Assembly (NCBI GenBank): GCA_031417555.1
Contig: JANOVV010000028.1
Coordinates: 9,914 to 73,913 of the forward strand
DNA: 64,000 nt
Reading direction: 5' to 3'
Source: Bacteroidota bacterium
GTDB taxonomy: Bacteria; Bacteroidota; Bacteroidia; AKYH767-A; 2013-40CM-41-45
Shown here: in pieces, positions 1 to 64,000 of the stretch
Layout of the letters: each line of letters begins with the position of its first letter
How positions within the stretch are numbered: the stretch's first letter is position 1
Position numbers and translations under genes: made by a program
The notes under the pieces: generated by a model
What the model was told of the DNA's origin: nothing
Seen by the model: the letters and a program-made list of their open reading frames with translations, nothing else
Databases searched by the model: none

Positions 1-2
1 TA

Positions 3-917
3 TTGTTTTTAGCGGCAGCATCAGTTATGACCGTAGGGATAATAACTTCTTTTGTTAAAATTTATATTGATTATAATAAAGATGTAATTGAATCTGCCAG
101 AAATTTTTATGGTGTACTTCGTGTAAGTGATGACAATAAAAATTCCAAATACAGGTTCAGGAACCTTTTACATGGCGACATCATGCATGGCGGACAATTT
201 ATGGAGAAAGAATACAATCGATTACCGATTGGTTATTATGGCCCATCAAGTGGAATAGGCCTGGCACTAACTGAGCATCCTTCAAGAACAGATTCGGTAA
301 AAAAAGGAATCAAAGTCGGCATGATTGGACTCGGAGTCGGATGCATTTCAATTTATGGAAATGAAAAAGATGTTTTCAGATATTATGAAATCAATCCCCT
401 CGTTGAAGTAATGGCAAGAAAATATTTTACATACCTGAAAGATAGTAAATTCAGGACGGATGTTATTATTTCTGATGGAAGAACCGCACTCGAGAGAGAA
501 TTGAAAGAAACTGGGAGTCAACAATTCGACGTGCTGGCAATTGATGCTTTCACCGGTGATATGATTCCAACACACCTGTTAACCAAAGAAGCGATTGAAC
601 TTTATTTAAAACATCTTAAAGATGACGGTATTTTGGTTTTTAATATCACCAACAAGTATTTAAATTTATTTTCAGTACTGGAAGGTCAAAGTAAATCGTT
701 AAACATGCCATTGTATTTTTTCCAGCAAGCACCGGATCAAAGTGGTTTAACCTTGGCCTACTGGGCTTTGTTAACTAAAAATGGAAAATTTATTAATAAA
801 GAAATCGTTAAAAAAAATATTGTTAGCTTTAATTCCCAAGATTATCCAACTATATTCTGGACAGATGACTATTCTTCTATTCTTCCTTTGATATGGAAAG
901 AGAAAGATTTTAAGTAA
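3..917 (+). CDS. Spermidine-synthase-like methyltransferase domain, C-terminal part of a membrane-fused protein (5' truncated by the window edge)
   Basis: Motifs RNFYGVLRV, IGLGVG, YEINP, DGR, DAFTGD.IPTHLLT.EA and WTDDYS, typical of fused MFS/spermidine synthase proteins. Confidence 0.75.
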   Translation: MFLAAASVMTVGIITSFVKIYIDYNKDVIESARNFYGVLRVSDDNKNSKYRFRNLLHGDIMHGGQFMEKEYNRLPIGYYGPSSGIGLALTEHPSRTDSVKKGIKVGMIGLGVGCISIYGNEKDVFRYYEINPLVEVMARKYFTYLKDSKFRTDVIISDGRTALERELKETGSQQFDVLAIDAFTGDMIPTHLLTKEAIELYLKHLKDDGILVFNITNKYLNLFSVLEGQSKSLNMPLYFFQQAPDQSGLTLAYWALLTKNGKFINKEIVKKNIVSFNSQDYPTIFWTDDYSSILPLIWKEKDFK

Positions 918-1405
918 AAGTGGTTTTCAAAAAATGAACATTGCATAATTTTTCCTTTCAATATTATATTTTCACTAATTAATATTTTTTCTTTCTAATA
1001 AAATTCGGCGTCTAAAAATATAATGTAAAATTTTTCTAAAGTGTAAGTTTTAGACCAGATCTGTTCTTTTATTAAATTATTTCAACGTTTTTGCCATTTT
1101 AAAAAAAATGATTTATTTATTTGATTTATTTATTGGTAATAGCTGATTATATTTTAATATGTATAACTGTAAGAAATCTGTCGTTTTTTAATGGATAACT
1201 TCTTTTTCTGAAAAAATAAATGTAAGAATTCAGCTTTTTTTTGTGAAAGAAAGATTGTTATCTGCGTATTAAATACTTCAATATTAAGGAAGAGAATTAA
1301 AATAAGCGGATGCAATGTTAATTGAATTAAAAATGACGAATCAGTTTAGAAAAAACAATGCAATCGTTTTTGTTAAATCGAATTAAAAATCTGAACAATC
1401 AGAAA

Positions 1406-1900
1406 ATGAAATTAATTAAATTATTTATTACCATTTTATTTTTTATCATCTGCTTAACGTCGCTCGTCAATGCACAAAGCGGTGTGGTTTCATCCGGTGG
1501 CCGGGTGTCCGGATCAGGCGGAAGTGTGAGTTATTCTATCGGGCAAACGAATGATGTAAGTATAAAAAATAATGTTCGGACAGTTACCCAGGGTTTACAG
1601 CAGCCGTTTGAAATTTTTGTTATTGAAGAAGATTCAATAATAAGAAATGACTTTCAAATATCTGCAACTGCATATCCTAATCCGGCATCTGCATATTTAA
1701 GACTAAGAATTGACGAAGGTAAAATTGAAGATTTATTCTATAAAATTTTCGATGAACAAGGAAGATTAATCTCACAACAAAAAATCGTTGACAAATTAAC
1801 AACCATTTCATTGAATGAGCTTGGGAATTCACTCTACTTCGTTAAAGTATATAAAAGCATTTTTTTAATGAAGTCATTTAAAATAATAAAAAACAATTAA
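1406..1900 (+). CDS. Small secreted protein with a T9SS type A sorting domain
   Basis: Signal peptide from ATG 1406 (MKLIK...VNAQ), motifs SYSIGQ and QGLQQP, C-terminal YPNPA...YFVKV...FKIIK. The ORF-track start at 1358 is probably too early. Confidence 0.8.
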   Translation: MKLIKLFITILFFIICLTSLVNAQSGVVSSGGRVSGSGGSVSYSIGQTNDVSIKNNVRTVTQGLQQPFEIFVIEEDSIIRNDFQISATAYPNPASAYLRLRIDEGKIEDLFYKIFDEQGRLISQQKIVDKLTTISLNELGNSLYFVKVYKSIFLMKSFKIIKNN

Positions 1901-1924
1901 AGTATCAATCTATCAAAACAAGTA

Positions 1925-4900
1925 ATGGAAATGAAAAAAATATTTATATTTTTTATTCTGCTATTTTCAATAGCAAATGTTGCATTAGCACAAGTCCCAA
2001 AGAAAATGAATTATCAGGCGGTGATTCGTAATGGTGATAAAAAGCTTATCATCAATTCTATTGTTGGTATAAGAATAAGTATCATTCAATATCAGCCGGC
2101 TGAAACTCAACTTTTTATTGAAACTCATGCAGCACTATCCAATGAGAATGGTTTAGTCACACTGGAAATCGGTGATGGTTTACCGGTTTTTGGAAGCTTC
2201 CAGACAATTGATTGGAGCATTGGCACTTTCTATATTAAAACAGAATTTGACCCGCTTGGTGGTACTGATTATTCCATTTCTGGAATTCAACAATTATTAA
2301 GTGTTCCTTATGCATTATATGCAGAGACATCAGGAAATTCAACTCCCGGTCCAACCGGCCAAACCGGCCCTCAAGGTCCACAAGGGCCAATTGGTTTAAC
2401 TGGTCCTACAGGTCCACTGGGTGCTCAAGGCCCTATTGGTTTAACAGGTGCCACCGGAGGAAATGGTAATGACGGAGCAACAGGCCCGCAAGGTATTGCA
2501 GGTCCTCAAGGAATAGCCGGCCCGCAAGGTCCTATTGGTTTAACAGGTGCCACAGGAGGAAATGGTAATGATGGTGCAACCGGTCCTCAAGGAATTGCAG
2601 GACCACAAGGTGTTGCCGGTCCTCAGGGTCCAATAGGTTTAAATGGAGCAAATGGTAATGATGGAGCTACCGGCCCTCAAGGAATTGCAGGACCACAAGG
2701 TATTGCCGGACCTCAGGGTCCAATAGGTTTAAATGGAGCAAATGGTAATGATGGCGCAACCGGTCCTCAAGGAATTGCAGGTGCACAAGGCATAGCCGGT
2801 CCTCAGGGTCCGATTGGTTTAACAGGTACTACAGGAAATGATGGTGCAACCGGTCCGCAAGGAATTGCCGGTGCACAAGGTATAGCCGGCCCACAAGGTC
2901 CGATTGGTTTAACAGGAGCGACAGGTGCTGATGGTCCGACTGGTCCAACAGGATCACAAGGTATTGCTGGACCACAAGGTCCGATTGGTTTAACAGGAGC
3001 AAACGGTAATGATGGAGCAACCGGTCCTCAAGGTATTGCAGGTGCACAAGGTATAGCCGGCCCTCAGGGTCCGATTGGTTTAACCGGTGCAACCGGAGCC
3101 GATGGTCCAACTGGTCTAACAGGTTCACAAGGTATAGCCGGCCCTCAAGGTCCGATAGGTTTAACAGGAGCAACCGGTAATGATGGAGCAACAGGTCCAC
3201 AAGGTATTGCAGGTGCTCAAGGTGTTGCCGGAGCACAAGGTCCGATAGGTTTAACAGGAGCAACCGGAGCCGATGGTCCAACTGGTCTAACAGGTTCACA
3301 AGGTATAGCCGGCCCTCAAGGTCCGATAGGTTTAACAGGAGCAACCGGAGCCGATGGTCCAACTGGTTTAACAGGTTCGCAAGGTATAGCCGGTCCGCAA
3401 GGTCCGATTGGTTTAACCGGTGCAACCGGAGCCGATGGTCCAACTGGTTTAACAGGTTCACAAGGTATAGCCGGCCCTCAAGGTCCGATAGGTTTAACAG
3501 GAGCAACAGGTGCCGATGGTCCAACTGGTTTAACAGGTTCGCAAGGTATAGCCGGCCCACAAGGTCCGATAGGTTTAACAGGAGCTACAGGTCCACAAGG
3601 TATTGCAGGTGCTCAAGGTGTTGCCGGCCCTCAAGGTCCTATTGGTTTAACAGGTGCAACAGGTGCAGATGGTCCGACAGGTCCACAAGGTGTTGCCGGC
3701 CCTCAAGGTCCGATAGGTCTAACAGGAGCAACAGGTAATGATGGAGCTACAGGTCCACAAGGCATTGCAGGTGCTCAAGGTGTTGCCGGCCATCAAGGTC
3801 CTATTGGTTTAACAGGTGCAACAGGTGCAGATGGTCCGACAGGTCCACAAGGTGTTGCCGGTCCGCAAGGTCCGCAAGGTTCTCAAGGTCCTCAAGGTAT
3901 ACAGGGTGTTCCCGGTGCGGACGGATTGACATCATTAAATGGAATGACAGGACCTATTACATTATTTGGAACACCCAATCAAATAGATGTTGCTAATATT
4001 CCCGCATCAGGCGCAGTCGTATTCTCTACTCCTCAAAATATTCACACAGCTGCTTCTCCGACCTTTGCAGGTCTTACCCTTACTTCATATTCAAGTAACG
4101 GCGGCCCGCTCTATACAAATGGAAGTGGAGTACTTGCGCAAGTACCCGCAGGAGCAGCAACCGCTGTTCTTCACGGCGGCACCTCACCATCATTCAGCGC
4201 CGTGAACCTGGCCACCGATATCAGCGGTATCTTACCCGTTGTTAACGGAGGAACAGGTTTAAACACAGTGCCGTCGAATGGAAATATCCTGATCGGAAAC
4301 GGTGCAAATTACACGTTGACAGGATTAACAGGTACTGCAAACCAGATATCCATTACGAATGGAGCGGGGTCTATTACGTTGGCAACGCCACAGAATATTA
4401 ACGTCGCAGCAACACCTACATTTTCAGGACTCACACTATCTTCTTTTGCTAGCAATGGGGGACCGCTCTTTACGAATGGAAGCGGATTGCTTTCACAGGC
4501 AACAGCAGGAACAGCCACGCAGGTATTACATGGCGGTGCATCGCCGTCTTATGGCGCATTGAATCTCGCAACAGATGCCACAGGCATTGTGCCTTCTGCG
4601 AATGGAGGAACAGGAATAAACAATGGGGCCAGCACGATTACGCTGGGAGGAAATTTAACTACCTCTGGAGCCAATGCTTTGACATTTACTACCACGGGTG
4701 CAACCAACGTAACGTTGCCAACTTCCGGAACACTTGTCAATACAGGTGTAACTACCCTATCATCCTTATCAAGCATAGGCACCGTAACAACCGGAATCTG
4801 GAATGCTAACAAAATTGGCCTGGCATACGGTGGAACCAATACCGATTTATCCGGAGGAGCTGCTGTCGGAGATATGCTTTATGCAGACGCGCCAACTACG

Positions 4901-6313
4901 TTTGCACGACTTGCTGATGTAGCAACAGGAAATTGTCTAATCAGTGGAGGTGTCGGCGTTGCTCCTTCTTGGGGAAAAGTATCGCTAAGCACTGCAATCA
5001 GCGGAACATTAGGAGTAACTAACGGAGGTACGGGTTTAAACACAGCACCGGCAAATGGAAACCTACTCATTGGAAACGGAGCCAATTATACATCAGCCGG
5101 ATTGACAGGAACCGCTAATCAAATATCAGTGACCAATGGGGCGGGTACAATTACCTTATCTACTCCTCAAAATATTCATTCGGGTGCATCACCCACATTT
5201 ACTGGACTTTCTCTAGGAGCATTCACAAGCAATGGCGGACCGCTTTATACAAATGGAAGCGGCGTACTTGCCCAGGCAACTGCAGGAAGTGCTACACAGG
5301 TTTTGCATGGAGGAGTAAATCCGACTTTCAGTTCATTAAGCCTTGCAAACGATGTTACAGGTATTTTGGCTGCGGGAAGCGGAGGAACGGGAGTAAACAA
5401 TGGAGCAAGCACTATTACACTCGGAGGTAATTTTACAACTTCCGGTGCCAATGCACTGACATTTACTACCACCGGAGCAACCAACGTTACACTTCCTACT
5501 TCAGGAACGCTTGTAAATTCAGGGGTTACCACCTTATCTTCTTTGGCAAGCATAGGAACAGTTACTACGGGAACATGGAATGCAACCAGGATCGGTCTTG
5601 CCTACGGCGGAACAAATACCGATTTATCTGGAGGTGCGGCTATCGGAGACATACTCTTTGCCAATTCAACGACATCTTTCGCACGTATTGCAGGTGTGGC
5701 AACGGGTAATTCTTTAATCAGCGGCGGCGTGGGTGTATCTCCATCATGGGGAAAAATAGGACTCACAACACATGTTTCTGGAACTTTGCCTGTAGCAAAT
5801 GGCGGTACAGGACAAACATCTTATACTGACGGAGAATTGCTTATCGGTAATACAACAGGTAATACATTGACAAAAGCGACGCTGACAGCCGGCCCCGGAA
5901 TAAACATTACAAATGGAAATGGTTCCATTACCATTACAAACAGTTTAGCTACTAATATTACACAAGTAACCGGAACTGCGGCGATAACAACAACTAGTAT
6001 CACCGACGTAACATTATCAACTCCTATGTCAGTTACACCTGGTGCCGGGGATTATATTGTATCATTTACCGGTTCAGTTGCTAACTCAAATAGTGGAAAG
6101 GGTGTAACGGTTTCTATTTATGTAAACGGAAGTCAACTCACCTATACCCAAGCGACGGGTACATCTTCAAATGCCAATGATAAGCAATCGGTCGCTTTCA
6201 ATGCATATGTTACAAGTTTGGGAGCCGGTCAGCCAATCGAAGTTTATTGGAGAGCAGAATCCAATACAGCGACATTAACAAACAGGTGCTTAATCGTTCG
6301 TAAAGTGAATTAA
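1925..6313 (+). CDS. Secreted collagen-like fibre protein (1462 aa)
   Basis: Signal peptide, N-domain NYQAVIRN...SVPYALYA, long Gly-X-Y tract, then G/T/S/A-rich repeated C-terminal modules. Confidence 0.9.
2348..3931 (+). repeat. Collagen Gly-X-Y repeat, 176 in-phase triplets
   Basis: First Gly codon at 2348 and last at 3923 (1575 nt = 175 x 9). Recurring unit [18 protein letters not shown]. Confidence 0.9.
4220..5780 (+). repeat. Intragenic 777-bp (259-aa) tandem duplication; boundaries approximate
   Basis: TPQNI at 4385 and 5162 and [16 protein letters not shown] at 4604 and 5381 are both offset by 777 nt. A further partial copy has TPQNI at 4028. Confidence 0.85.
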
Positions 6314-6580
6314 TTTCTGATTTGTTGCAAGAAGAAAATAATTGGCTTTGCTTTCAACTGTAAAAGTGATTTTATATATTGTATTATTATGAAAATAATT
6401 GATTGAAAATTTCAGGCTTGCAGTACATTCATTATTGACAAATTCTTAAGTATGAAAAATGAAACTTGGAAATGACACTGGATTCTATTTCAACTCGAGA
6501 ATTAGTCTAATTTACAAAAGCAGTCTAGAAATCTACAGTTACATTTCTGGCAGAGAGGAATATCCGATTTCTGTTAATGT

Positions 6581-7756
6581 CTAATCCCCATTCATTAAAT
6601 CATTCAGCAAATCCTGGCTGGAAGAAAAATCTTCACCTTCCTTTTTTGCAAGTTCAATGGCATGATTAGCCATCACAATAGCCTCTTTCTTTTTGCCAAG
6701 CTTTTTAAGCAGGTTAGCATACGTATCCGTGTTATAATACTTATCTTCCAAAGCCACCGATTGAGCAATCCATCTTTCTGCTTCAGCTAATTGGTTTTTA
6801 TCATTGATATGTTGAAAATACGTCCAGCAAACTGCATTCAACTTTTTAGGATCATCGAGGAAGTGTTTATTGATGTAATCATGTGCAAGTTCTGCATACC
6901 TTGAATAATTTTTATTTCCCTTGTAATAGTTCATCTCTTCACTTAGTCCTTGTTTAAATAACTCCTTATTATTACTCTCTTTTAATTTAGCAATTGCTTT
7001 TTTTAATAAGATGGAATCTTTTTGTTGCCGTGCAAAAGAAAGACTGCTAATCGCCAGTTCGTCAAATACTACTTGCACGCTGTCCTTTCCATAACGTTCA
7101 TTAAAAGATGGAAGCATTCTTGTCATAACTCCATAAGTATAACTATTAATGTTCGGAGTAAACTCAAGTATGGCATTCCAGTTTTTTTCTTCTGCTAAAT
7201 CTTTTTCAGGCAAAGTCCTGAAATATTCATCCGCTACTGTTTGGTAATTCATATCGTATGCAGACTTCAGTGATGATGCATAGTTTAAAAGCAATTCCTG
7301 ATCGCGGTTACCTGCTTCATATTGAGTCTTCATATAACTCAGGTTTTTATTTGGATTCATTGCTTTTTCTGCTATGGTCAAAAACTCGCCGGAACTCACA
7401 CTGCCGACAGATCGATGAACCTGTTTACCTGTCTGATCAATCCATAGATAGGTTGGATAATTCTTTATACTATATTTTTTTGCAATGTCTAGTCCTTCCC
7501 CTTTTTCCATATCGAGCTCCAGACAAATAAAATTTTTATTAAAAGAACCGTATACTGCTTCGTCGGTAAATACATTTGCTGTCATCCATTTGCAAGGTCC
7601 ACACCAGGTTGTATAACAGTCGACAAAGAGGAGTGTGTGTTGTTCGTTAGCCTTAGCAAGTGCTTCAGAAAATGTTCCTTTAAAAAACTGAATTCCTTCT
7701 TCAGCGTTTACAGAGGTTAGTCGGCACAACAAGAAAACAATGATTAGCTTTTTCAT
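6581..7756 (-). CDS. Exported thioredoxin-family protein with a helical/TPR-like C-terminus
   Basis: WCGPC motif and a signal peptide from ATG 7756. A TAAATTTG -7 box at 7775-7782 overlaps the longer ORF-track start. Confidence 0.8.
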   Translation of the reverse strand: MKKLIIVFLLCRLTSVNAEEGIQFFKGTFSEALAKANEQHTLLFVDCYTTWCGPCKWMTANVFTDEAVYGSFNKNFICLELDMEKGEGLDIAKKYSIKNYPTYLWIDQTGKQVHRSVGSVSSGEFLTIAEKAMNPNKNLSYMKTQYEAGNRDQELLLNYASSLKSAYDMNYQTVADEYFRTLPEKDLAEEKNWNAILEFTPNINSYTYGVMTRMLPSFNERYGKDSVQVVFDELAISSLSFARQQKDSILLKKAIAKLKESNNKELFKQGLSEEMNYYKGNKNYSRYAELAHDYINKHFLDDPKKLNAVCWTYFQHINDKNQLAEAERWIAQSVALEDKYYNTDTYANLLKKLGKKKEAIVMANHAIELAKKEGEDFSSSQDLLNDLMNGD

Positions 7757-7801
7757 ACTTTTAATTTTACCATACAAATTTATAATTTATTTCTTAAGTA
7801 C

Positions 7802-8713
7802 CTAATCATGCGAAGTTTGCTCCATCACTTTAAAAATATGAAGCAAGTATGGAAAAAGTGCATCCATACTTTCACTTGCACCTCGTGTTGAACCGGGCAA
7901 AGCAATTATGAGGGTGTTTCCTTTCATCCCAGCCAGACTTCTCGATAACATGGAGTAGGGCATTTGTTCCTGGCCATAATTTCTCGCAGCTTCTCCGATG
8001 CCGGGTATTTCGCGATCTAATAATGGACGGATTGCTTCAGGTGTAATATCTCTTGCCGATAAACCTGTGCCACCTGTGAGAATGATTAAATCAATTTTCG
8101 AATTATAAAGTGCCAATACTTTTTCCTGTATGTTTTTAATTTCATCAGGGATTATGCTGTAATCGTCAATGGTTACATTTAACTTTTCCAGTCTGCTGAT
8201 TATTGCTTTACCGGCAAAGTCTTTCTTTTTCCCTGCTGAAATACTATCAGAACACACAATGACGGAAGATTTAATAGTACGGCTAAGTTTGTCAACGTAC
8301 TGTGACTTGCCTCCTTTTTTGCTTAATAATTTAATACTTAAAATTTCAATTTCTTTGTCAATCGGTTTTAGCATATCGTAAATAGTTAGCGCTACCACCG
8401 ATGCCCCATGCATAGCTTCAACTTCAACGCCTGTGCGGTAAATAGTATGAACCTCTATTTCAATAAAAATTTCCAGTCCTTCAATTCTATGCGAAACGGA
8501 TGCATACTCTATAGGTAGCGGATGACAATCAGGAATCATATCGCTTGTTCTCTTAATGCCAAATAATCCGGCTACACGGCTTGCTTCAATAACATCACCT
8601 TTTGGTACTGTTTTATTTTTTATTGCATCGATCGTTTCCTGCTTACTAACTTTTACTATAGCCTGAGCAATGGCAGAACGGTGAGTTTTAATTTTAGTAG
8701 TAATGTCAATCAT
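7802..8713 (-). CDS. moaCB: Bifunctional Moco biosynthesis protein MoaC/MoaB
   Basis: [14 protein letters not shown] and TGVEVEAM (MoaC), followed by [15 protein letters not shown] and LPGS (MoaB/MogA). Confidence 0.92.
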
Positions 8714-8728
8714 AATAATGTAAATTAT

Positions 8729-9157
8729 TTAACTGTTAATTTTCCATTGCGAGCTTTCATCTTCAAAAATTTCTTTTCCCCAAACCGGAACTTCTTTTTT
8801 AATTTTCTCAACGATCTCCTCACAAGCTTTGATTGCATCTTTGCGGTGAACAGAAGAAGTAAAAACAAATAAACTTATTTCTCCTGCATTTACTTTTCCG
8901 ATGCTATGATAAATATGCATACAGGTTAGGGAATATTTTTTGAAAGCATCTTCGCGTAATTGGTGAAATTTATCTTCTGCCATTTCAAGATATGAAGTAT
9001 AGTCAATGGCTTTCACTTTTTTATCGTTGATAATATCATTGCGAACTTGTCCCAGGAAAATACTGTGTGCTCCAATATTTTTTTTAGAATTGTGTTTTGC
9101 AATTGACTCACCAATAAACGCCGGTGAAATTGCACCTTCTACCATTACTTTTTTCAT
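8729..9157 (-). CDS. moaE: Molybdopterin synthase catalytic subunit
   Basis: FLGQVRND, HR..A and IKKEVPVWGKE motifs; Moco cluster context. Confidence 0.92.
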   Translation of the reverse strand: MKKVMVEGAISPAFIGESIAKHNSKKNIGAHSIFLGQVRNDIINDKKVKAIDYTSYLEMAEDKFHQLREDAFKKYSLTCMHIYHSIGKVNAGEISLFVFTSSVHRKDAIKACEEIVEKIKKEVPVWGKEIFEDESSQWKINS

Positions 9158-9187
9158 AATTATTATCTTTGATTTTAATAATTTTTA

Positions 9188-9421
9188 TTATCCTCCGGAA
9201 TAGGGTGGAAGTAAAGCCACCGTATCGTTCGGATTTAGTTCTGTATTATTAATAATAACATTTTTATTTACAGCCATAACAAAATTAATTTTCGGTAATG
9301 AAGGAAATTGTTCTGCTAATTTCTTCATTAATTCATCCGTATTTTTTACGCCGGATATTTTCCATGACTGACTCCCGGTAAGTTCAACAATTTGTCCGAA
9401 AGCAATTATATTAATTTCCAT
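9188..9421 (-). CDS. moaD: Molybdopterin synthase sulfur carrier
   Basis: 77 aa ending in VALLPPYSGG. Confidence 0.92.
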   Translation of the reverse strand: MEINIIAFGQIVELTGSQSWKISGVKNTDELMKKLAEQFPSLPKINFVMAVNKNVIINNTELNPNDTVALLPPYSGG

Positions 9422-10010
9422 TTTTTATTAGATTAATTGCGTTGTCTAAATCTTTATTCGTATTGATGTTCATGAAAAAATTTTTATCAAATAGAATATT
9501 ATCATTTACATTGATGATGTTTAATTCAAAGTGCAAAATCATTTCTTTCAATTTAATTTTTCTCTGTTGAATGAGTTCATTCCACTTATTCAGACAATTT
9601 TTAGAATAAACTCCAACCAAAGGTTCAGTTATTCCATCCTTTTCAGGAACTGTAATTTGTGAATGGATCGAGTGTTGTATAATATATTGTATACCATCTT
9701 TATTGATATAAGGCATATCGCAGCTTACAATAAAATTTAATTCTTCTTTTGTATGACTTAAGGCTGTATAAATTCCTCCGGCCGGGCCAATGTCTTTTAT
9801 TAAATCATTGATTACTTCGAAACCAAATTTTTCGTATTCAATATTATTAGATACGATTACCAATTGATTTACTTTTGGCTGCAGTTGTTCAATAATATAT
9901 TCAATGATTGCTTTATTGTTATAGTTTATCAATCCTTTGTCCTTACCCATTCTTGAACTTTTCCCGCCTGCAAGTATATAGCCGCTAATATTATTTAATT
10001 TTTTATCCAT
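9411..10010 (-). CDS. mobA: Molybdenum cofactor guanylyltransferase
   Basis: ILAGGKSSRMGKDK, GPAGGI, SCDMP and NINT motifs. Confidence 0.92.
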   Translation of the reverse strand: MDKKLNNISGYILAGGKSSRMGKDKGLINYNNKAIIEYIIEQLQPKVNQLVIVSNNIEYEKFGFEVINDLIKDIGPAGGIYTALSHTKEELNFIVSCDMPYINKDGIQYIIQHSIHSQITVPEKDGITEPLVGVYSKNCLNKWNELIQQRKIKLKEMILHFELNIINVNDNILFDKNFFMNINTNKDLDNAINLIKNGN

Positions 10011-10013
10011 TGC

Positions 10014-10745
10014 TTAAGTAAATATTAATTTGGCTGAAGCAATTATCAGTACAATTGATAATAAATATTTTAGTTTAATTGTATTAAATTTTTTTGCGCC
10101 GAAATAAGATCCTGCAAATCCACCGATCAATGCAATAGCCAGCATCAATTCCATGGTGCTGGTAAAGTTAATGCCATGTATCATTGATCCCGATAACCCG
10201 GCCAGGCTATTAACAAATATGAATAAGGCTGAAACGGCTGCTGTTTGTTTCATATCTGCCCAATGTAAAAGTAATATCAAAGGACTTAATATTATTCCGC
10301 CACCGATACCAATCATTCCTGAAAACAAACCAATGATTAAGCCTATAATTAAAGAGACTATCAAATTTTGTTTTTTTCTAACTTCCAGCAACTGATCATT
10401 AAATCCAATCAGTTTTACCACTGAAAATAGAAGTAAAACAGCTAATATTTTTTTATATACACCCTCATCAATATGAATATTTCCACCAATAAATGCTGCA
10501 GGGATAGAAGTTATCGCAAAAGGCCAAAATAATTTCCATTGAAAATAGCCGTTTTTATAATATTGAATGAATGCAATTAACGAAACAAATAAATTCAATA
10601 ATAGTGCTGTCGGTCGCATGATATCCGGAGTAAAAAAAAAGCATGCCATCAATGCCAGATAACCACTCGCACCTCCATGCCCGACCGAGGCATACAAAAA
10701 TGAAACAATCAATAATAAAATATAAAATAAAATTTCTCCAGACAT
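10014..10745 (-). CDS. TauE/SafE-family (TSUP) membrane transporter
   Basis: Multi-pass hydrophobic protein with GHGGASG and SGMIGIGGG motifs. Confidence 0.85.
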   Translation of the reverse strand: MSGEILFYILLLIVSFLYASVGHGGASGYLALMACFFFTPDIMRPTALLLNLFVSLIAFIQYYKNGYFQWKLFWPFAITSIPAAFIGGNIHIDEGVYKKILAVLLLFSVVKLIGFNDQLLEVRKKQNLIVSLIIGLIIGLFSGMIGIGGGIILSPLILLLHWADMKQTAAVSALFIFVNSLAGLSGSMIHGINFTSTMELMLAIALIGGFAGSYFGAKKFNTIKLKYLLSIVLIIASAKLIFT

Positions 10746-10880
10746 ACCTTCTAAAATTTATTCTTTAATAGTGATTAAAATTTTTCAAATTCTTTATAGT
10801 AATTCTTTTCTTCCCGGCCCGATCAGGTGAACTTTATTATTTTCTATCCATAAATGTCCTTTAGTTTTTAATTTTGACAT
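10746..10880 (-). pseudogene. modE: Remnant of a ModE-type winged-helix regulator
   Basis: Hand translation gives MSKLKTKGHLWIENNKVHLIGPGRKELL*RI*KILITIKE*ILEG. LWIE...GPGR.ELL matches the ModE N-terminus; there are three in-frame stops. Confidence 0.7.
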
Positions 10881-10891
10881 GTATTAATAAT

Positions 10892-12067
10892 TTAAAAGAT
10901 CGTTTTGATTTTTACCAAATCACCTTTTTTAAATACTTCTTTTTCTTCTTCTAATTCAACCAGGCAATCTGCAACTGCAAAAGAATTCAGCATATAACTT
11001 TCCTGATTTTCTAAAATAATTACTCTTTGCTCTCCTGTTTTTCCTTTAAGAAAAAAAGTCAACCCTGATTTTTTATTATAATCTTCTGCAAGTGGTAACA
11101 ACGTTTTTTTAAAATATTCCTTTTTAGTAAAAGTGCTGATAGCATCAACGACATATTCATAAAAACAACTCATTACTGCTGCAGGATTCCCGGGTAGAGC
11201 GAATATTAATGTTTGATTGTACTTGCCAAAATAAAACGGTTTGCCTGGTTTTTGTTTGACTTTATGAAATATTTTTTTTACTCCGCATTTTTCAAGCACT
11301 GCAGGTACTAAATCATAATCACCGACAGAAACACCGCCTGTTAGAATGAGGATATCTGAATTCAGTTGATGTTTTATTGCATTCATTAATTCTTCTTCAG
11401 AATCATCTACTATTTCAACGGAAACCGGTTTAATATTAATTTGTTGTAATGCTGATTCCAGGCCAATAGCATTGGATTCGAAAATTTTCCCTTTCGTTAA
11501 TTCTTGGCCTGCTTTTATTAACTCTTTGCCGGTTGCAAGAATGCTTATCGTTGGTTTTGAAAAAATTTTAACATGAGCAATACCAAGCCCCGACAAATAG
11601 GAAATTGCCGGCGGCATTAACAACTGGCCTTGTTTCAAAGCTGTTTCCCCTTGTTTAATTTGCGAACCTTGTAATCTGACATTATTTCCTTTCAATAAAT
11701 GTTCATCATTAATAATAATTTTATTGCCAGTTATTTCTATTTTTTCCTGCATTACTACGGTATCTGAGCCATTAGGAATTGGCGCTCCGGTAAAAATTCT
11801 TAAAGTTTCAGCAGGGTTTAAAATTAAATTTGAAAAATCACCTGCTTGTATTTCTCCTTTTATAAATAATTCGTTTTTCTTATTCCTATTGTCATAAGAA
11901 AAAGCATAACCATCTACGGCTGATTGATGGAAGGGTGGAGAATCAATGGGTGATATAATATTTTCAGCAAGGATACATCCATTGGCCTCCAATAATGTAA
12001 CCGTTTCAATTCTTGATTGATTGCAATTTTCCAGAATTAGTTTTATTGCTTCAGTTACATTTATCAT
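10892..12067 (-). CDS. moeA: Molybdopterin molybdotransferase
   Basis: PPFHQSAVDGYA, RIFTGAP, TGGVSVGDYD, KPGKP and LPGNP motifs. Likely start is ATG 12067 (MINVTEA). Confidence 0.93.
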   Translation of the reverse strand: MINVTEAIKLILENCNQSRIETVTLLEANGCILAENIISPIDSPPFHQSAVDGYAFSYDNRNKKNELFIKGEIQAGDFSNLILNPAETLRIFTGAPIPNGSDTVVMQEKIEITGNKIIINDEHLLKGNNVRLQGSQIKQGETALKQGQLLMPPAISYLSGLGIAHVKIFSKPTISILATGKELIKAGQELTKGKIFESNAIGLESALQQINIKPVSVEIVDDSEEELMNAIKHQLNSDILILTGGVSVGDYDLVPAVLEKCGVKKIFHKVKQKPGKPFYFGKYNQTLIFALPGNPAAVMSCFYEYVVDAISTFTKKEYFKKTLLPLAEDYNKKSGLTFFLKGKTGEQRVIILENQESYMLNSFAVADCLVELEEEKEVFKKGDLVKIKTIF

Positions 12068-12119
12068 TTGTGTTGCATTTATCGATATGCCGTGAAAAGA
12101 ATAACGGTTAATAAAAAAA

Positions 12120-13100
12120 TCATCCTCCAATGTTAATCATACTACGGTTTGTAATTTTTGATGCGTCAATTTGTTGATACTCCCCTTCAAATTGTCCGCC
12201 TAATGCCTCCGCTTTATTTACCACACATTGCTTAATTAACGGAACAATATCATCACCGTTTCGCAAGGCACTTAATATGTCAACTTCTCCTTTTGAAAAT
12301 AAACAATTTTTCATTTTACCATCGGCAGTCAATCGCATTCTGTTGCAGTTTCCGCAAAAGGGAGCACTCATTGTACTGATTATTGCAAACGTGCCCTCAT
12401 GATTATAGGGTTTGTATTTTTTAGCAGTCTCATTCAGGCCATCTTTCATTCTAAGAAAACTATATTTAGATTCGGCAACTTCTAAAATTTCCCTAAAGCT
12501 GAATACTTTTTTATCATTCCATTGATTGCCATTGAAAGGCATAAATTCTATGAACCTCACATGAACCGGTTGATTTTTTGTCCATTCGATAAAATCTATT
12601 ATTTCATTGTCGTTAATGCCGCGCATAATTACACAATTCACTTTCACATGAAATCCTTCGTCGATAAGTAACTGTATATTGTTCCATACTTTTTGAAAAA
12701 TATTTCTTCTGGTAATAATCAAAAACTTTTCAGCATTAAGAGTATCGAGACTTACATTGATAGATTTTATGCCTGATTTTTTAAAAACCGGAAGAAAGTC
12801 ATTTGCCTTAGAACCATTGGTAGTCAAAGTCAGCTCTACCGGATATTTTGAAAGCGCTGTTAAAACATCTTCTGCATCTTTTCTTTGAAGAGGTTCTCCG
12901 CCAGTGAGTCTTATTTTTTTAACACCCAATTTTACAAAAACACCGGCGATAGTATCAATTTCATCTGCCTGCATAAGTTTTGCTGATGGCATAAACCGGA
13001 TATTTTCTTCAGGCATGCAATATTGACACCTGAAATTGCAAACATCTGTAAGAGATATTCGCAGGTAATCGTGTTGCCTTCCAAAATTATCGTATAACAT
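12120..13100 (-). CDS. moaA: GTP 3',8-cyclase (radical SAM)
   Basis: YLRISLTDVCNFRCQYCMP, C-terminal CxxC...C cluster and terminal IGG. Confidence 0.96.
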   Translation of the reverse strand: MLYDNFGRQHDYLRISLTDVCNFRCQYCMPEENIRFMPSAKLMQADEIDTIAGVFVKLGVKKIRLTGGEPLQRKDAEDVLTALSKYPVELTLTTNGSKANDFLPVFKKSGIKSINVSLDTLNAEKFLIITRRNIFQKVWNNIQLLIDEGFHVKVNCVIMRGINDNEIIDFIEWTKNQPVHVRFIEFMPFNGNQWNDKKVFSFREILEVAESKYSFLRMKDGLNETAKKYKPYNHEGTFAIISTMSAPFCGNCNRMRLTADGKMKNCLFSKGEVDILSALRNGDDIVPLIKQCVVNKAEALGGQFEGEYQQIDASKITNRSMINIGG

Positions 13101-13154
13101 AATTTATTTATATTCTTAAACTGAAATAGATATTTAATTATTTAAAATACTCTC

Positions 13155-13162
13155 CAAAGTTA
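13155..13162 (-). promoter_or_regulatory. Canonical Bacteroidota -7 box (TAACTTTG) for the moa cluster
   Basis: Exact TAnnTTTG match 55 bp upstream of moaA. Confidence 0.55.
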
Positions 13163-13326
13163 ATCAATTACACACGGACTTAGAAGTCGATATCAAAGAT
13201 TAACTATTTTCAGATGGAAGTCTAATTTCGATTTTAAAAAGGTTGAAAAGAACATAAAACTTTGTTATGTTTGTTTCTATATTCTGGTTATTAATTTTAT
13301 CTAAAGTAAATAAATATTCTTTATCT

Positions 13327-14058
13327 ATGAAAACTTCTTTGAACACTATTATTATTGCCCTCGCAATACTTTTTACTGCTTTGATATTCTCCAATGCTTT
13401 TAGAAACAGAAATAAATCGAGCAATACAATTTCTGTAACCGGTTTAGGCAGCAAGGATTTTGTTTCTGACCTGATTGTATGGAGCGGATCTTTTATCAGA
13501 AAAAGCCTGATACTTAAAGAGGCTTATGCTGAACTGGATAAGGACAGAGAAAAAATTAATACTTATTTACTTTCAAAAGGAATTAAAGCAGATAATGTTG
13601 TTTTTTCCGCAATTGATATAAATAAAGAATTCGATGAGCTTTATGATGATACCGGTAGAAAAACAAAATCAATTTTCACAGGTTACAAGCTTAGCCAGAA
13701 TGTACAAATAGAATCAGGTGAAGTTGATAAAGTAGAAGGAATATCCAGACAAGTCAGCGAACTGATAAATTCGGGAATTGAATTTTATTCGAATCCTCCT
13801 CAATATTACTATACAAAATTAGCCGAGCTGAAAATTGAAATGATTGCACAAGCAACCAAAGATGCAAATTCGCGCGCAATTAAAATTGCAGAGAATGCAG
13901 GAAGTGGAGTAGGGCGATTGAAAAAAGCAGACATGGGTGTTTTTCAGATAGTCGCACAAAATTCTTCGGAAGAATATTCGTGGGGCGGATCATTTAATAC
14001 TGCATCAAAGAGAAAAACAGCAACTATAACTGTAAAACTCGATTATGAAACAGAATAA
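13327..14058 (+). CDS. SIMPL (DUF541) family protein
   Basis: N-terminal hydrophobic helix; ISVTGLG, KIEMIAQATKDA..RA..IA and GVFQI motifs. Likely start is ATG 13327. Confidence 0.85.
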   Translation: MKTSLNTIIIALAILFTALIFSNAFRNRNKSSNTISVTGLGSKDFVSDLIVWSGSFIRKSLILKEAYAELDKDREKINTYLLSKGIKADNVVFSAIDINKEFDELYDDTGRKTKSIFTGYKLSQNVQIESGEVDKVEGISRQVSELINSGIEFYSNPPQYYYTKLAELKIEMIAQATKDANSRAIKIAENAGSGVGRLKKADMGVFQIVAQNSSEEYSWGGSFNTASKRKTATITVKLDYETE

Positions 14059-14073
14059 TTTTTTTAAATAATC

Positions 14074-16476
14074 TTATCGTATCACAACAACATTTTTACG
14101 ATTGATTACCTGATTATCTGCCGTCATCAACATAAATGTATAAATGCCCGGTGACAATTGAATATTCTTTTTCTGTTTGGCTGATACAAAATCATTTCTG
14201 ATTATAAATCTTCCTGTCATATCAATTACATTCAGAAAATAATTTCCCTCAAGTTCACTTATCGTAATTTCTCCTCCGGATGGAACAGGATAAATGGAAA
14301 CTAAATCTTTTTCTATCGTTGTAATCAAATCACAAATATCCACGATGATATTTATTGAATCGTTTCCGGCTGCACCATTTGCATCTGTTACTGTTACGCC
14401 AACTGTTGTCGAGCCTAGAGAAGTAGTTGATATATTTATATACTGATTCACTGAACCGTCTGTCCAGACATAACTAGAATAATTTGCACCTGCATCAATA
14501 GTAATTGAATCACCAATACATACAAGAGTGTCTGTACCTAGATCAAAATGCAAACTAATTGTATCGAAATTGGCTACCCATACCGTATCATTCACCGGTG
14601 TGGCGAATGTTTGTGTAAGTGGTCCGCCATTGTCCCAGTTTGTGAATAACCAGTTTTTCTGTCCGGATAACTGTGAAATAGGAGCACTGATTGTTCTTAA
14701 CATTCCTTCGACGCCCAAAACAGAATGAGGTGTGGTAAAAGGCGTTCCATCAAGATTTAAAGTAAATCCCGAAGGTTGTGTATTAAGTGTAAATGTCGAA
14801 GTCCGTGGATGTACATCAACAAAAGCTGAATCAACAGAACCATCTTGGTCATGTACAATCAAATAAATTCTGTAGAAAACATCGGCAGCAGATTCTCCTG
14901 TATTTGGGATAGTAAAAGATCCGGAACTGACACTGTCTGGTACATTTGGACCCGGATGAAAGTGCGTGTTATGGTGAAATTCAACAACCCATTCAAACAA
15001 ACTGTCTGGCAGATTTCCATCTTCGGGATCAACAGCTGATCCACTAAAATGTATAATTTCTCCGGCGGTGTAAAACGAATTTACTAATGGTGTATCAACC
15101 GAAGCCACCGGTGGTTGATTGGCTATTACCGTTAAATGTGCATTGTTACTAGTTGTACTTCCAAATGTATTTGTAACAACTACATTGTAATTCCCTGAAT
15201 CACTAAAAGCAACTGTTGGTATTGTAAAATCGATACTAGTAGCGCCATTGATTGGAGTAGTGCCTTTCCTCCATTGATAAGTTAATGGCGTTGCACCGCT
15301 TGTAGTAACTGAAAAAGTAACAGGATGATTGACGGAAATAGTCTGACTTAATGGATCCGTTAAAACTAATGGAGATGGTACAACTGTGTATGTAATTTTA
15401 TACAATGCTTCATTATTACGGGAAACAAAATACAAATTGCCATCAAGACCGGTTAACATACCTACTGAATAATTGGCGATGTTTGTTGCAAAATTTGACC
15501 ACACAGGTGGATTGGTTAGAGAAATCATATTAATCCAATTGCCGCAATAATCTATATAAAAATATTTGTCGTTATATTCCGGTGGATAGTTTGTTGAAAC
15601 AGGGTTAAAAAATGTTCCTCCGGTAATAGCGCAACCTTTATCCACAGTCGTTCCGTGTTGGTATGCAAAGAAAGGGTTTGTAAATGCAGGATTATTACTG
15701 TTTCCTTCGGCAGTCGCCCAACCGAAATTTTTTCCACCTGTTGTTGCTTCATTAATTTCTTCCCAGGTTACATCACCTACATCATTTAAAAACATTCTTC
15801 CTGTACCACGTTGAAAAGAAAATGTGAATGGATTCCGCAAACCATAAGCCCATACACGATCTCTTTTTCCAGGGCCCGGAAATGGATTATCTGATGGAAC
15901 CGTACCATCGGAATTAATACGAAGAATTTTTCCAAGATAAGTATCAAGTTGCTGCGCTTTATATGTTCTTCCGTTTTCACCGGCAGAGATATACAATTTA
16001 CCATCCGGGCCAAAATCCAAGTGACCACCACCGTGATAATTTGCAATCAATGAATCCAATTCCATTACTGTAACTTCACTTCCCGGAACAACCGTGTCGC
16101 CACTGGCCGTAAAACGACTTACCCGATTAAATGATCCATCAGGTAATGAATAACAAAGATAGATGTATTGATTGGTCGCAAATGCAGGATCCAAAGCCAC
16201 TCCAAGTAAGCCGCGTTCACCATTGACACTAACATTAAGTGATATAAAGGGTTTTGATAGTTTAACACCATTTTTAACTACAAACAATAAGCCGTTTTGC
16301 TGTGCAATGAAAAACCTGCCGTCAGGAGCCTGAGTTAACGTTGTAGCACCCGAAATTCCTGCTGCTACCAGTACCTGATTGAATCCCGGAGGTAGCGTAA
16401 CCTGTGCATTGGTTTTACTATTGATAAATAAAAAAGCTGCCATTGCAGCAATAATTAGTATTGATTTAATGCTCAT
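14074..16476 (-). CDS. PQQ-dependent glucose/sorbosone dehydrogenase-family protein with Ig-like domains and a T9SS CTD
   Basis: GERGLLG, H.GG...FGPDGKLY, GKILRIN.DG..P.DNPF and YGLRNP motifs; Ig motif YQWRK...DSGNY; CTD begins IYPVP. Confidence 0.88.
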   Translation of the reverse strand: MSIKSILIIAAMAAFLFINSKTNAQVTLPPGFNQVLVAAGISGATTLTQAPDGRFFIAQQNGLLFVVKNGVKLSKPFISLNVSVNGERGLLGVALDPAFATNQYIYLCYSLPDGSFNRVSRFTASGDTVVPGSEVTVMELDSLIANYHGGGHLDFGPDGKLYISAGENGRTYKAQQLDTYLGKILRINSDGTVPSDNPFPGPGKRDRVWAYGLRNPFTFSFQRGTGRMFLNDVGDVTWEEINEATTGGKNFGWATAEGNSNNPAFTNPFFAYQHGTTVDKGCAITGGTFFNPVSTNYPPEYNDKYFYIDYCGNWINMISLTNPPVWSNFATNIANYSVGMLTGLDGNLYFVSRNNEALYKITYTVVPSPLVLTDPLSQTISVNHPVTFSVTTSGATPLTYQWRKGTTPINGATSIDFTIPTVAFSDSGNYNVVVTNTFGSTTSNNAHLTVIANQPPVASVDTPLVNSFYTAGEIIHFSGSAVDPEDGNLPDSLFEWVVEFHHNTHFHPGPNVPDSVSSGSFTIPNTGESAADVFYRIYLIVHDQDGSVDSAFVDVHPRTSTFTLNTQPSGFTLNLDGTPFTTPHSVLGVEGMLRTISAPISQLSGQKNWLFTNWDNGGPLTQTFATPVNDTVWVANFDTISLHFDLGTDTLVCIGDSITIDAGANYSSYVWTDGSVNQYINISTTSLGSTTVGVTVTDANGAAGNDSINIIVDICDLITTIEKDLVSIYPVPSGGEITISELEGNYFLNVIDMTGRFIIRNDFVSAKQKKNIQLSPGIYTFMLMTADNQVINRKNVVVIR

Positions 16477-16948
16477 TGGAATGATTTAAATAAGGATTTG
16501 GGAAAATGATTTCTGAATATCAAGTAATAATTATGAGTGCATTATTTAATTCAAAATAAATTAGAATAGAGATCACTCTGAATTTTAAAATGTATGATTA
16601 AAATTGCTTCGATAAAGGTACTACATCGATTTAATATAAGAGCTAATTCTTTGTTTTTTATTAACGGTTTTATGAACGATATTAGCCTTAATAAGGTAAT
16701 TTGTCCAAATATAAGAGGCTTCAAAAGCTCTTTCCTTCAATTATTAATGAAAAGTTTCGTATCTCACAGGTAATACCAATATGATTAGGACAAATATATC
16801 CATCCTGAGTTTATACTCCTGAAAAGTGAATAAATAATTAGCTCTTGATGTTTTTTCCAGTTTAAAAAAAATACAAAGTTTTTTAACGTAACGAAAATTT
16901 TCGAAATACTTTTCGACCGGAATTAGTTAGATAAAAAAATTACCTTTT

Positions 16949-19276
16949 TTAAAATTTTGCTCCTACAGAAATATATATTGATCTTCCATCAGACGGCAAT
17001 GCACCGGGTCCGGGTATTGAAGGAGCACGACGTGTAACGTAGGTACTGTTAAAGAGATTGTTAATCCCTGCTTTGAAATTCAGATTATTATTTAATGTTA
17101 AAGCAGAACTTAAATCTGAAACGGAATACGCAGAAATCAAGCCTGTCTGTGCTGTTACATCTGATAGTGTATTATTGGCATCTGTATAAGCTTCATCAAC
17201 ATAACTAAACTGATAGGTAACTGATAGGTTTTTGTATTCTGTCGTTATTCCTGTCCTTAAAATATTTTTCGGAGCATTTTCAACTTTGTGATTTTTAAAA
17301 TTAGTTTCTTTTAATGAGTTTGTTACATCATCAATGGAGATTATTTTAAAGTTTCCATAGCGCGCATCGGTATAACTGTATGAAACAAAAGTTCTGAAGT
17401 TTACAAGTGGCCTGTCTCCTGAAAATAGTAGCGGACTTATTTCAACCATCCCTTCAAAACCTTTGCTAATGCTCTCACCGACATTAGTTCTATAATTGTA
17501 AAAGCTTCCGTCAATGCTTTGTTGTTTAATTATACCTATTCGATTATCATAATGAAGCAAAAAGCCGCTCATGTCAAAAAGTAAAAAGTCTTCAATCTTC
17601 CCACGATAACCAAAGTCGAAATTAAATCCTTTCGAATCTTTCATATCGGGGTCTGAAATCTCTGTTTCCGGAGAAACCGTTACGTCATAAAATAACATAG
17701 GACGATAAGCCTGTGAAAAATTGGAATACAATTTTGTTGCTTCGGTGAGCAAATATTCAGTTCCTATTCCGGCAAGTATGAAATCCCTTTTTCGTTTTTC
17801 TTTTTTGATAAATACTTCTTCCTGGTTGGAATTAAAATATAATCTTCCACCGGCATTCATGACAATATGTTCGAAACGCACTCCGGGAATTACTGAGAAT
17901 TTATTATTTATTCTGATGAGATTTTCAATGAAAGCAGCAGCATTGGCAGTTGTCAAATTGAGATCTTGATTTTTCTGAATAAAATTCATATTAAAATCAA
18001 TTCCCTGATCACCTACTCCTAATCTTGATCTATCAGTATTTCCAAGATAATATCGTACTCCGGCAGATACAGTGTTTTTTATATTTAAGACAGAATAGTC
18101 GGTAAGGAATCTTGCCTCAGAACCAAAATTGGTATAGAGGTCCTGATCTACTTGCCGGTTATCATATTGTAATGTGAGAGGGTTGATGGAATCTTTAATA
18201 GTAATGGGTTTTAAATAGCCGATGTTTCCCCGGTCTGCAAACACACCAAATACTTTCATGTTTAAGCGTGTATTTGTATTCTTGTCGAATAGATAATTTC
18301 CAATTAAAGCTGCAGTCGTCCATTTAATATCAAGCCAATTACGGCTGCGTAAACTTTGACGCGCATCTTGTTTTATTTGTTCATCGGTAAGTCCACCGGG
18401 TTGTTTGCTGCGGATGTGTGAATGCATCAATTCGCCGGTAATTGAAAATTTTTCATTGAAACGGTAGGTAAAATTTCCAAAACCGACATTTGTATAATAT
18501 TGACTATTCTCACGCCATCCGTTTGAATTGCGGTGATCGAAAAAACTGTAGTAATGAAATTTTTTTGTCTCGCCGCCTACGGCATTGTATATATTGAAGA
18601 GTCCATTACTCCCAATTGTTTGTTGTGTTTCATACTGGAAAGGTTTGTCAATCTCTGAACCATTCTTTAGTATATAATTGACCATTCCACCGAATTGAGG
18701 ACCGTATTGAAGTGCTGCTTGTCCTCTGACAATTTCTATACGTTGTACGGCTTGCATCTGAGGATTATAATAAGCTTCAGGATAACCGAATGGATCTGCA
18801 ACGATATCGTAACCATTTTGTCTCACATTAAATTCCCAACTGCGGTTAGGGCTTAGTCCACGTGTAGAAATTCCTATTTGAATTCCACTGCCGTCACTTT
18901 CCCAAATTTGAATACCGGGAACTTTTGCAAGAACTTGTCGCATGGTATTGTTTACTATATTTCCCTGGACATTTTCCATAACGACAAGAGAACTTTTTTT
19001 CCCTGCATAGATATTAGTACCTACGATTTCCGGCATCTGCTGAATATCCGTTCGGCTCTTATACCCAACCAAAGTAATTTCTTTTAGATAAATTATACTT
19101 GAAATAATTGAATCAATATTCAATATTTCACTTTGAGCAGAATTTTCTTTTTCTGAAAAAGTAGTATTCAAAAGATTTTCTTTCGGATCAATTTTATTCG
19201 ATCCTATAGATTCTTTTTGAGAATAAACCTGAAGAGTAAATGAATAGAATACAAGGAGAAAACTGATTATTTTCAT
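16949..19276 (-). CDS. TonB-dependent receptor (FecA-like)
   Basis: Plug motifs RGLSPNRS and RIEIVRG...YGPQFGG; C-terminal NNLFN...GR and terminal Phe. Confidence 0.9.
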   Translation of the reverse strand: MKIISFLLVFYSFTLQVYSQKESIGSNKIDPKENLLNTTFSEKENSAQSEILNIDSIISSIIYLKEITLVGYKSRTDIQQMPEIVGTNIYAGKKSSLVVMENVQGNIVNNTMRQVLAKVPGIQIWESDGSGIQIGISTRGLSPNRSWEFNVRQNGYDIVADPFGYPEAYYNPQMQAVQRIEIVRGQAALQYGPQFGGMVNYILKNGSEIDKPFQYETQQTIGSNGLFNIYNAVGGETKKFHYYSFFDHRNSNGWRENSQYYTNVGFGNFTYRFNEKFSITGELMHSHIRSKQPGGLTDEQIKQDARQSLRSRNWLDIKWTTAALIGNYLFDKNTNTRLNMKVFGVFADRGNIGYLKPITIKDSINPLTLQYDNRQVDQDLYTNFGSEARFLTDYSVLNIKNTVSAGVRYYLGNTDRSRLGVGDQGIDFNMNFIQKNQDLNLTTANAAAFIENLIRINNKFSVIPGVRFEHIVMNAGGRLYFNSNQEEVFIKKEKRKRDFILAGIGTEYLLTEATKLYSNFSQAYRPMLFYDVTVSPETEISDPDMKDSKGFNFDFGYRGKIEDFLLFDMSGFLLHYDNRIGIIKQQSIDGSFYNYRTNVGESISKGFEGMVEISPLLFSGDRPLVNFRTFVSYSYTDARYGNFKIISIDDVTNSLKETNFKNHKVENAPKNILRTGITTEYKNLSVTYQFSYVDEAYTDANNTLSDVTAQTGLISAYSVSDLSSALTLNNNLNFKAGINNLFNSTYVTRRAPSIPGPGALPSDGRSIYISVGAKF

Positions 19277-19487
19277 CCTTATTTTTACATATATGGTGCT
19301 CTATTGTTTCGGAATAAAAAAGGGAATTTTAATTAAATCCTTACAGTTTATTTACAGTTTTTTAAGACCGCAATATTTTTGTTTAATGTCTTAAATTAAA
19401 TAATTCTAGTATGTAGGAAATATTCAAAAAATTGTTGTTTAAATATCTCAATTTTTAAAAAAAATTAACCAAATTATTATTTAACCA

Positions 19488-20432
19488 TCAAAATATTCCA
19501 GCTTCTATTGATAGTTGTTGAAGTTGTTGTAATGATTTATTCTCCTTCAAATCAAAGGTATCAGAATTTTCTTCCCACCACCAAAAGTGAAAATATATTC
19601 TGGCTAATAGAAGTCTATTTTCAAATTCACTTTCGTTAAAAATTCCTTTAGGCCATCTGCTTTTTTTATAGGCATCTATAGCAGCTTTTGTATTCTCTAT
19701 ATCCCATCCTTCAATTAAACTTGCAAGATCAATTTCTCCAGCCGCAAATGCAGTTGATTCCCAATCAACCGGATAAATCATACCTTCTCGTAGCAATATA
19801 TTTCTAGGGTAATATTCTCCATGTATTATTGTTTGATCACCTTCAATTAAACACTTTATATTTTCATTATAGTAATTTGCTAAACCATTTAACCATGGGA
19901 AATTATTATGATGAATTTTTGTAGAATTCCGGAATCGTTCGGACCAGAAAAAATAATAATCTCTATCGTAAATTTTTATATGGTCAGAAAATTTGTTTTC
20001 GTAAATAGTATGAAATTTGCCAATCCAAGTGGCTGCTTTTATCAATGCATCAGGATCGTCGGAATATAACATTCGCAGTTTTTCACCCAGGTATTCTATA
20101 ACTAGTAATAAATCATCATTATGGTCAAGACGACATTGGCCAAAATATTTTATTTTAGAAAGAGGTATCCTTTCAAGTATGTGTTCGTATATTTTGGCCT
20201 CATATTCCAGGCCTCCACGGTGACCAAAATTATTGGGTCCCATACCTGCAAGGTATTTGCAAAACAAATTTAAAATTTTTCCTTGGCTGGTTCGACAAAC
20301 TACAATTTCAACCGGGAATGTGCTACTTTCAATATAATTTGATCGTGAAATAATTTTTACCTCAGCGTGATTATTTTCAATCATTGATGATAAATGCTGA
20401 GCAAGTATTTCGTTATTTGGAAATGTATACAT
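19488..20432 (-). CDS. APH/choline-kinase-like phosphotransferase
   Basis: IIHGEYYPRNIL and VDWE...GEIDLASL motifs. Confidence 0.7.
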   Translation of the reverse strand: MYTFPNNEILAQHLSSMIENNHAEVKIISRSNYIESSTFPVEIVVCRTSQGKILNLFCKYLAGMGPNNFGHRGGLEYEAKIYEHILERIPLSKIKYFGQCRLDHNDDLLLVIEYLGEKLRMLYSDDPDALIKAATWIGKFHTIYENKFSDHIKIYDRDYYFFWSERFRNSTKIHHNNFPWLNGLANYYNENIKCLIEGDQTIIHGEYYPRNILLREGMIYPVDWESTAFAAGEIDLASLIEGWDIENTKAAIDAYKKSRWPKGIFNESEFENRLLLARIYFHFWWWEENSDTFDLKENKSLQQLQQLSIEAGIF

Positions 20433-20450
20433 TGAATATTACATGCTTTT

Positions 20451-22235
20451 TTAAGAAGCAACATTATTTATTAATTTTTGTTTTATTGCTTTCATTTTTT
20501 CCGGATCTTCATTACGAATGAAATCTGTTAATTTTCCGTTTTCAATATGTAATATAACATTACAATAATCGAGTGTGTCCAACCTATGTGTTATCATAAA
20601 TGTTGTTCGTCCTTCCATTAATCGACCCATGGCATCCATAATAAGGGCCTCTGTTTTGATATCAACTGAACTTGTTGGTTCGTCAAGAATTAACACTGGT
20701 GCATTTTTTATAAATGCTCTTGCTAAAGAAATTCGTTGACGTTCCCCGCCGGATAATTGCATTCCCCTGTCTCCAACCAATGTGTCGAAACCATCCTTAC
20801 TTTTAACAATAAAATCATAAGCATTAGCAGATTTTGCTGCAGCTATAATTTCTTTTTCAGAAGCATCAGGTTTCCCATAACGAATATTTTCACTTATGGT
20901 TGTAGAAAACAAAACAGGTTCCTGTAAAACTATTGCGAATTGGTTTCTATAATCATCTAGTTTATATTTTTTCACATCTGTTCCATCAATGCATATAACA
21001 CCTTCGGTAGGATCGTAAAATCTGTTAAGAAGGCTGACAAGGGTTGATTTTCCTGCTCCGGTAGAACCCATTATTCCAACTCTTTCACCGGCTTCAATAT
21101 GAAAAGATATATTTTTTAAAATGGGAGTTTCTTTCTTATAAGAAAATGAAATATCTTTAAATGTAAACGAGCCTGTTGCTTTTGATAAATGTATTGCTTG
21201 TGGATTTTCAGGAACTTCCTTTTCATGATCAAGCATGCTTATTACTCTATCAATGCTTGCAATGGAAGATTGAATATCGTTTAAATTTTTACTGATATTT
21301 TGTAATGGCCCGAAAACCTGAGCGAGATAAGCAATAACAAGTGTTAATTCACCCAATGTCATTTTACCGGTTCTTACATAATCAGCACCTAAATAAATAA
21401 ATAATGCTGTAGCAATTGAGAAAATAATGCCGACAATTAAATTGAAAACAGAAATTGACCAGGCAACTTTTAACTGACCTTTTATAGCTTGGCCTGCCCT
21501 GTTAATAAATCTTTGTTCCTCATAATCTTCCCTGCCGAATGCTTTAACCACTCGAAGCGAATTTAAAACTTCATGGACTACTGACATTGCTCCGCTTTCA
21601 TCTTCTTTCACTTTCTTCCAGTCTTTTTTTACTCTCGAAGTTGATAATTTTATTAAGAGCAATAATGGAGGAATTACGCAAACAGCTATAACTGCAAAAT
21701 GCCAGTTAAAGGAAAACATAACAACAATCATTGAAAGTAATGTGATAAAAGAAGAAAGAAGTGGAGAAGTTTGGTTTATTAAAAAAGAACGAATACTCAT
21801 TGAGTCGTATTGTATCCTGTACAAAGAGTCAGAAGTCCCTTTTTGATCGTGATAAATAAGAGATAACCGTTGAATGTGATTGAAAAGTTGCGTACGAAAA
21901 CTGAGTACAATCTTTTCTCCGGTGAATGTTTCAAGAATCCAAATAGTGAGACTATATATGTTTTCAATTAAAGCAACAAAAATCACCATACCGGCAGAAA
22001 TAGCAACAACAACACTAAAGCTAAATTCAAAATTTGTTTGAAAAAAAAAGGCAATGAATTTTGGAACCGGTTGAGAACCAAAACCACTATCAATTAGTAT
22101 TTTAAGAGCAAAAGGTTTGAGCAAAGCAATGGGAGCTGCAATCAAATTAAGGAAAAACAAACATATTAGATGAGGCCAGTATGTGCGAACTTGCGATAAA
22201 ATTCTTTTAATTATTTTGAAAGCCGGGTTATTCAT
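20451..22235 (-). CDS. ABC exporter with fused permease and ATPase
   Basis: Transmembrane domain, Walker A GSTGAGKS, LSGGERQR signature and LILDEPTS. Confidence 0.93.
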   Translation of the reverse strand: MNNPAFKIIKRILSQVRTYWPHLICLFFLNLIAAPIALLKPFALKILIDSGFGSQPVPKFIAFFFQTNFEFSFSVVVAISAGMVIFVALIENIYSLTIWILETFTGEKIVLSFRTQLFNHIQRLSLIYHDQKGTSDSLYRIQYDSMSIRSFLINQTSPLLSSFITLLSMIVVMFSFNWHFAVIAVCVIPPLLLLIKLSTSRVKKDWKKVKEDESGAMSVVHEVLNSLRVVKAFGREDYEEQRFINRAGQAIKGQLKVAWSISVFNLIVGIIFSIATALFIYLGADYVRTGKMTLGELTLVIAYLAQVFGPLQNISKNLNDIQSSIASIDRVISMLDHEKEVPENPQAIHLSKATGSFTFKDISFSYKKETPILKNISFHIEAGERVGIMGSTGAGKSTLVSLLNRFYDPTEGVICIDGTDVKKYKLDDYRNQFAIVLQEPVLFSTTISENIRYGKPDASEKEIIAAAKSANAYDFIVKSKDGFDTLVGDRGMQLSGGERQRISLARAFIKNAPVLILDEPTSSVDIKTEALIMDAMGRLMEGRTTFMITHRLDTLDYCNVILHIENGKLTDFIRNEDPEKMKAIKQKLINNVAS

Positions 22236-22324
22236 TGATAATATATTCCTGTTGATGTTTACTTTTCACTATTTATTTAAAATTAAAACTTATATAAATT
22301 AAAAATATTTTTTTGAAATCAATA

Positions 22325-23026
22325 TTAAAAAGGTATGCCTTCAAAAGTACAGAGTTGAACTTCTGATTTTAATAATGTTTCTACAACGCTATTCGAACAT
22401 AAACTATTTATTTCTATTTCTCGTTCAATTTTATACATAGTTTGAAATTCAATATCCTCACCGGGATGGCAGGCTAATTCTGTTATACCTTCAGGGAGTG
22501 TAGATATTATTCTTTTAAGGTTATTAATACTTATGCCTTCGTGAAAGGGAGAACTATCAGATAATTGCCCGTAAAATTCACCACAATATTTTACATTTTT
22601 TGAACAACTACGAAGAGTAATATTTAATTTAAGAGCCATTTCAAGAAAAACAGTTTTTATATTTTCATTTTTATGTACATGCTGGTGAGAATCTATATGT
22701 GAGGGATTCTTACCGTGAATGCGGTAAAAAGCTTCCAGTTGTTTATTTAATTCTTCCTTTACCGCTAATACATCATCACTTGAAACAACTTCATAAACAG
22801 TAGCCCATTCATTATTTCTTAAAATCCATTCTCCAAGATCAACATGCAGACCTAAATCAAGATTATTTCGTTTTGCATAAGCTGAAGCCGCATATGCAGC
22901 AGGGTAACGTACCATTAAACTGGCACTAGTAAGTATACCTTGCTCAAATGCTTTTATAATGCCTTTATTTACACCTTCGGATTGACCGAAATCATCAGCA
23001 TTAACAATTAATTTTTTTTTACTCAT
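22325..23026 (-). CDS. YdjC/ChbG/HpnK-family carbohydrate deacetylase
   Basis: LIVNADDFG, GLH, HIDSHQHVH and ELACHPG motifs. Confidence 0.9.
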   Translation of the reverse strand: MSKKKLIVNADDFGQSEGVNKGIIKAFEQGILTSASLMVRYPAAYAASAYAKRNNLDLGLHVDLGEWILRNNEWATVYEVVSSDDVLAVKEELNKQLEAFYRIHGKNPSHIDSHQHVHKNENIKTVFLEMALKLNITLRSCSKNVKYCGEFYGQLSDSSPFHEGISINNLKRIISTLPEGITELACHPGEDIEFQTMYKIEREIEINSLCSNSVVETLLKSEVQLCTFEGIPF

Positions 23027-23029
23027 AAC

Positions 23030-24244
23030 TTATAATCCTAAGTCTATCAACACTTTTTCCATCACCTTTTCTGCTTTAAAATATTCTTCGGCAATTTCCC
23101 GGGCAGCTTGACTATGTTTATCATAATCACTGTTTATTTTATCAACCGCACTAAGTATTTCATCCATTGTATTGAAAGAAAATAATCCTTCACCGGTTGG
23201 AAGTATATTTCCAAAACCGGTGTCTTGTGTAATAACCGGTCGTGCCGCAGCCAGATAGCATGCACTCCTTTCGCTAAACCATCCGCTTCTAAGTCGGATA
23301 TTTTGATCTTTTGCAAAAGAGAATTCCGCTCTCGAACTTAAAATATAATCACGGTACTTCCACGGGTCGGTTGTAAAAGAAGGCCCATCAATTAATTTCC
23401 ATCCATTCGATGTAAGCAGTTTATATTCGTCTGAAGCAAGACCATAGGAAGGAACTTCCGTTGTATTTTCATGTTTAGTACTTTCAAGGCTGGCAAGGTT
23501 CATTGCTATTTCAAAAGGCTGACTTGTTTTTTTTGGAAGATCAATAAATTTCATAAACTCATGATGTTTACTCCAGTAATATGTTTCTCCTTTAAATTCA
23601 ATATCACGCCCGGCTTGTTTCCAATTTCCGACAGTAGTAAATTCTTTTTTAAAAGGAGCTCCTCCATTCCATAAATCCATAATTACAGGCTGCCTTGTCT
23701 TACCTCGCAGTCGAGGTAAAGACGGAACAGGGCAATCAGGGTTGCCAATATTCTCACCATATGTAATGACGTCCTGATGTTGATTAATGAAACTAACCGT
23801 CTCTTCTTCTCCTTTTGCAAATCTAATTTCAGGATAAACAGGATCTGTTCCATAATAAACCAGTCGACCTGTTTTTAAACCTTCTTCAGCAAACTTGGTT
23901 GATCCTGAAATATTAAAAACAACATCTGCATTAGCAAGAAAATCTTCTGCTTTCGATTTACTTAATCCAATCCATTCGTTATTTGAAAAACTGCAGCGGT
24001 ATGCCCAACTGTCTTCAATACCAAATTCAGAAAATAATTTTTTGAGATAAGGGATTGAATAGTCTGTATTATCTACACGGCTTTGTAAAATTGGATTGTA
24101 AGGCCAGGTTGATGATATTTCATAGTAATAAACATTGTGTCCAAGACGAATAAGACCTAAAAGTATTTGCATATGCATCCAGGCCATGCCGGCAAAAGGA
24201 TCTGAGGCCATAGTGCCTGCAACTACTATATTAAGTCTTTTCAT
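23030..24244 (-). CDS. Putative GT-B glycosyltransferase
   Basis: GWFSERSACYLAAARPVITQDTGF and AREIAEEYF resemble the GT-B C-terminal domain; glyco-cluster context. Confidence 0.6.
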   Translation of the reverse strand: MKRLNIVVAGTMASDPFAGMAWMHMQILLGLIRLGHNVYYYEISSTWPYNPILQSRVDNTDYSIPYLKKLFSEFGIEDSWAYRCSFSNNEWIGLSKSKAEDFLANADVVFNISGSTKFAEEGLKTGRLVYYGTDPVYPEIRFAKGEEETVSFINQHQDVITYGENIGNPDCPVPSLPRLRGKTRQPVIMDLWNGGAPFKKEFTTVGNWKQAGRDIEFKGETYYWSKHHEFMKFIDLPKKTSQPFEIAMNLASLESTKHENTTEVPSYGLASDEYKLLTSNGWKLIDGPSFTTDPWKYRDYILSSRAEFSFAKDQNIRLRSGWFSERSACYLAAARPVITQDTGFGNILPTGEGLFSFNTMDEILSAVDKINSDYDKHSQAAREIAEEYFKAEKVMEKVLIDLGL

Positions 24245-24392
24245 TAAATAAATTATTTCTGAATATAAAAATAGGAAAAATAATTTTTTACAGTTATGAA
24301 TTTCTAAAAGTCATCCATTTATTTATTTGAATAAAGCTGGAAAATTATTCTTTTATATTTCCGTTGGTTTTTAAAAATAATTTTTCTAACTA

Positions 24393-27038
24393 TTATTCTA
24401 CAATCTCCAAATCTTTTGAATCGGATTTTATTGCAGTTTTATTTGTAATTTCCTGCAATGCATGAAGAAGATTATTAGAATCAATATCAACATAGGGAAT
24501 TTCATTTGCTTCTTTTGAGCGTTCAGCTTTTATCGATTCCAACGAAGTATTTAGGTCAACAAATGTGAAAGAGTTTATGAGACTATTAGCAGAACGTGCG
24601 GTTTCTAAAAATACTATCATAACCATAAAACACATAATTGCAATCGATACAGAAGTTACAATATATTGTTCCGCAATCATTGCAAAAACAGATAATAGTA
24701 TTAGCAAAGCAGGAAGAATAAATTGGTTAATCGTATAATATGGCATACATTTAAATCTTAAATATTGCTTTCCTGCTCCATGTTCTTCTATAGTCATTAT
24801 TGCTCTGGCACGTCCTAAAAGTCCATTACGCACTTCGAAATCCCAATCCGCAAAATCATCCCCTCGTTTCACTCTGGTTTTATTATCTAAGAGGTTTTTT
24901 TCTATAAGTAAAAACCATTCTTCTGTTGATTTCCAATTCTCCGACCAATGTGTGATTACCCGTGAACCAAATCCATAATAAAACTTAGAATTTAATCCTA
25001 ATCCTCTCTTCCTCCATGGTGTTAGCCCATTTGTAAATCGACCATATAATCTTGCAACAGGTTGTAACATGTGTAATAAAACAATAAAAAATAAATATTT
25101 ATTATTTTTCTTTTGATCCGGTTGGAGAGAAGAATTTTTTCTGGTACTAATAGCAGCCTGAATAATTACAACAGCGATAGTAAAGAAAAATATTGGCCAC
25201 ATCCACATTAATGGACTCCATAAAAATCCAAGACTTCCCAATATTCCTACAAAAACAGAAATCAAATACCACTCAGGCATTAATGGAATAGAATGGAAAA
25301 AACTTTGAGTAGGCTGATACACCGATTGAAACAAAGAAGTTCCCCAGGTGCCGTGAAAAATTTTCTCTTTTTTTATTTTAATGGGAATGGTAAGTCCGTT
25401 TCCATAAATCCTTCCCGCCCAGGCCAGGTGCCCTAAGCTATTGTATTTCTCCGGCCATTTAGCTTCCAGTAATGCTTCAGCTTTGCCATACCCTTTTTGT
25501 TGTTTCCAATATGCTTTAAAAGAATTTCTTCTATGATGCCAAACCAATGCAGAAGGATGATACCCAATGGTACCTCCAGATTGTTGAATTCTCCAACAAA
25601 CATCTACATCATCACCGGCATTTCTGTATATGGGATCAAAACCTCCGATTTTTTTTAGAGCCTCTTTTTTAAATGACATATTGCAACCCGGAATATGTTC
25701 AGCGATCTCATCAGAAACTAGCACATGCACCGGACCACCGGGAGCATTTGCCACACACGTTGCTATAAAACCATCTCCAGCAGGGATTATGTTTGGGCCA
25801 CCTATTGATGCATGGTCGGTATTTGTGTAAGCATAGGCAAGGTAATTTAGCCAATCAACATCGGGATATGCATCATCATCAATATAAGCAATTATATCGC
25901 CCAGTGCAGCATTCATTCCGGTATTTCTAGCACTACTTAACCCTCTGTTCGGTGTACTAATTAATTTTACGGGATATTCTTTAACTATTGCTTCCAGATT
26001 ATCTTTCGATCCATCGTTTACTACTATTACTTCAAAATTTTTATAATTTAATTTTGAAATTTCCTCTATTGTTTCACGAATAGTTGCTGAACCATTGTAG
26101 GAACATACTACCACGGAAATAAATGGTTGTTCAATCTCATTCGGTAAAGGAATAGATTTCATAGCCTTTTGTACGGCAATTAATGCAGGCTTAATTTTAC
26201 GCTGTCGATCTACCAAACCAAAATCCCAATCTTCGATTTCAAAACCACCTCGCCACCATTCATCCGTCCAGGCAAATACAAACATCCCGGCACAACCTTT
26301 TCCAAATATAGTTTCAGTTTGCCATACTAATGTTTCGGCTTGTTTATCTACACCATTTCTATTGCTGTCTAATCCTATTTCGGCTAGTACTAGAGGACGA
26401 TCGCCCGAAAGATTATGCAAACGGGATAGATACCCGCTAAGTTTTTCTGGTGTTTCCAGATAAACATTGTAACAATCAAAATCCAGAAAACTTAGATCAA
26501 GATATTCCGTAGTTGGGTAATTAACATAAGTTACCAGACTTTTTGGATCGGCCAGCTTAACAGTATGGTAAAGTTGTTTTAAAAAATTTTCTATTTTTCT
26601 TTTACCATGCCAGCGTACTATTTGTGATGGAATTTCATTTCCAATTGTATAACACATAATAGCAGGATGTGCTTCACAGCTTATCACAGCCTCATTTATT
26701 TTTTTTAGGATATTGTTTTTTGTTTGATCGTTATCTAGAAATGTAATATGTTGCTCCCAAGGCAAGCCAACCATTACATTAATATTTTTTTCGAGAGCAA
26801 AATCGAGAAGATATTTTGGAGGTACAGTATAGGTTCTGATGCAATTAAACCCATACTCAGCCATCATGCCTAGATCTTTTTTTACAATTTCTACTTCAGG
26901 AAATTGATTGCCATCTTCTGTTGGTTTAAACGTTCCATACGTTACTCCTTTTAAATATAACTTTATACCATTCTTATAAAGGAACTTTCCTTTAACTTGA
27001 ATTTTTTCCGAATTCGTGTATTTTTCTTTGATGTTCAT
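24393..27038 (-). CDS. Clan GH-A-like TIM-barrel fused to a GT2 glycosyltransferase with membrane helices
   Basis: N-half has GNEIP and LAEIG (two candidate catalytic Glu). C-half has VVVCSYN, NDGS, DDD and GDDVD, followed by several TM helices. Confidence 0.8.
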   Translation of the reverse strand: MNIKEKYTNSEKIQVKGKFLYKNGIKLYLKGVTYGTFKPTEDGNQFPEVEIVKKDLGMMAEYGFNCIRTYTVPPKYLLDFALEKNINVMVGLPWEQHITFLDNDQTKNNILKKINEAVISCEAHPAIMCYTIGNEIPSQIVRWHGKRKIENFLKQLYHTVKLADPKSLVTYVNYPTTEYLDLSFLDFDCYNVYLETPEKLSGYLSRLHNLSGDRPLVLAEIGLDSNRNGVDKQAETLVWQTETIFGKGCAGMFVFAWTDEWWRGGFEIEDWDFGLVDRQRKIKPALIAVQKAMKSIPLPNEIEQPFISVVVCSYNGSATIRETIEEISKLNYKNFEVIVVNDGSKDNLEAIVKEYPVKLISTPNRGLSSARNTGMNAALGDIIAYIDDDAYPDVDWLNYLAYAYTNTDHASIGGPNIIPAGDGFIATCVANAPGGPVHVLVSDEIAEHIPGCNMSFKKEALKKIGGFDPIYRNAGDDVDVCWRIQQSGGTIGYHPSALVWHHRRNSFKAYWKQQKGYGKAEALLEAKWPEKYNSLGHLAWAGRIYGNGLTIPIKIKKEKIFHGTWGTSLFQSVYQPTQSFFHSIPLMPEWYLISVFVGILGSLGFLWSPLMWMWPIFFFTIAVVIIQAAISTRKNSSLQPDQKKNNKYLFFIVLLHMLQPVARLYGRFTNGLTPWRKRGLGLNSKFYYGFGSRVITHWSENWKSTEEWFLLIEKNLLDNKTRVKRGDDFADWDFEVRNGLLGRARAIMTIEEHGAGKQYLRFKCMPYYTINQFILPALLILLSVFAMIAEQYIVTSVSIAIMCFMVMIVFLETARSANSLINSFTFVDLNTSLESIKAERSKEANEIPYVDIDSNNLLHALQEITNKTAIKSDSKDLEIVE

Positions 27039-27403
27039 TATTTCTTTGTCTTTTTACTTCGAAATTAAATTAACTCTATTTTATTTTTTTTTAATGTTTA
27101 TGAATTGAATTATTTATGATTGAAATTGTTCTTTTTACGAGCTATTTTCCGTATTTTCTTAAAAGTTCCTTAACCAATGTTTACAAATTTAATTTTTTCT
27201 CTCAAATATGCTACTGTTTTTTACACCGATTGGCTTAATTTATAACCATAAATCAAATGAAAACTTCAAAATTTAAATAAAACATATGATATTTTGGTGA
27301 AATAAATGACAATCTTGGTGAAATTATCCGGAATGGATTAAAAATTATTAATTTACTTTCTTAAAATATATTATCATTATCCGGAAAACCAATTAAAAAT
27401 TCC

Positions 27404-29026
27404 ATGAAAAAATCTGTAATTGTTATTTTATTTTTTCTGACCAATCTGCTAATAATAAATGCCCAACCATCCATCCAATGGCAAAAGTCTTTCGGTGGCT
27501 CTCAAAGCGATGGCGCTTTTTCTATCTGTCAAACTAACGATGGCGGTTATGTTGTTACCGGTTATACCGAATCAAACGACAGCGATATTGCTTTATTTCA
27601 CGGCAATCAGGATTATTGGATTCTTAAATTAAATAATACAGGTTCGATCGAATGGCAAAAATCATTAGGTGGAACTGATAAAGATTTTTCTTTCTCTATT
27701 CAACAAACTTCTGATGGAGGTTATATTGTGGCAGGACAATCAATTTCAGATGATATTGATATTTCAGGAAATCATGGACAAGAAGATTATTGGATCGTAA
27801 AATTAAACAGCTCCGGAAATATTCAATGGCAAAAGTCGTTGGGAGGGAGTAATAATGATTATGCATATTCTATCATACAGACAATGAGTGGTGGATATAT
27901 TGTTGCCGGAACAACAAAATCAACAGATGGTGATATTTCATTTCATCATGGAACAATTGCTATACAATATGATTATTGGGTTGTCAACCTCGATAGTGCG
28001 GGTACTATTCTTTGGGAAAAAACATTAGGAGGTGGAAGCAATGATTTGGCAGAATGTGTAATTCAAACAACAGATAGCGGATTTGTTATTGCCGGACGAT
28101 CAAGTTCAACCGATGGAGAAGTAACAAACCATCATGGGACAACGCAATATTCTGACCTTTGGATTGTTAAACTAAATAATTCCGGAAATCTTCAATGGCA
28201 AAAATCATTAGGTGGATCACTAAATGACGGCGCATATTCCATTCAGCAAACATTGGATGGAGGATTTATTGCCGGTGGTACTTCTACTTCAAGTGATGGT
28301 GATGTAACTTTACATTACGGTTCATTTGTCGATAATGATATTTGGATTGTTAAAATTGATAGTGTTGGGAATTTAATATGGGAGAAAACATTGGGTGGCA
28401 CAGGTACCGATTGGTTGCATTACATCCAACAAACCAATGATGGCGAATACATTTTGGCCGGATATACCGGTTCTGATGACGGTGATTTGATGGGCTTGCG
28501 TGGAAGAGGTATTGATTATGATTCCTGGATTGTTAAATTAAGCAACATTGGAAATATGCAATGGCAGAAGGTCATGGGTGGTACTAAAGACGACATTGCA
28601 CGTTGTGTAAAACAAACAAATGATAATGGATTTATAGTTTCCGGATCATCAAGTTCAAGCAATGGTGACTTGACAAAAAATAATGGTAAATCAGATTTTT
28701 GGATTGTGAAATTAAGTTCTTTAGTAAATATAAATGAAACGCCAAATTCAATATTAAGTTTAGAAATTTCACCAAATCCATTTTCAAATAAAACTATTTT
28801 TTCTGTTAAGCATTCATTTTCCAAAGACGATAGAATAGAAATTCATTCTCTTGATGGAAGAATTGTAAATATTTTCAATAACTTAAAATTAAGTTATGGC
28901 GCTAATCAGTTTTCCTGGGATGGAACTTCCAAGGATGGAAGTAAAGTTGAAAATGGAATATATTTTATAACGGTTTATAGGGATAATATTTACGAAACTA
29001 AAAAAGTCGTAGTCTTAAACGATTAA
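27404..29026 (+). CDS. T9SS-sorted repeat protein (WQKSLGG / DYWIVKL repeats, propeller-like)
   Basis: Signal peptide, about 7 repeats of roughly 60 aa, and CTD ISPNPFS...GIYF...KKVVV. Confidence 0.85.
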   Translation: MKKSVIVILFFLTNLLIINAQPSIQWQKSFGGSQSDGAFSICQTNDGGYVVTGYTESNDSDIALFHGNQDYWILKLNNTGSIEWQKSLGGTDKDFSFSIQQTSDGGYIVAGQSISDDIDISGNHGQEDYWIVKLNSSGNIQWQKSLGGSNNDYAYSIIQTMSGGYIVAGTTKSTDGDISFHHGTIAIQYDYWVVNLDSAGTILWEKTLGGGSNDLAECVIQTTDSGFVIAGRSSSTDGEVTNHHGTTQYSDLWIVKLNNSGNLQWQKSLGGSLNDGAYSIQQTLDGGFIAGGTSTSSDGDVTLHYGSFVDNDIWIVKIDSVGNLIWEKTLGGTGTDWLHYIQQTNDGEYILAGYTGSDDGDLMGLRGRGIDYDSWIVKLSNIGNMQWQKVMGGTKDDIARCVKQTNDNGFIVSGSSSSSNGDLTKNNGKSDFWIVKLSSLVNINETPNSILSLEISPNPFSNKTIFSVKHSFSKDDRIEIHSLDGRIVNIFNNLKLSYGANQFSWDGTSKDGSKVENGIYFITVYRDNIYETKKVVVLND

Positions 29027-29109
29027 ATTGTTTTCGGGATTAATTTTTTATTTAATACTTAGCCATTCTAAATGTTTAATACATTGCAATCGATAACTAT
29101 AATAATTGT

Positions 29110-30213
29110 ATGACCGATTTTTTCATTGATCCCGATATTTCTATAGCCAAAACAATTGATACTGATTTTTATACAAGTACGGATATATTTAATTTGTGTA
29201 AAGAAAATATATTTGCTTCATCCTGGCAATTCATAGGTAATTCAGAACTGGTTAAAAAATCCGGAGATGTTTATCCATTTACACTAATTGAAAATTATTT
29301 GAATGAGCCTTTATTGCTAACGAAAGATAAGAGTGATAAAATTAACCTTCTTTCCAATGTTTGTACGCATCGGGGTAATATTTTAGTGGATAAAACTTGT
29401 AATCTTTCCGGACTTCGTTGCAATTATCACGGAAGAAAATTTTCACTCGACGGAAAGTTTTTGTCAATGCCGGAATTTAAGGAAGTCAAAAATTTCCCTG
29501 CCACAGATGACAATTTAATAAATCTGCCTTTGTTTCATTGGAATAAGTTATTGTTTACATCCCTTAACCCAAAGTTTTTACCCGAAATATTTTTCGGTGA
29601 TATGATGAAAAGAGTTAGCTGGATGCCTTTGGATGAGTTTATTTTTAAACCTGAGCTTGCAAAAGAATTTCATGTAAAAGCGAATTGGGCATTGTATTGT
29701 GAAAATTATCTCGAAGGGTTTCATATTCCTTTTGTACATTCCGGATTGAATGAGATAATCGATTTCGGAGAATATACAACTGAATTGTTTTTCCCTTACT
29801 CCAATCTTCAGATAGGAATTGCCAAAAATAAAAAAGATAGTTTTATTTTGCCAACCTCATCACCTGATTTTGGTAAAGATATTGCCGCTTATTATTTCTG
29901 GGTTTTTCCGAATATGATGTTTAATTTTTATCCATGGGGACTTTCAGTGAACATCGTTCAACCCGTTTCAGTAGATGAATGTAAAGTTATTTATCAAAGC
30001 TATGTTTGGGACGAATCAAAATTAAATACCGGAGCGGGTGTGGGCTTGGATAGAGTGGAGATGGAAGATGAAGAGATAGTAGAGAATGTTCAAAGAGGTG
30101 TCAAGTCGCGTTTCTACAAACAAGGAAGATATTCTGTGACAAGAGAAAAAGGACCTCATCATTTTCATAGTATTGCAGCAGAATTTTTAAAAGCTGGAAA
30201 TGAGAAAAAATAA
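29110..30213 (+). CDS. Rieske non-heme iron oxygenase alpha subunit, choline-monooxygenase-like
   Basis: Rieske ligands CTHRG...CNYHG; mononuclear Fe site ENYLEGFHIPFVH; ED....E.VQRG. Confidence 0.85.
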   Translation: MTDFFIDPDISIAKTIDTDFYTSTDIFNLCKENIFASSWQFIGNSELVKKSGDVYPFTLIENYLNEPLLLTKDKSDKINLLSNVCTHRGNILVDKTCNLSGLRCNYHGRKFSLDGKFLSMPEFKEVKNFPATDDNLINLPLFHWNKLLFTSLNPKFLPEIFFGDMMKRVSWMPLDEFIFKPELAKEFHVKANWALYCENYLEGFHIPFVHSGLNEIIDFGEYTTELFFPYSNLQIGIAKNKKDSFILPTSSPDFGKDIAAYYFWVFPNMMFNFYPWGLSVNIVQPVSVDECKVIYQSYVWDESKLNTGAGVGLDRVEMEDEEIVENVQRGVKSRFYKQGRYSVTREKGPHHFHSIAAEFLKAGNEKK

Positions 30214-30217
30214 ATGA

Positions 30218-30256
30218 CACAAAAAAAGGCTGAAGAATCTTCAGCCTTTTTTTGTG
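30218..30256. terminator. Bidirectional intrinsic terminator
   Basis: Perfect 19-bp inverted repeat CACAAAAAAAGGCTGAAGA/TCTTCAGCCTTTTTTTGTG between convergent genes. Confidence 0.9.
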
Positions 30257-30266
30257 GTGCTAAAAC

Positions 30267-30734
30267 TTAATTTTTATTATCTACCGTAATGTCTTTAAAG
30301 GCTTGTCCTAATTCATCCATATCATGATTAAATTCACGTTTGAAAGATTCCCAATCGCTTTGATTTTTCTCATAATTTACCAATCTTGCTTTAAGTTCAT
30401 TGTTTCTTTGCTCTAATGTTTCAATTCGTTTTTCATAGAGCCCGTCAAGTATCTTACCCGGTTTTTTCATTTTCACTTTTAACTCAGCAATACGATTTTC
30501 ATTATTTCTGATTTTTTCATCCGTTTCAATTTTAAATGCATTCCATTCTTCGGCACTGGCTACTTTTTGTGCTTCTTTATTGGCATCATCACGGACTTCT
30601 TTTAATTCTTCTTTGGCTTCTTGTACATTTTCTTTGGCATTTTCTTCTTTTTGTGAAGCGGACTGACAGCCGGTAAAAATTATACCTGATATTAGAGTAG
30701 ATGCAATTGCATAGGAAATGATTGTTTTTTTCAT
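30267..30734 (-). CDS. Charged coiled-coil lipoprotein
   Basis: Lipobox IFTGC; E/K-rich helices with WNAFK and WESFK repeats. Confidence 0.8.
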   Translation of the reverse strand: MKKTIISYAIASTLISGIIFTGCQSASQKEENAKENVQEAKEELKEVRDDANKEAQKVASAEEWNAFKIETDEKIRNNENRIAELKVKMKKPGKILDGLYEKRIETLEQRNNELKARLVNYEKNQSDWESFKREFNHDMDELGQAFKDITVDNKN

Positions 30735-30826
30735 TTTATATTTATTTAAATTTAGTTTTCGGCGATTAGAAATATCGTTTAACGGATTCCTCTGTTAAAC
30801 GACTACTTTTTTACAAAAGCGATTGA

Positions 30827-31012
30827 TTAAAGTGCATTGATTATTTGGTGTAATTCTTCTTTTGTTTTACCAAGTTTAACCTGGATTTTTCCAAACATCT
30901 CATCTTTTTTACCTTCTTCGAACATTAGATCATTGTCTGTTAATTGAGCATACTTTTGTTTCAATTTACCTTTTTGCTCATTCCAGTTTCCTTTTAATTC
31001 TGTAGTATTCAT
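30827..31012 (-). CDS. csbD: CsbD-family general stress protein
   Basis: [24 protein letters not shown]...[18 protein letters not shown]. Confidence 0.92.
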
Positions 31013-31085
31013 TTTTTTTATTTTTTAATTCCGTAAAATCGGAGACCGCATTTGGCGGGACAACAGTGAATTAATTTTCACCATG

Positions 31086-31152
31086 TAAAGTTGGGGCAAT
31101 TAGAAGCTTATTATGTTATATAATTATCATGAATGATTACATTATTCACACA
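31086..31152 (-). promoter_or_regulatory. Island promoter module, copy 1 (csbD)
   Basis: Plus-strand TTA cores at 31116 and 31137 (21 bp apart); -7 box CAACTTTA at 31086-31093 (offset 30). Confidence 0.8.
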
Positions 31153-31267
31153 TTGTTTTAAGTGGTTTTTAAATTAGCCCTTTACTAGTAATTAATACGG
31201 GGAAATAATATAAATTTCAATGTGTTATTTCGCAGAAAAAGCTCTTATTGTTGATTAACAGGTACTA

Positions 31268-31819
31268 TTATTTTCCTAAATGATTTTCTAATTTTAAATT
31301 TATTTCTTTGAGAAGTATAAATTGTTTTTCCTGAGTTTCAAAAAGTGTTTTAATTTGCTCTTCAAGTAATAGATCCATTTTTTGTTGTAAGCTTCTGATT
31401 TGCATTTCTGCTTTTAGGTTTATCAGATAATCATTTTCACCTCTTTTTCTGTCTTTTTCTTCTTGTCTGTTTTGACTCATCATTATGATTGGTGCTTGCA
31501 AAGCAGCTAAGCATGATAATATCAGATTCATTAATATAAAAGGATAAGGGTCGAATTTTAAATATCCTACAGCAATTGCATTGAAAATTATCCATAGTGT
31601 TAAAATAATACCAAATATTATAATGAATTTCCAGCTACCACCAAACCGGGCAACTTTATCGGATATTTTTTGTCCTTCAGTAAGTATTTCTTGTGGTGGA
31701 TTCAACAGATTTTGAACAATCAGTTTTTCTGCTTTAATAGTTTCGTTTACAATTTCATGTAACTTATTAAGTTGATTATTTTCATCATTCAAAAGTTGAT
31801 CAATTTCTTTATTGTCCAT
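31268..31819 (-). CDS. DUF1003 membrane protein
   Basis: DKVARFGGSW.FI, FDPYPFILMNL and QAPIIMMSQNRQ motifs. Confidence 0.9.
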   Translation of the reverse strand: MDNKEIDQLLNDENNQLNKLHEIVNETIKAEKLIVQNLLNPPQEILTEGQKISDKVARFGGSWKFIIIFGIILTLWIIFNAIAVGYLKFDPYPFILMNLILSCLAALQAPIIMMSQNRQEEKDRKRGENDYLINLKAEMQIRSLQQKMDLLLEEQIKTLFETQEKQFILLKEINLKLENHLGK

Positions 31820-31895
31820 TTTTTATTTTATTATTTTAGGGTCGGTGTAATTAATCTAATTACTATTTATAGTTAATTTAGCGAATTGATAGAAA

Positions 31896-31931
31896 CACAA
31901 AAACCCGTTTCGAATTGAAACAGGTTTTGTG
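31896..31931. terminator. Probable intrinsic terminator
   Basis: Imperfect inverted repeat CACAAAAACCCGTTTC...GAAACAGGTTTTGTG just downstream of the 31973-32656 gene. Confidence 0.65.
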
Positions 31932-31972
31932 CTTAAACAGGAGTACTTATATCAATTTAGAATTTCTTAAAA

Positions 31973-32656
31973 TTAAAATAGAAATGATATTCCCAGATAA
32001 CCTGAATATGTTTTAATCTTGGTTTGGTCAACTACATAATAAGTGTCTTTTACAACTGTTTTATTATTGTCGCTTATATCTATTAATCCAAGTACGCCCC
32101 GGAATCCTAATCCCAGCCGAAATGTTTGAGCATCATTTAAGCCGAAATCAATTCCTGCTCCATATGCTACGCCAATGTCACTTTTTTTAACTGAAAGTAC
32201 CGCTTGAGAGCTGTAAGTGCCATCTCCGCCGGTTGAATTAACGCTGCTTCCAACACTTAACCCAATTTGAGGACCTGCAACAATATTTAAATTTACCGGG
32301 TTTGACTTTCCTGTATTTAGAGAGAACAGCAAGGGTATGTTTATGTATTTTAAATTAATTTCCCTTTCAACATCCATTTCCTTGTATTTTTGTGAAATTG
32401 AACTATAAATTATTTCACCTTGAATTCCAACATGGTCTGTAAAATTAAATCCAAGAAAAGCGCCAACTCCATAACCAAGTGTTGCTTGACCTTTCACAGT
32501 TCCGCCTGATGAAGTTTTCATTTCAAAAGAGGATATGGTTGGCATATAGCGTAAACCAAATTCAACTTTTTTTTGTGCATTAGCATTTAATGTAAATGCA
32601 AATAATAAAATTACTAAAGAAATGCGGTTCATAATATCGTTTTTTAAATTGTTCAT
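31973..32656 (-). CDS. Outer-membrane beta-barrel (porin-family) protein
   Basis: Signal peptide, YINIPLL and AGPQIG motifs, alternating beta-strands and terminal Phe. Confidence 0.8.
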   Translation of the reverse strand: MNNLKNDIMNRISLVILLFAFTLNANAQKKVEFGLRYMPTISSFEMKTSSGGTVKGQATLGYGVGAFLGFNFTDHVGIQGEIIYSSISQKYKEMDVEREINLKYINIPLLFSLNTGKSNPVNLNIVAGPQIGLSVGSSVNSTGGDGTYSSQAVLSVKKSDIGVAYGAGIDFGLNDAQTFRLGLGFRGVLGLIDISDNNKTVVKDTYYVVDQTKIKTYSGYLGISFLF

Positions 32657-32676
32657 TTTATTTTAATTTATAAATA

Positions 32677-32743
32677 CAAATTTGCAACCTTTGAATTTAT
32701 ATAGTGTTACATAACTATTGAAATAAGTTACATTATTCTCACT
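32677..32743 (-). promoter_or_regulatory. Island promoter module, copy 2
   Basis: Cores at 32707 and 32728; -7 box CAAATTTG at 32677 (offset 30). Confidence 0.85.
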
Positions 32744-32881
32744 ATACTGTAATTTTCTTTCTATATTTATTTTGCAAATTTTCACAATGTATTTTATTTG
32801 CCATTTTAATTAAGTAGAAAATAAGTGTAATCATGATTATTTATTTCTGATGAAATTATTTTAAACTTTATAGTCTTTTTA

Positions 32882-33466
32882 TTATTGAAAGTAAACCTTA
32901 GCGCCAATACCAAAAAAGAATATATCAGTTATGGAAAGAGACTTCCAGTTATTGTGACCTACATAACTATTAAAGTAAAGTTCATTGGTATTTGTTTCAA
33001 AATAGATTGAGATTTTTTTCACACGTTTTGTGTTTACGTTATAGGATGCCTGTGTGCTTAGAAAAATATGAAAGCGAGTACTATTCGTCCAATTGTAATA
33101 TTGTTCTTCATATTGATCAGGCCATTTTATATGAAGATTGTGTCCGAAATTTTGGGTAATAAAAAAACCTGTTTGAATTGGTTCGAAACTTATAGTATTA
33201 TTTACCTGAATTTTAATTGGATTGTAAATAAACTTTAATCCAATTGTATTAATATTTCCACCAACAAATTTTGGTGTGAAACCATAAACAAATCCTAACT
33301 CAATTTTTTCATTGTTGGTTTGCCTGAAATATCCTGCAGACAACCAGCCAATACTGCCGGCATATTGCAGGGATAATGCTGCAGTTGGAAATATTTTTGT
33401 TTTCTTCTCTTCCTGAGCGAAAAGAATATGACTGGTAAGTAAAAAGAGGATGATAGTTGTTTTCAA
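32882..33466 (-). CDS. Hypothetical exported protein, probable beta-barrel
   Basis: Signal peptide, QYAGSIG motif and aromatic C-terminal strand. Overlaps the stop of the upstream metallophosphoesterase by 4 bp. Confidence 0.65.
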   Translation of the reverse strand: MKTTIILFLLTSHILFAQEEKKTKIFPTAALSLQYAGSIGWLSAGYFRQTNNEKIELGFVYGFTPKFVGGNINTIGLKFIYNPIKIQVNNTISFEPIQTGFFITQNFGHNLHIKWPDQYEEQYYNWTNSTRFHIFLSTQASYNVNTKRVKKISIYFETNTNELYFNSYVGHNNWKSLSITDIFFFGIGAKVYFQ

Positions 33467-34329
33467 TATGTAATTAGTTCTTTAATAATAGTTCCATGTA
33501 TTAATTTTATAATATAACATTCTGTTTTTTGAACACCGCTGCTATTTATGTAAAGAACTGCATCGTTGTTGTAGTATCTTTCACTTGGATCAACGTGATG
33601 CCCATGAAGTGATAATATAAATTCTGAATGTGATCCAAAAAGATTCATATATTCGTTTACTAAATTTGGATCAAAGTCGGTGCTCCAGGGTGGGATATGT
33701 GATGCACCAATAAACCATTCTGCTGTTGTGTCGTTAAGTTGTTCGGTAAGCCAGTCTATATGCGGAACAACTCCGGAAAAATTATATTCACGGCTATTAT
33801 CATCGTGACATAAAAATTTATTTCTTTTATAGGTAAAGGAAAAATTTTTTGGACCAAACATTTCTGTATAAACATCAGATCCCCGGGATGTTAAATCATG
33901 ATTTCCAATGACACTTATATAAGGGATATTTAATTTTTCAAGTCTTTCATGAATCCATAAAAACTCTTGTAGCAACCCAAAATCAGATATATCGCCATCA
34001 AGAAGTAAAAAATCAATGTTTGTATATTGATTAGCTTTCTCTACCAGATCATCAAGCCTGTCATAAAACCTTTGTGAATCACCTGTAAATAAAAAAGTAA
34101 CTGTATCATCTGAAATTGATTCTTTCGAAAGTAATTCTTCTATATTTTTCGCATTTAAATTGGTTGGACTATCAGAGTTTTTAATTTGAACCGGATTTAA
34201 TTCGAATTTATTGCAGGAAATAATTGATAATAACCCACTGGCAATAAATATTTTTATAAAAATAGAGTATATGTAATATGAATTTACATTCTTTATTTTA
34301 TTTTGAGCTTCAGGTTTCATAAATAGCAT
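33463..34329 (-). CDS. Calcineurin-like metallophosphoesterase, probable lipoprotein
   Basis: GDSQ, GDISD, GNHD, HIPP and HGH motifs; lipobox-like IISC. Confidence 0.85.
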   Translation of the reverse strand: MLFMKPEAQNKIKNVNSYYIYSIFIKIFIASGLLSIISCNKFELNPVQIKNSDSPTNLNAKNIEELLSKESISDDTVTFLFTGDSQRFYDRLDDLVEKANQYTNIDFLLLDGDISDFGLLQEFLWIHERLEKLNIPYISVIGNHDLTSRGSDVYTEMFGPKNFSFTYKRNKFLCHDDNSREYNFSGVVPHIDWLTEQLNDTTAEWFIGASHIPPWSTDFDPNLVNEYMNLFGSHSEFILSLHGHHVDPSERYYNNDAVLYINSSGVQKTECYIIKLIHGTIIKELITY

Positions 34330-34358
34330 TATTTAAAATGGCCAATCATTTTGGTATA

Positions 34359-34423
34359 CAAATGTTCTATTAATTTATCAAAGAATATTACATAATATTT
34401 ATAAAAAATTATAACATTCCACT
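34359..34423 (-). promoter_or_regulatory. Island promoter module, copy 3
   Basis: Cores at 34388 and 34409; -7 box AACATTTG at 34359 (offset 29). Confidence 0.7.
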
Positions 34424-34465
34424 ATGGTAGTCAGATTATCAAAGTTCATTAATTTTAAAATAATT

Positions 34466-34873
34466 TTATGCTAGGATTGTGAAAATGTTAGAATTTTGTC
34501 TTTTACTCCCCGATTTCAATAACTTTTTTATCATTTTTAATAGTATTTCCATTTCGAATGGTTTAACAATAAACTCATCTGCGCCTAGTTTCAAAGATTC
34601 GATTCGATCAATTTTTTCTGACATGGACGTACTGAAAATGAAAGGTATTTCTTTTGTTTTTGCAGTTTCTAAAAGTATGTGTAAGACTTCATAGCCATCC
34701 ATTTCAGACATTAATACATCACAAATGATTAAATCAGGATTGTATTCTTGTGCTAATTCTATTCCTTTTCGTCCGGTATTTGCAACAAGAATTTTATATC
34801 CTTCTATTTCGAGGAATTCAGATAAATTTTCTAAAATATTAATATTGTCTTCAATTAATAAGATTGTTTGCAT
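34466..34873 (-). CDS. Single-domain response regulator
   Basis: LLIED, ICDV.M..MDG and KPF motifs; no output domain. Confidence 0.9.
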   Translation of the reverse strand: MQTILLIEDNINILENLSEFLEIEGYKILVANTGRKGIELAQEYNPDLIICDVLMSEMDGYEVLHILLETAKTKEIPFIFSTSMSEKIDRIESLKLGADEFIVKPFEMEILLKMIKKLLKSGSKRQNSNIFTILA

Positions 34874-34898
34874 TTATTTAAGATTAGCAATATTTTTA

Positions 34899-35357
34899 TT
34901 AGTGCTCAACCATCATATCCCGCATACTTTTTACTTTGTCATGGTCAGCTTTTAATAATACAAGCTGCGCATTTATTAATGTTTGTTGCTCAGATGTAAT
35001 ATTCTCTATATCATTTTTTAATACTTTATTGTAGGTATCAATAGCAGCATCTTCTCCATATTCACATGAACTGAGAATTTCCTTGCGGTTTTTTCCGGTA
35101 AGTGCAGCTTTTACATCCATCCAAACTCTAAAAAATTTTCCGGATGTTTTAGTTCCCTCAATTGGGCTACCACCTAATTTATTGACTTCCGTAACTAATT
35201 CTACTTTGCATTTCTGACTTGTTTGTAAAAACATTGAAAATATTTTTTTTAAATCACCTTCTTCAGTTTCATTTAAGGCTGTTTCATACCCTTTAATTCT
35301 ATCATTATTAATTTCAATAAGCATATTTAATGCGTCGATTGATTTTTCTTTATTCAT
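34899..35357 (-). CDS. PA2169-family (DUF2383) ferritin-like four-helix-bundle protein
   Basis: LIEINNDRIKGY, RVWMDVKAAL and CEYGEDAA...Y motifs. Confidence 0.88.
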   Translation of the reverse strand: MNKEKSIDALNMLIEINNDRIKGYETALNETEEGDLKKIFSMFLQTSQKCKVELVTEVNKLGGSPIEGTKTSGKFFRVWMDVKAALTGKNRKEILSSCEYGEDAAIDTYNKVLKNDIENITSEQQTLINAQLVLLKADHDKVKSMRDMMVEH

Positions 35358-35369
35358 TTTATTTAATTT

Positions 35370-36980
35370 TTAAATTTTTATTTCTTCATTTATATTTATT
35401 CTTTTTAAATCAGATGATGCAGGACCATTAATAACTTTTCCTACAGTCGTAAAGCGCGAACCATGCATTGGACAATCAAATGTTTTCTCATCAGCATTCC
35501 AGTGGAGAATCGCACCTAAGTGAGGACATACTGCAGTGCAGGTATGAAGAGTGCTTTGCTCATCACAATAAACTGCAATTTTCTTTAGTCCTGCAGAAAA
35601 TATTCCGCCTTCACCTGGATTCAGTTTATTTGCTTCTTTTATATCATCTGAAGTTAGCCAGTCTCCATATTGCGCAACCACATTTCCAACTTCATGCAAA
35701 TAGTCACCGGTAGCTTTTAGTGAAATTCGTGAAGGACTATATATTTTAACCCATGGATTTTCTTTTCCACAAATTATATCTGTGATAATCATTCCCCCAA
35801 GTGTTCCGTGTGTCATACCATTACCCGAGTCACCGGTAATGATATAGATATTTTCATTACCTGGATTTTTACCTATGAATGCTAATGAATCAATAGGTTC
35901 CATTACTTGACCGGACCATTTGAATTCAATAGATTCAATAGCAGGGAATCGTTTCTTTGTCCATTCTGCTAGTTTAGTATAACGGTCAACTTCTTCTATA
36001 TTCTCATCATCTGCCTGACCTGTGCGGTGGTCTTCACCACCTGAAATCAGTATATCATATTTATCATCAAATTCTTCCAAACGCACATAATGATATGGTT
36101 TTGATATCCACATTGAATCATGATCACCGGTATCCCACCATAATGCATAAGGTAATGTTCCTTTAAGGATCTTTGCTGCTATAACATAGGTTCGATAAGG
36201 CCATTGCTTAGTGTGCATTGCGACCCAATCATTAACAGGAGTATTGGTAGCAACTACAATGTGATTTGCCTTTATCTTGAAGCCGTTTCCAGTAGCCCCT
36301 TCCTTAGAAATGTTTTCGGCTTTAGTTTCTGTATATATTTTTCCACCCAGTTGAATAAATGCATCTGCCAATCCTTTCATATAAAGAAGAATATGAAACT
36401 GCGCTTGATTTGAAAATTTAATACACGAATTATCTTTTTCTACTGATATGGAAGGAATTGAACTTAACAGCTCTGTGTCAAGTCCGGCATTTTTAGTTGC
36501 TTCGTATTCTTTCTCAAGCGTTTCTTTTGTATCCGTAGGATTTAAAAATAAAAAGCCATCAATCCTTTTAAAATGGCAATCTATCTCATGTAATTTAATT
36601 GTGTCTTCTATCCATTGAATTGCAGCCATATGGCTTTGAGCGGCTAATTGTGCAATATGTTTGTCAAATTTTTTTTCCAGTTCAAAATAACGATCATCAA
36701 GCGCACATGTAAGATGACCGGTTGTTCTGCCGGTTTCACCGCTTCCAATAAATCCGTCTTCGACCAAAACTACTTTACGACCTTCTTTTGCTAAGCAATA
36801 TGCAGTAGTAAGCCCGGCAATGCCGCCACCAATAATTAATATATCTGTTTCAATATCCTCTGTTAATTTCTCAAAAACGATAGGGTCTTGAGCAGAAGAA
36901 AACCAAAAGGAAAAATTATCTCCGGAGGTAATATTTTCATTTACGGGTTCGGAAGAAGTTGTATTTAATGGAACTTTCAT
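35370..36980 (-). CDS. FAD-dependent oxidoreductase with a C-terminal Rieske domain (YhfW-like)
   Basis: GGGIAG, GETGRTTGHL and WSGQ motifs; Rieske ligands CPHLG...DCPMHGSRF. Confidence 0.9.
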   Translation of the reverse strand: MKVPLNTTSSEPVNENITSGDNFSFWFSSAQDPIVFEKLTEDIETDILIIGGGIAGLTTAYCLAKEGRKVVLVEDGFIGSGETGRTTGHLTCALDDRYFELEKKFDKHIAQLAAQSHMAAIQWIEDTIKLHEIDCHFKRIDGFLFLNPTDTKETLEKEYEATKNAGLDTELLSSIPSISVEKDNSCIKFSNQAQFHILLYMKGLADAFIQLGGKIYTETKAENISKEGATGNGFKIKANHIVVATNTPVNDWVAMHTKQWPYRTYVIAAKILKGTLPYALWWDTGDHDSMWISKPYHYVRLEEFDDKYDILISGGEDHRTGQADDENIEEVDRYTKLAEWTKKRFPAIESIEFKWSGQVMEPIDSLAFIGKNPGNENIYIITGDSGNGMTHGTLGGMIITDIICGKENPWVKIYSPSRISLKATGDYLHEVGNVVAQYGDWLTSDDIKEANKLNPGEGGIFSAGLKKIAVYCDEQSTLHTCTAVCPHLGAILHWNADEKTFDCPMHGSRFTTVGKVINGPASSDLKRININEEIKI

Positions 36981-37024
36981 TTGAAAAATATAATGCTAAA
37001 TGAAATTTTTAAAATTTAAAAAAA

Positions 37025-37050
37025 CAAATTCCCGTGTGAGCGGGAATTTG
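37025..37050. terminator. Probable intrinsic terminator
   Basis: Hairpin CAAATTCCCG-tgtgag-CGGGAATTTG, followed by a T-run on the minus strand. Confidence 0.75.
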
Positions 37051-37059
37051 TGAAATATT

Positions 37060-37404
37060 TTACATATTTCCCTTTTGATTTTTTTGATTATCTGATCTGC
37101 CATTTTGTTGTTGAGATTTAGAATCTCCTGATTTTTTAGAGACAGTTGTTACTTCTTCTTCAGAAGAATTTTCCTCTCGTTCATCAGAATCCTGAACATC
37201 AGTATTAGTTCTACCTTGAGATGAAGAGGAACCCTGACGTTCTTGATTACCTTGTTGATTACTTTTTTGTGAGCCTTGGCCATTGTCGCGATTTGCCATT
37301 GGGTTATTTGGATTGGTTTCTTTTTTGTTGCCATCCTGCGAAGAAGATTGATTTGACTTGTTATCAGATTGCTGATTACGTTGGTCATTTTGATTTTTTT
37401 CCAT
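37060..37404 (-). CDS. Low-complexity hydrophilic (Q/N/S/D/E/K-rich) protein
   Basis: 114 aa with almost no hydrophobic residues, preceded by promoter module copy 4. Confidence 0.75.
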   Translation of the reverse strand: MEKNQNDQRNQQSDNKSNQSSSQDGNKKETNPNNPMANRDNGQGSQKSNQQGNQERQGSSSSQGRTNTDVQDSDEREENSSEEEVTTVSKKSGDSKSQQQNGRSDNQKNQKGNM

Positions 37405-37443
37405 TTTAATTTTTGTTTTAATTGTGAATTAATAATTACACAA

Positions 37444-37508
37444 CAAAGGTGAAAATATATGCTGTGATTAAGTTACATAACTATATCAAAAAGTTGTATG
37501 ATTCACTT
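37444..37508 (-). promoter_or_regulatory. Island promoter module, copy 4
   Basis: Cores at 37473 and 37494; -7 box CACCTTTG at 37444 (offset 29). Confidence 0.8.
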
Positions 37509-37851
37509 ATTAAATAAACTTTTAAGAAAGCTTAAAAACGAAAGATCACCTTTCTTAACTTGATCAATTAAATATTTTTAGAAAATTTAAAAAAGAAAGG
37601 GAATGTATTTATTCAAATACACTCACTTTCATACAAACTCATATATACTAATTAGATATAATAAACTTAATTGTTTTTTTTTGATTAGCTAATCTATTTC
37701 CATTACATACTATAAAAATTCGAAGGTGGTTTTAAATAATTGAAATTATTTTTTTACTTCAGAAAATCGGGACCCTGGCTAGGGGTTCCGGAGCAATAGA
37801 TAATTCCTGCAAAACTTTCTAGTAAATACTCTAATAAATAGTTGTATTATA

Positions 37852-38286
37852 TTAAAATATATTTTCAACTAATAAATTATTTTCATTTTTTTCTTTTCGT
37901 AAAAAAATAAATTCTTCGCGAATTTTATTTGCAATTTCTGCGCGTGACAGTTTATTATTTTCACAGTAAACCTTTAAATTTAATTGTTCACAAAACAATT
38001 TGTGCAATAATGGAGTATTTTCGAATTGTTTTAGTTTGAAATTATTTTTTAATTGGGACGGGAGGAGTTGTTCGTGTGCGATGTGAAAGACTAGTTTGAT
38101 AAGCGTTACACAAAGTGATGGATGTTTTTGTTCAATTAAATTTTGATTAAAAACTTCTTGAAATGTTCTGAATAGAATTTGTTCTGCTATTTCAGTAGTT
38201 GGTGAAATTTCAAGTGCTATCCCATAGACTAAGGGACTGTATGAATCGTAGATTTTTTCAAATTTTATCTCAGATTGCGATTTCAT
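37852..38286 (-). CDS. Hypothetical protein with a degenerate ECF-sigma region-2-like N-terminus
   Basis: FEKIYDSYSPLVYGIAL...AEQIL..TF resembles the start of ECF sigma factors; the remainder is divergent. Confidence 0.55.
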   Translation of the reverse strand: MKSQSEIKFEKIYDSYSPLVYGIALEISPTTEIAEQILFRTFQEVFNQNLIEQKHPSLCVTLIKLVFHIAHEQLLPSQLKNNFKLKQFENTPLLHKLFCEQLNLKVYCENNKLSRAEIANKIREEFIFLRKEKNENNLLVENIF

Positions 38287-38348
38287 ATTGCAATACTTTT
38301 TAAGTTATTTAAAATAAAATTGGAAGTATCTAATATTATTTATTGATT

Positions 38349-38468
38349 TTACGAACATTGACCGAGCAGAAACCAGATAATGGCGAATACGATTATTGTC
38401 CCAAAACAGCCACCACCCAATTTTTTTGCACCATATCCGGAAATAAGTCCTCTCAATAAATTATTCAT
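38349..38468 (-). CDS. 39-aa membrane micro-protein (not in the ORF track)
   Basis: MNNLLRGLISGYGAKKLGGGCFGTIIVFAIIWFLLGQCS*; ATG lies 28 bp after the previous stop; one TM helix. Confidence 0.7.
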   Translation of the reverse strand: MNNLLRGLISGYGAKKLGGGCFGTIIVFAIIWFLLGQCS

Positions 38469-38495
38469 AATATTTATTTTGACAGCAAGATTTAA

Positions 38496-38912
38496 CTATT
38501 GATTCTCATTTTGAGTAAAATTCTGATTTGACTTCTTTTTAAAACTTAAAATATTGAATAAAATATTTTCACCGGTTGTTTTAATACCTTCAGTATGTTT
38601 TGACACAACCTTTGCAATGGCAAATTGAAAAAGTGAACCTAATAGAATTTTTATTGGGTTTCTGGAACTTCCTAATAAAACCTTTTTTGAAATGTAACCG
38701 GTAGTCAATCCAATTACATTATTGAGTACATTATTTTTGAGTTCAGGTGATGAAGCAACATCAGCCAATGTACTTTTAATTAGATTTATTGGCTTTAAAC
38801 TTTCATAGGTAATTTGAAACTGTTCTTTAAGCACTAGAAATTCAATCTCTTTTTTTTTCTGCAAAACTTCAATGACTTTATTTAAAGCGTCTGTTTGATT
38901 TATATTTTTCAT
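38496..38912 (-). CDS. Hypothetical protein, third gene of the ytxH cluster
   Basis: Start overlaps the upstream stop at 38912; YESLKP.NLIK and GYISKK motifs. Confidence 0.7.
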   Translation of the reverse strand: MKNINQTDALNKVIEVLQKKKEIEFLVLKEQFQITYESLKPINLIKSTLADVASSPELKNNVLNNVIGLTTGYISKKVLLGSSRNPIKILLGSLFQFAIAKVVSKHTEGIKTTGENILFNILSFKKKSNQNFTQNENQ

Positions 38913-39262
38913 TAAAGCTTTTCCTTTAAAATTTGAGAAATGATACTATTGCTAATCGGATATTTAATCCATTGGTTCCGAAATGTGTAAAGTAGAATGA
39001 TTAGTAAAATATAAAAGGCTCCTACTATGAAAAAACCATAGTAAGTTTTACCCAGCATTTCACCAATCCACAAGGCGATTCCAATATTTATAATTAATGT
39101 AAACAATGCAACAACCATAGAAATTACCAAATGTACAGCCAGGGTTGATGCAACTTCAGCTGACTTGTCAATAGCATTCATTTTGAATAACTCTATTGTC
39201 GTTTTGCTAAAGTTTTCGGCTTTTTCAAAAAGCGTTTCTATTGGTGTTGCAGTGTCTTTCAT
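38912..39262 (-). CDS. Two-TM YqjE-like ('phage holin family') membrane protein
   Basis: T.IELFK...IDK helix followed by two TM helices (ALWIGEMLG..YYGF.IVGAFY). Confidence 0.7.
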   Translation of the reverse strand: MKDTATPIETLFEKAENFSKTTIELFKMNAIDKSAEVASTLAVHLVISMVVALFTLIINIGIALWIGEMLGKTYYGFFIVGAFYILLIILLYTFRNQWIKYPISNSIISQILKEKL

Positions 39263-39314
39263 AATAATTTAATGTTAGTTTCTATTTAGGATATGGTAGA
39301 AAATAAACTAAATG

Positions 39315-39593
39315 TTAAATAGTTGTACTCTTACCATCTTTTTTATATTCTTCATATTTATTTCTGCCTTTTGAAACAAGATTTTCTGCTTCTTCTTTCG
39401 AGTTCTCATAGCTTTTAGTGGCTGAGTTTACCGCATTTTCAATTTTTTCTTTAATTGATCCGGCAAATTCTTCACCTTTATCTAGAATTTGTTTTCTTGT
39501 TTTTGATCCTTTATCCGGAGCAAATAAAATTCCTAATATTGCACCTGCTGCAACTCCTGCTAATAATCCTAATAATACTTTACCTGATTTCAT
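39315..39593 (-). CDS. ytxH: YtxH-domain general stress protein
   Basis: GLLAGVAAGAILGILFAPDKGSKTRKQI. Confidence 0.9.
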   Translation of the reverse strand: MKSGKVLLGLLAGVAAGAILGILFAPDKGSKTRKQILDKGEEFAGSIKEKIENAVNSATKSYENSKEEAENLVSKGRNKYEEYKKDGKSTTI

Positions 39594-39712
39594 TTTTTTT
39601 ATTTATTTAAATTGTTTTTGAATACTATTTTTATTGAATGTATTATGATAATTTCTTTTTTTATTAATGGTGTTTCTAAGTTTTACTTTAATTGTAATAA
39701 TAAATGGAAGTG

Positions 39713-39778
39713 TAAAGATCGTTTTGAATAAAATGATTCAGGTTATATAACTATCTGAAAAAGTTATATAATTCCTGC
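39713..39778 (-). promoter_or_regulatory. Island promoter module, copy 5 (ytxH)
   Basis: Cores at 39743 and 39764; -7 box GATCTTTA at 39713 (offset 30). Confidence 0.8.
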
Positions 39779-39782
39779 TTTT

Positions 39783-40001
39783 TTATATTTTCTTTTTATC
39801 TGTTGCGATTATCAATATACCACCTACGAGCAATATGCCGCCAATTATTGGTGACCATTGTACCGGATGATTTTCATTTTTACTAATTTGAAGAGGACCA
39901 AGGTCTACTACTTTTTCTTTTGTTACATAATTAAAGCCGGTATAGATCATCATAATAACTCCTATTACAACGAGTACGATTCCTAAATTTTTAGTTTGCA
40001 T
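39783..40001 (-). CDS. Small two-TM membrane protein
   Basis: Two hydrophobic helices flanking TKEKVVDLGPLQI. Confidence 0.75.
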   Translation of the reverse strand: MQTKNLGIVLVVIGVIMMIYTGFNYVTKEKVVDLGPLQISKNENHPVQWSPIIGGILLVGGILIIATDKKKI

Positions 40002-40057
40002 TGTTTTTATTTTTAAATTATTTAAATTATTTAAATTATTTATTATTTTTATTTTTT

Positions 40058-40903
40058 CTAATTCAATGAATAGGAGATTCCAATCGGATACATGGAAGTA
40101 ACGTTTATTTTATGTCGTCGGCCTTCATGTAAATCAACTACCCAATTTCCTGTAAAAAATCCAATGGCGGCTGCCAGGATTTCATCGGAAAGCCAATGTT
40201 GGTGCTGATAAATTCTTGAAAACATTGTAAATCCTGCCGGAACAAAAGCAAGGATTTTTAAAGTTGTTGAATGTGCATGTCGTGACATAACAGTTGACAA
40301 AGCAAAAGCGCTTGTTGTATGTCCGCTGGGCATTGAGTGGTAATTGTAATCAAGAAGATTGAATGGATGATAAGTAAAAGCGCTTTCCGTACTTACCGGC
40401 CTTTCCCGGCCAATTCCTATTTTCAGTAGTGTTGTGAGTAATTCCGCATAAAGTCCGGCTTGTAGTAATTCAATAGAAATTTTTTTGGCGGCAGTATCTT
40501 TAGCAATTAACCCAAATATTCCAAAGGCCCCGGCCACACCGCCAATAGAATACCATTCACCAAATATTCTTCCTCCTTCAATTGGAGCACTGTAATAAAA
40601 TCGTTGTTCTCCTTGTGTTGAATTGGTTATCCTTTCATCAAATGGCATTACAGCAATTGTTGCAAGGCACACAGCACCCAGTTTCACCCAATCACTGCTA
40701 ACCCATTTTGTCGGTTGCTTGATGTATAAAGACGTTTCGTTGGCAAATTGTGGGAAACTGTATAATTTTTTTGCCAGCTTTTTTTCAAGTTTAATCTCTT
40801 TCGGAGTTTCTGGCGCCGTTACATCTTTCTTTTTTTCCTGAGCAAATGCATTACTACATAAAACAATAAATAGTAGGGTAGTAGTGAAAAATTTATTCTG
40901 CAT
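40058..40903 (-). CDS. PAP2-family phosphatase
   Basis: K....GRERP, SMPSGH and SRIY...HWLSD motifs. Confidence 0.88.
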   Translation of the reverse strand: MQNKFFTTTLLFIVLCSNAFAQEKKKDVTAPETPKEIKLEKKLAKKLYSFPQFANETSLYIKQPTKWVSSDWVKLGAVCLATIAVMPFDERITNSTQGEQRFYYSAPIEGGRIFGEWYSIGGVAGAFGIFGLIAKDTAAKKISIELLQAGLYAELLTTLLKIGIGRERPVSTESAFTYHPFNLLDYNYHSMPSGHTTSAFALSTVMSRHAHSTTLKILAFVPAGFTMFSRIYQHQHWLSDEILAAAIGFFTGNWVVDLHEGRRHKINVTSMYPIGISYSLN

Positions 40904-40938
40904 ATTAATAAAATATATTTTTTTAAATATTATTTATT

Positions 40939-42510
40939 TTAATTGTAATGACCTCTACGCTGTTTGTCTTCCAAATAAATAAGTAGAAATAATTTTTGTT
41001 CTGTTCTTACAGAATGAATCGCGGGATAATCTTTTAAATATCGATCATTATAATATACAAAATGCTCCATTCCGATATTTATCCCTTTGAATATGTGAAC
41101 GGTTACTCTTGGTTTTAAAATTCCAATAAAATTATTTCCCGGTATACCAACATAGGTTTTAATAAAGTAATAATAGTAAACTAAAGAAGCAGAAGCATAT
41201 TTTCCAACATTAATTGTGCTCTCAAATTTCCCTTCTAAGCCATCACCATAATTATAGTCTCTGAATTGTGAAGTGTCAGGACCAAAGTGTGTACTATTTC
41301 CGGCAAATGGAATCACGGCTAAATGAATATTAGTATAGAGGTTGGAAGTTTTACTTAGCGGTAATTTTGAAAATACTCCACCACCAAAAGCTATGGCACC
41401 TAATTCAAAAGTTTTATTATCCCAATAATCATAATATTGAAATATACCTAATAATATAGAATGCTTTCCATAATTTATATTTTTGCCTGTTAAAATTCCA
41501 TAACCTGTGATATTATCTAATATTTTTCTTCCAACTCCAAAATTAAATTCTGTTCGAAGTTTAAAAAAATCAAAAGGTTTTCTCGTTCGCTTTTCAAACG
41601 GATTGCCGTAATCAAATTGAACATTTATCATTTCACTAGTGGTGCCTTTTGTAATTATGGCGTCTTTTGCTTCATTAATCTTGTGTAAACCTGCATAGAG
41701 AGTGACATTCAACGGTTCTTTCTGATATACTTCTTTATTAGTAATCCTGAATGATTTCCCTTGTAGAACACGGTTCAATCCTCGCATAGGATTAATTATT
41801 CCTGCTAAAACTTCACGGGAAACTCTATCAAATCCACGTGTCCTGTCATCAAGAATATTAGAACTCAAGCGATAAAGCATTTCTCCAAGGAATGCACCAC
41901 TAATAGGTGTATTTATTATATCGTTATAGGATGGTCGGGTGTTTTCGCCAAAATATTCCCACATTAAACTACCACCAACAGCAAATGCTGCCGATTGAAA
42001 ATAATTATATCCATTTGACCTACCTGCATTAAATGAAAGTGTTCCGGAATAGGGGTGCCCAATGAAATTAATTCCGAATCTGTCCACATCCCATTCCCAG
42101 CCGTTTTTAATATTACTACGCCATGAATCTTTACCTATTTTTGAGAAATCCGCATTTAAACCAAACCGGTCATACGACCATACAAAAATATTTGCGGCAG
42201 CTACTTCAGAAAGAGGTATCCATAGTGGATACCTCTTATTGTAAGTACTATCGTCATCTAATAGATCACCATATTTGTTCTGAATGGTAGTATCTACAAG
42301 AGCGCTTTTCTTTGGTTCATTGAATGTTGAGTCTGAAAGCTTTTTTACTTTTTCTTCTTTGATCTCTTTAATTTGATCTTCAGGATTTCCTTTTGCAGGC
42401 GTAATTGTATCAGAAGGTGCTACCTTTTTTGTATCCTGAGGTGCTACTGTTTGTGCATTCAGAGAAAATGAAAACAATAAGTATAATGATAATATATTTA
42501 TTGCTTTCAT
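40939..42510 (-). CDS. DUF3943-like outer-membrane protein
   Basis: W.WD.D.F.INFIGHPYSG and WEYFGE...PSYNDII.T motifs; signal peptide. Confidence 0.75.
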   Translation of the reverse strand: MKAINILSLYLLFSFSLNAQTVAPQDTKKVAPSDTITPAKGNPEDQIKEIKEEKVKKLSDSTFNEPKKSALVDTTIQNKYGDLLDDDSTYNKRYPLWIPLSEVAAANIFVWSYDRFGLNADFSKIGKDSWRSNIKNGWEWDVDRFGINFIGHPYSGTLSFNAGRSNGYNYFQSAAFAVGGSLMWEYFGENTRPSYNDIINTPISGAFLGEMLYRLSSNILDDRTRGFDRVSREVLAGIINPMRGLNRVLQGKSFRITNKEVYQKEPLNVTLYAGLHKINEAKDAIITKGTTSEMINVQFDYGNPFEKRTRKPFDFFKLRTEFNFGVGRKILDNITGYGILTGKNINYGKHSILLGIFQYYDYWDNKTFELGAIAFGGGVFSKLPLSKTSNLYTNIHLAVIPFAGNSTHFGPDTSQFRDYNYGDGLEGKFESTINVGKYASASLVYYYYFIKTYVGIPGNNFIGILKPRVTVHIFKGINIGMEHFVYYNDRYLKDYPAIHSVRTEQKLFLLIYLEDKQRRGHYN

Positions 42511-42546
42511 TTTATTGTTTTAGTTTCTTTGAAACAAATAATTTAT

Positions 42547-42702
42547 TTAAAGTGGCTTTCTTCCCTGAATAACTCGTAACAAAACAACAACAACTGCAAT
42601 AACAAGAAGAACATGTATTAGTCCACCTGCACTATATCCTACAAACCCAATAAGCCAGGCAATAACTAAAATGACAGCAATGATGTAAAGTAGATTTCCC
42701 AT
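42547..42702 (-). CDS. lmo0937-family small membrane protein (not in the ORF track)
   Basis: MGNLLYIIAVILVIAWLIGFVGYSAGGLIHVLLVIAVVVVLLRVIQGRKPL* (51 aa). Confidence 0.85.
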   Translation of the reverse strand: MGNLLYIIAVILVIAWLIGFVGYSAGGLIHVLLVIAVVVVLLRVIQGRKPL

Positions 42703-42757
42703 AAGAATTGTTTTTTAATTTTAGATTATTTGAATATATTTGTTTAAATTATTTTAA

Positions 42758-43081
42758 TTAAAGCAGAATGATCAAAAGCAAAATAATAATTATAGCACCC
42801 ACCGAAAGGTAAATCCCACTGCTTAAATCTTTCAACTGACTTTTAATAGATCGAACTTCTTTTCTCAATTGCAATTTTTCTTGCGTACTCAATTTGGATT
42901 TATCCATTTCATTGATTTTGTCAAGCCTGGCAAGCAATATATTGGCTTTAGCTGATTCAGACGCTTTTGTAGCGGCTGTTGTAGTTTGTGCTTTTTCCGA
43001 GCCTGCTTTTAATTGTGTTGGAATAAATGTTAGCGACAGAAATGCTGTCATTAAGCATAAGGTTAGTTTTTTCATTTTCAT
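42758..43081 (-). CDS. Small exported protein with a C-terminal hydrophobic tail
   Basis: Signal peptide, RL..I..MDKS.L...EK..LRKE core and terminal GIYLSVGAIIIILLLIILL. Confidence 0.75.
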   Translation of the reverse strand: MKMKKLTLCLMTAFLSLTFIPTQLKAGSEKAQTTTAATKASESAKANILLARLDKINEMDKSKLSTQEKLQLRKEVRSIKSQLKDLSSGIYLSVGAIIIILLLIILL

Positions 43082-43112
43082 ATTTTATATTTGTGAGTAA
43101 GATTTCATTTAA

Positions 43113-43178
43113 CAAAAATGAATAATAAATTGTGTTTATATATTACACAACTTTATAGATATGTTACATGATTTACTG
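43113..43178 (-). promoter_or_regulatory. Island promoter module, copy 6
   Basis: Cores at 43143 and 43164; -7 box CATTTTTG at 43113 (offset 30). Confidence 0.8.
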
Positions 43179-43295
43179 ATTTTTATTTTGGTAAATCATT
43201 TATAAACGATCATTATTAATATAAATGTTGAAAAAGCCCGTATTAGGTTAAAATCGACTTGTCAGAATGTAAATGGATAGGTTATAACCTGTATA

Positions 43296-43679
43296 TTAAA
43301 TTTCATAACCGCTTTTAATTACAGTCGAAATCATTTTGAATTGTTCATTGGCATTAAAACAATGAGGTGAATGTGCCGGTATTACTATCCCGTTTCCTGA
43401 TTTTAATTGAAACTTATTTTTATTGATAGTGACTTCTGCAGATCCATCTATTATTTGCACATAGATATCGAATGGCGAAGTTTTTTCTTCCAATTCTTCA
43501 CCTGTATCAAAAGAGGAAACAGTAATATTCCCTGTTGTTTTTTTTATAATAGTCCTGCTTACAACTGCATTGGGAACATATTCAATTATTTCAACAACAA
43601 TATGAATCTTGGTTTTTTCTAATTCAGAAGCAGCTGAATGATTGTTCTTATTTGAAATTACTTTATTAACTTTTTCCAT
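43296..43679 (-). CDS. Cupin-domain protein
   Basis: SFDTGEEL, QIIDGSAEV.I and G..IVIPAH.PH motifs. Confidence 0.8.
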   Translation of the reverse strand: MEKVNKVISNKNNHSAASELEKTKIHIVVEIIEYVPNAVVSRTIIKKTTGNITVSSFDTGEELEEKTSPFDIYVQIIDGSAEVTINKNKFQLKSGNGIVIPAHSPHCFNANEQFKMISTVIKSGYEI

Positions 43680-43704
43680 CTCTTTATGGGCATTTAAATT
43701 GTTC

Positions 43705-43770
43705 CTAAGGTCAGGGTAATAGGTAGTAAATACTTTATATAACTTTAGAAAAAAGTTACACCATTCACAT
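43705..43770 (-). promoter_or_regulatory. Island promoter module, copy 7 (cupin)
   Basis: Cores at 43735 and 43756; -7 box GACCTTAG at 43705 (offset 30). Confidence 0.8.
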
Positions 43771-43810
43771 ATTGGAAATTAACAAACAAAAATTTAAAAT
43801 GGAAAGTAGA

Positions 43811-44371
43811 TTAAAGATTTTCTAAAACTGTACGCTTTTTGTGTTTTAGTGATTTAAAAAAAGAAGGAGTAAGTCCTGTAATCTTTTTAAATTGTGTAGA
43901 AAGATGTGCAACACTGCTATAATGCAACTTGTAAGCAATTTCAGAAAGGTTTAATTCATTATAGATGATCAACTCTTTAACTCTTTCAATTTTATGAATA
44001 ATAATAAAATGCTCAATGGTTGTACCTTTGACTTCAGAAAAAAGATTGGAGAGATAGCTGTAATTATGTTTTAATTTTTCGCTTAAATAATCTGAAAAAC
44101 TTATTTTTGGTATTTCATCTGTGTAGTGTACTAATTCTATGATAATATTTTTAATTTTTTCAACAAGGATAGCTCTTTGATCATCCATCAATTCTAATCC
44201 GGATTGAAGTAAATTATTTTTTAATTCATCATGTTCTTCAGTTGATATATCATCCATAATTTCAACTTCACCTAATTCAACTATGTTGTGTTTTAAGTTT
44301 AATTTTTCCAACTCTGCTTTTACAAGCATTTTGCAGCGAAGACTAACCATGTTCTTAATATATAGTTTCAC
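43811..44371 (-). CDS. AraC-family regulator with an HMA-like N-terminal domain (paralog 1, GTG start)
   Basis: KLYIKNMVSLRC N-terminus; C-terminal LSEIAYKLHYSSVAHLSTQFKKITGLTPS. Confidence 0.9.
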   Translation of the reverse strand: MKLYIKNMVSLRCKMLVKAELEKLNLKHNIVELGEVEIMDDISTEEHDELKNNLLQSGLELMDDQRAILVEKIKNIIIELVHYTDEIPKISFSDYLSEKLKHNYSYLSNLFSEVKGTTIEHFIIIHKIERVKELIIYNELNLSEIAYKLHYSSVAHLSTQFKKITGLTPSFFKSLKHKKRTVLENL

Positions 44372-44650
44372 TTTTTTTTAAATCTAATGGTTGAAAAATT
44401 ACTTCTGCCTAAATGTTAAAATTAAATAATTTGTGTGAATAAAAAAAACTAACTCCTAATTTTGAACATAATCCCCATTTTAATTCAAAGAACAATGCTA
44501 TTTATATTAAAATATACGACATTGTTTTAAATTAGTTTAATATTATTCGCGATTTGTCTGTTTAAATTGTTAAATATTAATTTTATTAGACTTATTTTTG
44601 ATTTTTTATACAACTATTTTAAAATAGAATTATTCACTTACTTATATTCA

Positions 44651-45751
44651 ATGGTTAATTCGAAGTATATATTCTTTTCGGTGATTTGGACGATTACTGG
44701 GTTATTAATTAATTTAAAATGTATTGCTCAGGAATCAGAAACGCCAACTTTTAAATTGTTTCTAATAGGAGACGCCGGTGAAGGTGATTCAACGGGAGCG
44801 ACACTTAGAGATTTAAAAACTCAATTGATGAAAAATCCGAATAGCGCTGTAATTTTTCTTGGTGACAACTGTTACATAAAACCTTATTTTTTTTTACCTC
44901 TCGAAGTAGGTGGATATGATAGAAGTAAAAAAGCCAAACGAAGGCTCTTATCGCAATTAGAAATATTAAAGGAATATAAGGGCTTCGCATATTTTATTCC
45001 GGGTAATCATGATTGGTGGAATCTTATTAATATTAAAAAAGGCAAAAAGCGTCTGCTCGATGAACAGCTATTTATTGAAGAAACTTTGTCTAAGTATAAA
45101 TCATTGCAGAATTCTAAATCAGGAACATTCCTGCCTAAAGATGGAAATCCGGGGCCCATTTCAAAAATTTTTAATAAGGGAAAAACAAGAATCATTTTTA
45201 TTGATACCTATCGTTTGATTATCGAAGAGGGTAAAAGAAAGCTTAAAGATTCTGTTTTACTGGCCAATTTTTATAAAGAACTTAAAAACCAACTTACGGA
45301 GGCAACAAATAAGCGTGAAAAAATTATTGTTGTGGGACATCATCCTATTCATGCCAAAGGAAAGCATTCTTTGCCGCTTGTATTCTTTGAAAGGTTAAAC
45401 AGACGTTTTGCAGATTCAAATACTAATTATCCACCTTATAATAAAATGTCCGTTCGTTTAGACAGCCTGTTGAAAGAACATCATCATCCGGATATTTACT
45501 ATGTAAGCGGACATGAACATTCTTTGGAATATTTTTTTAATGACAGCCTGCACTATCTTGTAAGCGGTGCCGGTAGTAAAATCGATAAAGTTAAATACAA
45601 ATCTGTTGAAAATGCGGAAGAGTATTTAATTTGGAACGAGGAAGGATTTTTTGAGATTGATTTTTACGGACGAAAAGAAACTGTGTTGATGTATCATAGA
45701 AAGGATAAAAAATCAGAATTAAAAGTAGGATGTTTGTCAGGTTGTGATTAA
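44651..45751 (+). CDS. Exported metallophosphoesterase
   Basis: IGDAG, LGDN, PGNHDW, GHHP, SGHEH and SGAGS motifs. Likely start is ATG 44651. Confidence 0.85.
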   Translation: MVNSKYIFFSVIWTITGLLINLKCIAQESETPTFKLFLIGDAGEGDSTGATLRDLKTQLMKNPNSAVIFLGDNCYIKPYFFLPLEVGGYDRSKKAKRRLLSQLEILKEYKGFAYFIPGNHDWWNLINIKKGKKRLLDEQLFIEETLSKYKSLQNSKSGTFLPKDGNPGPISKIFNKGKTRIIFIDTYRLIIEEGKRKLKDSVLLANFYKELKNQLTEATNKREKIIVVGHHPIHAKGKHSLPLVFFERLNRRFADSNTNYPPYNKMSVRLDSLLKEHHHPDIYYVSGHEHSLEYFFNDSLHYLVSGAGSKIDKVKYKSVENAEEYLIWNEEGFFEIDFYGRKETVLMYHRKDKKSELKVGCLSGCD

Positions 45752-45765
45752 CAAATAATTTAAAA

Positions 45766-47034
45766 TTATTTGGTTTGTATTCCTAAATCAGACGGAGAGG
45801 CATTTAGCTGCTTTAAAGCTACTAAAATCTTTTTTCCTTTATGTGAATGATTTCGATAATCAGAAATTATTTCGTGGTTTCTATAAAAGTCAATAACATT
45901 TTTTTTTAAACCCATATCTATATTTTTAAATTTGGCTCTCTGCAGCTTCATTAATAAATTATAATATGTTTTATCTGCAAGTTTATATTCGCCTAGTATG
46001 GTTTCCTGACCTGTATCTAAATCGATATTAGTATATGAAATATCTCGAGTTCTTAGTCTTTTTATTGAACCATTATAATGATAAAGTATAGAGTCATAGC
46101 TCTGTTCAAATAATTTTTCACATTCTTCATTCGGTAATTTTGGTTTGAATTTAGACACAGGACCATATTTTGGCAGTACACCAATAATAAGTGAAATAAA
46201 AATTGACTGAATCCGGGGCTGCTTAAATTCTTTCTTATAATTTATTTTATCACTTTTATATAAATAATTTTTCTTAGTTGCTAGAGGATTTAATTTTGTT
46301 ATAAACGAATTCTTTATTTTCCAAGCGTCTTTAGTTAATTCAGGAATAATTGTTTTAACAGCAAATCTGAATACTTCAATAGCAACCGGAAGGTTCCTGA
46401 AAATATTTTTTAAGTGTAAACCATATGTTTTAAAAAATGCCCGTTCTAAAACAGTATCGCTTACTGCAAAGCCAATGAAGTTATGATAAGAATCCGGTTT
46501 ATAATTTCCTCTTGCCGTTTGTAACACATCGAAGCCGAACTCTATTCTTGCATGTTGATCGTGCCCCTTCTCATAGGGTACTTTGCTGCCATATTTTTTC
46601 CGTAATTTTGGAAACATAATAGCTACTGCTTTGTTAGTCGCTAATGAGTGTCCATATTGGTCTGCTTCGTAATGGCATAGAACGCCCAATGCAAAAGAAT
46701 ATTCATTAAAATTTCGTGATTCTTCAAGTAGGGCAGTTATAAAATCACCACTTCGTACATAATGCACAAGGTTACTAAATAACATACTTCCCATCGGGCA
46801 ATAACCTATGTCAGGAATTATTGCTCCTCTGTATGCATACGTGTGTGCTTTCTTTAATTCTTCTTCAGTAATGTTTGGATATTTATGTTTTAATAATGGG
46901 ACGATTGATTTATCCCAAGATGCATCAATTATGGCCTCATGGGAAAGTAAAGCGTATGAAAAAGAGGATAGAGGTCGATAAATAGTAAATATTAAGATTA
47001 TAAATAGAAATCTTTTAAAACCTGAAATAGTCAT
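45766..47034 (-). CDS. Zinc-dependent phospholipase C-family protein
   Basis: Signal peptide followed by Y..LSHEAIID, PDIGY, HY, HY.AD..GH and H.R.EFGFD motifs. Confidence 0.8.
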   Translation of the reverse strand: MTISGFKRFLFIILIFTIYRPLSSFSYALLSHEAIIDASWDKSIVPLLKHKYPNITEEELKKAHTYAYRGAIIPDIGYCPMGSMLFSNLVHYVRSGDFITALLEESRNFNEYSFALGVLCHYEADQYGHSLATNKAVAIMFPKLRKKYGSKVPYEKGHDQHARIEFGFDVLQTARGNYKPDSYHNFIGFAVSDTVLERAFFKTYGLHLKNIFRNLPVAIEVFRFAVKTIIPELTKDAWKIKNSFITKLNPLATKKNYLYKSDKINYKKEFKQPRIQSIFISLIIGVLPKYGPVSKFKPKLPNEECEKLFEQSYDSILYHYNGSIKRLRTRDISYTNIDLDTGQETILGEYKLADKTYYNLLMKLQRAKFKNIDMGLKKNVIDFYRNHEIISDYRNHSHKGKKILVALKQLNASPSDLGIQTK

Positions 47035-47065
47035 TAGTTATTATAAAAGGACAAATTTCCAAAAT

Positions 47066-47146
47066 TCATTTATTTTTCCGTAATCGATAATATAATCCGA
47101 CAATTAAAACCGCAACTGCTAAAATACCCCACCAACCCATATACAT
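47066..47146 (-). CDS. Possible 26-aa membrane peptide
   Basis: MYMGWWGILAVAVLIVGLYYRLRKNK*: one TM helix plus a basic tail, co-oriented within the operon. Short enough to be spurious. Confidence 0.35.
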   Translation of the reverse strand: MYMGWWGILAVAVLIVGLYYRLRKNK

Positions 47147-47239
47147 ATTTCTCAATTTAATACTATTAACTATTTATTTTATTTTCTTTTTGTAAATTTC
47201 AATTTCAAATTAATTTGGTTGAATTTCATAGAATTCAAT

Positions 47240-47434
47240 TCAAGATTCATCTTTTGTAGTTCGAACAAGACCAATACCGGCAATAAAAAATACAAGACCC
47301 AGTGCGCCATAAATAGCAAGTGATTTAATATCTCGAGTACCTCCGGCAGTATTAACAGATAATACTGCTGCATAAATAAGACCTACAATTCCTGCAATAG
47401 TAAGTAGAGCACCGAAAATTCTTTTTAGATTCAT
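47240..47434 (-). CDS. Small two-TM membrane protein
   Basis: MNLKRIFGALLTIAGIVGLIYAA...GLVRTTKDES, directly behind promoter module copy 8. Confidence 0.8.
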   Translation of the reverse strand: MNLKRIFGALLTIAGIVGLIYAAVLSVNTAGGTRDIKSLAIYGALGLVFFIAGIGLVRTTKDES

Positions 47435-47459
47435 AATTATTTTGATTAATTATTGTTAA

Positions 47460-47525
47460 CAAAAATGCAGAAGTATATTTTATGAAGTGTTACATAACAA
47501 TTTCTTTTATTTACATTTTTTACAT
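47460..47525 (-). promoter_or_regulatory. Island promoter module, copy 8
   Basis: Cores at 47490 and 47511; -7 box CATTTTTG at 47460 (offset 30). Confidence 0.75.
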
Positions 47526-47526
47526 A

Positions 47527-49908
47527 TTAAACCATTAATCTTTCAATATTTGATTTTTGTAATTGTAAAATTGAATTATTCTTTTTGTTTAAAAAAGTAC
47601 TGGCAACAGTTAATCTGGCTAGCAGATAGCTTATAGTCGATTCAGCTCCCTGATTTAGATTAACATAATTTTCTTCAAGTCCATCATAACATCCTCCTGT
47701 ACATGGATTATAAATAATTTGTTGAAGATGATTGTTGCCCATGAACCAATTAAACGAGGCTTCCATTTTTTGAAGGTAATCTTCATCTTTAAATACCTCA
47801 TAGAATTTACTTAAAGCAAGGATAGTGTACGCCACATCAATCGGTTGTTCCCCGCCGTTTTCATCTGTTATCGCCTCTTCGCCTTTATGCATCCAGTTTT
47901 TATTCGAGATTACTTTTATTTTATTTTGTTTGAAGATCTTTGACATTAAAAAGTCAAAGGTTGATTTTGCAATTTCCTTATATATTGTTTCACCGGTAGC
48001 TAGCCAGGCACATAACATTGCTTCAGGTAAAATACTATTTGCATAGGTAAGATAACTCTCAAACCATTGCCATTCCTTTTCTGCTTCATGTTTGTACATT
48101 TGGGCTAATCTATTTGCAAGCATTCGTAGAATGGAGACATTATTCTCAGATTTGTTTTTTTTACCGTAGTAGTACAAGCCTTTTATTGCAAATGCCATTG
48201 CTCTGGTTGAATGAATTTTACTGACATTTAGCAAAGCATTTTGCATAATTAATTCTGCTTCAATAATAAGTTTATTTGAAAATAGGGCACTGTTAGATAA
48301 TAAATATCCTAATGCCCAAATTGCTCTTCCATTAGAATCGGCAAGGTTGGTTGAGTTATTCTGTTCTGTAAATAGTTTTTGTTCATTTACATAATTTAAA
48401 AAATATCCTTCTGGTTGCAGGCAGTGTTTAATGAAATTAAAGTATATATTAACATATTTTATATCTGATTCATTTCTTGTTAATTTATAATGTTGGCAGA
48501 TTGCTACTAAAGCCCTGGCATTATCATCTAAGGTATAGCCTGAAGTAATATCAGGTTGGTTGATTTTAGAAAATTGTATCATGCCAAAATCTGTCGTGAG
48601 CTTTTTAATATGATCTAAATTAACTAAAGGCATTTTATAATGTAATGAAATCCGGTCGTTGTTTTTTGTTTCAAATAGCATTGCATGAGCAATAGCAGCA
48701 TTTTCCCACGAAGTTGAGGCCATCTTATGCAATCCATTTGAACTGATATTTTTTCTTAACGATTCATCTTTGATTAATTTTATAACAGAATCAGAAAGTT
48801 GGCTAGGACTTTCAAAATCTATAATTATTCCTGCATCATTTTGCAATACCTCACAGGCATGAGGAATAGGTGTAGAAATTACAGGACAACCACAACTAAT
48901 AGCATAAGAGAAAGTTCCACTTACTGCTTGATTCGGATCTTTTGAAGAAAATAAATATATATCTGTCAATTGAAGATATTCCAATAATTCCTGTAAGGGT
49001 AAGAATTGATTGATAAATTTCACATTAGCTTCCAATTGTAATTCTTCAACCTTCGATTCCAACATCCTTCGGTATTTTTCACCCTCGTTTTTTACTACCG
49101 TCGGATGAGTTTTTCCAATAATCAGAAAAAGAATATTTGGATATATTTTTACTATTGAAGGAAGAGCCTCTAAAGTAGTCTCTATACTTTTACCTGAACT
49201 AAGTAATCCAAATGTAGATAATACTGTTTTCCCTGATAATTTATATTTTTCTTTTAAGAGCCCTTTGTCAGAATGTTTTACCAGGTGAGTTCCATGAGGA
49301 ATGACGGTAATTTTATTTTTTGATATACTATAATCTTTGGATAATATTTCGGATGAAGTATTTGTCATGACAATAATAGATTCCGACGCATTTGATATTT
49401 GCTGTACATTGGATTTTATTGTTTCATTAGGAAAAGGCAAAACAGTATGAAATACTACAATTACCGGCTTTAAAATTGAATTCAAAAATTGAATAAAAAT
49501 TTCTTCTTTCTTTTCATAGAATCCAAATTCATGTTGAATCAATACTGTTTGAATGTTATTATTAGAGTTAATTTTCGATGCTAATTGTAAATATTCGTTT
49601 GAATGATCCGTATTTAGAATATACCTGATTTCATCGGTATAAGAATGTTTTTCATTGTCATTTTCCAAAGCACATATTTGAATTTTAAATGAATTACTAA
49701 ACTTGTTATTTAATGATTTAATTAAATCCTGAGAGTAAGTGGCAATACCACATTCTCTTGGCGGAAAAGAGGTAATAAATAAAATTTCAGGTAAATTATC
49801 TGAATCGTCTGATGTTAATTTTCTAGCCGGAACTTTGATAATATTCTTTATTGAATGATCACCCGGAAATAGATTTTTAATAGGCTCAATTGTAATTTCA
49901 CGTAACAT
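47527..49908 (-). CDS. GT4 glycosyltransferase fused to a helical glycosidase-like domain
   Basis: FPPRECGIAT, QHEFG and SGTFSYA..CG.PVISTP (GT4), then GYTLDDNARAL, DS.GRA.W and NQGAEST in the C-domain. Confidence 0.85.
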   Translation of the reverse strand: MLREITIEPIKNLFPGDHSIKNIIKVPARKLTSDDSDNLPEILFITSFPPRECGIATYSQDLIKSLNNKFSNSFKIQICALENDNEKHSYTDEIRYILNTDHSNEYLQLASKINSNNNIQTVLIQHEFGFYEKKEEIFIQFLNSILKPVIVVFHTVLPFPNETIKSNVQQISNASESIIVMTNTSSEILSKDYSISKNKITVIPHGTHLVKHSDKGLLKEKYKLSGKTVLSTFGLLSSGKSIETTLEALPSIVKIYPNILFLIIGKTHPTVVKNEGEKYRRMLESKVEELQLEANVKFINQFLPLQELLEYLQLTDIYLFSSKDPNQAVSGTFSYAISCGCPVISTPIPHACEVLQNDAGIIIDFESPSQLSDSVIKLIKDESLRKNISSNGLHKMASTSWENAAIAHAMLFETKNNDRISLHYKMPLVNLDHIKKLTTDFGMIQFSKINQPDITSGYTLDDNARALVAICQHYKLTRNESDIKYVNIYFNFIKHCLQPEGYFLNYVNEQKLFTEQNNSTNLADSNGRAIWALGYLLSNSALFSNKLIIEAELIMQNALLNVSKIHSTRAMAFAIKGLYYYGKKNKSENNVSILRMLANRLAQMYKHEAEKEWQWFESYLTYANSILPEAMLCAWLATGETIYKEIAKSTFDFLMSKIFKQNKIKVISNKNWMHKGEEAITDENGGEQPIDVAYTILALSKFYEVFKDEDYLQKMEASFNWFMGNNHLQQIIYNPCTGGCYDGLEENYVNLNQGAESTISYLLARLTVASTFLNKKNNSILQLQKSNIERLMV

Positions 49909-50941
49909 TATTCGTTTTATTTAGCAGTAATTCATTTAATAATTCGGATAAACTGACTGAAGCACATGCAATTTGTTCATCGGCGGCACCATAATAAATA
50001 TAGAGTGTGTCACCGAACAAAGCTGTGCCGGTGGGGAAGCAGACATTATTTACTTCACCTATTAATTCCCAGATATGATCCGGATTGAATAAAGCATACG
50101 GCAGTCTTGCAATTTCTTTTTGTGGATTATGTAAATCAAGCAAAGCCGCGCACGCAGAATATACATAGCCTTTAATGGTATCATGTACACCATGATAAAT
50201 TATCAGCCACCCATGTTCTGTTTCAATAGGAGGGCAGCCACCTCCAATATAGCTTACTTCGTGTTTATGTTTAGGTGTTAAGGCTATATATTCATTTAAG
50301 TTGAGAAAATATTTTTGCCAAAACTCAGTAGTGAGTTCCTGTAAATTATTAATGCAAACAATTTGAATATCCGGCCTTACCCGATGTAGAAAATGTAATT
50401 TTCCGTTTATTTTTCTAGAAAAAAAAATTACATTCTTGTCCCATATTAATATTTTTTTTCCATGTTTTTCTTTAATACGTTCATGTTCATTATAGCGCAG
50501 GTATTTTTCATTAATAATTCCTTTTGATTTTGCCAAATGACTAAATTCATCATAAGTAATTTGAGGAACTATTATTCCATGTTTTTCAAAGGTTTTAAGA
50601 TCCGTTGAAGTCGCTAATGCTCCTAATGCATTAACTCCATCATACGCTGTATAGGTCAAATAATATAAATCTTCTATTTTAACTATTCTCGGATCTTCAA
50701 CACCATGAGCTTCATAATCAAATTGAGGAAAAATAACAGGTGTGTCTAATCGTTCTTCAACTGTCAATGGACCATTTAATTTGCAATAGCCGATGCTTGA
50801 ATAATTTCCTTTACTAACTGCTCTGTAAAAAAGATGAACGTAATTGCCTTCTTTGATTGTTGCCGGATTTAATACTCCTTCATTTTCAAATCCTAATAGC
50901 GTTTTATTCAGGAGAATGCCTTCTTTTTTAATGGTTATCAT
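49898..50941 (-). CDS. GH130-family glycoside phosphorylase/hydrolase
   Basis: GVLNP, YRA, GVEDPRI, YTAYDG, G.VNNVCFP.G and YYGAAD motifs. Confidence 0.88.
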   Translation of the reverse strand: MITIKKEGILLNKTLLGFENEGVLNPATIKEGNYVHLFYRAVSKGNYSSIGYCKLNGPLTVEERLDTPVIFPQFDYEAHGVEDPRIVKIEDLYYLTYTAYDGVNALGALATSTDLKTFEKHGIIVPQITYDEFSHLAKSKGIINEKYLRYNEHERIKEKHGKKILIWDKNVIFFSRKINGKLHFLHRVRPDIQIVCINNLQELTTEFWQKYFLNLNEYIALTPKHKHEVSYIGGGCPPIETEHGWLIIYHGVHDTIKGYVYSACAALLDLHNPQKEIARLPYALFNPDHIWELIGEVNNVCFPTGTALFGDTLYIYYGAADEQIACASVSLSELLNELLLNKTNNVT

Positions 50942-51034
50942 AATTAATTTTCATACTATTAACTTACTTTGGAGTATGAATGTTTTTTCCATAGAACTAA
51001 ACATTTATCCCTAATAACTAAATAAAGTAGTACG

Positions 51035-51100
51035 TAAAATTGGAAAATATCTGACGTTTGTCAGTTACACAACATTATGATAATGTTACATTATTCACAC
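51035..51100 (-). promoter_or_regulatory. Island promoter module, copy 9 (GH130-GT4 operon)
   Basis: Cores at 51065 and 51086; -7 box CAATTTTA at 51035 (offset 30). Confidence 0.85.
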
Positions 51101-51121
51101 TTTAAAAATAGAATTTTATAA

Positions 51122-52033
51122 TTACTTTTTAAATTTGTAAGTAAAAACTAATCCATTTATTTCACCGGTCGAAAAGGGCAATATACTCATACCTGTATTA
51201 TTATTTGATTTGGTTTTGTGATATTGTGGAACAAGTATTCCCGCTAAAACTCCTGTAGCTGTGCCTAATAAAATATCCGAAGGGAAATGTTCGCCACCTC
51301 TCAAGCGCATGTAAGCCGTTGCTCCGGTTGCCGCTGAGGCAATCCCATAAAACAACCACTTTACTTTTGAATCGGGGTGATAATCGGCATAAACCTTTGC
51401 GATAAAAAATGTTGGAGTTGCAACAACCTGAACGTGGCCTGCAAAGAATGAATTTTTTGCAATGCTGCCTGTTCGTTTGTCCATGGTTGTTTCTGATGTG
51501 TATGCATAAGGTCTGTACCTATCAATATGGTAAGTGGCACTTGTCCCCAATAGGCCCGTAATAGACATTGCTTCCCAGTATAAAAATCCAAGCTTTATAA
51601 AATCATTGCGTGTTTCTTTTCCGGTGAGGAAAAATACCAGGGGTAGGGGAATGGAAGCATAAAAAGGATAATAACTTATATCATCCAACGATTGAGAATA
51701 TGAATATACGGCCCATCGGTCGAAAGCATTTATATCTTCTTTCTTTAAGTTTTGAATTTGTTCAAGAGTAGGGGGTGTTTTATTATATATTTTGGTGAAT
51801 GCATAAACCGACCAGGCTGTACCAACAGCAACGATGGAAATGTCAACTGCTGGATTAAGAGTATATACAGGACCTGCAATTTTAATATTCGCTTCAGTTT
51901 TATCTTGCAAAACCAGTGTTTGGGATTTATCAATTATTGAATCCTGCGAATTTATAGTGGTTGAATCTATTTGTGAATAAACTGATATAAATGAAAAAAT
52001 GAAAAGTAAAAACAGAATATTATTTTTCCGCAT
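51122..52033 (-). CDS. PAP2-family phosphatase
   Basis: RYRPY, SFFAGH and R..GGEHFPSD motifs. Confidence 0.82.
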   Translation of the reverse strand: MRKNNILFLLFIFSFISVYSQIDSTTINSQDSIIDKSQTLVLQDKTEANIKIAGPVYTLNPAVDISIVAVGTAWSVYAFTKIYNKTPPTLEQIQNLKKEDINAFDRWAVYSYSQSLDDISYYPFYASIPLPLVFFLTGKETRNDFIKLGFLYWEAMSITGLLGTSATYHIDRYRPYAYTSETTMDKRTGSIAKNSFFAGHVQVVATPTFFIAKVYADYHPDSKVKWLFYGIASAATGATAYMRLRGGEHFPSDILLGTATGVLAGILVPQYHKTKSNNNTGMSILPFSTGEINGLVFTYKFKK

Positions 52034-52052
52034 AATTTATTTCAAAATATTT

Positions 52053-52637
52053 TTATTTTGTATGAATTGCTAATCCGATGGTTGATACACCGGTTGATAA
52101 ATCAAGGAAAATACCCAGATTATTATTTAAATGATATTCCGTACCGATGTGTAAATCGAAATTCATGTGACTGGAATGATTATAATAATTTCTATCACCG
52201 TAATAGTCATTATCCCATGATGAATTTACAATTGTGAATCCTAATGATGCTGCCAGGTAAAAATCCCATTTAGAATTTGCATTTAACAGTTGATCAAAAT
52301 AATATGTTCCTTTCAAACCAATTGGAATAACTGTTTCACGATAATAATAGTATTTATATGGATAATTCTTTTTTTTGTCACCCCAATAATAACTATTTGA
52401 ATAAGTATAAAAGCTAATGAATGGGGCTAATGTAAAATTAGTACCTGCATTTAATTCATAATCTATGTGAAAAACAGGTAAAGATCGTCCGGAATTTCCA
52501 TAATTCCCTGAATAGCCTCCTACACCCACACCTAAATTTAGGGTATTCCCGTAATTTTCCGTTGTGCGTGTTTCTTGAGCGGAGATATTTAAACTAAACA
52601 TTATTAATAAAAGCGAGGCAGTAATAAATGATTTCAT
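52053..52637 (-). CDS. Small exported beta-barrel-like protein
   Basis: Signal peptide and Tyr/Gly-rich amphipathic strands. Confidence 0.7.
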   Translation of the reverse strand: MKSFITASLLLIMFSLNISAQETRTTENYGNTLNLGVGVGGYSGNYGNSGRSLPVFHIDYELNAGTNFTLAPFISFYTYSNSYYWGDKKKNYPYKYYYYRETVIPIGLKGTYYFDQLLNANSKWDFYLAASLGFTIVNSSWDNDYYGDRNYYNHSSHMNFDLHIGTEYHLNNNLGIFLDLSTGVSTIGLAIHTK

Positions 52638-52675
52638 AAATTTTATATTTAAAATAGCAGAGTTGATATACTAAG

Positions 52676-52740
52676 CAAAGCTCGCCATTTTGCTCAACAC
52701 AGATTTACATAACTCTGTTAATAATTTACATCATTCACAC
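52676..52740 (-). promoter_or_regulatory. Island promoter module, copy 10
   Basis: Cores at 52705 and 52726; -7 box GAGCTTTG at 52676 (offset 29). Confidence 0.85.
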
Positions 52741-52784
52741 ATTAAATGATTTCAATTTATCTAGGGTAAATAAAATGACTGAAA

Positions 52785-53168
52785 TCAGACCTTTGAAAAA
52801 TGCTCTATGACAAAAGCATGTTTTTGATTTTCAGTCATTTTATCTGCTTGTTTTACTTCGATATTTATATTTTCAAATCGATGATCAGCTTTTAAAATAT
52901 TAAATAACTCAGCCTTGGCATCTGTCGGTCCAAAAATAATTACTTCATCAAATTTTCTAATTTCTTCACCCAATTTTTTATAATATTCGGATTGTTGATG
53001 TTGTTCTTTATTATGCATAAGTGATTCGCCCTTTCCCATACTAGTTGCCATTACTTCATGAGTAAATTTTGATTCAATTGTTTTTGATTCAATTGGACCG
53101 GTATTAACTTCCATCAAATGTGCACTTGCATGATCCAACCAAATACCTAAATATTTTGCTTTTGTCAT
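52785..53168 (-). CDS. Hypothetical protein, eRF1-domain-2 / host-attachment-like
   Basis: GIWLDH..A.L, YYKKL...I, IIFGP..AK.EL and DKMTENQ motifs. Confidence 0.6.
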   Translation of the reverse strand: MTKAKYLGIWLDHASAHLMEVNTGPIESKTIESKFTHEVMATSMGKGESLMHNKEQHQQSEYYKKLGEEIRKFDEVIIFGPTDAKAELFNILKADHRFENINIEVKQADKMTENQKHAFVIEHFSKV

Positions 53169-53240
53169 TTCTAATTTATTTGTTTTTATTTTGTTAAAAG
53201 AATAAATTTAATTGTAAATATTGTTTTTAAGAGCTTACAC

Positions 53241-53453
53241 TTAAATAATTGAATGATTACTTTCATATTTATTTAACAATGCTTCTAATGAATTATAATA
53301 ATCTTTAAGGATTTTAATATTTATTTCCGGATTTTCTGTATCTGGAATTGTAACCGGCATTTCAGCAATGTATTTAGTTAACTCCGGAAATTTATCCTGA
53401 ATAGTCATAGTTAATTTTAAAATATCACTATTCAATTCCTTTTCTGTTTTCAT
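53241..53453 (-). CDS. Hypothetical 70-aa protein
   Basis: ATG lies 18 bp from the -7 box of module copy 11; FPEL.KYI.EMPVTIP core. Confidence 0.75.
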   Translation of the reverse strand: MKTEKELNSDILKLTMTIQDKFPELTKYIAEMPVTIPDTENPEINIKILKDYYNSLEALLNKYESNHSII

Positions 53454-53470
53454 ATTGGATATTTAAAAAT

Positions 53471-53535
53471 CAAAGTTACTTTACCTGGAAATTATAATGT
53501 TATAAAAATTTTGAAATAAGTTACATTATTCCCAC
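53471..53535 (-). promoter_or_regulatory. Island promoter module, copy 11
   Basis: Cores at 53500 and 53521; -7 box TAACTTTG at 53471 (offset 29). Confidence 0.8.
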
Positions 53536-53604
53536 TTTCAGAAAAATGTTTCTTTCTACCAGTAAATTCAATTTTTTGAAAATTTACTTTTGATAAGTAT
53601 TATT

Positions 53605-55506
53605 TTATTCGGCGGGAATATAAATATCAAATTGTGCACCTTTATTTAATTCACTTTTAGCTGAGATTATTCCACTGTGATTTTCAACTATTTTTTTTAC
53701 GATTGCAAGCCCGATTCCAGTACCGGCATAAACTTCTTTACCGTGAAGTTTTTGGAACACTTCAAAAATACGTTCACTAAAGTGTGGCTCGAAGCCAATG
53801 CCATTATCTTTTATTGTGATATGGCAATAGTTCTTTCCGGATGAAAGTTTTGGATTATTTAATGTACTGCCTTTTACATTTTGACTCTTGATTGATATAA
53901 TCGGAGAAACACCGGGATTTGAAAATTTGAGTGCATTACTTATAAGATTGTACATAAGCTGGCGAAATTGAAAAGAAATAATGTTTGCATATCCAAGTTC
54001 AGTTGATTCAATTTTGGCTTGTTTTTCTTGAATGGTATCTCTTAATTCTGCTTTTACTTCTTCTATAATTAATTTTAGTTCTGTTTTTTCAAATTTTAGT
54101 TCTGTAGTGCTAATTCGCGAAAATGCCAGTAAATCATCAATAAGTTGTTGCATTCTTCCAGCAGCTAATTGCATCCTTTTAAAATTATATTGGCCATTTT
54201 CAGAGAGCTTTTCATTCTCAAGTATAATCGTAACAAAAGTTTGAATTTTACGAAGAGGTTCTTGCAAATCATGACTAGATACATAGGTGAAAGCAATAAG
54301 CTCTTTGTTGGCAATAATTAACTCGGCTGCTCGTTTTTCTTTCTCTTCATTTTGAAAAGCAAGTTCTTTGTTGGCAATGCCTAACTCTGCAGCCCGTTTT
54401 TCTTTCTCTTCATTTTGAAAAGCAAGTTCCTTGTTTGCAATACCTAACTCAGCTGCTCTTTTTTCTTTCTCTTCGTTTTGATAGGCGAGTTCTTTGTTGG
54501 CAACACCTAATTCTGCTGCTCGCTTTTCTTTTTCATCGTTTTGATAAGCAAGTTCTTTGTTGGCAATGCCTAACTCTGCAGCCCGTTTTTCTTTCTCAGC
54601 ATTTTCAAAGACAAGTTTTTTGTTGGCAATACCTAACTCATCTGCACGTTTTTCTTTCTCTTTGTTTTCAAAGGCAAGTTTTTTGTTGGCAATGCCTAAC
54701 TCCGCTGCCCGTTTTTCTTTTTCTTCATTTTGAAAAGCAAGTTCTTTATTAGCAATTCCTAATTCTGCTGCACGTTTTTCTTTTTCTTCGTTTTGAAAGG
54801 CTAGTTCTATGTTTGCAATACTTAGCTCCGCAGCGCGTTTTTCTTTTTCTTTATTTTGAAAGGCAAGTTCTTTGTTGGCAATGATTAATTCTGCCGCGCG
54901 TTTTTCTTTCTCTGCTGCCCGTTTTTCTTTTTCTATGTTTTGAAAAACTAGTTCTTTATTGGCAATGCCTAACTCTGCTGCTCTTTTTTCTTTCTCTTCG
55001 TTTTGATAGACAAGTTCTTTGTTGGCAATAATTAACTCTTCTGCCCGCTTTCCTTTCTCCTCGTCTTGAAAGACAAGTTCCTTGTTGGCAATGCCTAGCT
55101 CTGCTGCACGTTTCCCTTTCTCTTCATCTTGAAAGGCTAGTTCTATATTAGCAATGCCTAATTCTTCTGCCCGTTTTCCTTTCTCTTCGTCTTGAAAGGC
55201 TAGTTCTTTGTTAGCAATGCCCAACTCTGCCGCCCGCTTTTCTTTCTCTTCGTCTTGAAAGACTAGTTCCTTGTTAGCTATGCCTAACTCTGCCGCCCTT
55301 TTTCCTTTCTCTCCTTTTTGAAAGGCAAGCTCTTTGTTGGCAATCACTAACTCTGCTGCCCTTTTTCCTTTTTCTTCTTTTTGAATAACAAGTTCTTTGC
55401 GGGCAATCACTAATTCTGCTGCCAGTTTTTCTTTCTCTTCTTTTTGAACGGCAAGTTCTTTACGAAGAATGATTAACTCATTTTCCGTTTTATTTATTTT
55501 AACCAT
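53605..55506 (-). CDS. Soluble histidine kinase with an N-terminal 21-aa-repeat coiled coil
   Basis: H-box SHDLQEPLR, N-box NLISNALKF, G-boxes DNGIG and GTGIGL. Residues 8-403 are repeats; no TM helix. Confidence 0.93.
   Translation of the reverse strand: MVKINKTENELIILRKELAVQKEEKEKLAAELVIARKELVIQKEEKGKRAAELVIANKELAFQKGEKGKRAAELGIANKELVFQDEEKEKRAAELGIANKELAFQDEEKGKRAEELGIANIELAFQDEEKGKRAAELGIANKELVFQDEEKGKRAEELIIANKELVYQNEEKEKRAAELGIANKELVFQNIEKEKRAAEKEKRAAELIIANKELAFQNKEKEKRAAELSIANIELAFQNEEKEKRAAELGIANKELAFQNEEKEKRAAELGIANKKLAFENKEKEKRADELGIANKKLVFENAEKEKRAAELGIANKELAYQNDEKEKRAAELGVANKELAYQNEEKEKRAAELGIANKELAFQNEEKEKRAAELGIANKELAFQNEEKEKRAAELIIANKELIAFTYVSSHDLQEPLRKIQTFVTIILENEKLSENGQYNFKRMQLAAGRMQQLIDDLLAFSRISTTELKFEKTELKLIIEEVKAELRDTIQEKQAKIESTELGYANIISFQFRQLMYNLISNALKFSNPGVSPIISIKSQNVKGSTLNNPKLSSGKNYCHITIKDNGIGFEPHFSERIFEVFQKLHGKEVYAGTGIGLAIVKKIVENHSGIISAKSELNKGAQFDIYIPAE
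54298..55485 (-). repeat. 63-bp tandem repeat (AAELGIANKELAFQNEEKEKR): 17 full units, 2 partial units and one 21-bp insert
   Basis: Counted from the translation. The insert AAEKEKR lies at 54898-54918. Confidence 0.92.
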
Positions 55507-55534
55507 ATTCAGGCTTGATAAAGTTGATTTGTTT

Positions 55535-56020
55535 TTAATTAACTAAACTGTTTTCCAATGTGAGCACAAAATTTTCTATGGTCGGTTGTAATATATTTCC
55601 TGAATTACCGATTGGCAGGTCTCGCATTAAAATCGCAACAGTTTGTTGAATTAGTTTTTTCAACTGTGAAAATTCTGCCGGTTTGCGGATGAAATAGTGT
55701 GCCCCATTTTTGTAAAGCTGATTTACAACGTCTTGTTCAAAAGAAGTTGAGTATATGATTACAGGAAGTTTATTCAGACTGTTATTTAGTTTTATTTCAT
55801 TTAAACATTCGAAACCATTTTTTCTGGGCATATTTAGATCCAGGAAAAGTACATCCGGAAGTTGATGAGAATTTTCATCTAGGTATACCATTAATTTTTC
55901 ACCATCCATAACTATTGCAAGCTGCGTTGGAACTGTTAATGATTCTAATGCCATACTAAAAAAGAAACGGTCATCTTTGTCGTCATCTGCTAAAAGGATA
56001 CTCAATTGTTTTATACTCAT
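55535..56020 (-). CDS. Single-domain response regulator
   Basis: LLADDD, FLDLNMPRKNG, YSTS and IRKP motifs. Confidence 0.92.
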   Translation of the reverse strand: MSIKQLSILLADDDKDDRFFFSMALESLTVPTQLAIVMDGEKLMVYLDENSHQLPDVLFLDLNMPRKNGFECLNEIKLNNSLNKLPVIIYSTSFEQDVVNQLYKNGAHYFIRKPAEFSQLKKLIQQTVAILMRDLPIGNSGNILQPTIENFVLTLENSLVN

Positions 56021-56493
56021 GCGTTAAGAATGTATTTTAATTGACTGGCTGAAACTATTTTATCTGATGCTATTGGAATCGCATGTTGAATAACTTGCAT
56101 AAGTTGGTTGAAATTGCCGGGCTTGCGGATATATATATTGGCTCCAATCTTAAAGGCATGGTTTATAGAATCCCGCGAATTCGATGTTGAAAATATAACT
56201 ATTGGAAGATCTTTAAGTCTATCGTTTTTCTTTATTTCAGATAAACATTCGAAACCGTTTTTACGCGGCATATTGATGTCTAAGAATAAAAGATTGGGAA
56301 GATCAATAGTTTCATTAGTGAGCAGTTGCATGAGTTCTTCTCCGTCATTGACTGTTTTCAGATTTGTGGATAGATTTAATTTAGCTAACGCTTCTTTAAA
56401 AAAATTGCAATCGTCGGTATCGTCATCTGCAAGGAGAATGTTTAGTGTTTTTATTTTTTTATAGTTCGGTAATGGTTCGTATAATATTTTCAT
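56017..56493 (-). CDS. Single-domain response regulator
   Basis: LLADDD, FLDINMPRKNG, FSTS and IRKP motifs. Confidence 0.92.
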   Translation of the reverse strand: MKILYEPLPNYKKIKTLNILLADDDTDDCNFFKEALAKLNLSTNLKTVNDGEELMQLLTNETIDLPNLLFLDINMPRKNGFECLSEIKKNDRLKDLPIVIFSTSNSRDSINHAFKIGANIYIRKPGNFNQLMQVIQHAIPIASDKIVSASQLKYILNA

Positions 56494-56517
56494 TATTTAA
56501 TGTATTAATACAATTTA

Positions 56518-56976
56518 TTACTTTCCGGAGTCTTTGGATGATTGTAATTCTAATAGTTTTGTAAGTGAAAGTTCAATAATATTCCTTAATTGTTTGAAAT
56601 CACCGGGTTTTCGAATATAGTTTTGTGCTCCTATTTCGAAAAGTTTATTTGCCAGGTCCAACTCATAAACTTTATCCCGTGAATAAGATGTTGAAAACAC
56701 AACTACATGGATATCTTTCAGTTTAATATTTTCTTTTATTTCAGTTAAACATTCGTATCCTGTTTTGCGTGGCATGCTCAGATCAAGAAAAAGAATGTCA
56801 GGCAAGTGTTCTAGGCTCTTACCAAGATAATCCATAAGCTCTTCTCCATCATTGACAGTTTTAAGTTGAGTGGGAATAGTAATTTCCTTTAATGCGTTCT
56901 CGAAAAATAATCGATCGTCTTTATCATCATCTGCAAGTAAAATATTAATTACAGTATTCATTTGATTTGTTTTCAT
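56518..56976 (-). CDS. Single-domain response regulator
   Basis: LLADDD, FLDLSMPRKTG, FSTS and IRKP motifs. Confidence 0.92.
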   Translation of the reverse strand: MKTNQMNTVINILLADDDKDDRLFFENALKEITIPTQLKTVNDGEELMDYLGKSLEHLPDILFLDLSMPRKTGYECLTEIKENIKLKDIHVVVFSTSYSRDKVYELDLANKLFEIGAQNYIRKPGDFKQLRNIIELSLTKLLELQSSKDSGK

Positions 56977-56983
56977 ATTTAAT

Positions 56984-57418
56984 TTACATCCTCTCCATAT
57001 ACCAATTTAATTCTTTCTCCATTTTTTTGTAACGGAAAATTGTTGTAATAATTTTTCGTAAACGCATGAAGGCTGTTTCGCTTTTCACAACGTAGTCAAA
57101 AGCCCTGTGATGCATACAATTTACAGCGACTTCAATTTTATCCTGAGAGGATAACATAATAACAGGAATATCCTGATTATATGCTTTTATTTTATCCAAT
57201 GTTTCCATTCCATTCATTGCATTTTTATCGATACCATCGAGATGGTAATCTAGAATAATTACATCAGGACTGTGTGATAAATTTTCCATGCACAGTTCAC
57301 CTGTGGCAAATGTTTCGATTTCGAAATCGGCATTTTCTAAAAATTCTATTTCTAGTGATTTTAAAAAGACTGCATCATCATCTACTAAAAAGAGTTTAAT
57401 CTTACTTTCGTTTTTCAT
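56984..57418 (-). CDS. Single-domain response regulator (different subtype)
   Basis: FLVDDD, ILDYHL, LSSQD and DYVVKSET motifs; short C-terminal tail. Confidence 0.9.
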   Translation of the reverse strand: MKNESKIKLFLVDDDAVFLKSLEIEFLENADFEIETFATGELCMENLSHSPDVIILDYHLDGIDKNAMNGMETLDKIKAYNQDIPVIMLSSQDKIEVAVNCMHHRAFDYVVKSETAFMRLRKIITTIFRYKKMEKELNWYMERM

Positions 57419-59781
57419 TTATTTGTATTCTTTAATATATTATATTCATCTTCCAATTCTTTACAAGCTTGCATGCAAACTTTTTCAAGTTGTAATACTA
57501 AATCATTTATGTTTTCTGTTTGAAGTTGCGTATTTGCATATTCATGTACTTTTTTTGCTATATTTTCAAAATCTGTATGAATTCCCATAATTGAAAAAGA
57601 TGGAATCATTTTATGGGCCGCAGCTTGTAAAGAATTCCAATCTTTATTCTGCAGGCTTTGTTTCATATTATCAATTAATGATGGCGTTTGTTTTAAATAA
57701 AGACTAATCATTTCCATTATTAAAGCCGGATTTGATTTTGTATGTTTATTCAAATAGTTTAAATTGATATATTTTGCTATATTATCTTGTTTGCTTTTAT
57801 TTTGATTGTCCTGATTTATTTTTGTTTCAACTAATATAGATGTAGGTTTTCTTACTAAACTAATTATTTTGTTATACAACAATTCTTCGTTGACGGGTTT
57901 TGAAACATAATCGTTCATCCCAATCGCTTTGCATTTCGCTAAATCTACTGTTGTTACATCAGCTGTTAAAGCGATAATAGGAATTTTGGATTTCATTGTA
58001 TTCCTAATATATTCGGTGGCTTCAAATCCATTCATTTCAGGCATCTGTAAATCCATTAAAATAATGTCGTACGAATTAATTTTTAGTTTTTCAATAGCTA
58101 TCTTACCATTTTCTGCAATATCACGATCAAAACCTAAATCATCCAATATTGTTTTCATTAATAATTGATTAAGCGGAATGTCTTCAACAACTAATATTTT
58201 TACAGTTCTAATTTCTTTATTTATTTCTTCAGGTTCAATTTCTAAATTGACTTCTTCATTTGTTTTTTTAAAAGTCAAAGTAAAACTAAAAGTTGAACCT
58301 TCTTTAATCTTACTTTTTACATGGATAATTCCTCCTTGTGGTTCTACCAGTTGTTTCACAATGGCAAGCCCTAAGCCGGTTCCACCATATAATCGCGAGG
58401 TGCCGCTGGATGCTTGTTGAAAGTTTTCAAAAATATTTTCTAATTTATTTTCGGCTATTCCAATTCCTGTATCTGAAACCATAAATTCAATGGTGGCTTT
58501 TTCATTATTTTCACTAACCAGTCGGACGCTAACGGTTATTTTTCCACTGCTTGTAAATTTTACTGCATTACTAATCAGATTTAATATAATCTGATGCAAT
58601 CGTACCGGATCGCCTATAAGTACCTCCGGAATATTTTTGTCGTATTCTTTAACAAGTTCAAGATTCTTCTCCTGGATTTTTGTATCAAATAAATGAAGCA
58701 TTGCAGATATAGATAGCTCTAATTTAAAAGGGATTGCTTCAAATGACATTTTTCCTGAATCTACTTTGGCAAGATCAAGAATGTCGTTAATCAGAACTAT
58801 TAAAGCATCGCCACTCATTTTTATGGCAGTTAAATATTCTTTTTGTTTGGCCGTCAGGTCGGTTTTCAATACAACTTTTGTAAATCCTATTATTGCATTC
58901 ATCGGAGTGCGAATTTCATGACTCATGTTGGAAAGGAATTGCTGTTTGGCTTGAACTGCATTTTCTGCAATTATAGTTGCGCTTTCTGCATTAATCTTTG
59001 CTTTTTCGGCAATTTCAGTTGCTAATTCAGCAAATACTCTGGCTTCGATTAATTCTTTTTCTATTCTTTTTTGTTCTGTAATTACCCGGGCTACAACGAC
59101 AGCACCAAGTACTTTCCCTCTGTCGTCTTTATAAACGGATCCATTAAAAAGTACATCGGTTAGTTTTCCATCCATCATTGTTAATGGAAAGTCTTCTACA
59201 AAACCATTTGCAAAAACCTGTTTATAACCTTCGCGGGCTTTTTCCGGTTCTGTAAAATACCTGGAGAAATCTGAACCAATTAGTTTCTCTCGGGATACAT
59301 GTGTTATTTTTACTGAAGCATTATTCATATCAGAAATTTTTCCTTCTGAATTAATTGTAAAAAGAGGATCGCGACTTGCTTCAATAAGGCTTAATGAATA
59401 TTTTGAAAGTAATTTTTGTGTTGTAACATCTCTTGCGACAATCACAACACCGAGAACATTTCCTTTATCATCTTTGTAAACAGACCCATTGAATAATACA
59501 TCTGTCAATTTTCCATTTGTATGACGGAGTGTAAGTGGAGAATCAGTTACAGAACCATTAGCAAACACTTCCTGGTAAACTTCTCTTGCTTTTTGAGGCT
59601 CAGTAAAATAATCGAAAAAATCAGTACCGGTAAGTTTCTCACGGCTCATTCCGGTAATATTTGCCAATGCCTGATTCATGTCGGTTATTTTTCCATGAGT
59701 ATTTATAGTAACCAATGGATCTAAACTGGCTTCTATTAAACTTCTCGCATACTGCGATTCAGGCATATTATTATTTTCCAT
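57415..59781 (-). CDS. Soluble hybrid kinase: PAS-PAS-HisKA-HATPase-REC-Hpt
   Basis: Two similar PAS repeats (SLIEAS.DPL.TIN), H-box SHEIRTPM, GGTGLGL, receiver LMDLQMP and Hpt-like AAHKMIPS; no TM helix. Confidence 0.93.
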   Translation of the reverse strand: MENNNMPESQYARSLIEASLDPLVTINTHGKITDMNQALANITGMSREKLTGTDFFDYFTEPQKAREVYQEVFANGSVTDSPLTLRHTNGKLTDVLFNGSVYKDDKGNVLGVVIVARDVTTQKLLSKYSLSLIEASRDPLFTINSEGKISDMNNASVKITHVSREKLIGSDFSRYFTEPEKAREGYKQVFANGFVEDFPLTMMDGKLTDVLFNGSVYKDDRGKVLGAVVVARVITEQKRIEKELIEARVFAELATEIAEKAKINAESATIIAENAVQAKQQFLSNMSHEIRTPMNAIIGFTKVVLKTDLTAKQKEYLTAIKMSGDALIVLINDILDLAKVDSGKMSFEAIPFKLELSISAMLHLFDTKIQEKNLELVKEYDKNIPEVLIGDPVRLHQIILNLISNAVKFTSSGKITVSVRLVSENNEKATIEFMVSDTGIGIAENKLENIFENFQQASSGTSRLYGGTGLGLAIVKQLVEPQGGIIHVKSKIKEGSTFSFTLTFKKTNEEVNLEIEPEEINKEIRTVKILVVEDIPLNQLLMKTILDDLGFDRDIAENGKIAIEKLKINSYDIILMDLQMPEMNGFEATEYIRNTMKSKIPIIALTADVTTVDLAKCKAIGMNDYVSKPVNEELLYNKIISLVRKPTSILVETKINQDNQNKSKQDNIAKYINLNYLNKHTKSNPALIMEMISLYLKQTPSLIDNMKQSLQNKDWNSLQAAAHKMIPSFSIMGIHTDFENIAKKVHEYANTQLQTENINDLVLQLEKVCMQACKELEDEYNILKNTNK

Positions 59782-59810
59782 TTATTCCGATACTATTTAT
59801 TGGGAGTAAA

Positions 59811-60398
59811 TCAATTATTATTTATTTGAATCTGATTGCCTATTTCTTCTATTGGCATTCGCTTTTTATCTTTTAATTTCTTGAAGTGCGATGGAGAAAG
59901 ACCTGTAACTTTTTTAAATTGATTTGAAAGATGAGCAACACTACTGTAATTCATTTTCCATGCAATTTCTGTAATATTTAATTCTCCGTAAATCATTAAT
60001 TCTTTTATCCGTTCAATTTTATGTGAAATGATAAATTGCTCTATAGTCGTTCCTTGTACTTCTGAAAATAAATTCGATAAATAGGTATAATCATGATTTA
60101 ATTTTTTACTCAAAAAATCAGAAAAATTGGTTTTTATTATTTCATCAGTATGATGAACCATTTCGATAATTACATTTTTAATTTTTTCGATTAATACTGC
60201 GCGTTTGTCATCCATCAATTCTAGACCGGAATTCAGCAATACAACCTTCATTTCTTCGCGTTGTTCAATAGAAATATTTTCCATGATTTCAACTTCGCCT
60301 AAATCAACAACAATAAAATGTAATCCAAGACTTTTTAATGCTTCTTTAACCGCCAATTTACAGCGATTACTGACCATGTATTTGATGTATATTTTCAA
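59811..60398 (-). CDS. AraC-family regulator with an HMA-like N-terminal domain (paralog 2, probable TTG start)
   Basis: TTG at 60398 gives MKIYIKYMVSNRC, which aligns with paralog 1. The ORF-track start at 60428 lies inside the -7 box. HTH is ITEIAWKMNYSSVAHLSNQFKKVTGLSPS. Confidence 0.9.
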   Translation of the reverse strand: MKIYIKYMVSNRCKLAVKEALKSLGLHFIVVDLGEVEIMENISIEQREEMKVVLLNSGLELMDDKRAVLIEKIKNVIIEMVHHTDEIIKTNFSDFLSKKLNHDYTYLSNLFSEVQGTTIEQFIISHKIERIKELMIYGELNITEIAWKMNYSSVAHLSNQFKKVTGLSPSHFKKLKDKKRMPIEEIGNQIQINNN

Positions 60399-60425
60399 AT
60401 GGTTCTGTTTTAATTGAGACTTGTA

Positions 60426-60491
60426 CAAATTTGTGTTTTTTAAGACCTGTAATTGTTATAGAACTTTCTTTAATTGTTACATAATTCACAC
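60426..60491 (-). promoter_or_regulatory. Island promoter module, copy 12 (AraC-phosphorelay operon)
   Basis: Cores at 60456 and 60477; -7 box CAAATTTG at 60426 (offset 30). Confidence 0.85.
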
Positions 60492-60695
60492 ATTATCAAC
60501 TAGTAAATTAAATTACCTGTTTCATAAAGCATAGGTGTTGAGTATGTTAACTTCGATTTAAAAAAGCTTAAGATTTTAGCGTTTATTTATTACAACCTTA
60601 AAAACGAAATAAATAATTTTTCTAAACAATTTTTATCCTGTTATTAATTTACAATTTAAATAGGAAAGGATGCCAATGATTAAGAATTTTCATTT

Positions 60696-60761
60696 ACAAT
60701 AATTATATAATTATTATCCTTTTATATGTAAGTAAAAGAATATAAATCATATTCACCTTAG
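60696..60761 (+). promoter_or_regulatory. Island promoter module, copy 13 (degenerate)
   Basis: TATATAA ending at 60710, ATGTAA ending at 60731 and -7 box CACCTTAG ending at 60761, giving the same 21/30 geometry. Confidence 0.6.
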
Positions 60762-60787
60762 CCAAAAAAATTGCGTAGTATAATAAA

Positions 60788-63133
60788 ATGATTCTAAAAC
60801 ATAAATTAAGAAAAATACTTTTAATAGTAATCGGTGTATTACTTATTACTTCTGTTGTAATAATTTTATTCATTTCACCAATTACTAAATATTTAATTGA
60901 AAAAAATGATGAAAAATATACTGGTAGAAAAATTACAATTGATTGGGCATACGTAAATCCTTTTACCGGCTTTGTACATTTAAAAAATATAAAAATTAAT
61001 GAATTCAAAAGTGACAGTATTTTCTTTTCTTCCAATGGACTTAGTATTAATTTTTCACTTTATAAATTATTTTCTAAAACTTATGAGATAAGTGAGCTAA
61101 CCTTGGATAAGCCTCGGGGATATATTATTCAAAATAAAAACGATTTTAATTTTAATGATATTATTAAAATGTTTTCACCCGATGAAGTTATAGATACTAC
61201 CAAACTTCCTTTGCACTTTAACATACTTAGCATAAAAATTAAGAATGGAGAATTCTATTACCACGAGCCACTAATTCCTATCAATTATTATATTAAAAAT
61301 GTAAATTTAGAAAGTACCGGTAAACGTTGGGATTCTGATTCTATAACAACTTCTATTTCATTTGTGCCTGGTATTGGAAGTGGTGAAATAAAGGGTAACA
61401 TAACTATAAATTTGAAAAACAATGACTATCATTTTGATGTTAGAATTAAAAAGTTTGATTTAAATATCATTGGGCAATATTTAAAAGATTTGACCAATTA
61501 TGGTAATTTTTCTGCAAACCTTGATGCTGATGTCAAATCAAAAGGAAATTTTAACGATCCTCAGGATGTGACCACTAAAGGGTTCATTCAGATTAATGAC
61601 TTTCATTTTGGGAAAACAAACATAAATGATTATGCATCTTTTGATAAATTATCTTTAACGATGAAAGAAATAAGTCCTAAAAATCATATTTATCTTTTTG
61701 ATTCTGTAATACTAAGTCATCCTTATTTTAAATATGAGAGATATGATTATTTGGATAATATTCAGACCATGTTTGGTGTTGATGGATCAAATCTGACTGC
61801 TGCTAATGCTAGTAATACTAAATTTAATTTGGTAATAGAAATTGCGGATTATGTTAAAATACTTGGTAGAAACTTTTTTCAAAGCTATTATCAAATTAAC
61901 AGGTTTGCTATTAATAAAGGTGATATTAAGTTTAATGATTTTTCTTTGGGTGAAAAATTTTCTGTGGATTTAAATCCATTATCTATTGTTGCAGATTCTG
62001 TCGATAAAAACCATAATCGGGCAAATGTTTTTTTTAAAACCGGCATTAAGCCATATGGTGATGCCGAAGTAAATCTCAGTATAAATCCAAAAGATACGGG
62101 AGATTTTGATATGCAATATAATCTTAAAAAATTTCCAGCATCTATGTTTAACCCGTATTTAATCTCATATACATCTTTTCCGCTTGATAGGGGAACGATT
62201 GAAGTTAACGGTACGTGGAATGTCAGAAATGGAATTATCAAAAGTGATAATCATTTGGTTATTATAGATCCTCGTGCTACTAAAAGATTGAGGAATAAAG
62301 ATGCTAAATGGATACCGTTGCCATTGATATTATCATTTATTCGTGAGCGTGGAAATGTAATCGATTATGAAATTCCAATAACCGGAAATATGAAGAATCC
62401 AAAATTCCATTTACGCGATGTGATTTTTGATTTACTTGAAAATATTTTTGTGAAACCTGCGACAACATCGTATAGGTTGCAAGTTAAAAATATTGAAACT
62501 GAAATAGAGAAATCGCTTACTTTAAAATGGGGACTTCGAAATTCTGAATTGCTTCCTACACAGGTTAAATTTTTAGAAAAAATGGCTAACTTCCTGGAGA
62601 AAAATCCTGAGTCAGGCATCGTAATATATCCTCATGTTTACACAATAAAGGAAAAAGAATATATCCTTCTTTATGAAGCAAAAAAGAGGTATTATATAGC
62701 ATCAAATAATATCGATGCTCGAATGTACAATGAACATGATTCTGAGCTTGTAGATAAGATGGCCATAAAAGATACACTTTTTGTTCAATACCTGAATAAG
62801 CAGGTAAACGATTCAATGGTATTTACAATTCAAGAAAAATGTTCCAGAGTTATCGACGAGTCGATAGTAAATGATAAGTTCAGGAAATTAAAGAAAGATA
62901 GGGAAGAAGCATTTAAAATTTACTTTAAAGAAAATGATGTTATTAAGAGAATTGAATTAAGCGAGACTGAAAATGTAATTCCTTACAATGGATTTTCATA
63001 TTATAAAATCAAATATAAAGGAGAATTACCGGAATATTTGATTGATGCTTATAAAAAAATGAACGAATTAAACGATGAGGCACCACGCGATAAATTTAAA
63101 AATTTCCGTAAAAAGGATAAGAGTGTATTATAA
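60788..63133 (+). CDS. DUF748 / AsmA-like envelope protein
   Basis: N-terminal membrane anchor, GRKI.I....VNPF.G, long beta-rich body and IDYEIPITG....PKF. Confidence 0.75.
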   Translation: MILKHKLRKILLIVIGVLLITSVVIILFISPITKYLIEKNDEKYTGRKITIDWAYVNPFTGFVHLKNIKINEFKSDSIFFSSNGLSINFSLYKLFSKTYEISELTLDKPRGYIIQNKNDFNFNDIIKMFSPDEVIDTTKLPLHFNILSIKIKNGEFYYHEPLIPINYYIKNVNLESTGKRWDSDSITTSISFVPGIGSGEIKGNITINLKNNDYHFDVRIKKFDLNIIGQYLKDLTNYGNFSANLDADVKSKGNFNDPQDVTTKGFIQINDFHFGKTNINDYASFDKLSLTMKEISPKNHIYLFDSVILSHPYFKYERYDYLDNIQTMFGVDGSNLTAANASNTKFNLVIEIADYVKILGRNFFQSYYQINRFAINKGDIKFNDFSLGEKFSVDLNPLSIVADSVDKNHNRANVFFKTGIKPYGDAEVNLSINPKDTGDFDMQYNLKKFPASMFNPYLISYTSFPLDRGTIEVNGTWNVRNGIIKSDNHLVIIDPRATKRLRNKDAKWIPLPLILSFIRERGNVIDYEIPITGNMKNPKFHLRDVIFDLLENIFVKPATTSYRLQVKNIETEIEKSLTLKWGLRNSELLPTQVKFLEKMANFLEKNPESGIVIYPHVYTIKEKEYILLYEAKKRYYIASNNIDARMYNEHDSELVDKMAIKDTLFVQYLNKQVNDSMVFTIQEKCSRVIDESIVNDKFRKLKKDREEAFKIYFKENDVIKRIELSETENVIPYNGFSYYKIKYKGELPEYLIDAYKKMNELNDEAPRDKFKNFRKKDKSVL

Positions 63134-63184
63134 TGGAATAAAATATAAGACGATTAATTCATTTTCAATAGATGAATTGCACAA

Positions 63185-63250
63185 ACGTGAATTATGTAAC
63201 TTATACCAAAAGTTTTGTAACATGCAAAACATTCTATATTCATTTCTTTG
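63185..63250 (+). promoter_or_regulatory. Island promoter module, copy 14
   Basis: GTGAATTATGTAAC-ttataccaaaa-GTTTTGTAAC; cores end at 63199 and 63220; -7 box TTTCTTTG ends at 63250. Confidence 0.85.
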
Positions 63251-63304
63251 CAGTCTTATTTATGAAGTAAAATAATTTTTAAACAATTAATTATACAAAT
63301 TTCT

Positions 63305-64000
63305 ATGAAAAAATATGTTTTTATTGCTGCAACTGCATTAGTAATGTCAGCTTGTAATCAAAATGAACTTACGGAATCAAATCGCCAGAAAGATTCATTG
63401 ATGTCAGTTGTCAATGAGCGTGATTCATTTATTAACGACTTTATTTCTTCGTTTAATGATGTGGAAAGGAATCTTGATTCTGTTGCTGTAAGACAGCATA
63501 TTATTGCTGTTAATTCAGATAAGCCCGGTGAGCTAAAGCCTACTCAGAAAGCAAGAATTAATGCGGAGATTGCTTCTATTAATAGTTTAATGGATCAAAA
63601 TCGAAAAAAAATTGCTGAATTAAATCGTAAAATCAAAAATTCATCAAGCAAAAATGCACAGCTAGAGAAAATGATTGCTACACTTAACGATCAGTTGGCT
63701 AAGAAAGATATAGAACTCGCCGATTTAAATGCGAAGCTGAATTCATTAAATGCACAAGTAGCTACTTTAGAGACTTCAGTTGATACTCTCATGGCTCGCA
63801 ATGGTGCTCAATCACAAACTATTGCTGAAGAAACAATGGCTTTACATACAGCTTACTTTGTGGTCGGTAAATCAAATGATTTACAAGATGCAAAAATCAT
63901 CGACAGAAAAGGCGGACTGCTTGGTATTGGCAGAACTTCTAAATTAAGTCAGGATTTCGATAACAGTAAGTTTACTCGAATCGATTACACGGTAACAAAT
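63305..64000 (+). CDS. Coiled-coil lipoprotein, 3' truncated (not in the ORF track); resembles Bacteroides Cbp1-like lipoproteins
   Basis: Starts MKKYVFIAATALVMSAC (lipobox), then a long heptad region and AYFVVG...KGGLLGIG; runs off the window end. Confidence 0.75.
   Translation, partial: MKKYVFIAATALVMSACNQNELTESNRQKDSLMSVVNERDSFINDFISSFNDVERNLDSVAVRQHIIAVNSDKPGELKPTQKARINAEIASINSLMDQNRKKIAELNRKIKNSSSKNAQLEKMIATLNDQLAKKDIELADLNAKLNSLNAQVATLETSVDTLMARNGAQSQTIAEETMALHTAYFVVGKSNDLQDAKIIDRKGGLLGIGRTSKLSQDFDNSKFTRIDYTVTN

Follow-up and report, generated by a model that had tools for sequence, protein, structure and literature searches.

The window, which is the whole stretch of DNA that was analysed (64,000 nt), comes from an uncultured Bacteroidota bacterium and lies across a cluster of about 53 kb of small stress-protection and cell-envelope genes that share one common, rigid promoter element (Table 1). 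The gene families that a first-pass annotation had named here are co-located by Pfam and NCBIfam matches, with the exception of the YqjE-like gene, for which the only match is sub-threshold (Phage_holin_3_6, 21.5 bits vs. a cut-off of 28.4). The hydrophilin-like call stands, given the GRAVY value and Gly content of the ORF. The left edge, described previously as a strong bidirectional terminator, is real and consists of an 18-pair hairpin with an A-run on its 5' side and a T-run on its 3' side. It separates the convergent genes of a Rieske oxygenase (plus strand) and the sll1863-like protein (minus strand), and no promoter site was found to the left of it. Further hairpins include a terminator-like one preceding the DUF1003 gene (31900-31928) and a terminator directly after the hydrophilin-like ORF (37024-37051). 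A right edge at 64000 is not tenable, as another seven sites, five of them at 18 bits or more and two weaker, extend up to 18.7 kb past the window, where the island goes on with AI-2E, Dps, MlaEFD, OmpA, BrkB and other genes.

The shared element, a direct repeat of 35 nt (GTGAATnATGTAAC-N11-TTnTGTAAC), is followed 25 nt downstream by a -7 box of the TTTG type. Of the 13 window promoters that carry it, 12 are on the minus strand and one is on the plus strand. These sites reach 26-46 bits with the position weight matrix (PWM); no other position in the window scores above 7.7. On the minus strand, hexamers 21 bp apart turn up 12 times, compared to 0-4 times for each of the other spacings from 7 to 39. 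At each of the 13 sites a -7 box (TTTG in nine sites, TTTA in three, TTAG in one) begins 21-22 nt past the end of the 42-nt matrix window, and none of the 13 has a TTG at the -33 position. Where the -33 box would be, at about -39 to -34, lies the proximal repeat copy TGTAAC, and the distal copy together with a GTGAAT extension occupies about -68 to -55, one period of 21 bp farther upstream. In Flavobacterium psychrophilum, the sigma-A -7 box is given as TAnnTTTG at -12 to -5 (PMC9723704). Conservation among the window sites is confined to the 35-nt core and the -7 box, their flanks differ, and all of them are intergenic at a fixed distance from the gene they face. The degenerate (IUPAC) form of the module yields 11 matches in the window vs. 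0.01 expected from 100 shuffles, a circular figure, since these very sites gave rise to the pattern; other genomes provide independent support.

Table 1 Features of the island within the window (operon extents as start..end).
Feature	Coordinates	Strand	Score and context
Bidirectional intrinsic terminator	30218-30256	.	stem with 7 GC pairs, 3-nt loop
sll1863-family stress protein	30267-30734	-	one transcription unit with csbD (30267..31012), behind module 1
CsbD	30827-31012	-	56.7 bits
Module 1	31115-31149	-	37.9 bits; upstream of csbD
DUF1003 membrane protein	31268-31819	-	Pfam/NCBIfam; without own module
Outer-membrane beta-barrel gene	31973-32656	-	behind module 2
Module 2	32706-32740	-	45.0 bits; upstream of beta-barrel gene
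ORF	32882-33466	-	behind module 3
Metallophosphoesterase	33463-34329	-	behind module 3
Module 3	34387-34421	-	26.1 bits, weakest; upstream of metallophosphoesterase
Single receiver RR135	34466-34873	-	in DAO-Rieske/DUF2383 group 34466..36980
PA2169 family/DUF2383	34899-35357	-	TIGR02284, 84.4 bits
DAO+Rieske oxidoreductase	35370-36980	-	'YhfW-like' of the first-pass annotation
Hydrophilin-like ORF	37060-37404	-	GRAVY -2.35, Gly 7.9%
Module 4	37472-37506	-	41.5 bits; upstream of hydrophilin-like ORF
ECF-sigma-like 144-aa ORF (predicted)	37852-38286	-	ytxH operon (37852..39593)
ORF	38496-38912	-	ytxH operon
Holin-X-like membrane protein ('YqjE-like')	38912-39262	-	ytxH operon
YtxH	39315-39593	-	67.4 bits; ytxH operon
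Module 5	39742-39776	-	39.5 bits; nearly palindromic; upstream of ytxH
Small membrane ORF	39783-40001	-	operon behind module 6 (39783..43081)
PAP2 phosphatase	40058-40903	-	operon behind module 6
DUF3943	40939-42510	-	operon behind module 6
lmo0937 family/DUF5670	42547-42702	-	NF033488, 62.5 bits; operon behind module 6
ORF	42758-43081	-	operon behind module 6
Module 6	43142-43176	-	37.3 bits; upstream of operon 39783..43081
Cupin	43296-43679	-	27.8 bits, barely above cut-off; behind module 7
Module 7	43734-43768	-	42.1 bits; upstream of cupin
Second HMA-like AraC paralogue, 186 aa	43811-44371	-	67% identical to first; no module upstream
Zn-phospholipase C	45766-47034	-	behind module 8
Small membrane ORF	47240-47434	-	behind module 8
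Module 8	47489-47523	-	33.3 bits; upstream of ORF 47240-47434
GT1 glycosyltransferase, 793 aa	47527-49908	-	behind module 9
GH130	49898-50941	-	behind module 9
Module 9	51064-51098	-	42.6 bits; upstream of GH130
PAP2	51122-52033	-	behind module 10
ORF	52053-52637	-	behind module 10
Module 10	52704-52738	-	42.1 bits; upstream of ORF 52053-52637
ORF	52785-53168	-	behind module 11
ORF	53241-53453	-	behind module 11
Module 11	53499-53533	-	43.7 bits; upstream of ORF 53241-53453
Regulator operon	53605..60428	-	behind module 12
Kinase with about 18 21-residue repeats	53605-55506	-	regulator operon
Three more single receivers	55535-56976	-	regulator operon
Receiver-only RR144	56984-57418	-	conserved; regulator operon
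PAS-PAS-HisKA-HATPase-REC-HPt hybrid kinase, soluble	57415-59781	-	regulator operon
HMA-like AraC	59811-60428	-	likely true start TTG 60398; first regulator gene
Module 12	60455-60489	-	41.5 bits; upstream of AraC-kinase operon; -7 box TTTG 60429-60426
Module 13	63187-63221	+	45.8 bits; upstream of Cbp1-family gene
Cbp1-family coiled-coil lipoprotein gene	63305 to past window end	+	behind module 13

The first-pass annotation had assigned one promoter module to all of the named genes, which fits 13 promoters but is too broad as a statement about every family. The window scan found no site ahead of the DUF1003 gene, the DAO-Rieske/DUF2383/RR135 group or the second AraC gene, and therefore three of the nine named gene kinds (DUF1003, PA2169-like and DAO-Rieske) have no module of their own. 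Across the whole 3.97-Mb genome, 22 sites reach at least 18 bits, and 18 of these lie on contig C28 between 41028 and 92571, in a single stretch of about 53 kb that ends 19 kb past the window. The IUPAC form with one mismatch matches the genome 21 times vs. once in shuffled sequence. Four sites are located outside the island, two of them preceding Cys-rich HYC_CC_PP proteins beside metal-handling genes.

The first gene behind module 12 encodes an AraC-type protein (Pfam HTH_18, 62 bits) without a REC domain. Its C-terminal domain contains two helix-turn-helix motifs, and the predicted DNA-binding domain matches AdpA, MarA, SoxS and, best of all, AraT (6swi) and YesN (3lsg). The N-terminal domain of about 70 residues is HMA/ferredoxin-like and adopts the fold of copper chaperones (CopZ, Atx1) in the predicted structure; an SxxC is invariant in it, and the CxxC metal site has been lost in 42 of 42 aligned members of the lineage. 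A third paralogue, encoded outside the island, keeps the full CxxC and adjoins Dps. By reading of the sequences, the recognition helices of the three paralogues are near-identical. In the hybrid kinase of the same operon an H-box, the Asp of a receiver and the His of an HPt domain are present. In RR144 the residues D13, D14, D57, S90 and K112 are invariant in 51 sequences, and its phospho-acceptor residues are intact.

A survey of synteny and motif co-occurrence across Bacteroidota, as proposed with the first annotation, bears out the link between motif and regulator. It covered 80 loci with orthologues of the island AraC (78-89% identical) from several orders, among them Flavobacterium, Chitinophagaceae, Prolixibacteraceae, Cytophagales, Chryseobacterium and Lutibacter, and used a matrix trained on this window alone, with the reversed matrix as control. 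The 1.31 Mb around these orthologues contain 200 sites vs. 0 with the reversed matrix. At least one site is present in 73 of the 80 loci, 62 of the 80 have one on the same strand and no more than 400 nt upstream of the AraC gene, and 27 unrelated Bacteroidota loci (about 93 kb) contain no site of at least 14 bits. TTTG starts at the expected -7 offsets in 131 of the 200 sites, and an ORF start follows 25-300 nt downstream of 194. The genes themselves are conserved as well: the hybrid kinase is found in 68 of the 80 loci (median identity 72%), RR144 in 66 (79%) and all three together in 64 (72-84% identity); of the 12 loci listed, 10 have them arranged AraC-kinase-receiver. Behind sites not belonging to AraC, the 132 first ORFs in relatives include 19 ice-binding-like proteins, 17 CsbD (11 above Pfam's cut-off), eight single receivers, six DUF5670, four OmpA, three YtxH, three kinases and one each of Dps, DUF2383, Usp and MlaE, with 57 belonging to no family. 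A degenerate pattern run over 301 genomes of the phylum gave a clear excess over the control in only a handful (15 vs. 0 in G071, 10 vs. 2 in G147, 9 vs. 1 in G287, 7 vs. 1 in G239 and 8 vs. 3 in G022), and most genomes with an AraC homologue had 0-2 matches, like the control; the motif therefore drifts, or the pattern fits this genome too closely. The architecture is phylum-wide and not peculiar to this island, and a search of the literature turned up no description of such an AraC-repeat-regulon system.

The earlier description of the island as being without an intact alternative sigma factor needs qualification. No Sigma70_r2 (Pfam) match occurs on the 160-kb contig, and 13 occur elsewhere in the genome. 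The 144-aa ORF of the ytxH operon, however, has SigL, SigW, SigK, SigH, BldN, AlgU and PhyR as its top Foldseek rows (probability 0.9-1.0, E-values 0.02-1), and its family profile matches two bona fide sigma genes of the genome in their region 2 (E 6e-9 and 6e-7). Judged from the predicted fold, it is a short, divergent ECF-sigma-like protein, and it sits inside a regulated operon. Being the last gene of this motif-driven operon, it would be an output. Full-length relatives were found in only two of 301 sampled genomes, its own included.

Taken together, these observations suggest that the protective and envelope regulon is run by the HMA-like AraC protein on the direct repeat, fed by a phosphorelay and without a dedicated sigma factor, a reading to which we assign a probability of about 0.6. 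The AraC-plus-phosphorelay wiring proposed at first is supported in that the repeat replaces the -33 box upstream of a housekeeping-type -7 box, the module precedes the AraC-kinase operon itself, and the motif co-localises with AraC orthologues in several orders and is repeatedly followed by the same output families. The island would be the main body of a regulon for protective and envelope-remodelling genes, comprising CsbD, YtxH, sll1863-like, hydrophilin-like and small membrane proteins, Dps, OmpA and Mla, as well as PAP2 phosphatases, a phospholipase C and a glycosyltransferase pair. The small AraC protein, possibly assisted by the paralogue 43811-44371, most likely binds the direct repeat with two subunits and would bring in the ordinary RNA polymerase holoenzyme by class-II activation, also at the operon of the regulator itself; it would thus activate and not repress. 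The phosphorelay from the hybrid kinase most likely ends on RR144, which in turn would switch on the AraC protein, so that both would act as one response regulator split into two polypeptides. For this last step, which is again most likely, the argument is synteny. A stress signal may be the input; the label 'stress' goes back to family names, and members are mostly without known biochemical function.

Perhaps the same AraC-on-repeat mechanism serves one specific cue rather than general stress, with the kinase operon as a target or feedback branch and not the input. Freezing or cold, desiccation, and redox or metals sensed via the single cysteine of the HMA-like domain are candidate cues. The most frequent output in relatives is an ice-binding-like protein, although the ORF family scan found no ice-binding gene in this island and the outputs are drawn from many classes of protective protein (Dps, OmpA, Mla, hydrophilins, Usp). 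Likewise, the copper-chaperone fold with its invariant SxxC, the CxxC-bearing paralogue next to Dps and the two extra-island sites near metal-handling genes point to a redox or metal cue, while the loss of the CxxC site throughout the aligned lineage speaks against it. A site in front of the kinase operon is expected of a target, yet the operon is kept so widely together with the regulator that a relay without a functional tie to it is hard to explain. On balance a specific cue is unlikely, though well worth keeping in mind.

Alternatively, the element could be the promoter of an alternative sigma factor, either one of about eleven ECF-type sigmas encoded elsewhere or the 144-aa ORF, with the AraC gene merely a regulon member. 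ECF promoters can have GTAAC-like -35 boxes, and both the Sigma70_r2 matches in the genome and the ECF-sigma fold and profile matches of the ORF would agree with this. A 21-bp direct repeat with TTTG at a fixed 25 nt, however, is not a CGT-type ECF -10 arrangement, the proximal hexamer lies at a distance from the -7 box that does not match the 16-17-nt ECF spacer, and the motif tracks the AraC orthologue. Full-length relatives of the ORF are rare among the sampled genomes, and its place at the end of a motif-driven operon makes it an output. TTTG is moreover the housekeeping -7 box of the phylum (PMC9723704). Together these points make a sigma-driven element improbable. The clustering of sites in one region could also reflect dispersed, non-regulatory or mobile repeats of the REP/MITE kind, or a recent mobile element whose repeats share common descent. 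Such an origin is hardly credible given the differing flanks, the intergenic placement at a fixed distance from a gene, the ORF starts downstream of nearly all sites in relatives and the occurrence of the same element before the same families in several orders. In addition, the search for tRNA genes came up empty, the ORFs scanned include no member of an integrase, transposase or conjugation family, and the GC content of the island is similar to that of its flanks.

The preferred reading, an AraC-type activator on a direct repeat, has counterparts in several known systems. AraC/XylS class-II activators act at tandem direct repeats, such as AraC at araI1-I2, XylS at Pm, RhaS/RhaR and MelR, and MarA/SoxS/Rob also act at class-II promoters. 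The island regulator resembles them in the two helix-turn-helix motifs of its C-terminal domain, in the two direct half-sites 21 bp apart, with the proximal one over a -35/-33 region lacking that box, and in its apparent autoregulation. It differs in having an HMA/ferredoxin-like N-terminal domain with SxxC instead of a cupin/sugar-binding or other known effector domain, in its Bacteroidota host with a -7/-33 promoter type, in a regulon that is a broad protective set and not a catabolic operon, and in its 78-89% identity across orders. With REC-AraC regulators (YesN and AraT type) and the HTCS of Bacteroides it has in common an AraC-type output under two-component control, the joint location of kinase, receiver and AraC genes, and a DNA-binding domain that best matches AraT and YesN. 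In the island, however, receiver and AraC domain are separate proteins, and the kinase is a soluble protein carrying two PAS domains along with its own REC and an HPt, whereas HTCS are membrane-bound single polypeptides with a periplasmic sensor.

General stress responses are run by alternative sigma factors, namely sigma-B in Bacillus and Listeria, RpoS in E. coli and PhyR-NepR-EcfG in Alphaproteobacteria. The putative master of the island would instead be AraC-type, its promoters retain the housekeeping -7 box with no sigma gene on the contig by Pfam, and the one sigma-like protein, short and divergent, is encoded by an output gene. CsbD/YjbJ, YtxH, lmo0937, Dps, OmpA-like proteins and hydrophilins, which are regulon families of these sigma-run responses, are nevertheless outputs here as well, and the phosphorelay with a receiver at the top resembles that of PhyR-NepR-EcfG in Alphaproteobacteria.

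The cluster of stress-protection and envelope genes that begins at position 30267 and extends past the window end carries a recurrent promoter element, and this observation is real and non-random. Hexamers of the TGTAAC type stand 21 bp apart 12 times on the minus strand, whereas no other spacing between 7 and 39 occurs more than 0-4 times, and the aligned sites give GTGAATnATGTAAC-N11-TTnTGTAAC, a direct repeat of 35 nt. A 42-column matrix built from the 13 sites of the window scores these training sites at 26-46 bits, while the next best position in the 64 kb reaches 7.7. A degenerate IUPAC form with one mismatch gives 11 matches against 0.01 expected from shuffles, a figure that is circular because the pattern was derived from the same sites. 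Genome-wide (an assembly of 3.97 Mb in 138 contigs, with the window at 9914-73913 of contig C28), the matrix finds 22 positions at 18 bits or more, namely the 13 training sites, five on the same contig and four on other contigs. The ytxH site at 39742-39776 is nearly palindromic; its hexamer pair matches both strands, unlike the other twelve sites in the window.

Each of the 13 window sites is followed, 21-22 nt after the matrix window, by a -7 box that reads TTTG in nine cases, TTTA in three and TTAG in one, with 25 nt between the end of the proximal hexamer and TTTG. The housekeeping -7 box of Flavobacterium psychrophilum, as given in PMC9723704, is TAnnTTTG at -12 to -5. Placed on this scale, the proximal hexamer would lie at about -39 to -34, the distal hexamer at -60 to -55 and a GTGAAT extension at -68 to -63. 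None of the 13 window sites has TTG at the -33 position, and these promoters therefore appear to be built to depend on something bound there. Class-II activator promoters lack a good -35/-33 box, and their activator binds next to this region or across it. The predicted positions of the repeat and the lack of a good box reproduce this arrangement.

Pfam and NCBIfam searches confirmed that the families named in the first-pass annotation are present (see table), and additionally identified an outer-membrane beta-barrel protein, two metallophosphoesterases, two PAP2 phosphatases, DUF3943, a Zn-phospholipase C, a GH130 and GT1 pair and an AsmA/DUF748 protein. ORF 37060-37404 is hydrophilin-like (GRAVY -2.35, Gly 7.9%). 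Nearly all genes between 30267 and the end of the window are on the minus strand. The matrix scan of the window found no site upstream of DUF1003, of the DAO-Rieske/DUF2383/receiver group or of the second AraC gene. The proposal of one promoter module common to the named genes thus holds for most of them but not for DUF1003 and the DAO-Rieske/DUF2383 group. A gap inside the ytxH operon (38287-38495, minus strand) contains a 39-codon ORF for a Gly-rich hydrophobic peptide, which is shorter than the limit of the ORF list.

Features of the island and transcription units behind the 13 window sites (units assigned from gene order and gaps)
Feature	Position	Strand	Basis
sll1863-family stress protein	30267-30734	-	Pfam/NCBIfam
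CsbD	30827-31012	-	Pfam/NCBIfam
DUF1003	31268-31819	-	Pfam/NCBIfam
Single receiver	34466-34873	-	Pfam/NCBIfam
PA2169-family DUF2383	34899-35357	-	Pfam/NCBIfam
DAO+Rieske oxidoreductase	35370-36980	-	Pfam/NCBIfam
Holin-X-like membrane protein	38912-39262	-	sub-threshold match
YtxH	39315-39593	-	Pfam/NCBIfam
lmo0937/DUF5670	42547-42702	-	Pfam/NCBIfam
Cupin	43296-43679	-	Pfam/NCBIfam
AraC genes, two, small	43811-44371 and 59811-60428	-	Pfam/NCBIfam
Kinase/receiver block	53605-59781	-	Pfam/NCBIfam
Site 1 unit: csbD (with sll1863-like)		-	gene order/gaps
Site unit: beta-barrel gene		-	gene order/gaps
Site unit: metallophosphoesterase, ORF		-	gene order/gaps
Site unit: hydrophilin-like ORF		-	gene order/gaps
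Site unit: ytxH, holin-like, ORF, sigma-like ORF		-	gene order/gaps
Site unit: ORF, DUF5670, DUF3943, PAP2, small ORF		-	gene order/gaps
Site unit: cupin		-	gene order/gaps
Site unit: small membrane ORF (with phospholipase C)		-	gene order/gaps
Site unit: GH130, GT1		-	gene order/gaps
Site unit: ORF, PAP2		-	gene order/gaps
Site unit: two small ORFs		-	gene order/gaps
Site unit: AraC-kinase operon		-	gene order/gaps
Site unit: Cbp1-family coiled-coil lipoprotein		+	gene order/gaps

The left edge of the island is a perfect 18-pair hairpin at 30218-30256 that has an A-run at one end and a T-run at the other and separates convergent genes; the strong bidirectional terminator proposed for this position is thus borne out, and the matrix scan of the window shows no site to the left of it. 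The right edge lies beyond the window end, where the five additional sites on the contig, reaching up to 18.7 kb past the window, face OmpA, BrkB, a DUF2541 protein and two small ORFs, accompanied by two weaker sites of 14-16 bits. The next 20 kb encode an AI-2E transporter, Dps, MlaE/F/D, a low-affinity iron permease, OmpA, an alpha/beta hydrolase, BrkB, a CsbD-like ORF, a second sll1863-like ORF, a T9SS metallophosphoesterase and small ORFs. The whole island covers approximately 53 kb and holds 18 of the 22 sites of the genome. A reading as a mobile island was rejected, since no tRNA genes were found in it, the scanned island ORFs gave no match to integrase or transposase families, and its low GC content (~0.30-0.34) is similar to that of the flanks. 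Elsewhere in the window, at ~2000-6000 on the plus strand, GC rises to 0.47-0.50 versus ~0.32 around it; this stretch consists of long collagen-like Gly-X-Y codon repeats within a very large ORF, with T9SS-tail genes downstream. DNA of the window was matched in freshwater-sediment metagenome runs in a sequencing-run search, and no RNA run was among those listed.

The same element accompanies the same regulator in other members of the phylum. A near-full-length homologue of the AraC regulator (E 1e-20 or better) was found in 155 of 301 sampled phylum genomes, and at this threshold in 0 of 63 genomes of one family with small genomes. Motif sites and gene neighbourhoods were compared around the best 80 orthologues in named records (78-89% identical; 1.31 Mb scanned), which represent Flavobacterium, Chryseobacterium, Lutibacter, Aequorivita, Chitinophagaceae, Cytophagales, Prolixibacteraceae, Mariniphaga, Sunxiuqinia, Labilibaculum, Odoribacter and many uncultured Bacteroidota. 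Among the carriers are the culturable, non-pathogenic Flavobacterium glaciei DSM 19728, F. urumqiense CGMCC 1.9230, F. sinopsychrotolerans CGMCC 1.8704 and Sunxiuqinia indica. With a matrix trained on this window alone and a threshold of 18 bits, these loci contain 200 sites, versus 0 with the reversed matrix as a control. At least one site occurs in 73 of the 80 loci and at least three in 31, and in 62 a same-strand site lies no more than 400 nt upstream of the AraC gene, a linkage to the regulator that crosses orders. The geometry is rigid (of the 200 sites, 120 have a TTTG that begins at offset 22 and another 11 have it at offset 21), and the sites are restricted to the regulon. In 27 unrelated Bacteroidota loci (~93 kb) no site reaches 14 bits. 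A weak test is the phylum-wide IUPAC pattern, which matches in 86 of 301 genomes, mostly once or twice in each and similarly to the backwards-read control. Hand comparison of the matches listed puts such a match within 10 kb of an AraC homologue in at least 18 genomes, and one sampled genome (G277) has five pattern matches and, among the matches listed, no AraC homologue at E 1e-20 or better.

The first ORFs downstream of the 132 non-AraC sites in the 80 loci (assigned at E 1e-6 or better) were most often ice-binding-like proteins (19) and CsbD (17, 11 of them over the Pfam cut-off), then single receivers (8), DUF5670 (6), OmpA (4), YtxH (3) and kinases (3). Dps, DUF2383, DUF892, Usp, MlaE and ten further families each appeared once, and 57 ORFs had no family. 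Island proteins were also searched against these loci by tblastn (E 1e-8 or better over at least half of the query). AraC was recovered in 80/80 (median identity 84%), the hybrid kinase in 68/80 (72%) and RR144, a receiver-only protein of 144 aa (56984-57418), in 66/80 (79%), all three being present together in 64. Their order was AraC-kinase-receiver in 10 of 12 loci among those listed, and the other receivers and the repeat kinase were not conserved in the 80 loci. Within the island, a GH130 phosphorylase-type gene and a gene for a 793-aa GT1 glycosyltransferase (47527-50941, minus strand) form a motif-driven pair whose relatives occur near AraC orthologues in 12 and 6 of the 80 loci, respectively. 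The product of this pair could be a protective sugar or a surface glycan.

Members of the AraC/XylS family bind DNA through a C-terminal domain of ~100 residues that contains two helix-turn-helix motifs (Pfam HTH_18 / HTH_AraC). The HTH_18 scores of 62.0 bits for the 205-aa ORF (cut-off 33.6) and 54.9 bits for its 186-aa paralogue place both island regulators in this family. The two are 67% identical to each other, and contig C27 encodes a third paralogue, at 52% identity. In the AlphaFold2 model of the regulator, calculated from an alignment of 42 sequences (pLDDT 78), residues 11-71 form a beta-alpha-beta-beta-alpha-beta domain, which a long linker helix joins to the AraC DNA-binding domain. 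For the latter, Foldseek returned AraT, AdpA, YesN, MarA, SoxS and Rob. Matches to the N-terminal domain were the copper chaperones CopZ (6ff2) and Atx1 (2xmt), with TM 0.65-0.72 on the target. HMA domains combine this ferredoxin-like fold with a metal-binding MxCxxC motif; in the AraC regulator the fold is alike, but the metal motif is degenerate, M-V-S-x-R-C being invariant in the 42 sequences, and MxCxxC is absent. The third paralogue (C27:22081-22641, minus strand) keeps M-A-C-E-S-C and adjoins a Dps-like gene and small membrane-protein genes. This paralogue suggests that the SxxC regulators of the island descend from a metal- or redox-sensing form. Two of the four sites outside the island, at 55630 (locus L004) and 76729 (locus L005) of contig C69 in this genome (G000), have a GTGATT variant of the distal box and precede paralogous 136-aa Cys-rich proteins of the HYC_CC_PP family, whose genes adjoin, by eye, genes resembling an HMA protein and an efflux pump. 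Perhaps these two sites belong to a sub-regulon of the CxxC paralogue.

The mechanical start of the AraC ORF, TTG 60428, sits inside the -7 box of its own promoter. The true start is likely TTG 60398, which gives an N-terminus that matches the MKLYIKNM of the paralogue, or alternatively ATG 60377. Given the geometry of the sites, the autoregulatory site and co-localisation in 73 of the 80 loci, the AraC protein probably binds the repeat and activates transcription from it.

In a phosphorelay, a hybrid kinase passes the signal through an HPt domain to a receiver, which needs conserved phospho-accepting His, Asp, His and Asp residues. The genes for such components follow the AraC gene directly, separated by 0-30 nt, in the order hybrid kinase, RR144, three more single receivers and second kinase. 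The hybrid kinase (57415-59781, 788 aa) begins directly with PAS and consists of two PAS domains, H-box, ATPase, receiver and HPt. Judged from its translation, it has no membrane segment and is taken to be soluble, and it has no AraC domain. Its phospho-acceptors are found in the H-box (SHEIRTP), in the receiver (the Asp in ILMDLQMP) and in the HPt (AAAHKM). In RR144, D13, D14, D57, S90 and K112 are invariant in 51 sequences, and a C-terminal extension is conserved; at the sequence level all four residues of the relay are thus in place. A complex prediction for AraC and RR144, both given as alignments, scored 0.01 and, with controls not run, gives no verdict either way. The first ~390 residues of the second kinase (53605-55506) are made up of ~18 copies of a 21-residue repeat. 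These copies, at 54320-55506 on the minus strand and with a consensus near KELAFQNEEKEKRAAELGIAN, lie ahead of a HisKA-HATPase core.

An alternative master of the regulon would be a dedicated sigma factor, and the claim of the first-pass annotation that the island has no intact one stands in part. No match to Sigma70_r2 occurs on the 160-kb contig C28 (13 occur elsewhere in the genome); against the claim, the ytxH operon contains an ORF of 144 aa (37852-38286) that is ECF-sigma-like. ECF (group 4) sigmas have sigma-2 and sigma-4 domains recognisable by sequence models and measure ~160-200 aa. For the 144-aa ORF, Pfam gave nothing even at E 10, and the profile of its family against PDB sequences reached SigL at E 1.2, which is not significant. 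By language-model features it nevertheless resembles sigma clusters (0.93), and of the 33 homologues listed (100-191 aa) 29 are 128-158 aa long. Its model is confident (pLDDT 84), ECF sigmas and PhyR alone are on top in Foldseek against the PDB, with weak E-values of 0.02-1, and two genuine sigma genes of its own genome match the family profile in region 2 (E 6e-9 and 6e-7). Taken together, these results indicate that 37852-38286 is probably a short, conserved, divergent ECF-sigma relative rather than a gene fragment. Relatives of full length are rare (2 of 301 sampled genomes, its own included), and that of the second genome adjoins, by eye, a DUF2383 gene on a contig that also bears an AraC orthologue. 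Because the ORF lies behind a module, at the end of the ytxH operon, it is read as an output of the circuit rather than as its master.

The best-supported reading is class-II AraC-type activation of housekeeping-sigma promoters, with autoregulation and a phosphorelay input. The AraC protein would bind the direct repeat and activate housekeeping-sigma promoters that have no -33 box, among them that of its own operon, and the hybrid-kinase phosphorelay would act as the input, through RR144, on the AraC protein. The wiring to an AraC plus phosphorelay circuit that had been proposed earlier thus appears largely right, as judged from the link of the motif to AraC orthologues and from the operon kept in most loci; we infer, beyond this, that RR144 acts on the AraC protein and that the trigger is a "general" stress. 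Alternatively, the stimulus may be narrower, such as cold or freezing, or redox or metal sensed through the single cysteine of AraC. AraC-type activation with phosphorelay input can be extended to a general stress response of Bacteroidota by way of a split response regulator. In this extension, a soluble PAS phosphorelay would phosphorylate a receiver-only protein, which would bind a near-invariant AraC activator at its degenerate metallochaperone-like domain, and the activator would switch on housekeeping-sigma promoters without a -33 box. The ancestral metal-sensing CxxC form would survive as a paralogue, and the regulon would feed a short sigma-like protein as a possible second tier or PhyR-style sigma mimic. 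This full scheme is tentative, and we would give it roughly three chances in ten.

We know of no general stress response in Bacteroidota, although this phylum is dominant in soil, water, sediment and gut habitats. The full-text literature, with subscription journals outside its scope, yielded no description of the motif, of the regulator or of such a response in this phylum. Matches to TGTAAC in PMC5395568 are CRISPR repeats and not this motif, and the element is absent from the passages of PMC9723704 on F. psychrophilum sigma motifs, the supplementary promoter tables of which could list such promoters. The island appears to be one case, with a very high local concentration of sites, of a circuit that is phylum-wide and apparently undescribed. 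If this is true, Bacteroidota would gain a directly testable candidate master switch, consisting of a small regulator, a kinase, a receiver and a 35-nt site by which the regulon can be predicted from sequence alone. The circuit would further show CsbD, YtxH, lmo0937 and Dps to be under an activator instead of a sigma factor, put dozens of small proteins without a known function into a physiological context, and offer an inducible promoter with its regulator for genetics in Flavobacterium, Chitinophaga and relatives.

The general stress responses run by sigma-B, RpoS and EcfG are the textbook examples of switching between sigma factors. In these systems a dedicated sigma factor is encoded with its regulators and is the master of the response, whereas here the promoters have a housekeeping -7 box, the contig lacks Sigma70_r2, and the sigma-like ORF is the end of a regulated operon. 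In the hybrid two-component systems (HTCS) of Bacteroides, one membrane protein carries the periplasmic sensor, the kinase, the receiver and the AraC domain, in contrast to the soluble kinase and separate AraC gene of the island. In REC-AraC regulators such as YesN and AraT, a receiver is fused to the AraC domain; neither AraC ORF of the island has a Response_reg match in Pfam, and in place of the receiver the N-terminus is HMA-like. The parts, an AraC activator and a phosphorelay, are thus of known kinds, in a new arrangement and role.

What the first reader, a model, noticed from the sequence alone, without database searches (positions are those of the whole stretch)
31086..63250. One oriented promoter module repeated 14 times defines a 33-kb regulon
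Seen: the coding-strand consensus is about GTGAATnATGTAAC-n11-GTTATGTAAC-n20/21-[-7 box]. Plus-strand core pairs are 31116/31137, 32707/32728, 34388/34409, 37473/37494, 39743/39764, 43143/43164, 43735/43756, 47490/47511, 51065/51086, 52705/52726, 53500/53521 and 60456/60477. Two more copies are inverted in front of plus-strand genes (60710/60731 and 63199/63220). Core spacing is 21 bp in all 14, the distance to the -7 box is 29-30 bp, and orientation always follows the downstream gene. I did not see the module in the first 30 kb. Known: AraC/XylS activators bind direct repeats two helical turns apart that abut the -35 region; LytTR sites have similar spacing. Inference: this is the operator of the island's AraC proteins. 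I am not aware of a description of this motif.
Basis: partly seen in the sequence, partly recalled or inferred. Interest (0 to 1): 0.92.

Follow-up and report, generated by a model that had tools for sequence, protein, structure and literature searches.

The report
Stress-regulon promoter module of Bacteroidota
A two-part DNA signal sits in front of some two dozen stress-protection operons in this bacterium and recurs across its whole phylum next to one unusually conserved AraC-type regulator, which probably acts as a previously undescribed master switch for stress survival.

Summary
All 14 modules lie at the stated places, in one gapless register. The cores are 21 bp apart and a TTTG-type -7 box follows 24-25 nt after the proximal AAC. 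Nine match a strict pattern against 0 in 100 shuffles. Two copies (34388, 60710) are weak.

The regulon is larger than reported. The genome holds 26 sites against 0 in a reversed-genome control: 20 on one contig over 51.5 kb (8 beyond the window) and 6 dispersed.

The genes behind the modules look like a general stress set: CsbD, YtxH, Dps, PA2169-type protein, OmpA, Mla, BrkB and PAP2.

The module is conserved across Bacteroidota. It stands upstream of the AraC2 ortholog in 65 of 79 loci, at a fixed distance in 57. AraC2 is 80-96% identical among its 120 best-scoring relatives. It has an HMA-like N-domain and shares an operon with a PAS hybrid kinase and a single-domain receiver.

Module presence follows the regulator family: 18/22, 9/50 and 2/79 genomes by falling similarity.

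The AraC operator reading is supported, but binding is untested. Nine literature searches found no description.

The parts
31086..31151 (-). Module 1 (distal box, proximal box, -7 box), in front of a CsbD-like gene (30827-31012) and the 155-aa lipoprotein-like gene
   Evidence: 36.1 bits; 36.1 bits; CsbD, 2.2e-15
32677..32742 (-). Module 2, in front of the OMP beta-barrel gene (31973-32656) and the DUF1003 gene
   Evidence: (47.1 bits)
34358..34423 (-). Module 3, a weak or degenerate copy, in front of the metallophosphoesterase gene (33463-34329) and a 194-aa gene
   Evidence: 25.4 bits; only 8.2 bits with the matrix from relatives; -7 box present
37443..37508 (-). Module 4, in front of a Q/N/S-rich 114-aa protein, a DAO-Rieske oxidoreductase, a PA2169/DUF2383 protein and a receiver-only protein
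   Evidence: (39.9 bits)
39713..39778 (-). Module 5, in front of the YtxH-like gene (39315-39593), a holin-X-like membrane protein, a 138-aa protein and a 144-aa sigma-like protein
   Evidence: 38.9 bits; YtxH, 1.5e-18
43113..43178 (-). Module 6, in front of a 107-aa membrane-anchored protein, DUF3943 and PAP2
   Evidence: (34.3 bits)
43705..43770 (-). Module 7, directly behind the AraC1 stop codon and in front of the cupin gene (43296-43679)
   Evidence: (40.0 bits); same arrangement in AraC1-like loci of other genomes
47460..47525 (-). Module 8, in front of a 64-aa ORF and the zinc phospholipase C gene (45766-47034)
   Evidence: (31.9 bits)
51035..51100 (-). Module 9, in front of the GH130 and GT1 genes
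   Evidence: (40.3 bits)
52675..52740 (-). Module 10, in front of a 194-aa secreted protein and PAP2
   Evidence: (39.9 bits)
53470..53535 (-). Module 11, in front of a 70-aa ORF and a 127-aa protein
   Evidence: 42.4 bits
60426..60491 (-). Module 12, the autoregulatory copy in front of the AraC2 operon
   Evidence: 39.9 bits; orthologous position conserved in 65 of 79 loci
60696..60761 (+). Module 13, a weak or degenerate copy, in front of the DUF748/AsmA gene (60788-63133)
   Evidence: 15.1 bits; below 8 bits with the matrix from relatives; -7 box present
63185..63250 (+). Module 14, in front of a coiled-coil protein gene (63305 to beyond the window)
   Evidence: (44.5 bits)
59811..60398 (-). 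AraC2: an HMA-like N-domain, a linker helix and an AraC two-HTH DNA-binding domain. Start placed at 60398 by homology (conserved [M/L]K[L/I]YIKYMVS); candidate activator
43811..44371 (-). AraC1, a paralog of AraC2 (67% identity, same architecture); it has no module upstream
57415..59781 (-). Cytoplasmic hybrid histidine kinase (PAS-PAS-HisKA-HATPase-REC-Hpt), 30 nt behind AraC2
   Evidence: found in 67 of 80 AraC2 loci at median 72% identity
56984..57418 (-). Single-domain receiver protein (144 aa); its start overlaps the kinase stop
   Evidence: found in 65 of 80 AraC2 loci at median 80% identity
53605..56976 (-). Three further receiver-only genes and a second histidine kinase (633 aa), completing the seven-gene AraC2 operon
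   Evidence: kinase relatives in 37 of 80 loci

Best explanation
The module is the operator of a positively autoregulated AraC-family activator: AraC2, and probably also its paralog AraC1. It turns weak housekeeping-sigma promoters into a stress-inducible regulon.

Shown by sequence. Each module has three parts: a 19-bp distal block AAtGTGTGAATtATGTAAC, a proximal block AaAGTTaTGTAAC exactly 21 bp downstream, and a -7 box cAyCTTTG at a fixed distance. No -33 TTTG is conserved.

Inferred. The sigma-A -7 box is reported at -12 to -5. On that basis the proximal repeat lies at about -44 to -34, over the -33 position. The distal block lies at about -73 to -55. Two regulator protomers would bind head to tail. 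The distal site would be the strong anchor, and the proximal one would replace the missing -33 contact, as in class II activation by AraC, XylS and RhaS.

Inferred from gene order only. AraC2 is transcribed with a cytoplasmic PAS-PAS hybrid kinase and a single-domain receiver. A phosphorelay therefore probably controls the activator, and autoregulation amplifies the response.

Output. In this genome about 26 promoters are affected. They serve genes for DNA protection (Dps), small general stress proteins (CsbD, YtxH, PA2169-type, hydrophilic disordered proteins) and envelope and lipid remodelling (OmpA, Mla, AsmA-like, PAP2, phospholipase C, BrkB). In relatives the module also serves universal stress proteins and secreted ice-binding proteins.
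For: - Anatomy: gapless alignment of 14 window sites. The same consensus emerges from 187 sites in 80 loci of other Bacteroidota, with a fixed -7 box and no -33 TTTG.
- Specificity: 26 sites at 16 bits or more in the 3.97-Mb genome, against 0 in the reversed genome. By my ORF map, 25 of the 26 are intergenic and lie 24-215 nt upstream of a same-strand ORF; the 26th overlaps only a 66-aa ORF.
- Link to the regulator: a module lies upstream of the AraC2 ortholog in 65 of 79 loci, at 105-117 nt in 57. Modules lie directly behind AraC1-like genes in L102, L105, L106, L110, L093 and L094 and in G127, G129, G071 and G063.
- Phyletic pattern in 151 genomes: the module was found in 18 of 22 genomes with an AraC2 match at E <= 1e-60, in 9 of 50 at 1e-35 to 1e-60, and in 2 of 79 with no match at 1e-35. 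Those two carry full-length members at 36-37% identity.
- The regulator has the AraC two-HTH domain (HTH_18 6.6e-17; Foldseek to AraT, YesN, MarA and SoxS).
- Only AraC2, the hybrid kinase and the receiver are widely conserved around it: 80, 67 and 65 of 80 loci.
- The two DNA-reading helices are almost identical in AraC1 and AraC2.
- The -7 box position comes from passages of PMC9723704.
- Regulon content.
Against: - No binding, transcription start or expression data exist for this organism. It is a metagenome-assembled genome.
- Linkage and co-occurrence would also arise if AraC2 were merely the most conserved target of another factor.
- Four of 22 genomes with a close AraC2 relative (G039, G139, G013, G081) showed no module at E <= 0.001, and L111 (G139) shows none within 6 kb. 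Fourteen of 79 AraC2 loci lack an upstream site of 20 bits or more.
- The family is much wider than the module: 186 of 401 genomes have a member at E <= 1e-35, but the strict pattern is in only 22 of 401. Many paralogs must therefore read something else. One example is the third paralog on C27, which has no module on its contig.
- AraC1 has no module of its own.
- The relatives' sites were first picked with the window's matrix, so the consensus leans towards it.
- The class II geometry rests on a -7 box position taken from another species.
Confidence: 0.7

Rival explanations
1. Another transcription factor encoded elsewhere binds the repeats, for example a LytTR- or OmpR-type response regulator fed by the island's kinases. 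The AraC2 operon would then be only its most conserved target.
For: A 21-bp period of short direct repeats next to the -35 region also fits LytTR operators (recalled knowledge). The island holds two kinases and six receiver-only proteins with no output domain. AraC1 lacks a module. Four of 22 genomes with a close AraC2 relative show no module.
Against: The genome's seven LytTR genes all lie on contigs without modules, and none is on C28. No other DNA-binding protein is conserved within 10 kb of AraC2 in 80 loci. Module presence follows AraC2 similarity in three steps. Modules also sit directly beside distant paralogs of 36-51% identity.
Confidence: 0.15
2. The cores are read by an alternative ECF-type sigma factor. 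TGTAAC would serve as a -35 element, as in some ECF promoters. The small sigma-like protein at 37852-38286 could be that factor.
For: TGTAAC resembles ECF -35 elements (recalled knowledge). The 144-aa protein in the module-5 operon has language-model neighbours annotated with sigma-70 regions 2 and 4, at scores 0.92-0.93. This is a lead only.
Against: No conserved CGT-type -10 element lies 16-17 nt after either core. The conserved downstream element is a sigma-A-type box 21 nt after the proximal core. Both cores share the extended word tATGTAAC, which points to one protein reading both. Pfam finds no sigma domain in the 144-aa protein even at E <= 5. That protein is found in 0 of 80 AraC2 loci, and its own gene lies behind a module.
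Confidence: 0.05
3. The module is a dispersed repeat or mobile-element remnant with no regulatory role.
For: There are many copies in one AT-rich stretch: 30.8% G+C against 35-36% in the flanks.
Against: Only the boxes are conserved, while spacers and flanks vary freely. All strong copies are intergenic and point at the next gene. Orthologous positions are kept across orders. Rfam finds no match.
Confidence: 0.01

Closest known systems
AraC/XylS-family class II activators with direct-repeat operators (AraC I1-I2, XylS at Pm, RhaS/RhaR, MelR)
   Same: The regulator has a two-HTH AraC DNA-binding domain. The operator has two direct half-sites 21 bp apart, with the promoter-proximal one over the -35/-33 position. 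The distal site is better conserved than the proximal one. The known operator details are recalled, not taken from a call.
   Different: The N-terminal domain is not the cupin-type AraC ligand domain. It has an HMA-like ferredoxin fold, with CopZ, Atx1 and HAH1 as best PDB matches. The promoter is the Bacteroidota sigma-A type (-7 TAnnTTTG), not -35/-10. The regulon is a stress set of about 26 promoters, not a sugar or aromatic pathway. The regulator is 80-96% identical among its 120 best-scoring relatives, which include Flavobacterium and Prolixibacteraceae, and is encoded with a phosphorelay.
Hybrid two-component systems of Bacteroides (sensor kinase, receiver and AraC domain in one polypeptide)
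   Same: The same three functions occur together in the same phylum. The AraC domain matches a PDB chain named 'hybrid two-component system protein' (12aw, E 1.5e-6).
   Different: Here the functions are split over three genes: AraC2, hybrid kinase with Hpt, and a separate receiver. The kinase has cytoplasmic PAS domains rather than a periplasmic sugar sensor. The targets are stress genes, not polysaccharide utilisation loci.
General stress regulons of other phyla (RpoS in Gammaproteobacteria, SigB in Bacillota, PhyR-NepR-EcfG in Alphaproteobacteria)
   Same: The output overlaps: CsbD, YtxH, Dps, Usp, PA2169/YciE-like four-helix proteins, OmpA-type and membrane proteins. Single-domain receivers and PAS kinases lie upstream, as in the alphaproteobacterial system. 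These comparisons are recalled.
   Different: The switch is an activator working with the housekeeping sigma, not an alternative sigma factor. Stress induction itself is not shown here.
LytTR operators (AgrA, ComE, AlgR)
   Same: Short direct repeats with a period of about 21 bp just upstream of the -35 region (recalled).
   Different: No LytTR gene lies on any module-bearing contig or in the conserved neighbourhood. The distal block is 19 bp long, which fits a two-HTH reader.

Membership tests
AraC/XylS family (regulator) | C-terminal domain of about 100 aa with two helix-turn-helix motifs | tested here: met
   HTH_18 at 6.6e-17 (AraC2) and 1.1e-14 (AraC1), with HTH_AraC above cut-off. AlphaFold model at pLDDT 83.5 with seven helices at 92-179. 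Foldseek to AraT, YesN, MarA, SoxS and AdpA at TM 0.66-0.80 on the target.
AraC/XylS family (regulator) | N-terminal cupin-type AraC ligand-binding and dimerisation domain (typical of AraC itself, not required for the family) | tested here: not met
   No AraC_binding hit in AraC1 or AraC2. The N-domain folds as beta-alpha-beta-beta-alpha-beta and best matches HMA copper chaperones. Distant members keep the CxxC motif (NMVCPRC), with an HMA hit at E 0.038, below cut-off.
AraC/XylS-type class II operator | Two direct half-sites about 21 bp apart, with the proximal one overlapping the -35 (here -33) element | tested here: met
   21 bp in 14 of 14 window sites and in the 187-site consensus. No -33 TTTG is conserved, and the proximal core ends 21 nt before the -7 box. 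Positions relative to the start are inferred from the -7 box position in PMC9723704.
AraC/XylS-type class II operator | The regulator binds the half-sites and activates transcription | not testable with these tools
   Only linkage (65 of 79 loci) and co-occurrence (18/22, 9/50, 2/79) are available.
Bacteroidota sigma-A promoter | -7 box TAnnTTTG | tested here: met
   cAyCTTTG at a fixed distance: A at 0.90 and TTTG at 0.98, 0.99, 0.84 and 0.63 in 187 sites. The first T of the consensus is not kept.
Bacteroidota sigma-A promoter | -33 element TTTG (recalled from the literature, not from a call) | tested here: not met
   The columns about 19 nt upstream of the -7 box read AAC-a and belong to the proximal repeat. 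This is what an activator-dependent promoter would show.
LytTR operator | A LytTR-domain regulator encoded with or near its operator | tested here: not met
   Seven PF04397 genes lie on C75, C128, C78, C29, C99 and C114 (two). None is on C28, C56, C69, C70, C81 or C87.
ECF sigma promoter | -35 AAC-type element followed after 16-17 nt by a CGT-type -10 element | tested here: not met
   The columns 16-17 nt after the proximal core carry under 0.4 bits.
General stress regulon | Members are known general stress proteins | tested here: met
   CsbD 2.2e-15 and YtxH 1.5e-18. Dps/ferritin-like 2.5e-26. PA2169 family 8.2e-24. In relatives, Usp 1e-27 and ice-binding 1.5e-75.
General stress regulon | Induction by several unrelated stresses or by growth arrest | not testable with these tools
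   No RNA run is listed for this DNA.
Bacteroides hybrid two-component system | Kinase, receiver and AraC domain fused in one protein | tested here: not met
   Three separate ORFs. The split is kept in 65-67 of 80 loci.

The most novel reading that the evidence does not exclude
Bacteroidota, which lack RpoS, SigB and EcfG, run a phylum-wide general stress and dormancy response through a dedicated activator rather than an alternative sigma factor. The activator is an HMA-like AraC protein, autoregulated and driven by a PAS hybrid kinase and a single-domain receiver. It reads the 21-bp-period module and switches on from one to about 25 promoters per genome. The targets serve DNA protection, hydrophilic protectant proteins, outer-membrane lipid remodelling and, in cold habitats, secreted ice-binding proteins.
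Probability: 0.5. Interest if true: 0.9.

Novelty: new variant of a known kind. Interest (0 to 1): 0.8.

Why it matters
As far as I know (recalled), and in the nine searches run here, no regulator of a general stress response has been described for Bacteroidota. The phylum dominates soils, sediments, oceans and guts.

This work gives three things to test directly. The first is a defined cis-element that can be searched in any genome. The second is a named candidate regulator with an unusual sensor domain. The third is its probable signalling partners. Together they make the question testable in any tractable Flavobacterium.

The element also predicts regulon membership for many proteins of unknown function. 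In addition, it offers a compact, portable inducible promoter design for Bacteroidota genetics.

Tried and rejected
- Rfam scan of the window at gathering threshold: 0 matches, so the module is not a described RNA motif such as Flavo-1.
- Expression and start sites: no RNA holder is listed for this DNA, only sediment metagenome DNA runs.
- Complex prediction of AraC2 with the 144-aa receiver returned 'no answer' with score 0.00. It counts neither for nor against binding.
- Literature: nine full-text searches and passages of PMC9723704 gave no description of the motif, the regulator or a Bacteroidota general stress regulator. That paper's supplementary promoter tables could hold starts for orthologous promoters, but they were closed.
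- CRP/FNR-like reading of the distal block (TGTGA-N6-...): rejected because the block is not palindromic and its second half repeats 21 bp downstream.
- Covariation between the first recognition helix and the distal box (GAAT against GATA or GGATAA): suggestive in AraC1-like loci, but not clean, because genomes of family f24 with a single family member carry both box types. It is not used as evidence.
- Horizontally acquired island: only a lower G+C was seen. Clustering of modules around the regulator also occurs in relatives, so the word 'island' is used loosely.
- Pfam at relaxed thresholds gave nothing usable for nine unknown regulon proteins.
- My first degenerate patterns P2-P4 had wrong spacer lengths and were discarded.

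Full report
**Observation**

I extracted the 14 stated sites and oriented each with its downstream gene. They align without any gap as GTGTGAAT-N-ATGTAAC-N11-GTTATGTAAC.
- The two cores are 21 bp apart in 14 of 14.
- A TTTG-like box starts 24-25 nt after the proximal AAC in 14 of 14.
- A strict pattern with up to 3 mismatches finds 9 window sites, against none in 100 dinucleotide shuffles.
- A 40-column matrix from the 14 sites (31 bits) was run over the whole 3.97-Mb assembly (138 contigs; the window is C28:9914-73913). Hits are almost confined to C28:41025-92574, plus a few other contigs, and none lies in the first 30 kb of the window.

**Size of the regulon**

I re-estimated the matrix from sites in other genomes. 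The own genome then has 26 sites at 16 bits or more, against 0 in the reversed-genome control, with a clean gap down to 9 bits.
- Twelve sites are in the window.
- Eight follow on the same contig beyond the window end.
- Six lie on C56, C69 (two), C87, C81 and C70.
They keep the -7 box and may be decayed or low-affinity sites.

By my own greedy ORF map, 27 of the 32 hits at 14 bits or more are intergenic. The strong ones lie 24-215 nt upstream of a same-strand ORF. The exception is C28:92535, which has no ORF of 60 aa or more within 1.3 kb. A sequence-only covariance model finds 25 copies in this genome at E <= 0.001.

**What the genes are**

Pfam and NCBIfam give the following behind the modules:
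- small stress proteins: CsbD-like, YtxH-like, PA2169/DUF2383 four-helix protein, DUF1003, and Q/N/S-rich and other hydrophilic small proteins;
- DNA and iron: Dps, and topoisomerase IB on C56;
- envelope and lipid: a holin-X-like membrane protein, OMP beta-barrels, OmpA, MlaEFD, a DUF748/AsmA protein, two PAP2 phosphatases, DUF3943, zinc phospholipase C, BrkB and an AI-2E-family transporter;
- enzymes: three metallophosphoesterases, GT1 plus GH130, and a DAO-Rieske oxidoreductase.

From recalled knowledge, CsbD, YtxH and Dps are classic members of the SigB and RpoS regulons. The set therefore looks like a general stress or dormancy programme with a strong envelope-remodelling arm.

**The regulators**

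Two paralogs, AraC1 and AraC2, are 67% identical and carry HTH_18/HTH_AraC domains.

AraC2 is very strongly conserved. More than 8000 database proteins match it, and the best 120 are 80-100% identical. They come from Flavobacterium, Prolixibacteraceae and other Bacteroidota.

An AlphaFold model (pLDDT 83.5) shows three parts: a beta-alpha-beta-beta-alpha-beta N-domain (residues 1-62), a linker helix, and the seven-helix AraC DNA-binding domain.
- Foldseek matches the C-terminal half to AraT, YesN, MarA and SoxS.
- The N-domain, modelled alone, matches HMA copper chaperones best: CopZ, Atx1 and HAH1, at E 5e-3 to 6e-2 and TM about 0.6-0.7 on the target.
- Distant family members keep the HMA-type CxxC motif (NMVCPRC), whereas AraC1 and AraC2 have SxxC. 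Pfam gives HMA only at E 0.038. The fold assignment is therefore supported, and homology is likely but not proven.

**Comparative evidence for the link**

A scan of one genome per species found at least 543 loci that encode a relative, and the best 80 were kept.
- The window-derived matrix finds 188 sites of 25 bits or more in these loci (187 after trimming).
- Their consensus is AAtGTGTGAATtATGTAACTTtTTt..AaAGTTaTGTAACact, followed at a fixed distance by cAyCTTTG.
- In 65 of 79 loci with enough upstream sequence, a same-strand site of 20 bits or more lies within 400 nt of the AraC2 ortholog. In 57 it starts 105-117 nt before the conserved MVS codon. This is the signature of conserved autoregulation.
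- Only three neighbours are widely conserved: the PAS-PAS hybrid kinase (67 of 80 loci, median 72% identity), the 144-aa receiver (65 of 80, 80%) and, less often, the second kinase (37 of 80).
- In loci of the AraC1-like branch (60-67% identity), and even of 36-51% relatives, the module lies directly behind the regulator gene, as it does behind AraC1 in the window.

**Phyletic pattern**

In 401 genomes sampled across the phylum, the strict pattern occurs in 22. The reversed control pattern gives a single hit in one genome. Full-length family members at E <= 1e-35 occur in 186.

With the more sensitive model on 151 of these genomes, 29 have a module. Crossing this gives:

| Best AraC2 match in the genome | Genomes with a module |
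|---|---|
| E <= 1e-60 | 18 of 22 |
| E 1e-35 to 1e-60 | 9 of 50 |
| No match at 1e-35 | 2 of 79 |

The two in the last row (G015, G020) carry full-length members at 36-37% identity. The exceptions in the first row are G039, G139, G013 and G081. Related genomes are not independent, so I give counts and no test. Module numbers per genome range from 1 to 25.

**Mechanism**

Passages of PMC9723704 place the sigma-A box TAnnTTTG at -12 to -5. Applying this here:
- the start falls about 5 nt after the TTTG;
- the proximal repeat lies at about -44 to -34;
- the distal 19-bp block lies at about -73 to -55.

The -33 TTTG (recalled) is not conserved, because those columns belong to the proximal repeat. 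This is the geometry of class II activation by AraC-family dimers on direct repeats (recalled: AraC I1-I2, XylS, RhaS).

The 19-bp distal block fits one two-HTH protomer, reading GTGTGAA and TGTAAC about one helical turn apart. The proximal site keeps only the TGTAAC half well, which suggests a strong distal anchor and a weaker proximal site filled cooperatively.

The recognition helices of AraC1 and AraC2 are nearly identical, so either or both may bind. Control by the co-transcribed phosphorelay is inferred from gene order alone.

**Rivals**

- LytTR regulator: seven LytTR genes exist, but none is on a module-bearing contig.
- ECF sigma reading TGTAAC as a -35 element: there is no -10 element at the right distance. 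The only sigma-like lead, a 144-aa protein behind module 5, has no Pfam hit and is not conserved near AraC2. It rests on language-model neighbours at 0.92-0.93.
- Passive repeat: ruled out by free variation outside the boxes, strict orientation and orthologous conservation.

**Regulon in relatives**

The ORFs behind the 188 sites are:
- AraC2 (65);
- secreted ice-binding proteins with a type IX secretion signal (a cluster of 17);
- CsbD (10);
- the 107-aa membrane-anchored protein (9);
- OmpA (7);
- YtxH, cupin and Usp (3 each), and Dps (2);
- many unknowns.

This again points to stress, cold and desiccation survival.

**Limits**

- There are no experimental data.
- The ORF maps are my own.
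- The 80 loci are the best-scoring ones and so are biased towards close AraC2 orthologs.
- The relatives' sites were first found with the window's matrix.
- Paper supplements and subscription journals could not be searched.

**Verdict**

This is a real, highly specific promoter module that is conserved across the phylum. It is very probably the operator of a new HMA-like branch of the AraC family and controls a stress regulon. I found no description of it.

Noticed in passing
window 37852-38286 (-): A 144-aa protein in the module-5 operon. By eye its N-terminus resembles sigma-70 region 2, and its language-model neighbours are annotated with sigma-70 r2/r4 (scores 0.92-0.93). Pfam finds nothing even at E <= 5. 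It may be a truncated sigma-like or anti-sigma-like factor downstream in the cascade.
   Followed up: partly
L019:15325-18834 and 16 further sites in L009, L019, L032 and others: In relatives, the largest group of module-driven genes not found in this genome encodes large secreted ice-binding-like proteins (PF11999) with Ig repeats and a type IX secretion signal.
   Followed up: partly
L093:6369-6623, L094, L095, L096 (genomes G020, G015, G025, G010): Distant members of the regulator family (36-42% identity) keep a CxxC motif (NMVCPRC) at the place of the HMA metal site. AraC1 and AraC2 have SxxC with only the second cysteine invariant. This hints at a lost or changed metal or redox input.
   Followed up: partly
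L004:2832-3242 and L005:2427-2837 (G000 contig C69): Two paralogous 136-aa cysteine-rich proteins with a signal or membrane segment, about 21 kb apart, each behind its own module. The distal box of these modules reads GTGATT instead of GTGAAT. No family match.
   Followed up: no
L003:2830-3957 (G000 contig C56): A bacterial type IB topoisomerase gene lies behind one of the strongest dispersed modules (36.7 bits; 41.3 bits).
   Followed up: no
L070:3591-3699: One relative carries three tandem copies of the repeat unit AATTATGTAACTTTTATTAAT at the same 21-bp period, that is, three half-sites in a row.
   Followed up: no
window 37060-37404 (-); L001:18076-18312; L006:2485-2802: Several module-driven genes encode small, highly hydrophilic, low-complexity proteins rich in Q, N, S, E and K. 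They resemble the disordered hydrophilins linked to desiccation tolerance. No family match.
   Followed up: no
C28:41000-92600 (window 31087 onward): The module cluster has 30.8% G+C, against 36.4% and 35.3% in the flanking parts of the contig and 34.6% for the genome.
   Followed up: no
G000:C27:22081-22614 (-): A third full-length paralog of the regulator (52% identity to AraC2) lies on a contig without any module. It presumably reads a different site.
   Followed up: no
window 44372-44566: The divergent intergenic region between AraC1 and a metallophosphoesterase gene has no module. AraC1 therefore seems to be expressed independently of the regulon it may control.
   Followed up: partly

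Follow-up and report, generated by a model that had tools for sequence, protein, structure and literature searches.

A histidine kinase gene near the end of the window (the whole 64,000-nucleotide stretch of DNA that was analyzed) raises the question of what a kinase with no sensory domain does with some 400 residues of repeated sequence placed directly before its catalytic module. The first-pass annotation described the product as sensor-less, with a rod of three-heptad repeats running into the H-box helix, and the Pfam matches, the table of repeat units and the AlphaFold model all agree with that description. The features of the gene are listed here.

53605..55506, minus strand: repeat-rod histidine kinase gene, 633 amino acids, from the open reading frame list; Pfam HisKA and HATPase_c only; 100% self-match in the genome search
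54331..55485, minus strand: 18-unit array (amino acids 8-392), with 17 full units behind a degenerate one; unit table, Tandem Repeats Finder period of 63, all units found by the profile search
54898..54918, minus strand: 7-residue partial unit AAEKEKR (amino acids 197-203), the sole departure from the 21-residue spacing; Tandem Repeats Finder 21-nucleotide period at 54890-54934
54268..54330, minus strand: last (19th) unit, a hybrid with the first 11 residues of a normal unit and a remainder that opens the DHp helix and includes the H-box
54109..54291, minus strand: HisKA (DHp) domain, amino acids 406-466; Pfam PF00512, E value 5e-10
53611..53970, minus strand: HATPase_c catalytic domain, amino acids 513-632; Pfam PF02518, E value 4.3e-19

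The protein is composed of 19 units of 21 amino acids and one 7-residue partial unit followed by an intact HisKA/HATPase_c module. The units, with the consensus AAELGIANKELAFQNEEKEKR, start at residues 8, 29, ..., 176, 204, ..., 393; the first is degenerate, the next 17 are full and the last merges into the H-box at His412 (nucleotides 54271-54273). The 633-residue kinase contains no PAS domain, GAF domain or transmembrane segment, and no Pfam match to PAS, GAF or PHY appears in it even at E values of up to 1. Only 12 more in-frame codons lie upstream of the start before a stop codon is reached, so there is no hidden N-terminal domain. Pfam matches to PH_SLA1, BACON_2 and Gp10-like families were rejected as compositional, with no stretch passing alone. 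In an alignment of 65 sequences His412, Asp413 and Pro417 are invariant, as are the HATPase_c columns N520, N524, D567, G569, G571, F581, F584, G595, G597 and G599, which we take to represent the N box (N520/N524), the G1 box (D567-G569-G571), the F box (F581/F584) and the G2 box (G595-G597-G599). Judged from these motifs, the gene appears to encode a soluble, catalytically intact class-I (HisKA) histidine kinase.

The units have diverged at the DNA level. Tandem Repeats Finder reports a period of 63 at 54298-54913 (9.8 copies, 83% matches) and again at 54910-55461 (8.8 copies, 82% matches), with a 21-nucleotide duplication at 54890-54934 that corresponds to AAEKEKR, found exactly where the single length irregularity had been placed. 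The 17 full units share 70-92% DNA identity (mean 81%), and 2856 codon comparisons over 136 unit pairs yield 799 synonymous and 569 non-synonymous differences. No exact internal repeat is longer than 52 bp. This divergence argues against one recent slippage event, in agreement with the annotation. It also bears on the possibility that the length of the array arose by collapse or expansion of repeats during assembly of a short-read metagenome bin. The assembly of the closest relative breaks within its array, and no single contig bridging the whole array was present among the contigs of the public runs. Against an artefact, the units differ by 8-30% in DNA, the longest exact repeat is short, and hundreds of independent genomes regularly have arrays of 5-26 units. 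Almost all of the array, with the partial unit, is covered at 0 differences by public contigs from four runs in two studies; AAEKEKR itself shows 0 differences in the contigs of runs X1 and X3, which come from two studies. Exact-match pieces from the four runs cover the array except for ~51 bp among the pieces listed, at a depth similar to that of the flanks. Summed over the array the depth is very high, which is due to the many other members of the community with the repeat and not to copy number. A few joints that seem to bridge the array have sides of less than 33 letters and probably derive from repeat genes of other organisms. These contigs confirm the assembly in part, and we consider an artefactual length highly improbable.

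The unit lengths follow a strict rule. The 21-residue unit equals three heptads, the periodicity of a parallel two-stranded coiled coil, and in 268 proteins 2673 of 2747 consecutive-unit spacings below 100 amino acids are exactly 21, with 64 at other multiples of seven and 10 at non-multiples. Irregular spacings thus fall on multiples of seven in 64 of 74 cases, or in 51 of 61 once multiples of 21 are excluded. The same holds for 73 strictly sensor-less homologs, where the irregular spacings are 28 (16 cases), 35 (6), 42 (1) and 23 (1), and for 83 open reading frames of genome loci, with spacings of 28 (24 cases), 35 (2), 42 and 49 beside the non-multiples 45, 59 and 71. The partial unit recurs in homologs as AAEKEKR (12 times) and AEEKEKR (8 times). 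The expectation that insertions and deletions would come in multiples of seven is thus borne out family-wide. Since nearly all of the tolerated length changes are steps of seven, selection appears to keep a supercoil unbroken, and a coiled coil is favored over a free single helix.

A free helix is the form that the composition alone would recall, as the 385-residue array holds 84 Glu, 61 Lys, 20 Arg and 63 Ala and no Pro, segments such as NEEKEKRAAE give i to i+4 Glu/Lys pairs, and the hydrophobic core is poor. The rod would then be a monomeric single α-helix spacer of the ER/K type and form no coiled coil. We regard this as very unlikely, since such a helix needs no seven-residue steps, Leu4 and Leu11 of the unit are conserved at 98%, and Asn8 matches an interface asparagine of a solved dimeric neck (see below).

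The AlphaFold2 monomer (pLDDT 70.6, pTM 0.39) is modeled as helices at residues 2-118, 129-283 and 305-431, the last of which runs unbroken from the repeats through His412, with low-confidence breaks at residues 119-128 and 284-304. The top mutual-information pairs within the unit are mostly i+3, i+4 and i+7, and a clear case of covariation is seen at positions 10 and 14, where Glu14 occurs in 30 of 88 units with Lys10 compared with 40 of 2903 units with Glu10, and does so in 15 proteins. The model and the i+3/i+4 covariation agree that the array is α-helical, the outcome on which the annotation had made its proposal depend. Its continuous rod of about 60 nm fares less evenly: the all-helical monomer is in keeping with it, although two low-confidence breaks interrupt the model and the length is itself extrapolated. 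The i/i+2 spacing of Leu4/Ile6 and Leu11/Phe13, together with the weak matches to β-rich Pfam families, suggested a β-hairpin repeat; this was ruled out by the helix throughout the AlphaFold model, the i+3/i+4 covariation and homology to a solved helical neck.

That neck is found in bacteriophytochrome kinases (DrBphP, PDB codes 8avv/8avw/8avx; 8uph; 9ys3), whose HisKA/HATPase_c module is homologous to the one described here, with E values of 2e-24 for 8uph and 9ys3 and 3.8e-15 for 8avv. All PDB matches begin at residue 369 or later of the 633-residue kinase. Residues 385-414, spanning the 19th unit and the H-box, align without gaps to the neck and H-box of 8uph, 9ys3 and 8f71, and the last unit shares the neck motif of Leu, Ser-Asn, Glu-Leu, Phe and H-box. 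The repeat units are one residue shorter between Leu and Phe than this final DHp-joined copy. From the alignment the unit appears to be the coiled-coil neck of phytochrome-type kinases, situated just before their H-box, in iterated form. The bacteriophytochromes differ in having a PAS-GAF-PHY photosensor, absent here, and in having one neck of ~21 residues where the 633-residue kinase has it iterated 19 times.

The register of the coil follows from homology to this one solved neck and from the phospho-acceptor histidine of DrBphP, numbered His532. The Ser-Asn pair located 13 and 12 residues before the DrBphP histidine corresponds to Ala7-Asn8 of the unit. With this anchor Leu4, Leu11 and Lys18 would occupy d positions and Ala1, Asn8 and Asn15 a positions; alternatively, the leucines may lie at a, with Ala7, Gln14 and Arg21 at d. 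In the neck-derived register three of the six core positions per unit are apolar, with Asn, Asn and Lys in the other three, and this half-polar core fits a marginally stable zipper. According to PMC9744887 the DrBphP neck is a parallel coiled coil with hydrogen bonds of Asn513, Ser519 and Asn520 between the two chains, and it unzips upon signaling.

Two further types of kinase linker resemble the array in part. PAS/LOV-coiled-coil-DHp kinases of the YF1 and FixL type likewise have a continuous coiled coil entering the DHp, and according to the Moglich review (PMC6798134) their function follows linker length in steps of seven residues, the same rule as is seen in the natural insertions and deletions of the repeat kinases. 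Their linkers comprise a few heptads joining sensor to kinase, whereas about 57 heptads with a free N terminus are present here. The S-helix, according to Anantharaman, Balaji and Aravind 2006 (PMC1592074), is a parallel coiled-coil module of about 40 residues or five heptads upstream of the DHp, with Asn at an a position and a conserved triplet of Glu, a basic and a polar residue (ERT) at c-d-e of the central heptad. Under the register above the repeat kinase would also have Asn at a and would have Glu17-Lys18-Glu19 at c-d-e. However, the ERT signature is absent from all units of the array, and the S-helix is a single module, in contrast with a three-heptad unit repeated 19 times.

The array is not peculiar to this genome. 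Thousands of kinases in the Bacteroidota and Ignavibacteriota contain the 21-residue unit in 5 to about 40 copies, whether or not they also have PAS domains, and sensor-less members carry 5-26 units. Genome hits number at least 575, and cultured relatives with a homolog include Flavobacterium and Lacihabitans (L019, L023, L026). The rarity implied at first is thus mistaken, and the 633-residue kinase is a fairly ordinary, if somewhat long, member of a large Bacteroidota family and no singular oddity. No published description of the repeat or of its kinase family was found in the literature outside subscription journals. Copy number varies among homologs, with 19 units here compared with 6-11 in four relatives of the same genus and with 8 and 22 in two genomes from other genera of the order. 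Merging the two contig ends of the closest relative would give it about 15. Many relatives also carry the array N-terminal to PAS domains, between PAS domains or in hybrid kinases, and because of this the array is best read from its domain contexts as a general module, and probably not as a dedicated sensor of the 633-residue kinase.

The same contexts weigh on the proposal that the rod is itself the sensor, in which changes in temperature, ionic strength, water activity or crowding would melt or tighten a marginal zipper and thereby switch the kinase, with copy number tuning the midpoint or cooperativity. It would suit a kinase with no other sensory domain, an inferred core that is polar at three of six positions per unit and a unit number that changes among congeneric species (19 compared with 6-11), and the phytochrome neck, in the description of PMC9744887, signals by unzipping. 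Yet arrays of the same kind are found where a dedicated sensor exists, and with about 38 Leu layers a coil of 400 residues may be too stable by far to melt within the physiological range. We consider a sensing rod unlikely.

The explanation that we judge probable on the whole is a rod-clamp kinase with receiver partners. The N-terminal ~400 residues would form one long α-helix per chain, and two such chains would most likely wind, parallel and in register, into a two-stranded coiled coil continuing into DHp helix 1. With three apolar core positions of six per unit the zipper would be deliberately weak, and the rod may act as a length-tunable dimerization clamp that, by being zippered or frayed, sets the balance of kinase and phosphatase activity in the DHp. 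Because no ligand-binding domain is present in cis, the input would have to enter in one of two ways, through a partner protein that acts on the rod or the DHp or through a bulk physical variable that affects zipper stability. The narrower statement that the clamp takes its input in trans or is constitutive carries slightly less than even confidence.

Receiver partners are suggested by the genes upstream, which are listed in the order of transcription.

59811..60428, minus strand: AraC-type HTH regulator, 205 amino acids, without a receiver domain, first operon gene; Pfam HTH_18, HTH_AraC
57415..59781, minus strand: hybrid kinase PAS-PAS-HisKA-HATPase_c-REC-(HPt), 788 amino acids; Pfam, with the HPt match below the curated cut-off
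56984..57418, minus strand: RECd, single-domain receiver of a different subtype, 144 amino acids; Pfam Response_reg; overlaps the hybrid kinase gene by 4 bp
56518..56976, minus strand: RECc, single-domain receiver, 152 amino acids; Pfam Response_reg
56017..56493, minus strand: RECb, single-domain receiver, 158 amino acids; Pfam Response_reg; overlaps RECa by 4 bp
55535..56020, minus strand: RECa, single-domain receiver, 161 amino acids; Pfam Response_reg; 28 bp upstream of the kinase gene

The operon thus runs from the AraC-type gene through the hybrid kinase and four receivers to the repeat kinase in last place, with gaps of 7-29 bp or 4-bp overlaps. Hybrid kinase, at least three receivers and repeat kinase occur in the same order in four related loci (L005, L020, L026 and L052) and in a congener (G015), an AraC-type gene stands before the hybrid kinase gene in several loci, L005 and L026 among them, and related loci also show RECd paired with the hybrid kinase. 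Of the 61 related loci evaluable on both sides, 47 have a single-domain receiver gene directly next to the repeat kinase gene and 14 have none there; a RECa-like gene is directly upstream in 22 of 74 related loci with the target reading frame. From gene order the AraC/hybrid kinase/receivers/repeat kinase operon appears to be conserved in Bacteroidota. The repeat kinase could exchange phosphate with the adjacent receivers RECa-c, and the four proteins would then form an accessory branch of the AraC/hybrid kinase/RECd phosphorelay.

Pfam-matched neighbors are, in addition to the operon genes, PAP2 and DUF748/AsmA, and three small neighboring open reading frames (70, 127 and 194 amino acids) have no Pfam family match. 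CheB and CheR, expected of methyl-accepting coiled-coil (MAC) kinases, were not found among the genes scanned in 51122-64000. Three GTAAC-N-GTAAC sites occur in the window compared with 1.05 expected, a count reached in 11 of 100 shuffles and not significant, and none lies at the repeat kinase gene. The σ70/terminator scan of the operon was not informative, with 43 promoter-like sites compared with 34.8 expected.

Two properties of the unit go beyond the clamp. Ile6 (79%) and Phe13 (84%) are conserved, yet they lie on the outward f position of the inferred register, in a stripe about 160° from the Leu stripe, which under that register is more than a plain two-stranded coil explains, and nearly all polar positions are conserved at 90% or more, which is more than a clamp needs. 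They may belong to a scaffold or self-assembly module that clusters or localizes the kinase, in which the Ile6/Phe13 stripe packs dimers side by side into bundles, sheets or arrays or docks a conserved non-repeat partner, one per unit. Exposed positions conserved at 79-98% across the phylum are typical of interaction surfaces, arrays in homologs often sit at a free N terminus where they cannot relay a signal, and the AlphaFold monomer folds back so that its helix packs on itself. A pair of heptad seams set two residues apart, as the Leu and Ile6/Phe13 seams are, reportedly forms the open "α-sheet" pattern attributed to Walshaw and Woolfson (2001). On the other side, the hydrophobic f positions could reflect a different register, and pairing with a paralogous repeat protein is ruled out in this genome, as all six-frame open reading frames of at least 50 amino acids, scanned with a strict motif and searched with a profile at maximum sensitivity, yielded no second gene with the repeat. 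A scaffolding rod is accordingly rated as improbable, on a par with a sensing one. A more speculative combination, and a less likely one, is a two-faced helix in which Leu4/Leu11 and Asn8/Asn15 hold a weak parallel dimer and an equally conserved Ile6/Phe13 seam on the opposite face serves lateral association of the ~60 nm rods or one partner per unit. The unit would in that case be more than a passive linker, and soluble sensor-less kinases would be built into length-tunable cooperative assemblies that respond to the temperature, ionic strength or crowding of the cytoplasm as a bulk physical state and signal into an AraC stress phosphorelay common to the Bacteroidota.

The coiled-coil linker is generally accepted as the wire that connects a sensor to its kinase, and most demonstrations of its heptad rule come from short engineered linkers. 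Here thousands of natural kinases have the wire copied 5 to about 40 times, often with no sensor attached, with the heptad rule intact and almost every residue of the unit fixed across the phylum. The repeat kinases therefore constitute a natural series for the role of a long signaling coiled coil, be it clamp, sensor, ruler or assembly surface, and the locus flags an uncharacterized accessory branch, made up of three receivers and the repeat kinase, on a conserved AraC/hybrid kinase operon of the Bacteroidota.

The minus-strand ORF at 53605-55506 (ORF list) encodes a kinase of 633 amino acids in which repeats of 21 residues run into the H-box helix, an organization proposed in the first-pass annotation and confirmed by the ORF, Tandem Repeats Finder, and the protein parse. 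The protein is divided into 19 units of 21 amino acids with the consensus AAELGIANKELAFQNEEKEKR, starting at residues 8, 29, ..., 176, 204, ..., 393, and the last unit is a hybrid with residues 1-11 as in a normal unit and the remainder belonging to the DHp helix, which bears the H-box (His412). Period-63 arrays are called by Tandem Repeats Finder at 54298-55461 (82-83% matches), along with a duplication of 21 nt at 54890-54934, and the single irregularity previously noted in the array matches the proposed coordinates exactly. The features of the protein are as follows.

54898-54918, minus strand: 7-residue extra piece AAEKEKR, amino acids 197-203 (protein parse)
Amino acids 406-466, minus strand: HisKA (Pfam)
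Amino acids 513-632, minus strand: HATPase_c (Pfam)

The HisKA kinase is intact, and the Pfam scan of the protein gives no domain besides HisKA and HATPase_c, bearing out the annotated lack of PAS or GAF. Matches to PH_SLA1, BACON_2, and Gp10-like models were discarded as no stretch of any passes by itself, and NCBIfam matches are confined to the C-terminal kinase part and all lie under their cut-offs. Only 12 more codons lie between the start and the upstream in-frame stop, and 28 bp separate the gene from the end of the next gene upstream, leaving no space for an overlooked N-terminal domain. A motif and profile scan of the same genome found no other gene with this repeat, the kinase being its sole carrier.

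The 17 full units share 70-92% DNA identity (mean 81%) with 799 synonymous and 569 non-synonymous codon differences in 2856 pairwise codon comparisons, and the longest exact repeat inside the array is 52 bp, which upholds the earlier view that the array did not arise by one recent slippage. This divergence between units also makes mis-assembly unlikely. Most of the window is present in eight public runs from two studies, four of which were compared with it as fragmented contigs. Exact pieces with 0 differences jointly cover 53740-54361, 54406-54714, 54722-55196, and 55167-55800 at depths like those of the flanks, and the 7-residue partial unit is seen with 0 differences in X1 and X3, runs of the two studies; no contig of the four runs bridges the whole array. 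Summed over contigs, depth at 54308-54895 is 10-50x the flanking depth in each of the four sediment metagenomes, indicating that near-identical stretches of the repeat are carried by many other community members. The closest relative, the congener G015, has 95% identity over the kinase part, and its gene is divided between contigs C232 (L093) and C172 (L082), both of which end inside the array with an identical 45-residue stretch in common, so the region is difficult for short-read assemblers. Merging these ends by the 45-residue overlap gives ~15 units and no 7-residue piece compared with 19 units in the window, a count made uncertain by the contig break.

An AlphaFold2 monomer built from a 65-sequence alignment (mean pLDDT 70.6, pTM 0.39) contains helices at residues 2-118, 129-283, and 305-431, the last unbroken from the repeats through His412. 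The continuous helical rod put forward in the first pass is thus retained as a predicted helix entering the H-box without a break, whereas its continuity is questioned by two low-confidence breaks (119-128 and 284-304) that fall at the most deviant units, where the monomer folds back. Two features independent of the model support a helix. The 385-residue array has zero Pro, and unit positions 10 and 14 are coupled, with Glu10→Lys and Gln14→Glu substitutions occurring together (Glu14 in 30/88 Lys10 units versus 40/2903 Glu10 units, in 15 proteins) and seven of the top 15 mutual-information pairs at i+3 or i+4 and three at i+7, figures taken as supportive only because relatedness inflates them. 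Two adjacent units with Lys10 and Glu14 (ANKKL..FEN) occupy residues 267-308 (54583-54708), where AlphaFold confidence is lowest, and the pair is also kept in the G015 ortholog. With an α-helical rise of ~0.148 nm per residue, ~404 helical residues would extend ~60 nm if straight and continuous.

Matches in the PDB occur only from residue 369 on, the best being to 8f71 (E 2.9e-37) and the bacteriophytochrome kinases 9ys3 and 8uph (E 2e-24), and the last unit and H-box align with the phytochrome neck in these entries free of gaps. The phospho-acceptor of DrBphP, which we take to be His532, agrees with the 14-residue offset in the PDB alignment and places the DrBphP Ser-Asn pair, 13 and 12 residues ahead of it, at Ala7-Asn8 of the unit. 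On this alignment the repeat unit is homologous to a dimeric signaling neck. A 2022 cryo-EM study (PMC9744887) describes the DrBphP neck as a parallel coiled coil formed via Leu502, Leu506, and Ile509, with Asn513, Ser519, and Asn520 hydrogen bonding across the dimer, which comes unzipped in the Pfr state. Neck homology would place Ala1, Asn8, and Asn15 at a and Leu4, Leu11, and Lys18 at d; alternatively, Leu may occupy a with Ala7, Gln14, and Arg21 at d. Conservation in 3058 units is Ala1 91%, Glu3 96%, Leu4 98%, Ile6 79%, Ala7 97%, Asn8 92%, Glu10 95%, Leu11 98%, Phe13 84%, Gln14 96%, Asn15 80%, Glu17 96%, Lys18 97%, and Arg21 96%. In the register transferred from the neck, apolar residues fill only 3/6 core positions per unit, which gives the impression of a deliberately weak coil. 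Ile6 and Phe13 fall at the outward f position and make up a second hydrophobic stripe, for which a simple dimer offers no explanation.

The spacing of units was scanned with a position matrix made from the window's own units in 268 proteins (the window's and 267 homologs), detecting 3058 units. Among 2747 spacings below 100 residues, 2673 are 21, 64 are other multiples of 7, and 10 are non-multiples; the prediction that length changes across homologs come in steps of 7 therefore holds for 64 of 74 irregular spacings. With multiples of 21 excluded as possible missed units, 51 irregular spacings are in heptad phase and 10 are out, compared with a chance expectation of about one in seven.

Irregular unit spacings in residues, with occurrences
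268 proteins, other multiples of 7: 28 (35), 35 (13), 42 (9), 63 (4), 49 (1), 56 (1), 77 (1)
73 sensor-less homologs: 28 (16), 35 (6), 42 (1); non-multiple 23 (1)
83 genome-locus ORFs: 28 (24), 35 (2), 42, 49; non-multiples 45, 59, 71

The inserts are truncated units short of one or two heptads, with AAEKEKR-type pieces found 12 times and AEEKEKR eight times, along with 14-mers such as ADELILANKEKEKR. The rule probably reflects selection rather than mutational bias, as Glu-Lys-Glu-Lys should favor two-residue slippage and yet the 23-residue spacing occurs once. Its presence in proteins with a free N terminus means that it cannot be a sensor-to-kinase phase, and it points to continuity of the supercoil. 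The repeat region is helical and heptad-constrained and passes without interruption into the DHp helix. Four Cyclobacteriaceae/Chryseolinea-type proteins (P0045, P0067, P0070, P0130) have in common a 17-residue unit with a spacing of 38 (21 + 17), a deletion of four residues and a conserved exception to multiples of 7, which would create a local stammer-like discontinuity.

The kinase is a family member and not a singleton. A word-indexed search gives 7963 proteins at E <= 1e-3 among 8000 scored candidates, and the repeat region alone (residues 1-400), searched exhaustively against 50%-identity representatives, gives 1566 matches at E <= 1e-3, 952 at <= 1e-10, and 369 at <= 1e-30. Among matches listed in species-representative genomes, at least 575 of 609 pattern matches encode a relative. 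The 80 kept loci come from Saprospirales, Chitinophagaceae, Sphingobacteriaceae, Flavobacterium, Mucilaginibacter, Cyclobacteriaceae, Cytophagales, Bacteroidales, and Ignavibacteriota/Kapaibacteria, with a Clostridia label on one record. Architectures include the sensor-less array-kinase, PAS-array-kinase, array-PAS-array-kinase, and hybrid kinases with receivers. Strictly sensor-less forms make up 73/267 retrieved homologs (7-13 units, 396-538 residues) and 39/83 genome-locus ORFs with at least 5 units (5-26 units each), a set skewed toward long arrays by ranking against a long query. Complete genes in the same-genus genomes G008, G011, and G014 have 6-11 units, and other genera of the order have 8 (G029) and 22 (G022). 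In same-genus G007 an array of about 15-17 units is fused N-terminal to a PAS-PAS hybrid kinase (L089, G007:C9, 1453-2700 and 2583-3857, minus strand); the frame changes inside the first PAS, whose start is present in both of the two overlapping frames, a sign of either a frameshift or a problem with assembly or duplication. The longest array among those examined has 39 units, in a 1241-residue PAS-containing kinase of an uncultured Chitinophaga MAG (L020, 5255-8980), with one interruption, a PAS-sized gap of 143 residues; a hybrid kinase gene and five single-domain receiver genes in a row precede it. The window's kinase is on the long side of the family range and not extreme. A full-text literature search found no description of the repeat or the family, and the kinase is a typical if longish representative of this large and apparently undescribed family.

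Seven co-oriented genes, with gaps of 7-29 bp or 4-bp overlaps between them, end in the kinase gene.

59811-60428, minus strand: AraC-type HTH without receiver domain
57415-59781, minus strand: hybrid kinase, PAS-PAS-HisKA-HATPase_c-REC-(HPt)
56984-57418, minus strand: RECd, different receiver subtype
56518-56976, minus strand: RECc, single-domain receiver
56017-56493, minus strand: RECb, single-domain receiver
55535-56020, minus strand: RECa, single-domain receiver
53605-55506, minus strand: repeat kinase, end of operon

By eye, the three paralogous receivers retain the acidic pocket, phospho-acceptor Asp, Ser/Thr, and Lys. Context was counted in a BLAST-based ORF tally of 74/80 loci (three had no BLAST hit and three no clear target ORF), an adjacent receiver being a single-domain gene below 200 residues on the same strand within 250 bp. 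Such a receiver is found on at least one side in 48/74 loci and, in the 61 loci whose flanks reach 600 bp or more on each side, is adjacent in 47 and absent in 14. One to five lie directly upstream in 22 loci, mostly of sensor-less forms, and one lies directly downstream in 32, mostly of longer forms. The order hybrid kinase-RECd-RECc-RECb-RECa-repeat kinase recurs in L005, L020, L026, and L052, with the AraC gene visible in L005 and L026, and G015 has RECc-RECb-RECa-kinase on a contig ending in the array; the operon with receivers is thus conserved. In six loci (L024, L051, L064, L069, L074, L078) the AraC-linked hybrid kinase itself bears the repeats.

Just upstream of the AraC start, the 11-nt word T[G/A]TAACAATTA occurs twice, 21 nt apart (60445-60480, minus strand), which would fit a candidate autoregulatory tandem AraC site. 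Divergent from the operon are a DUF748/AsmA-family protein of 781 residues (60788-63133, plus strand) and an open-ended coiled-coil protein (63305-64000, plus strand). GTAAC-N16-GTAAC sites with further common bases lie at 32706-32731 and 51064-51089 (minus strand) and 63196-63221 (plus strand), the last one preceding the coiled-coil ORF at 63305 by ~85 bp; their count in the window is not significant (3 versus 1.05 expected, with 11/100 shuffles reaching 3).

The kinase module groups with phytochrome-type HisKA kinases, whereas the photosensor is missing and the protein is therefore not a phytochrome. Its coiled coil resembles the linkers of PAS/LOV/phytochrome kinases in working alike, and heptad dependence of such linkers is documented (PMC6798134). 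The S-helix (PMC1592074) has Asn at a and the Arg of ERT at d, polar residues that the repeat coil echoes, whereas the ERT signature itself does not occur in the repeat unit. We propose a rod in which a parallel dimeric coiled coil clamps the DHp; with half of its core polar, the zipper would be tunable, with unit number setting its stability or cooperativity. Phosphate may pass between the kinase and RECa-c, which would form a side branch of the AraC/hybrid kinase/RECd relay. Input to the kinase could come in trans, from a partner protein or a phosphorylated receiver, or from a physical variable working on the zipper, as put forward in the first pass, or there could be none, the kinase serving as a constitutive source or sink. 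Nearly every exposed residue is conserved, which in combination with the Ile6/Phe13 stripe suggests a further surface for self-association or a partner and is the most interesting unexplained feature.
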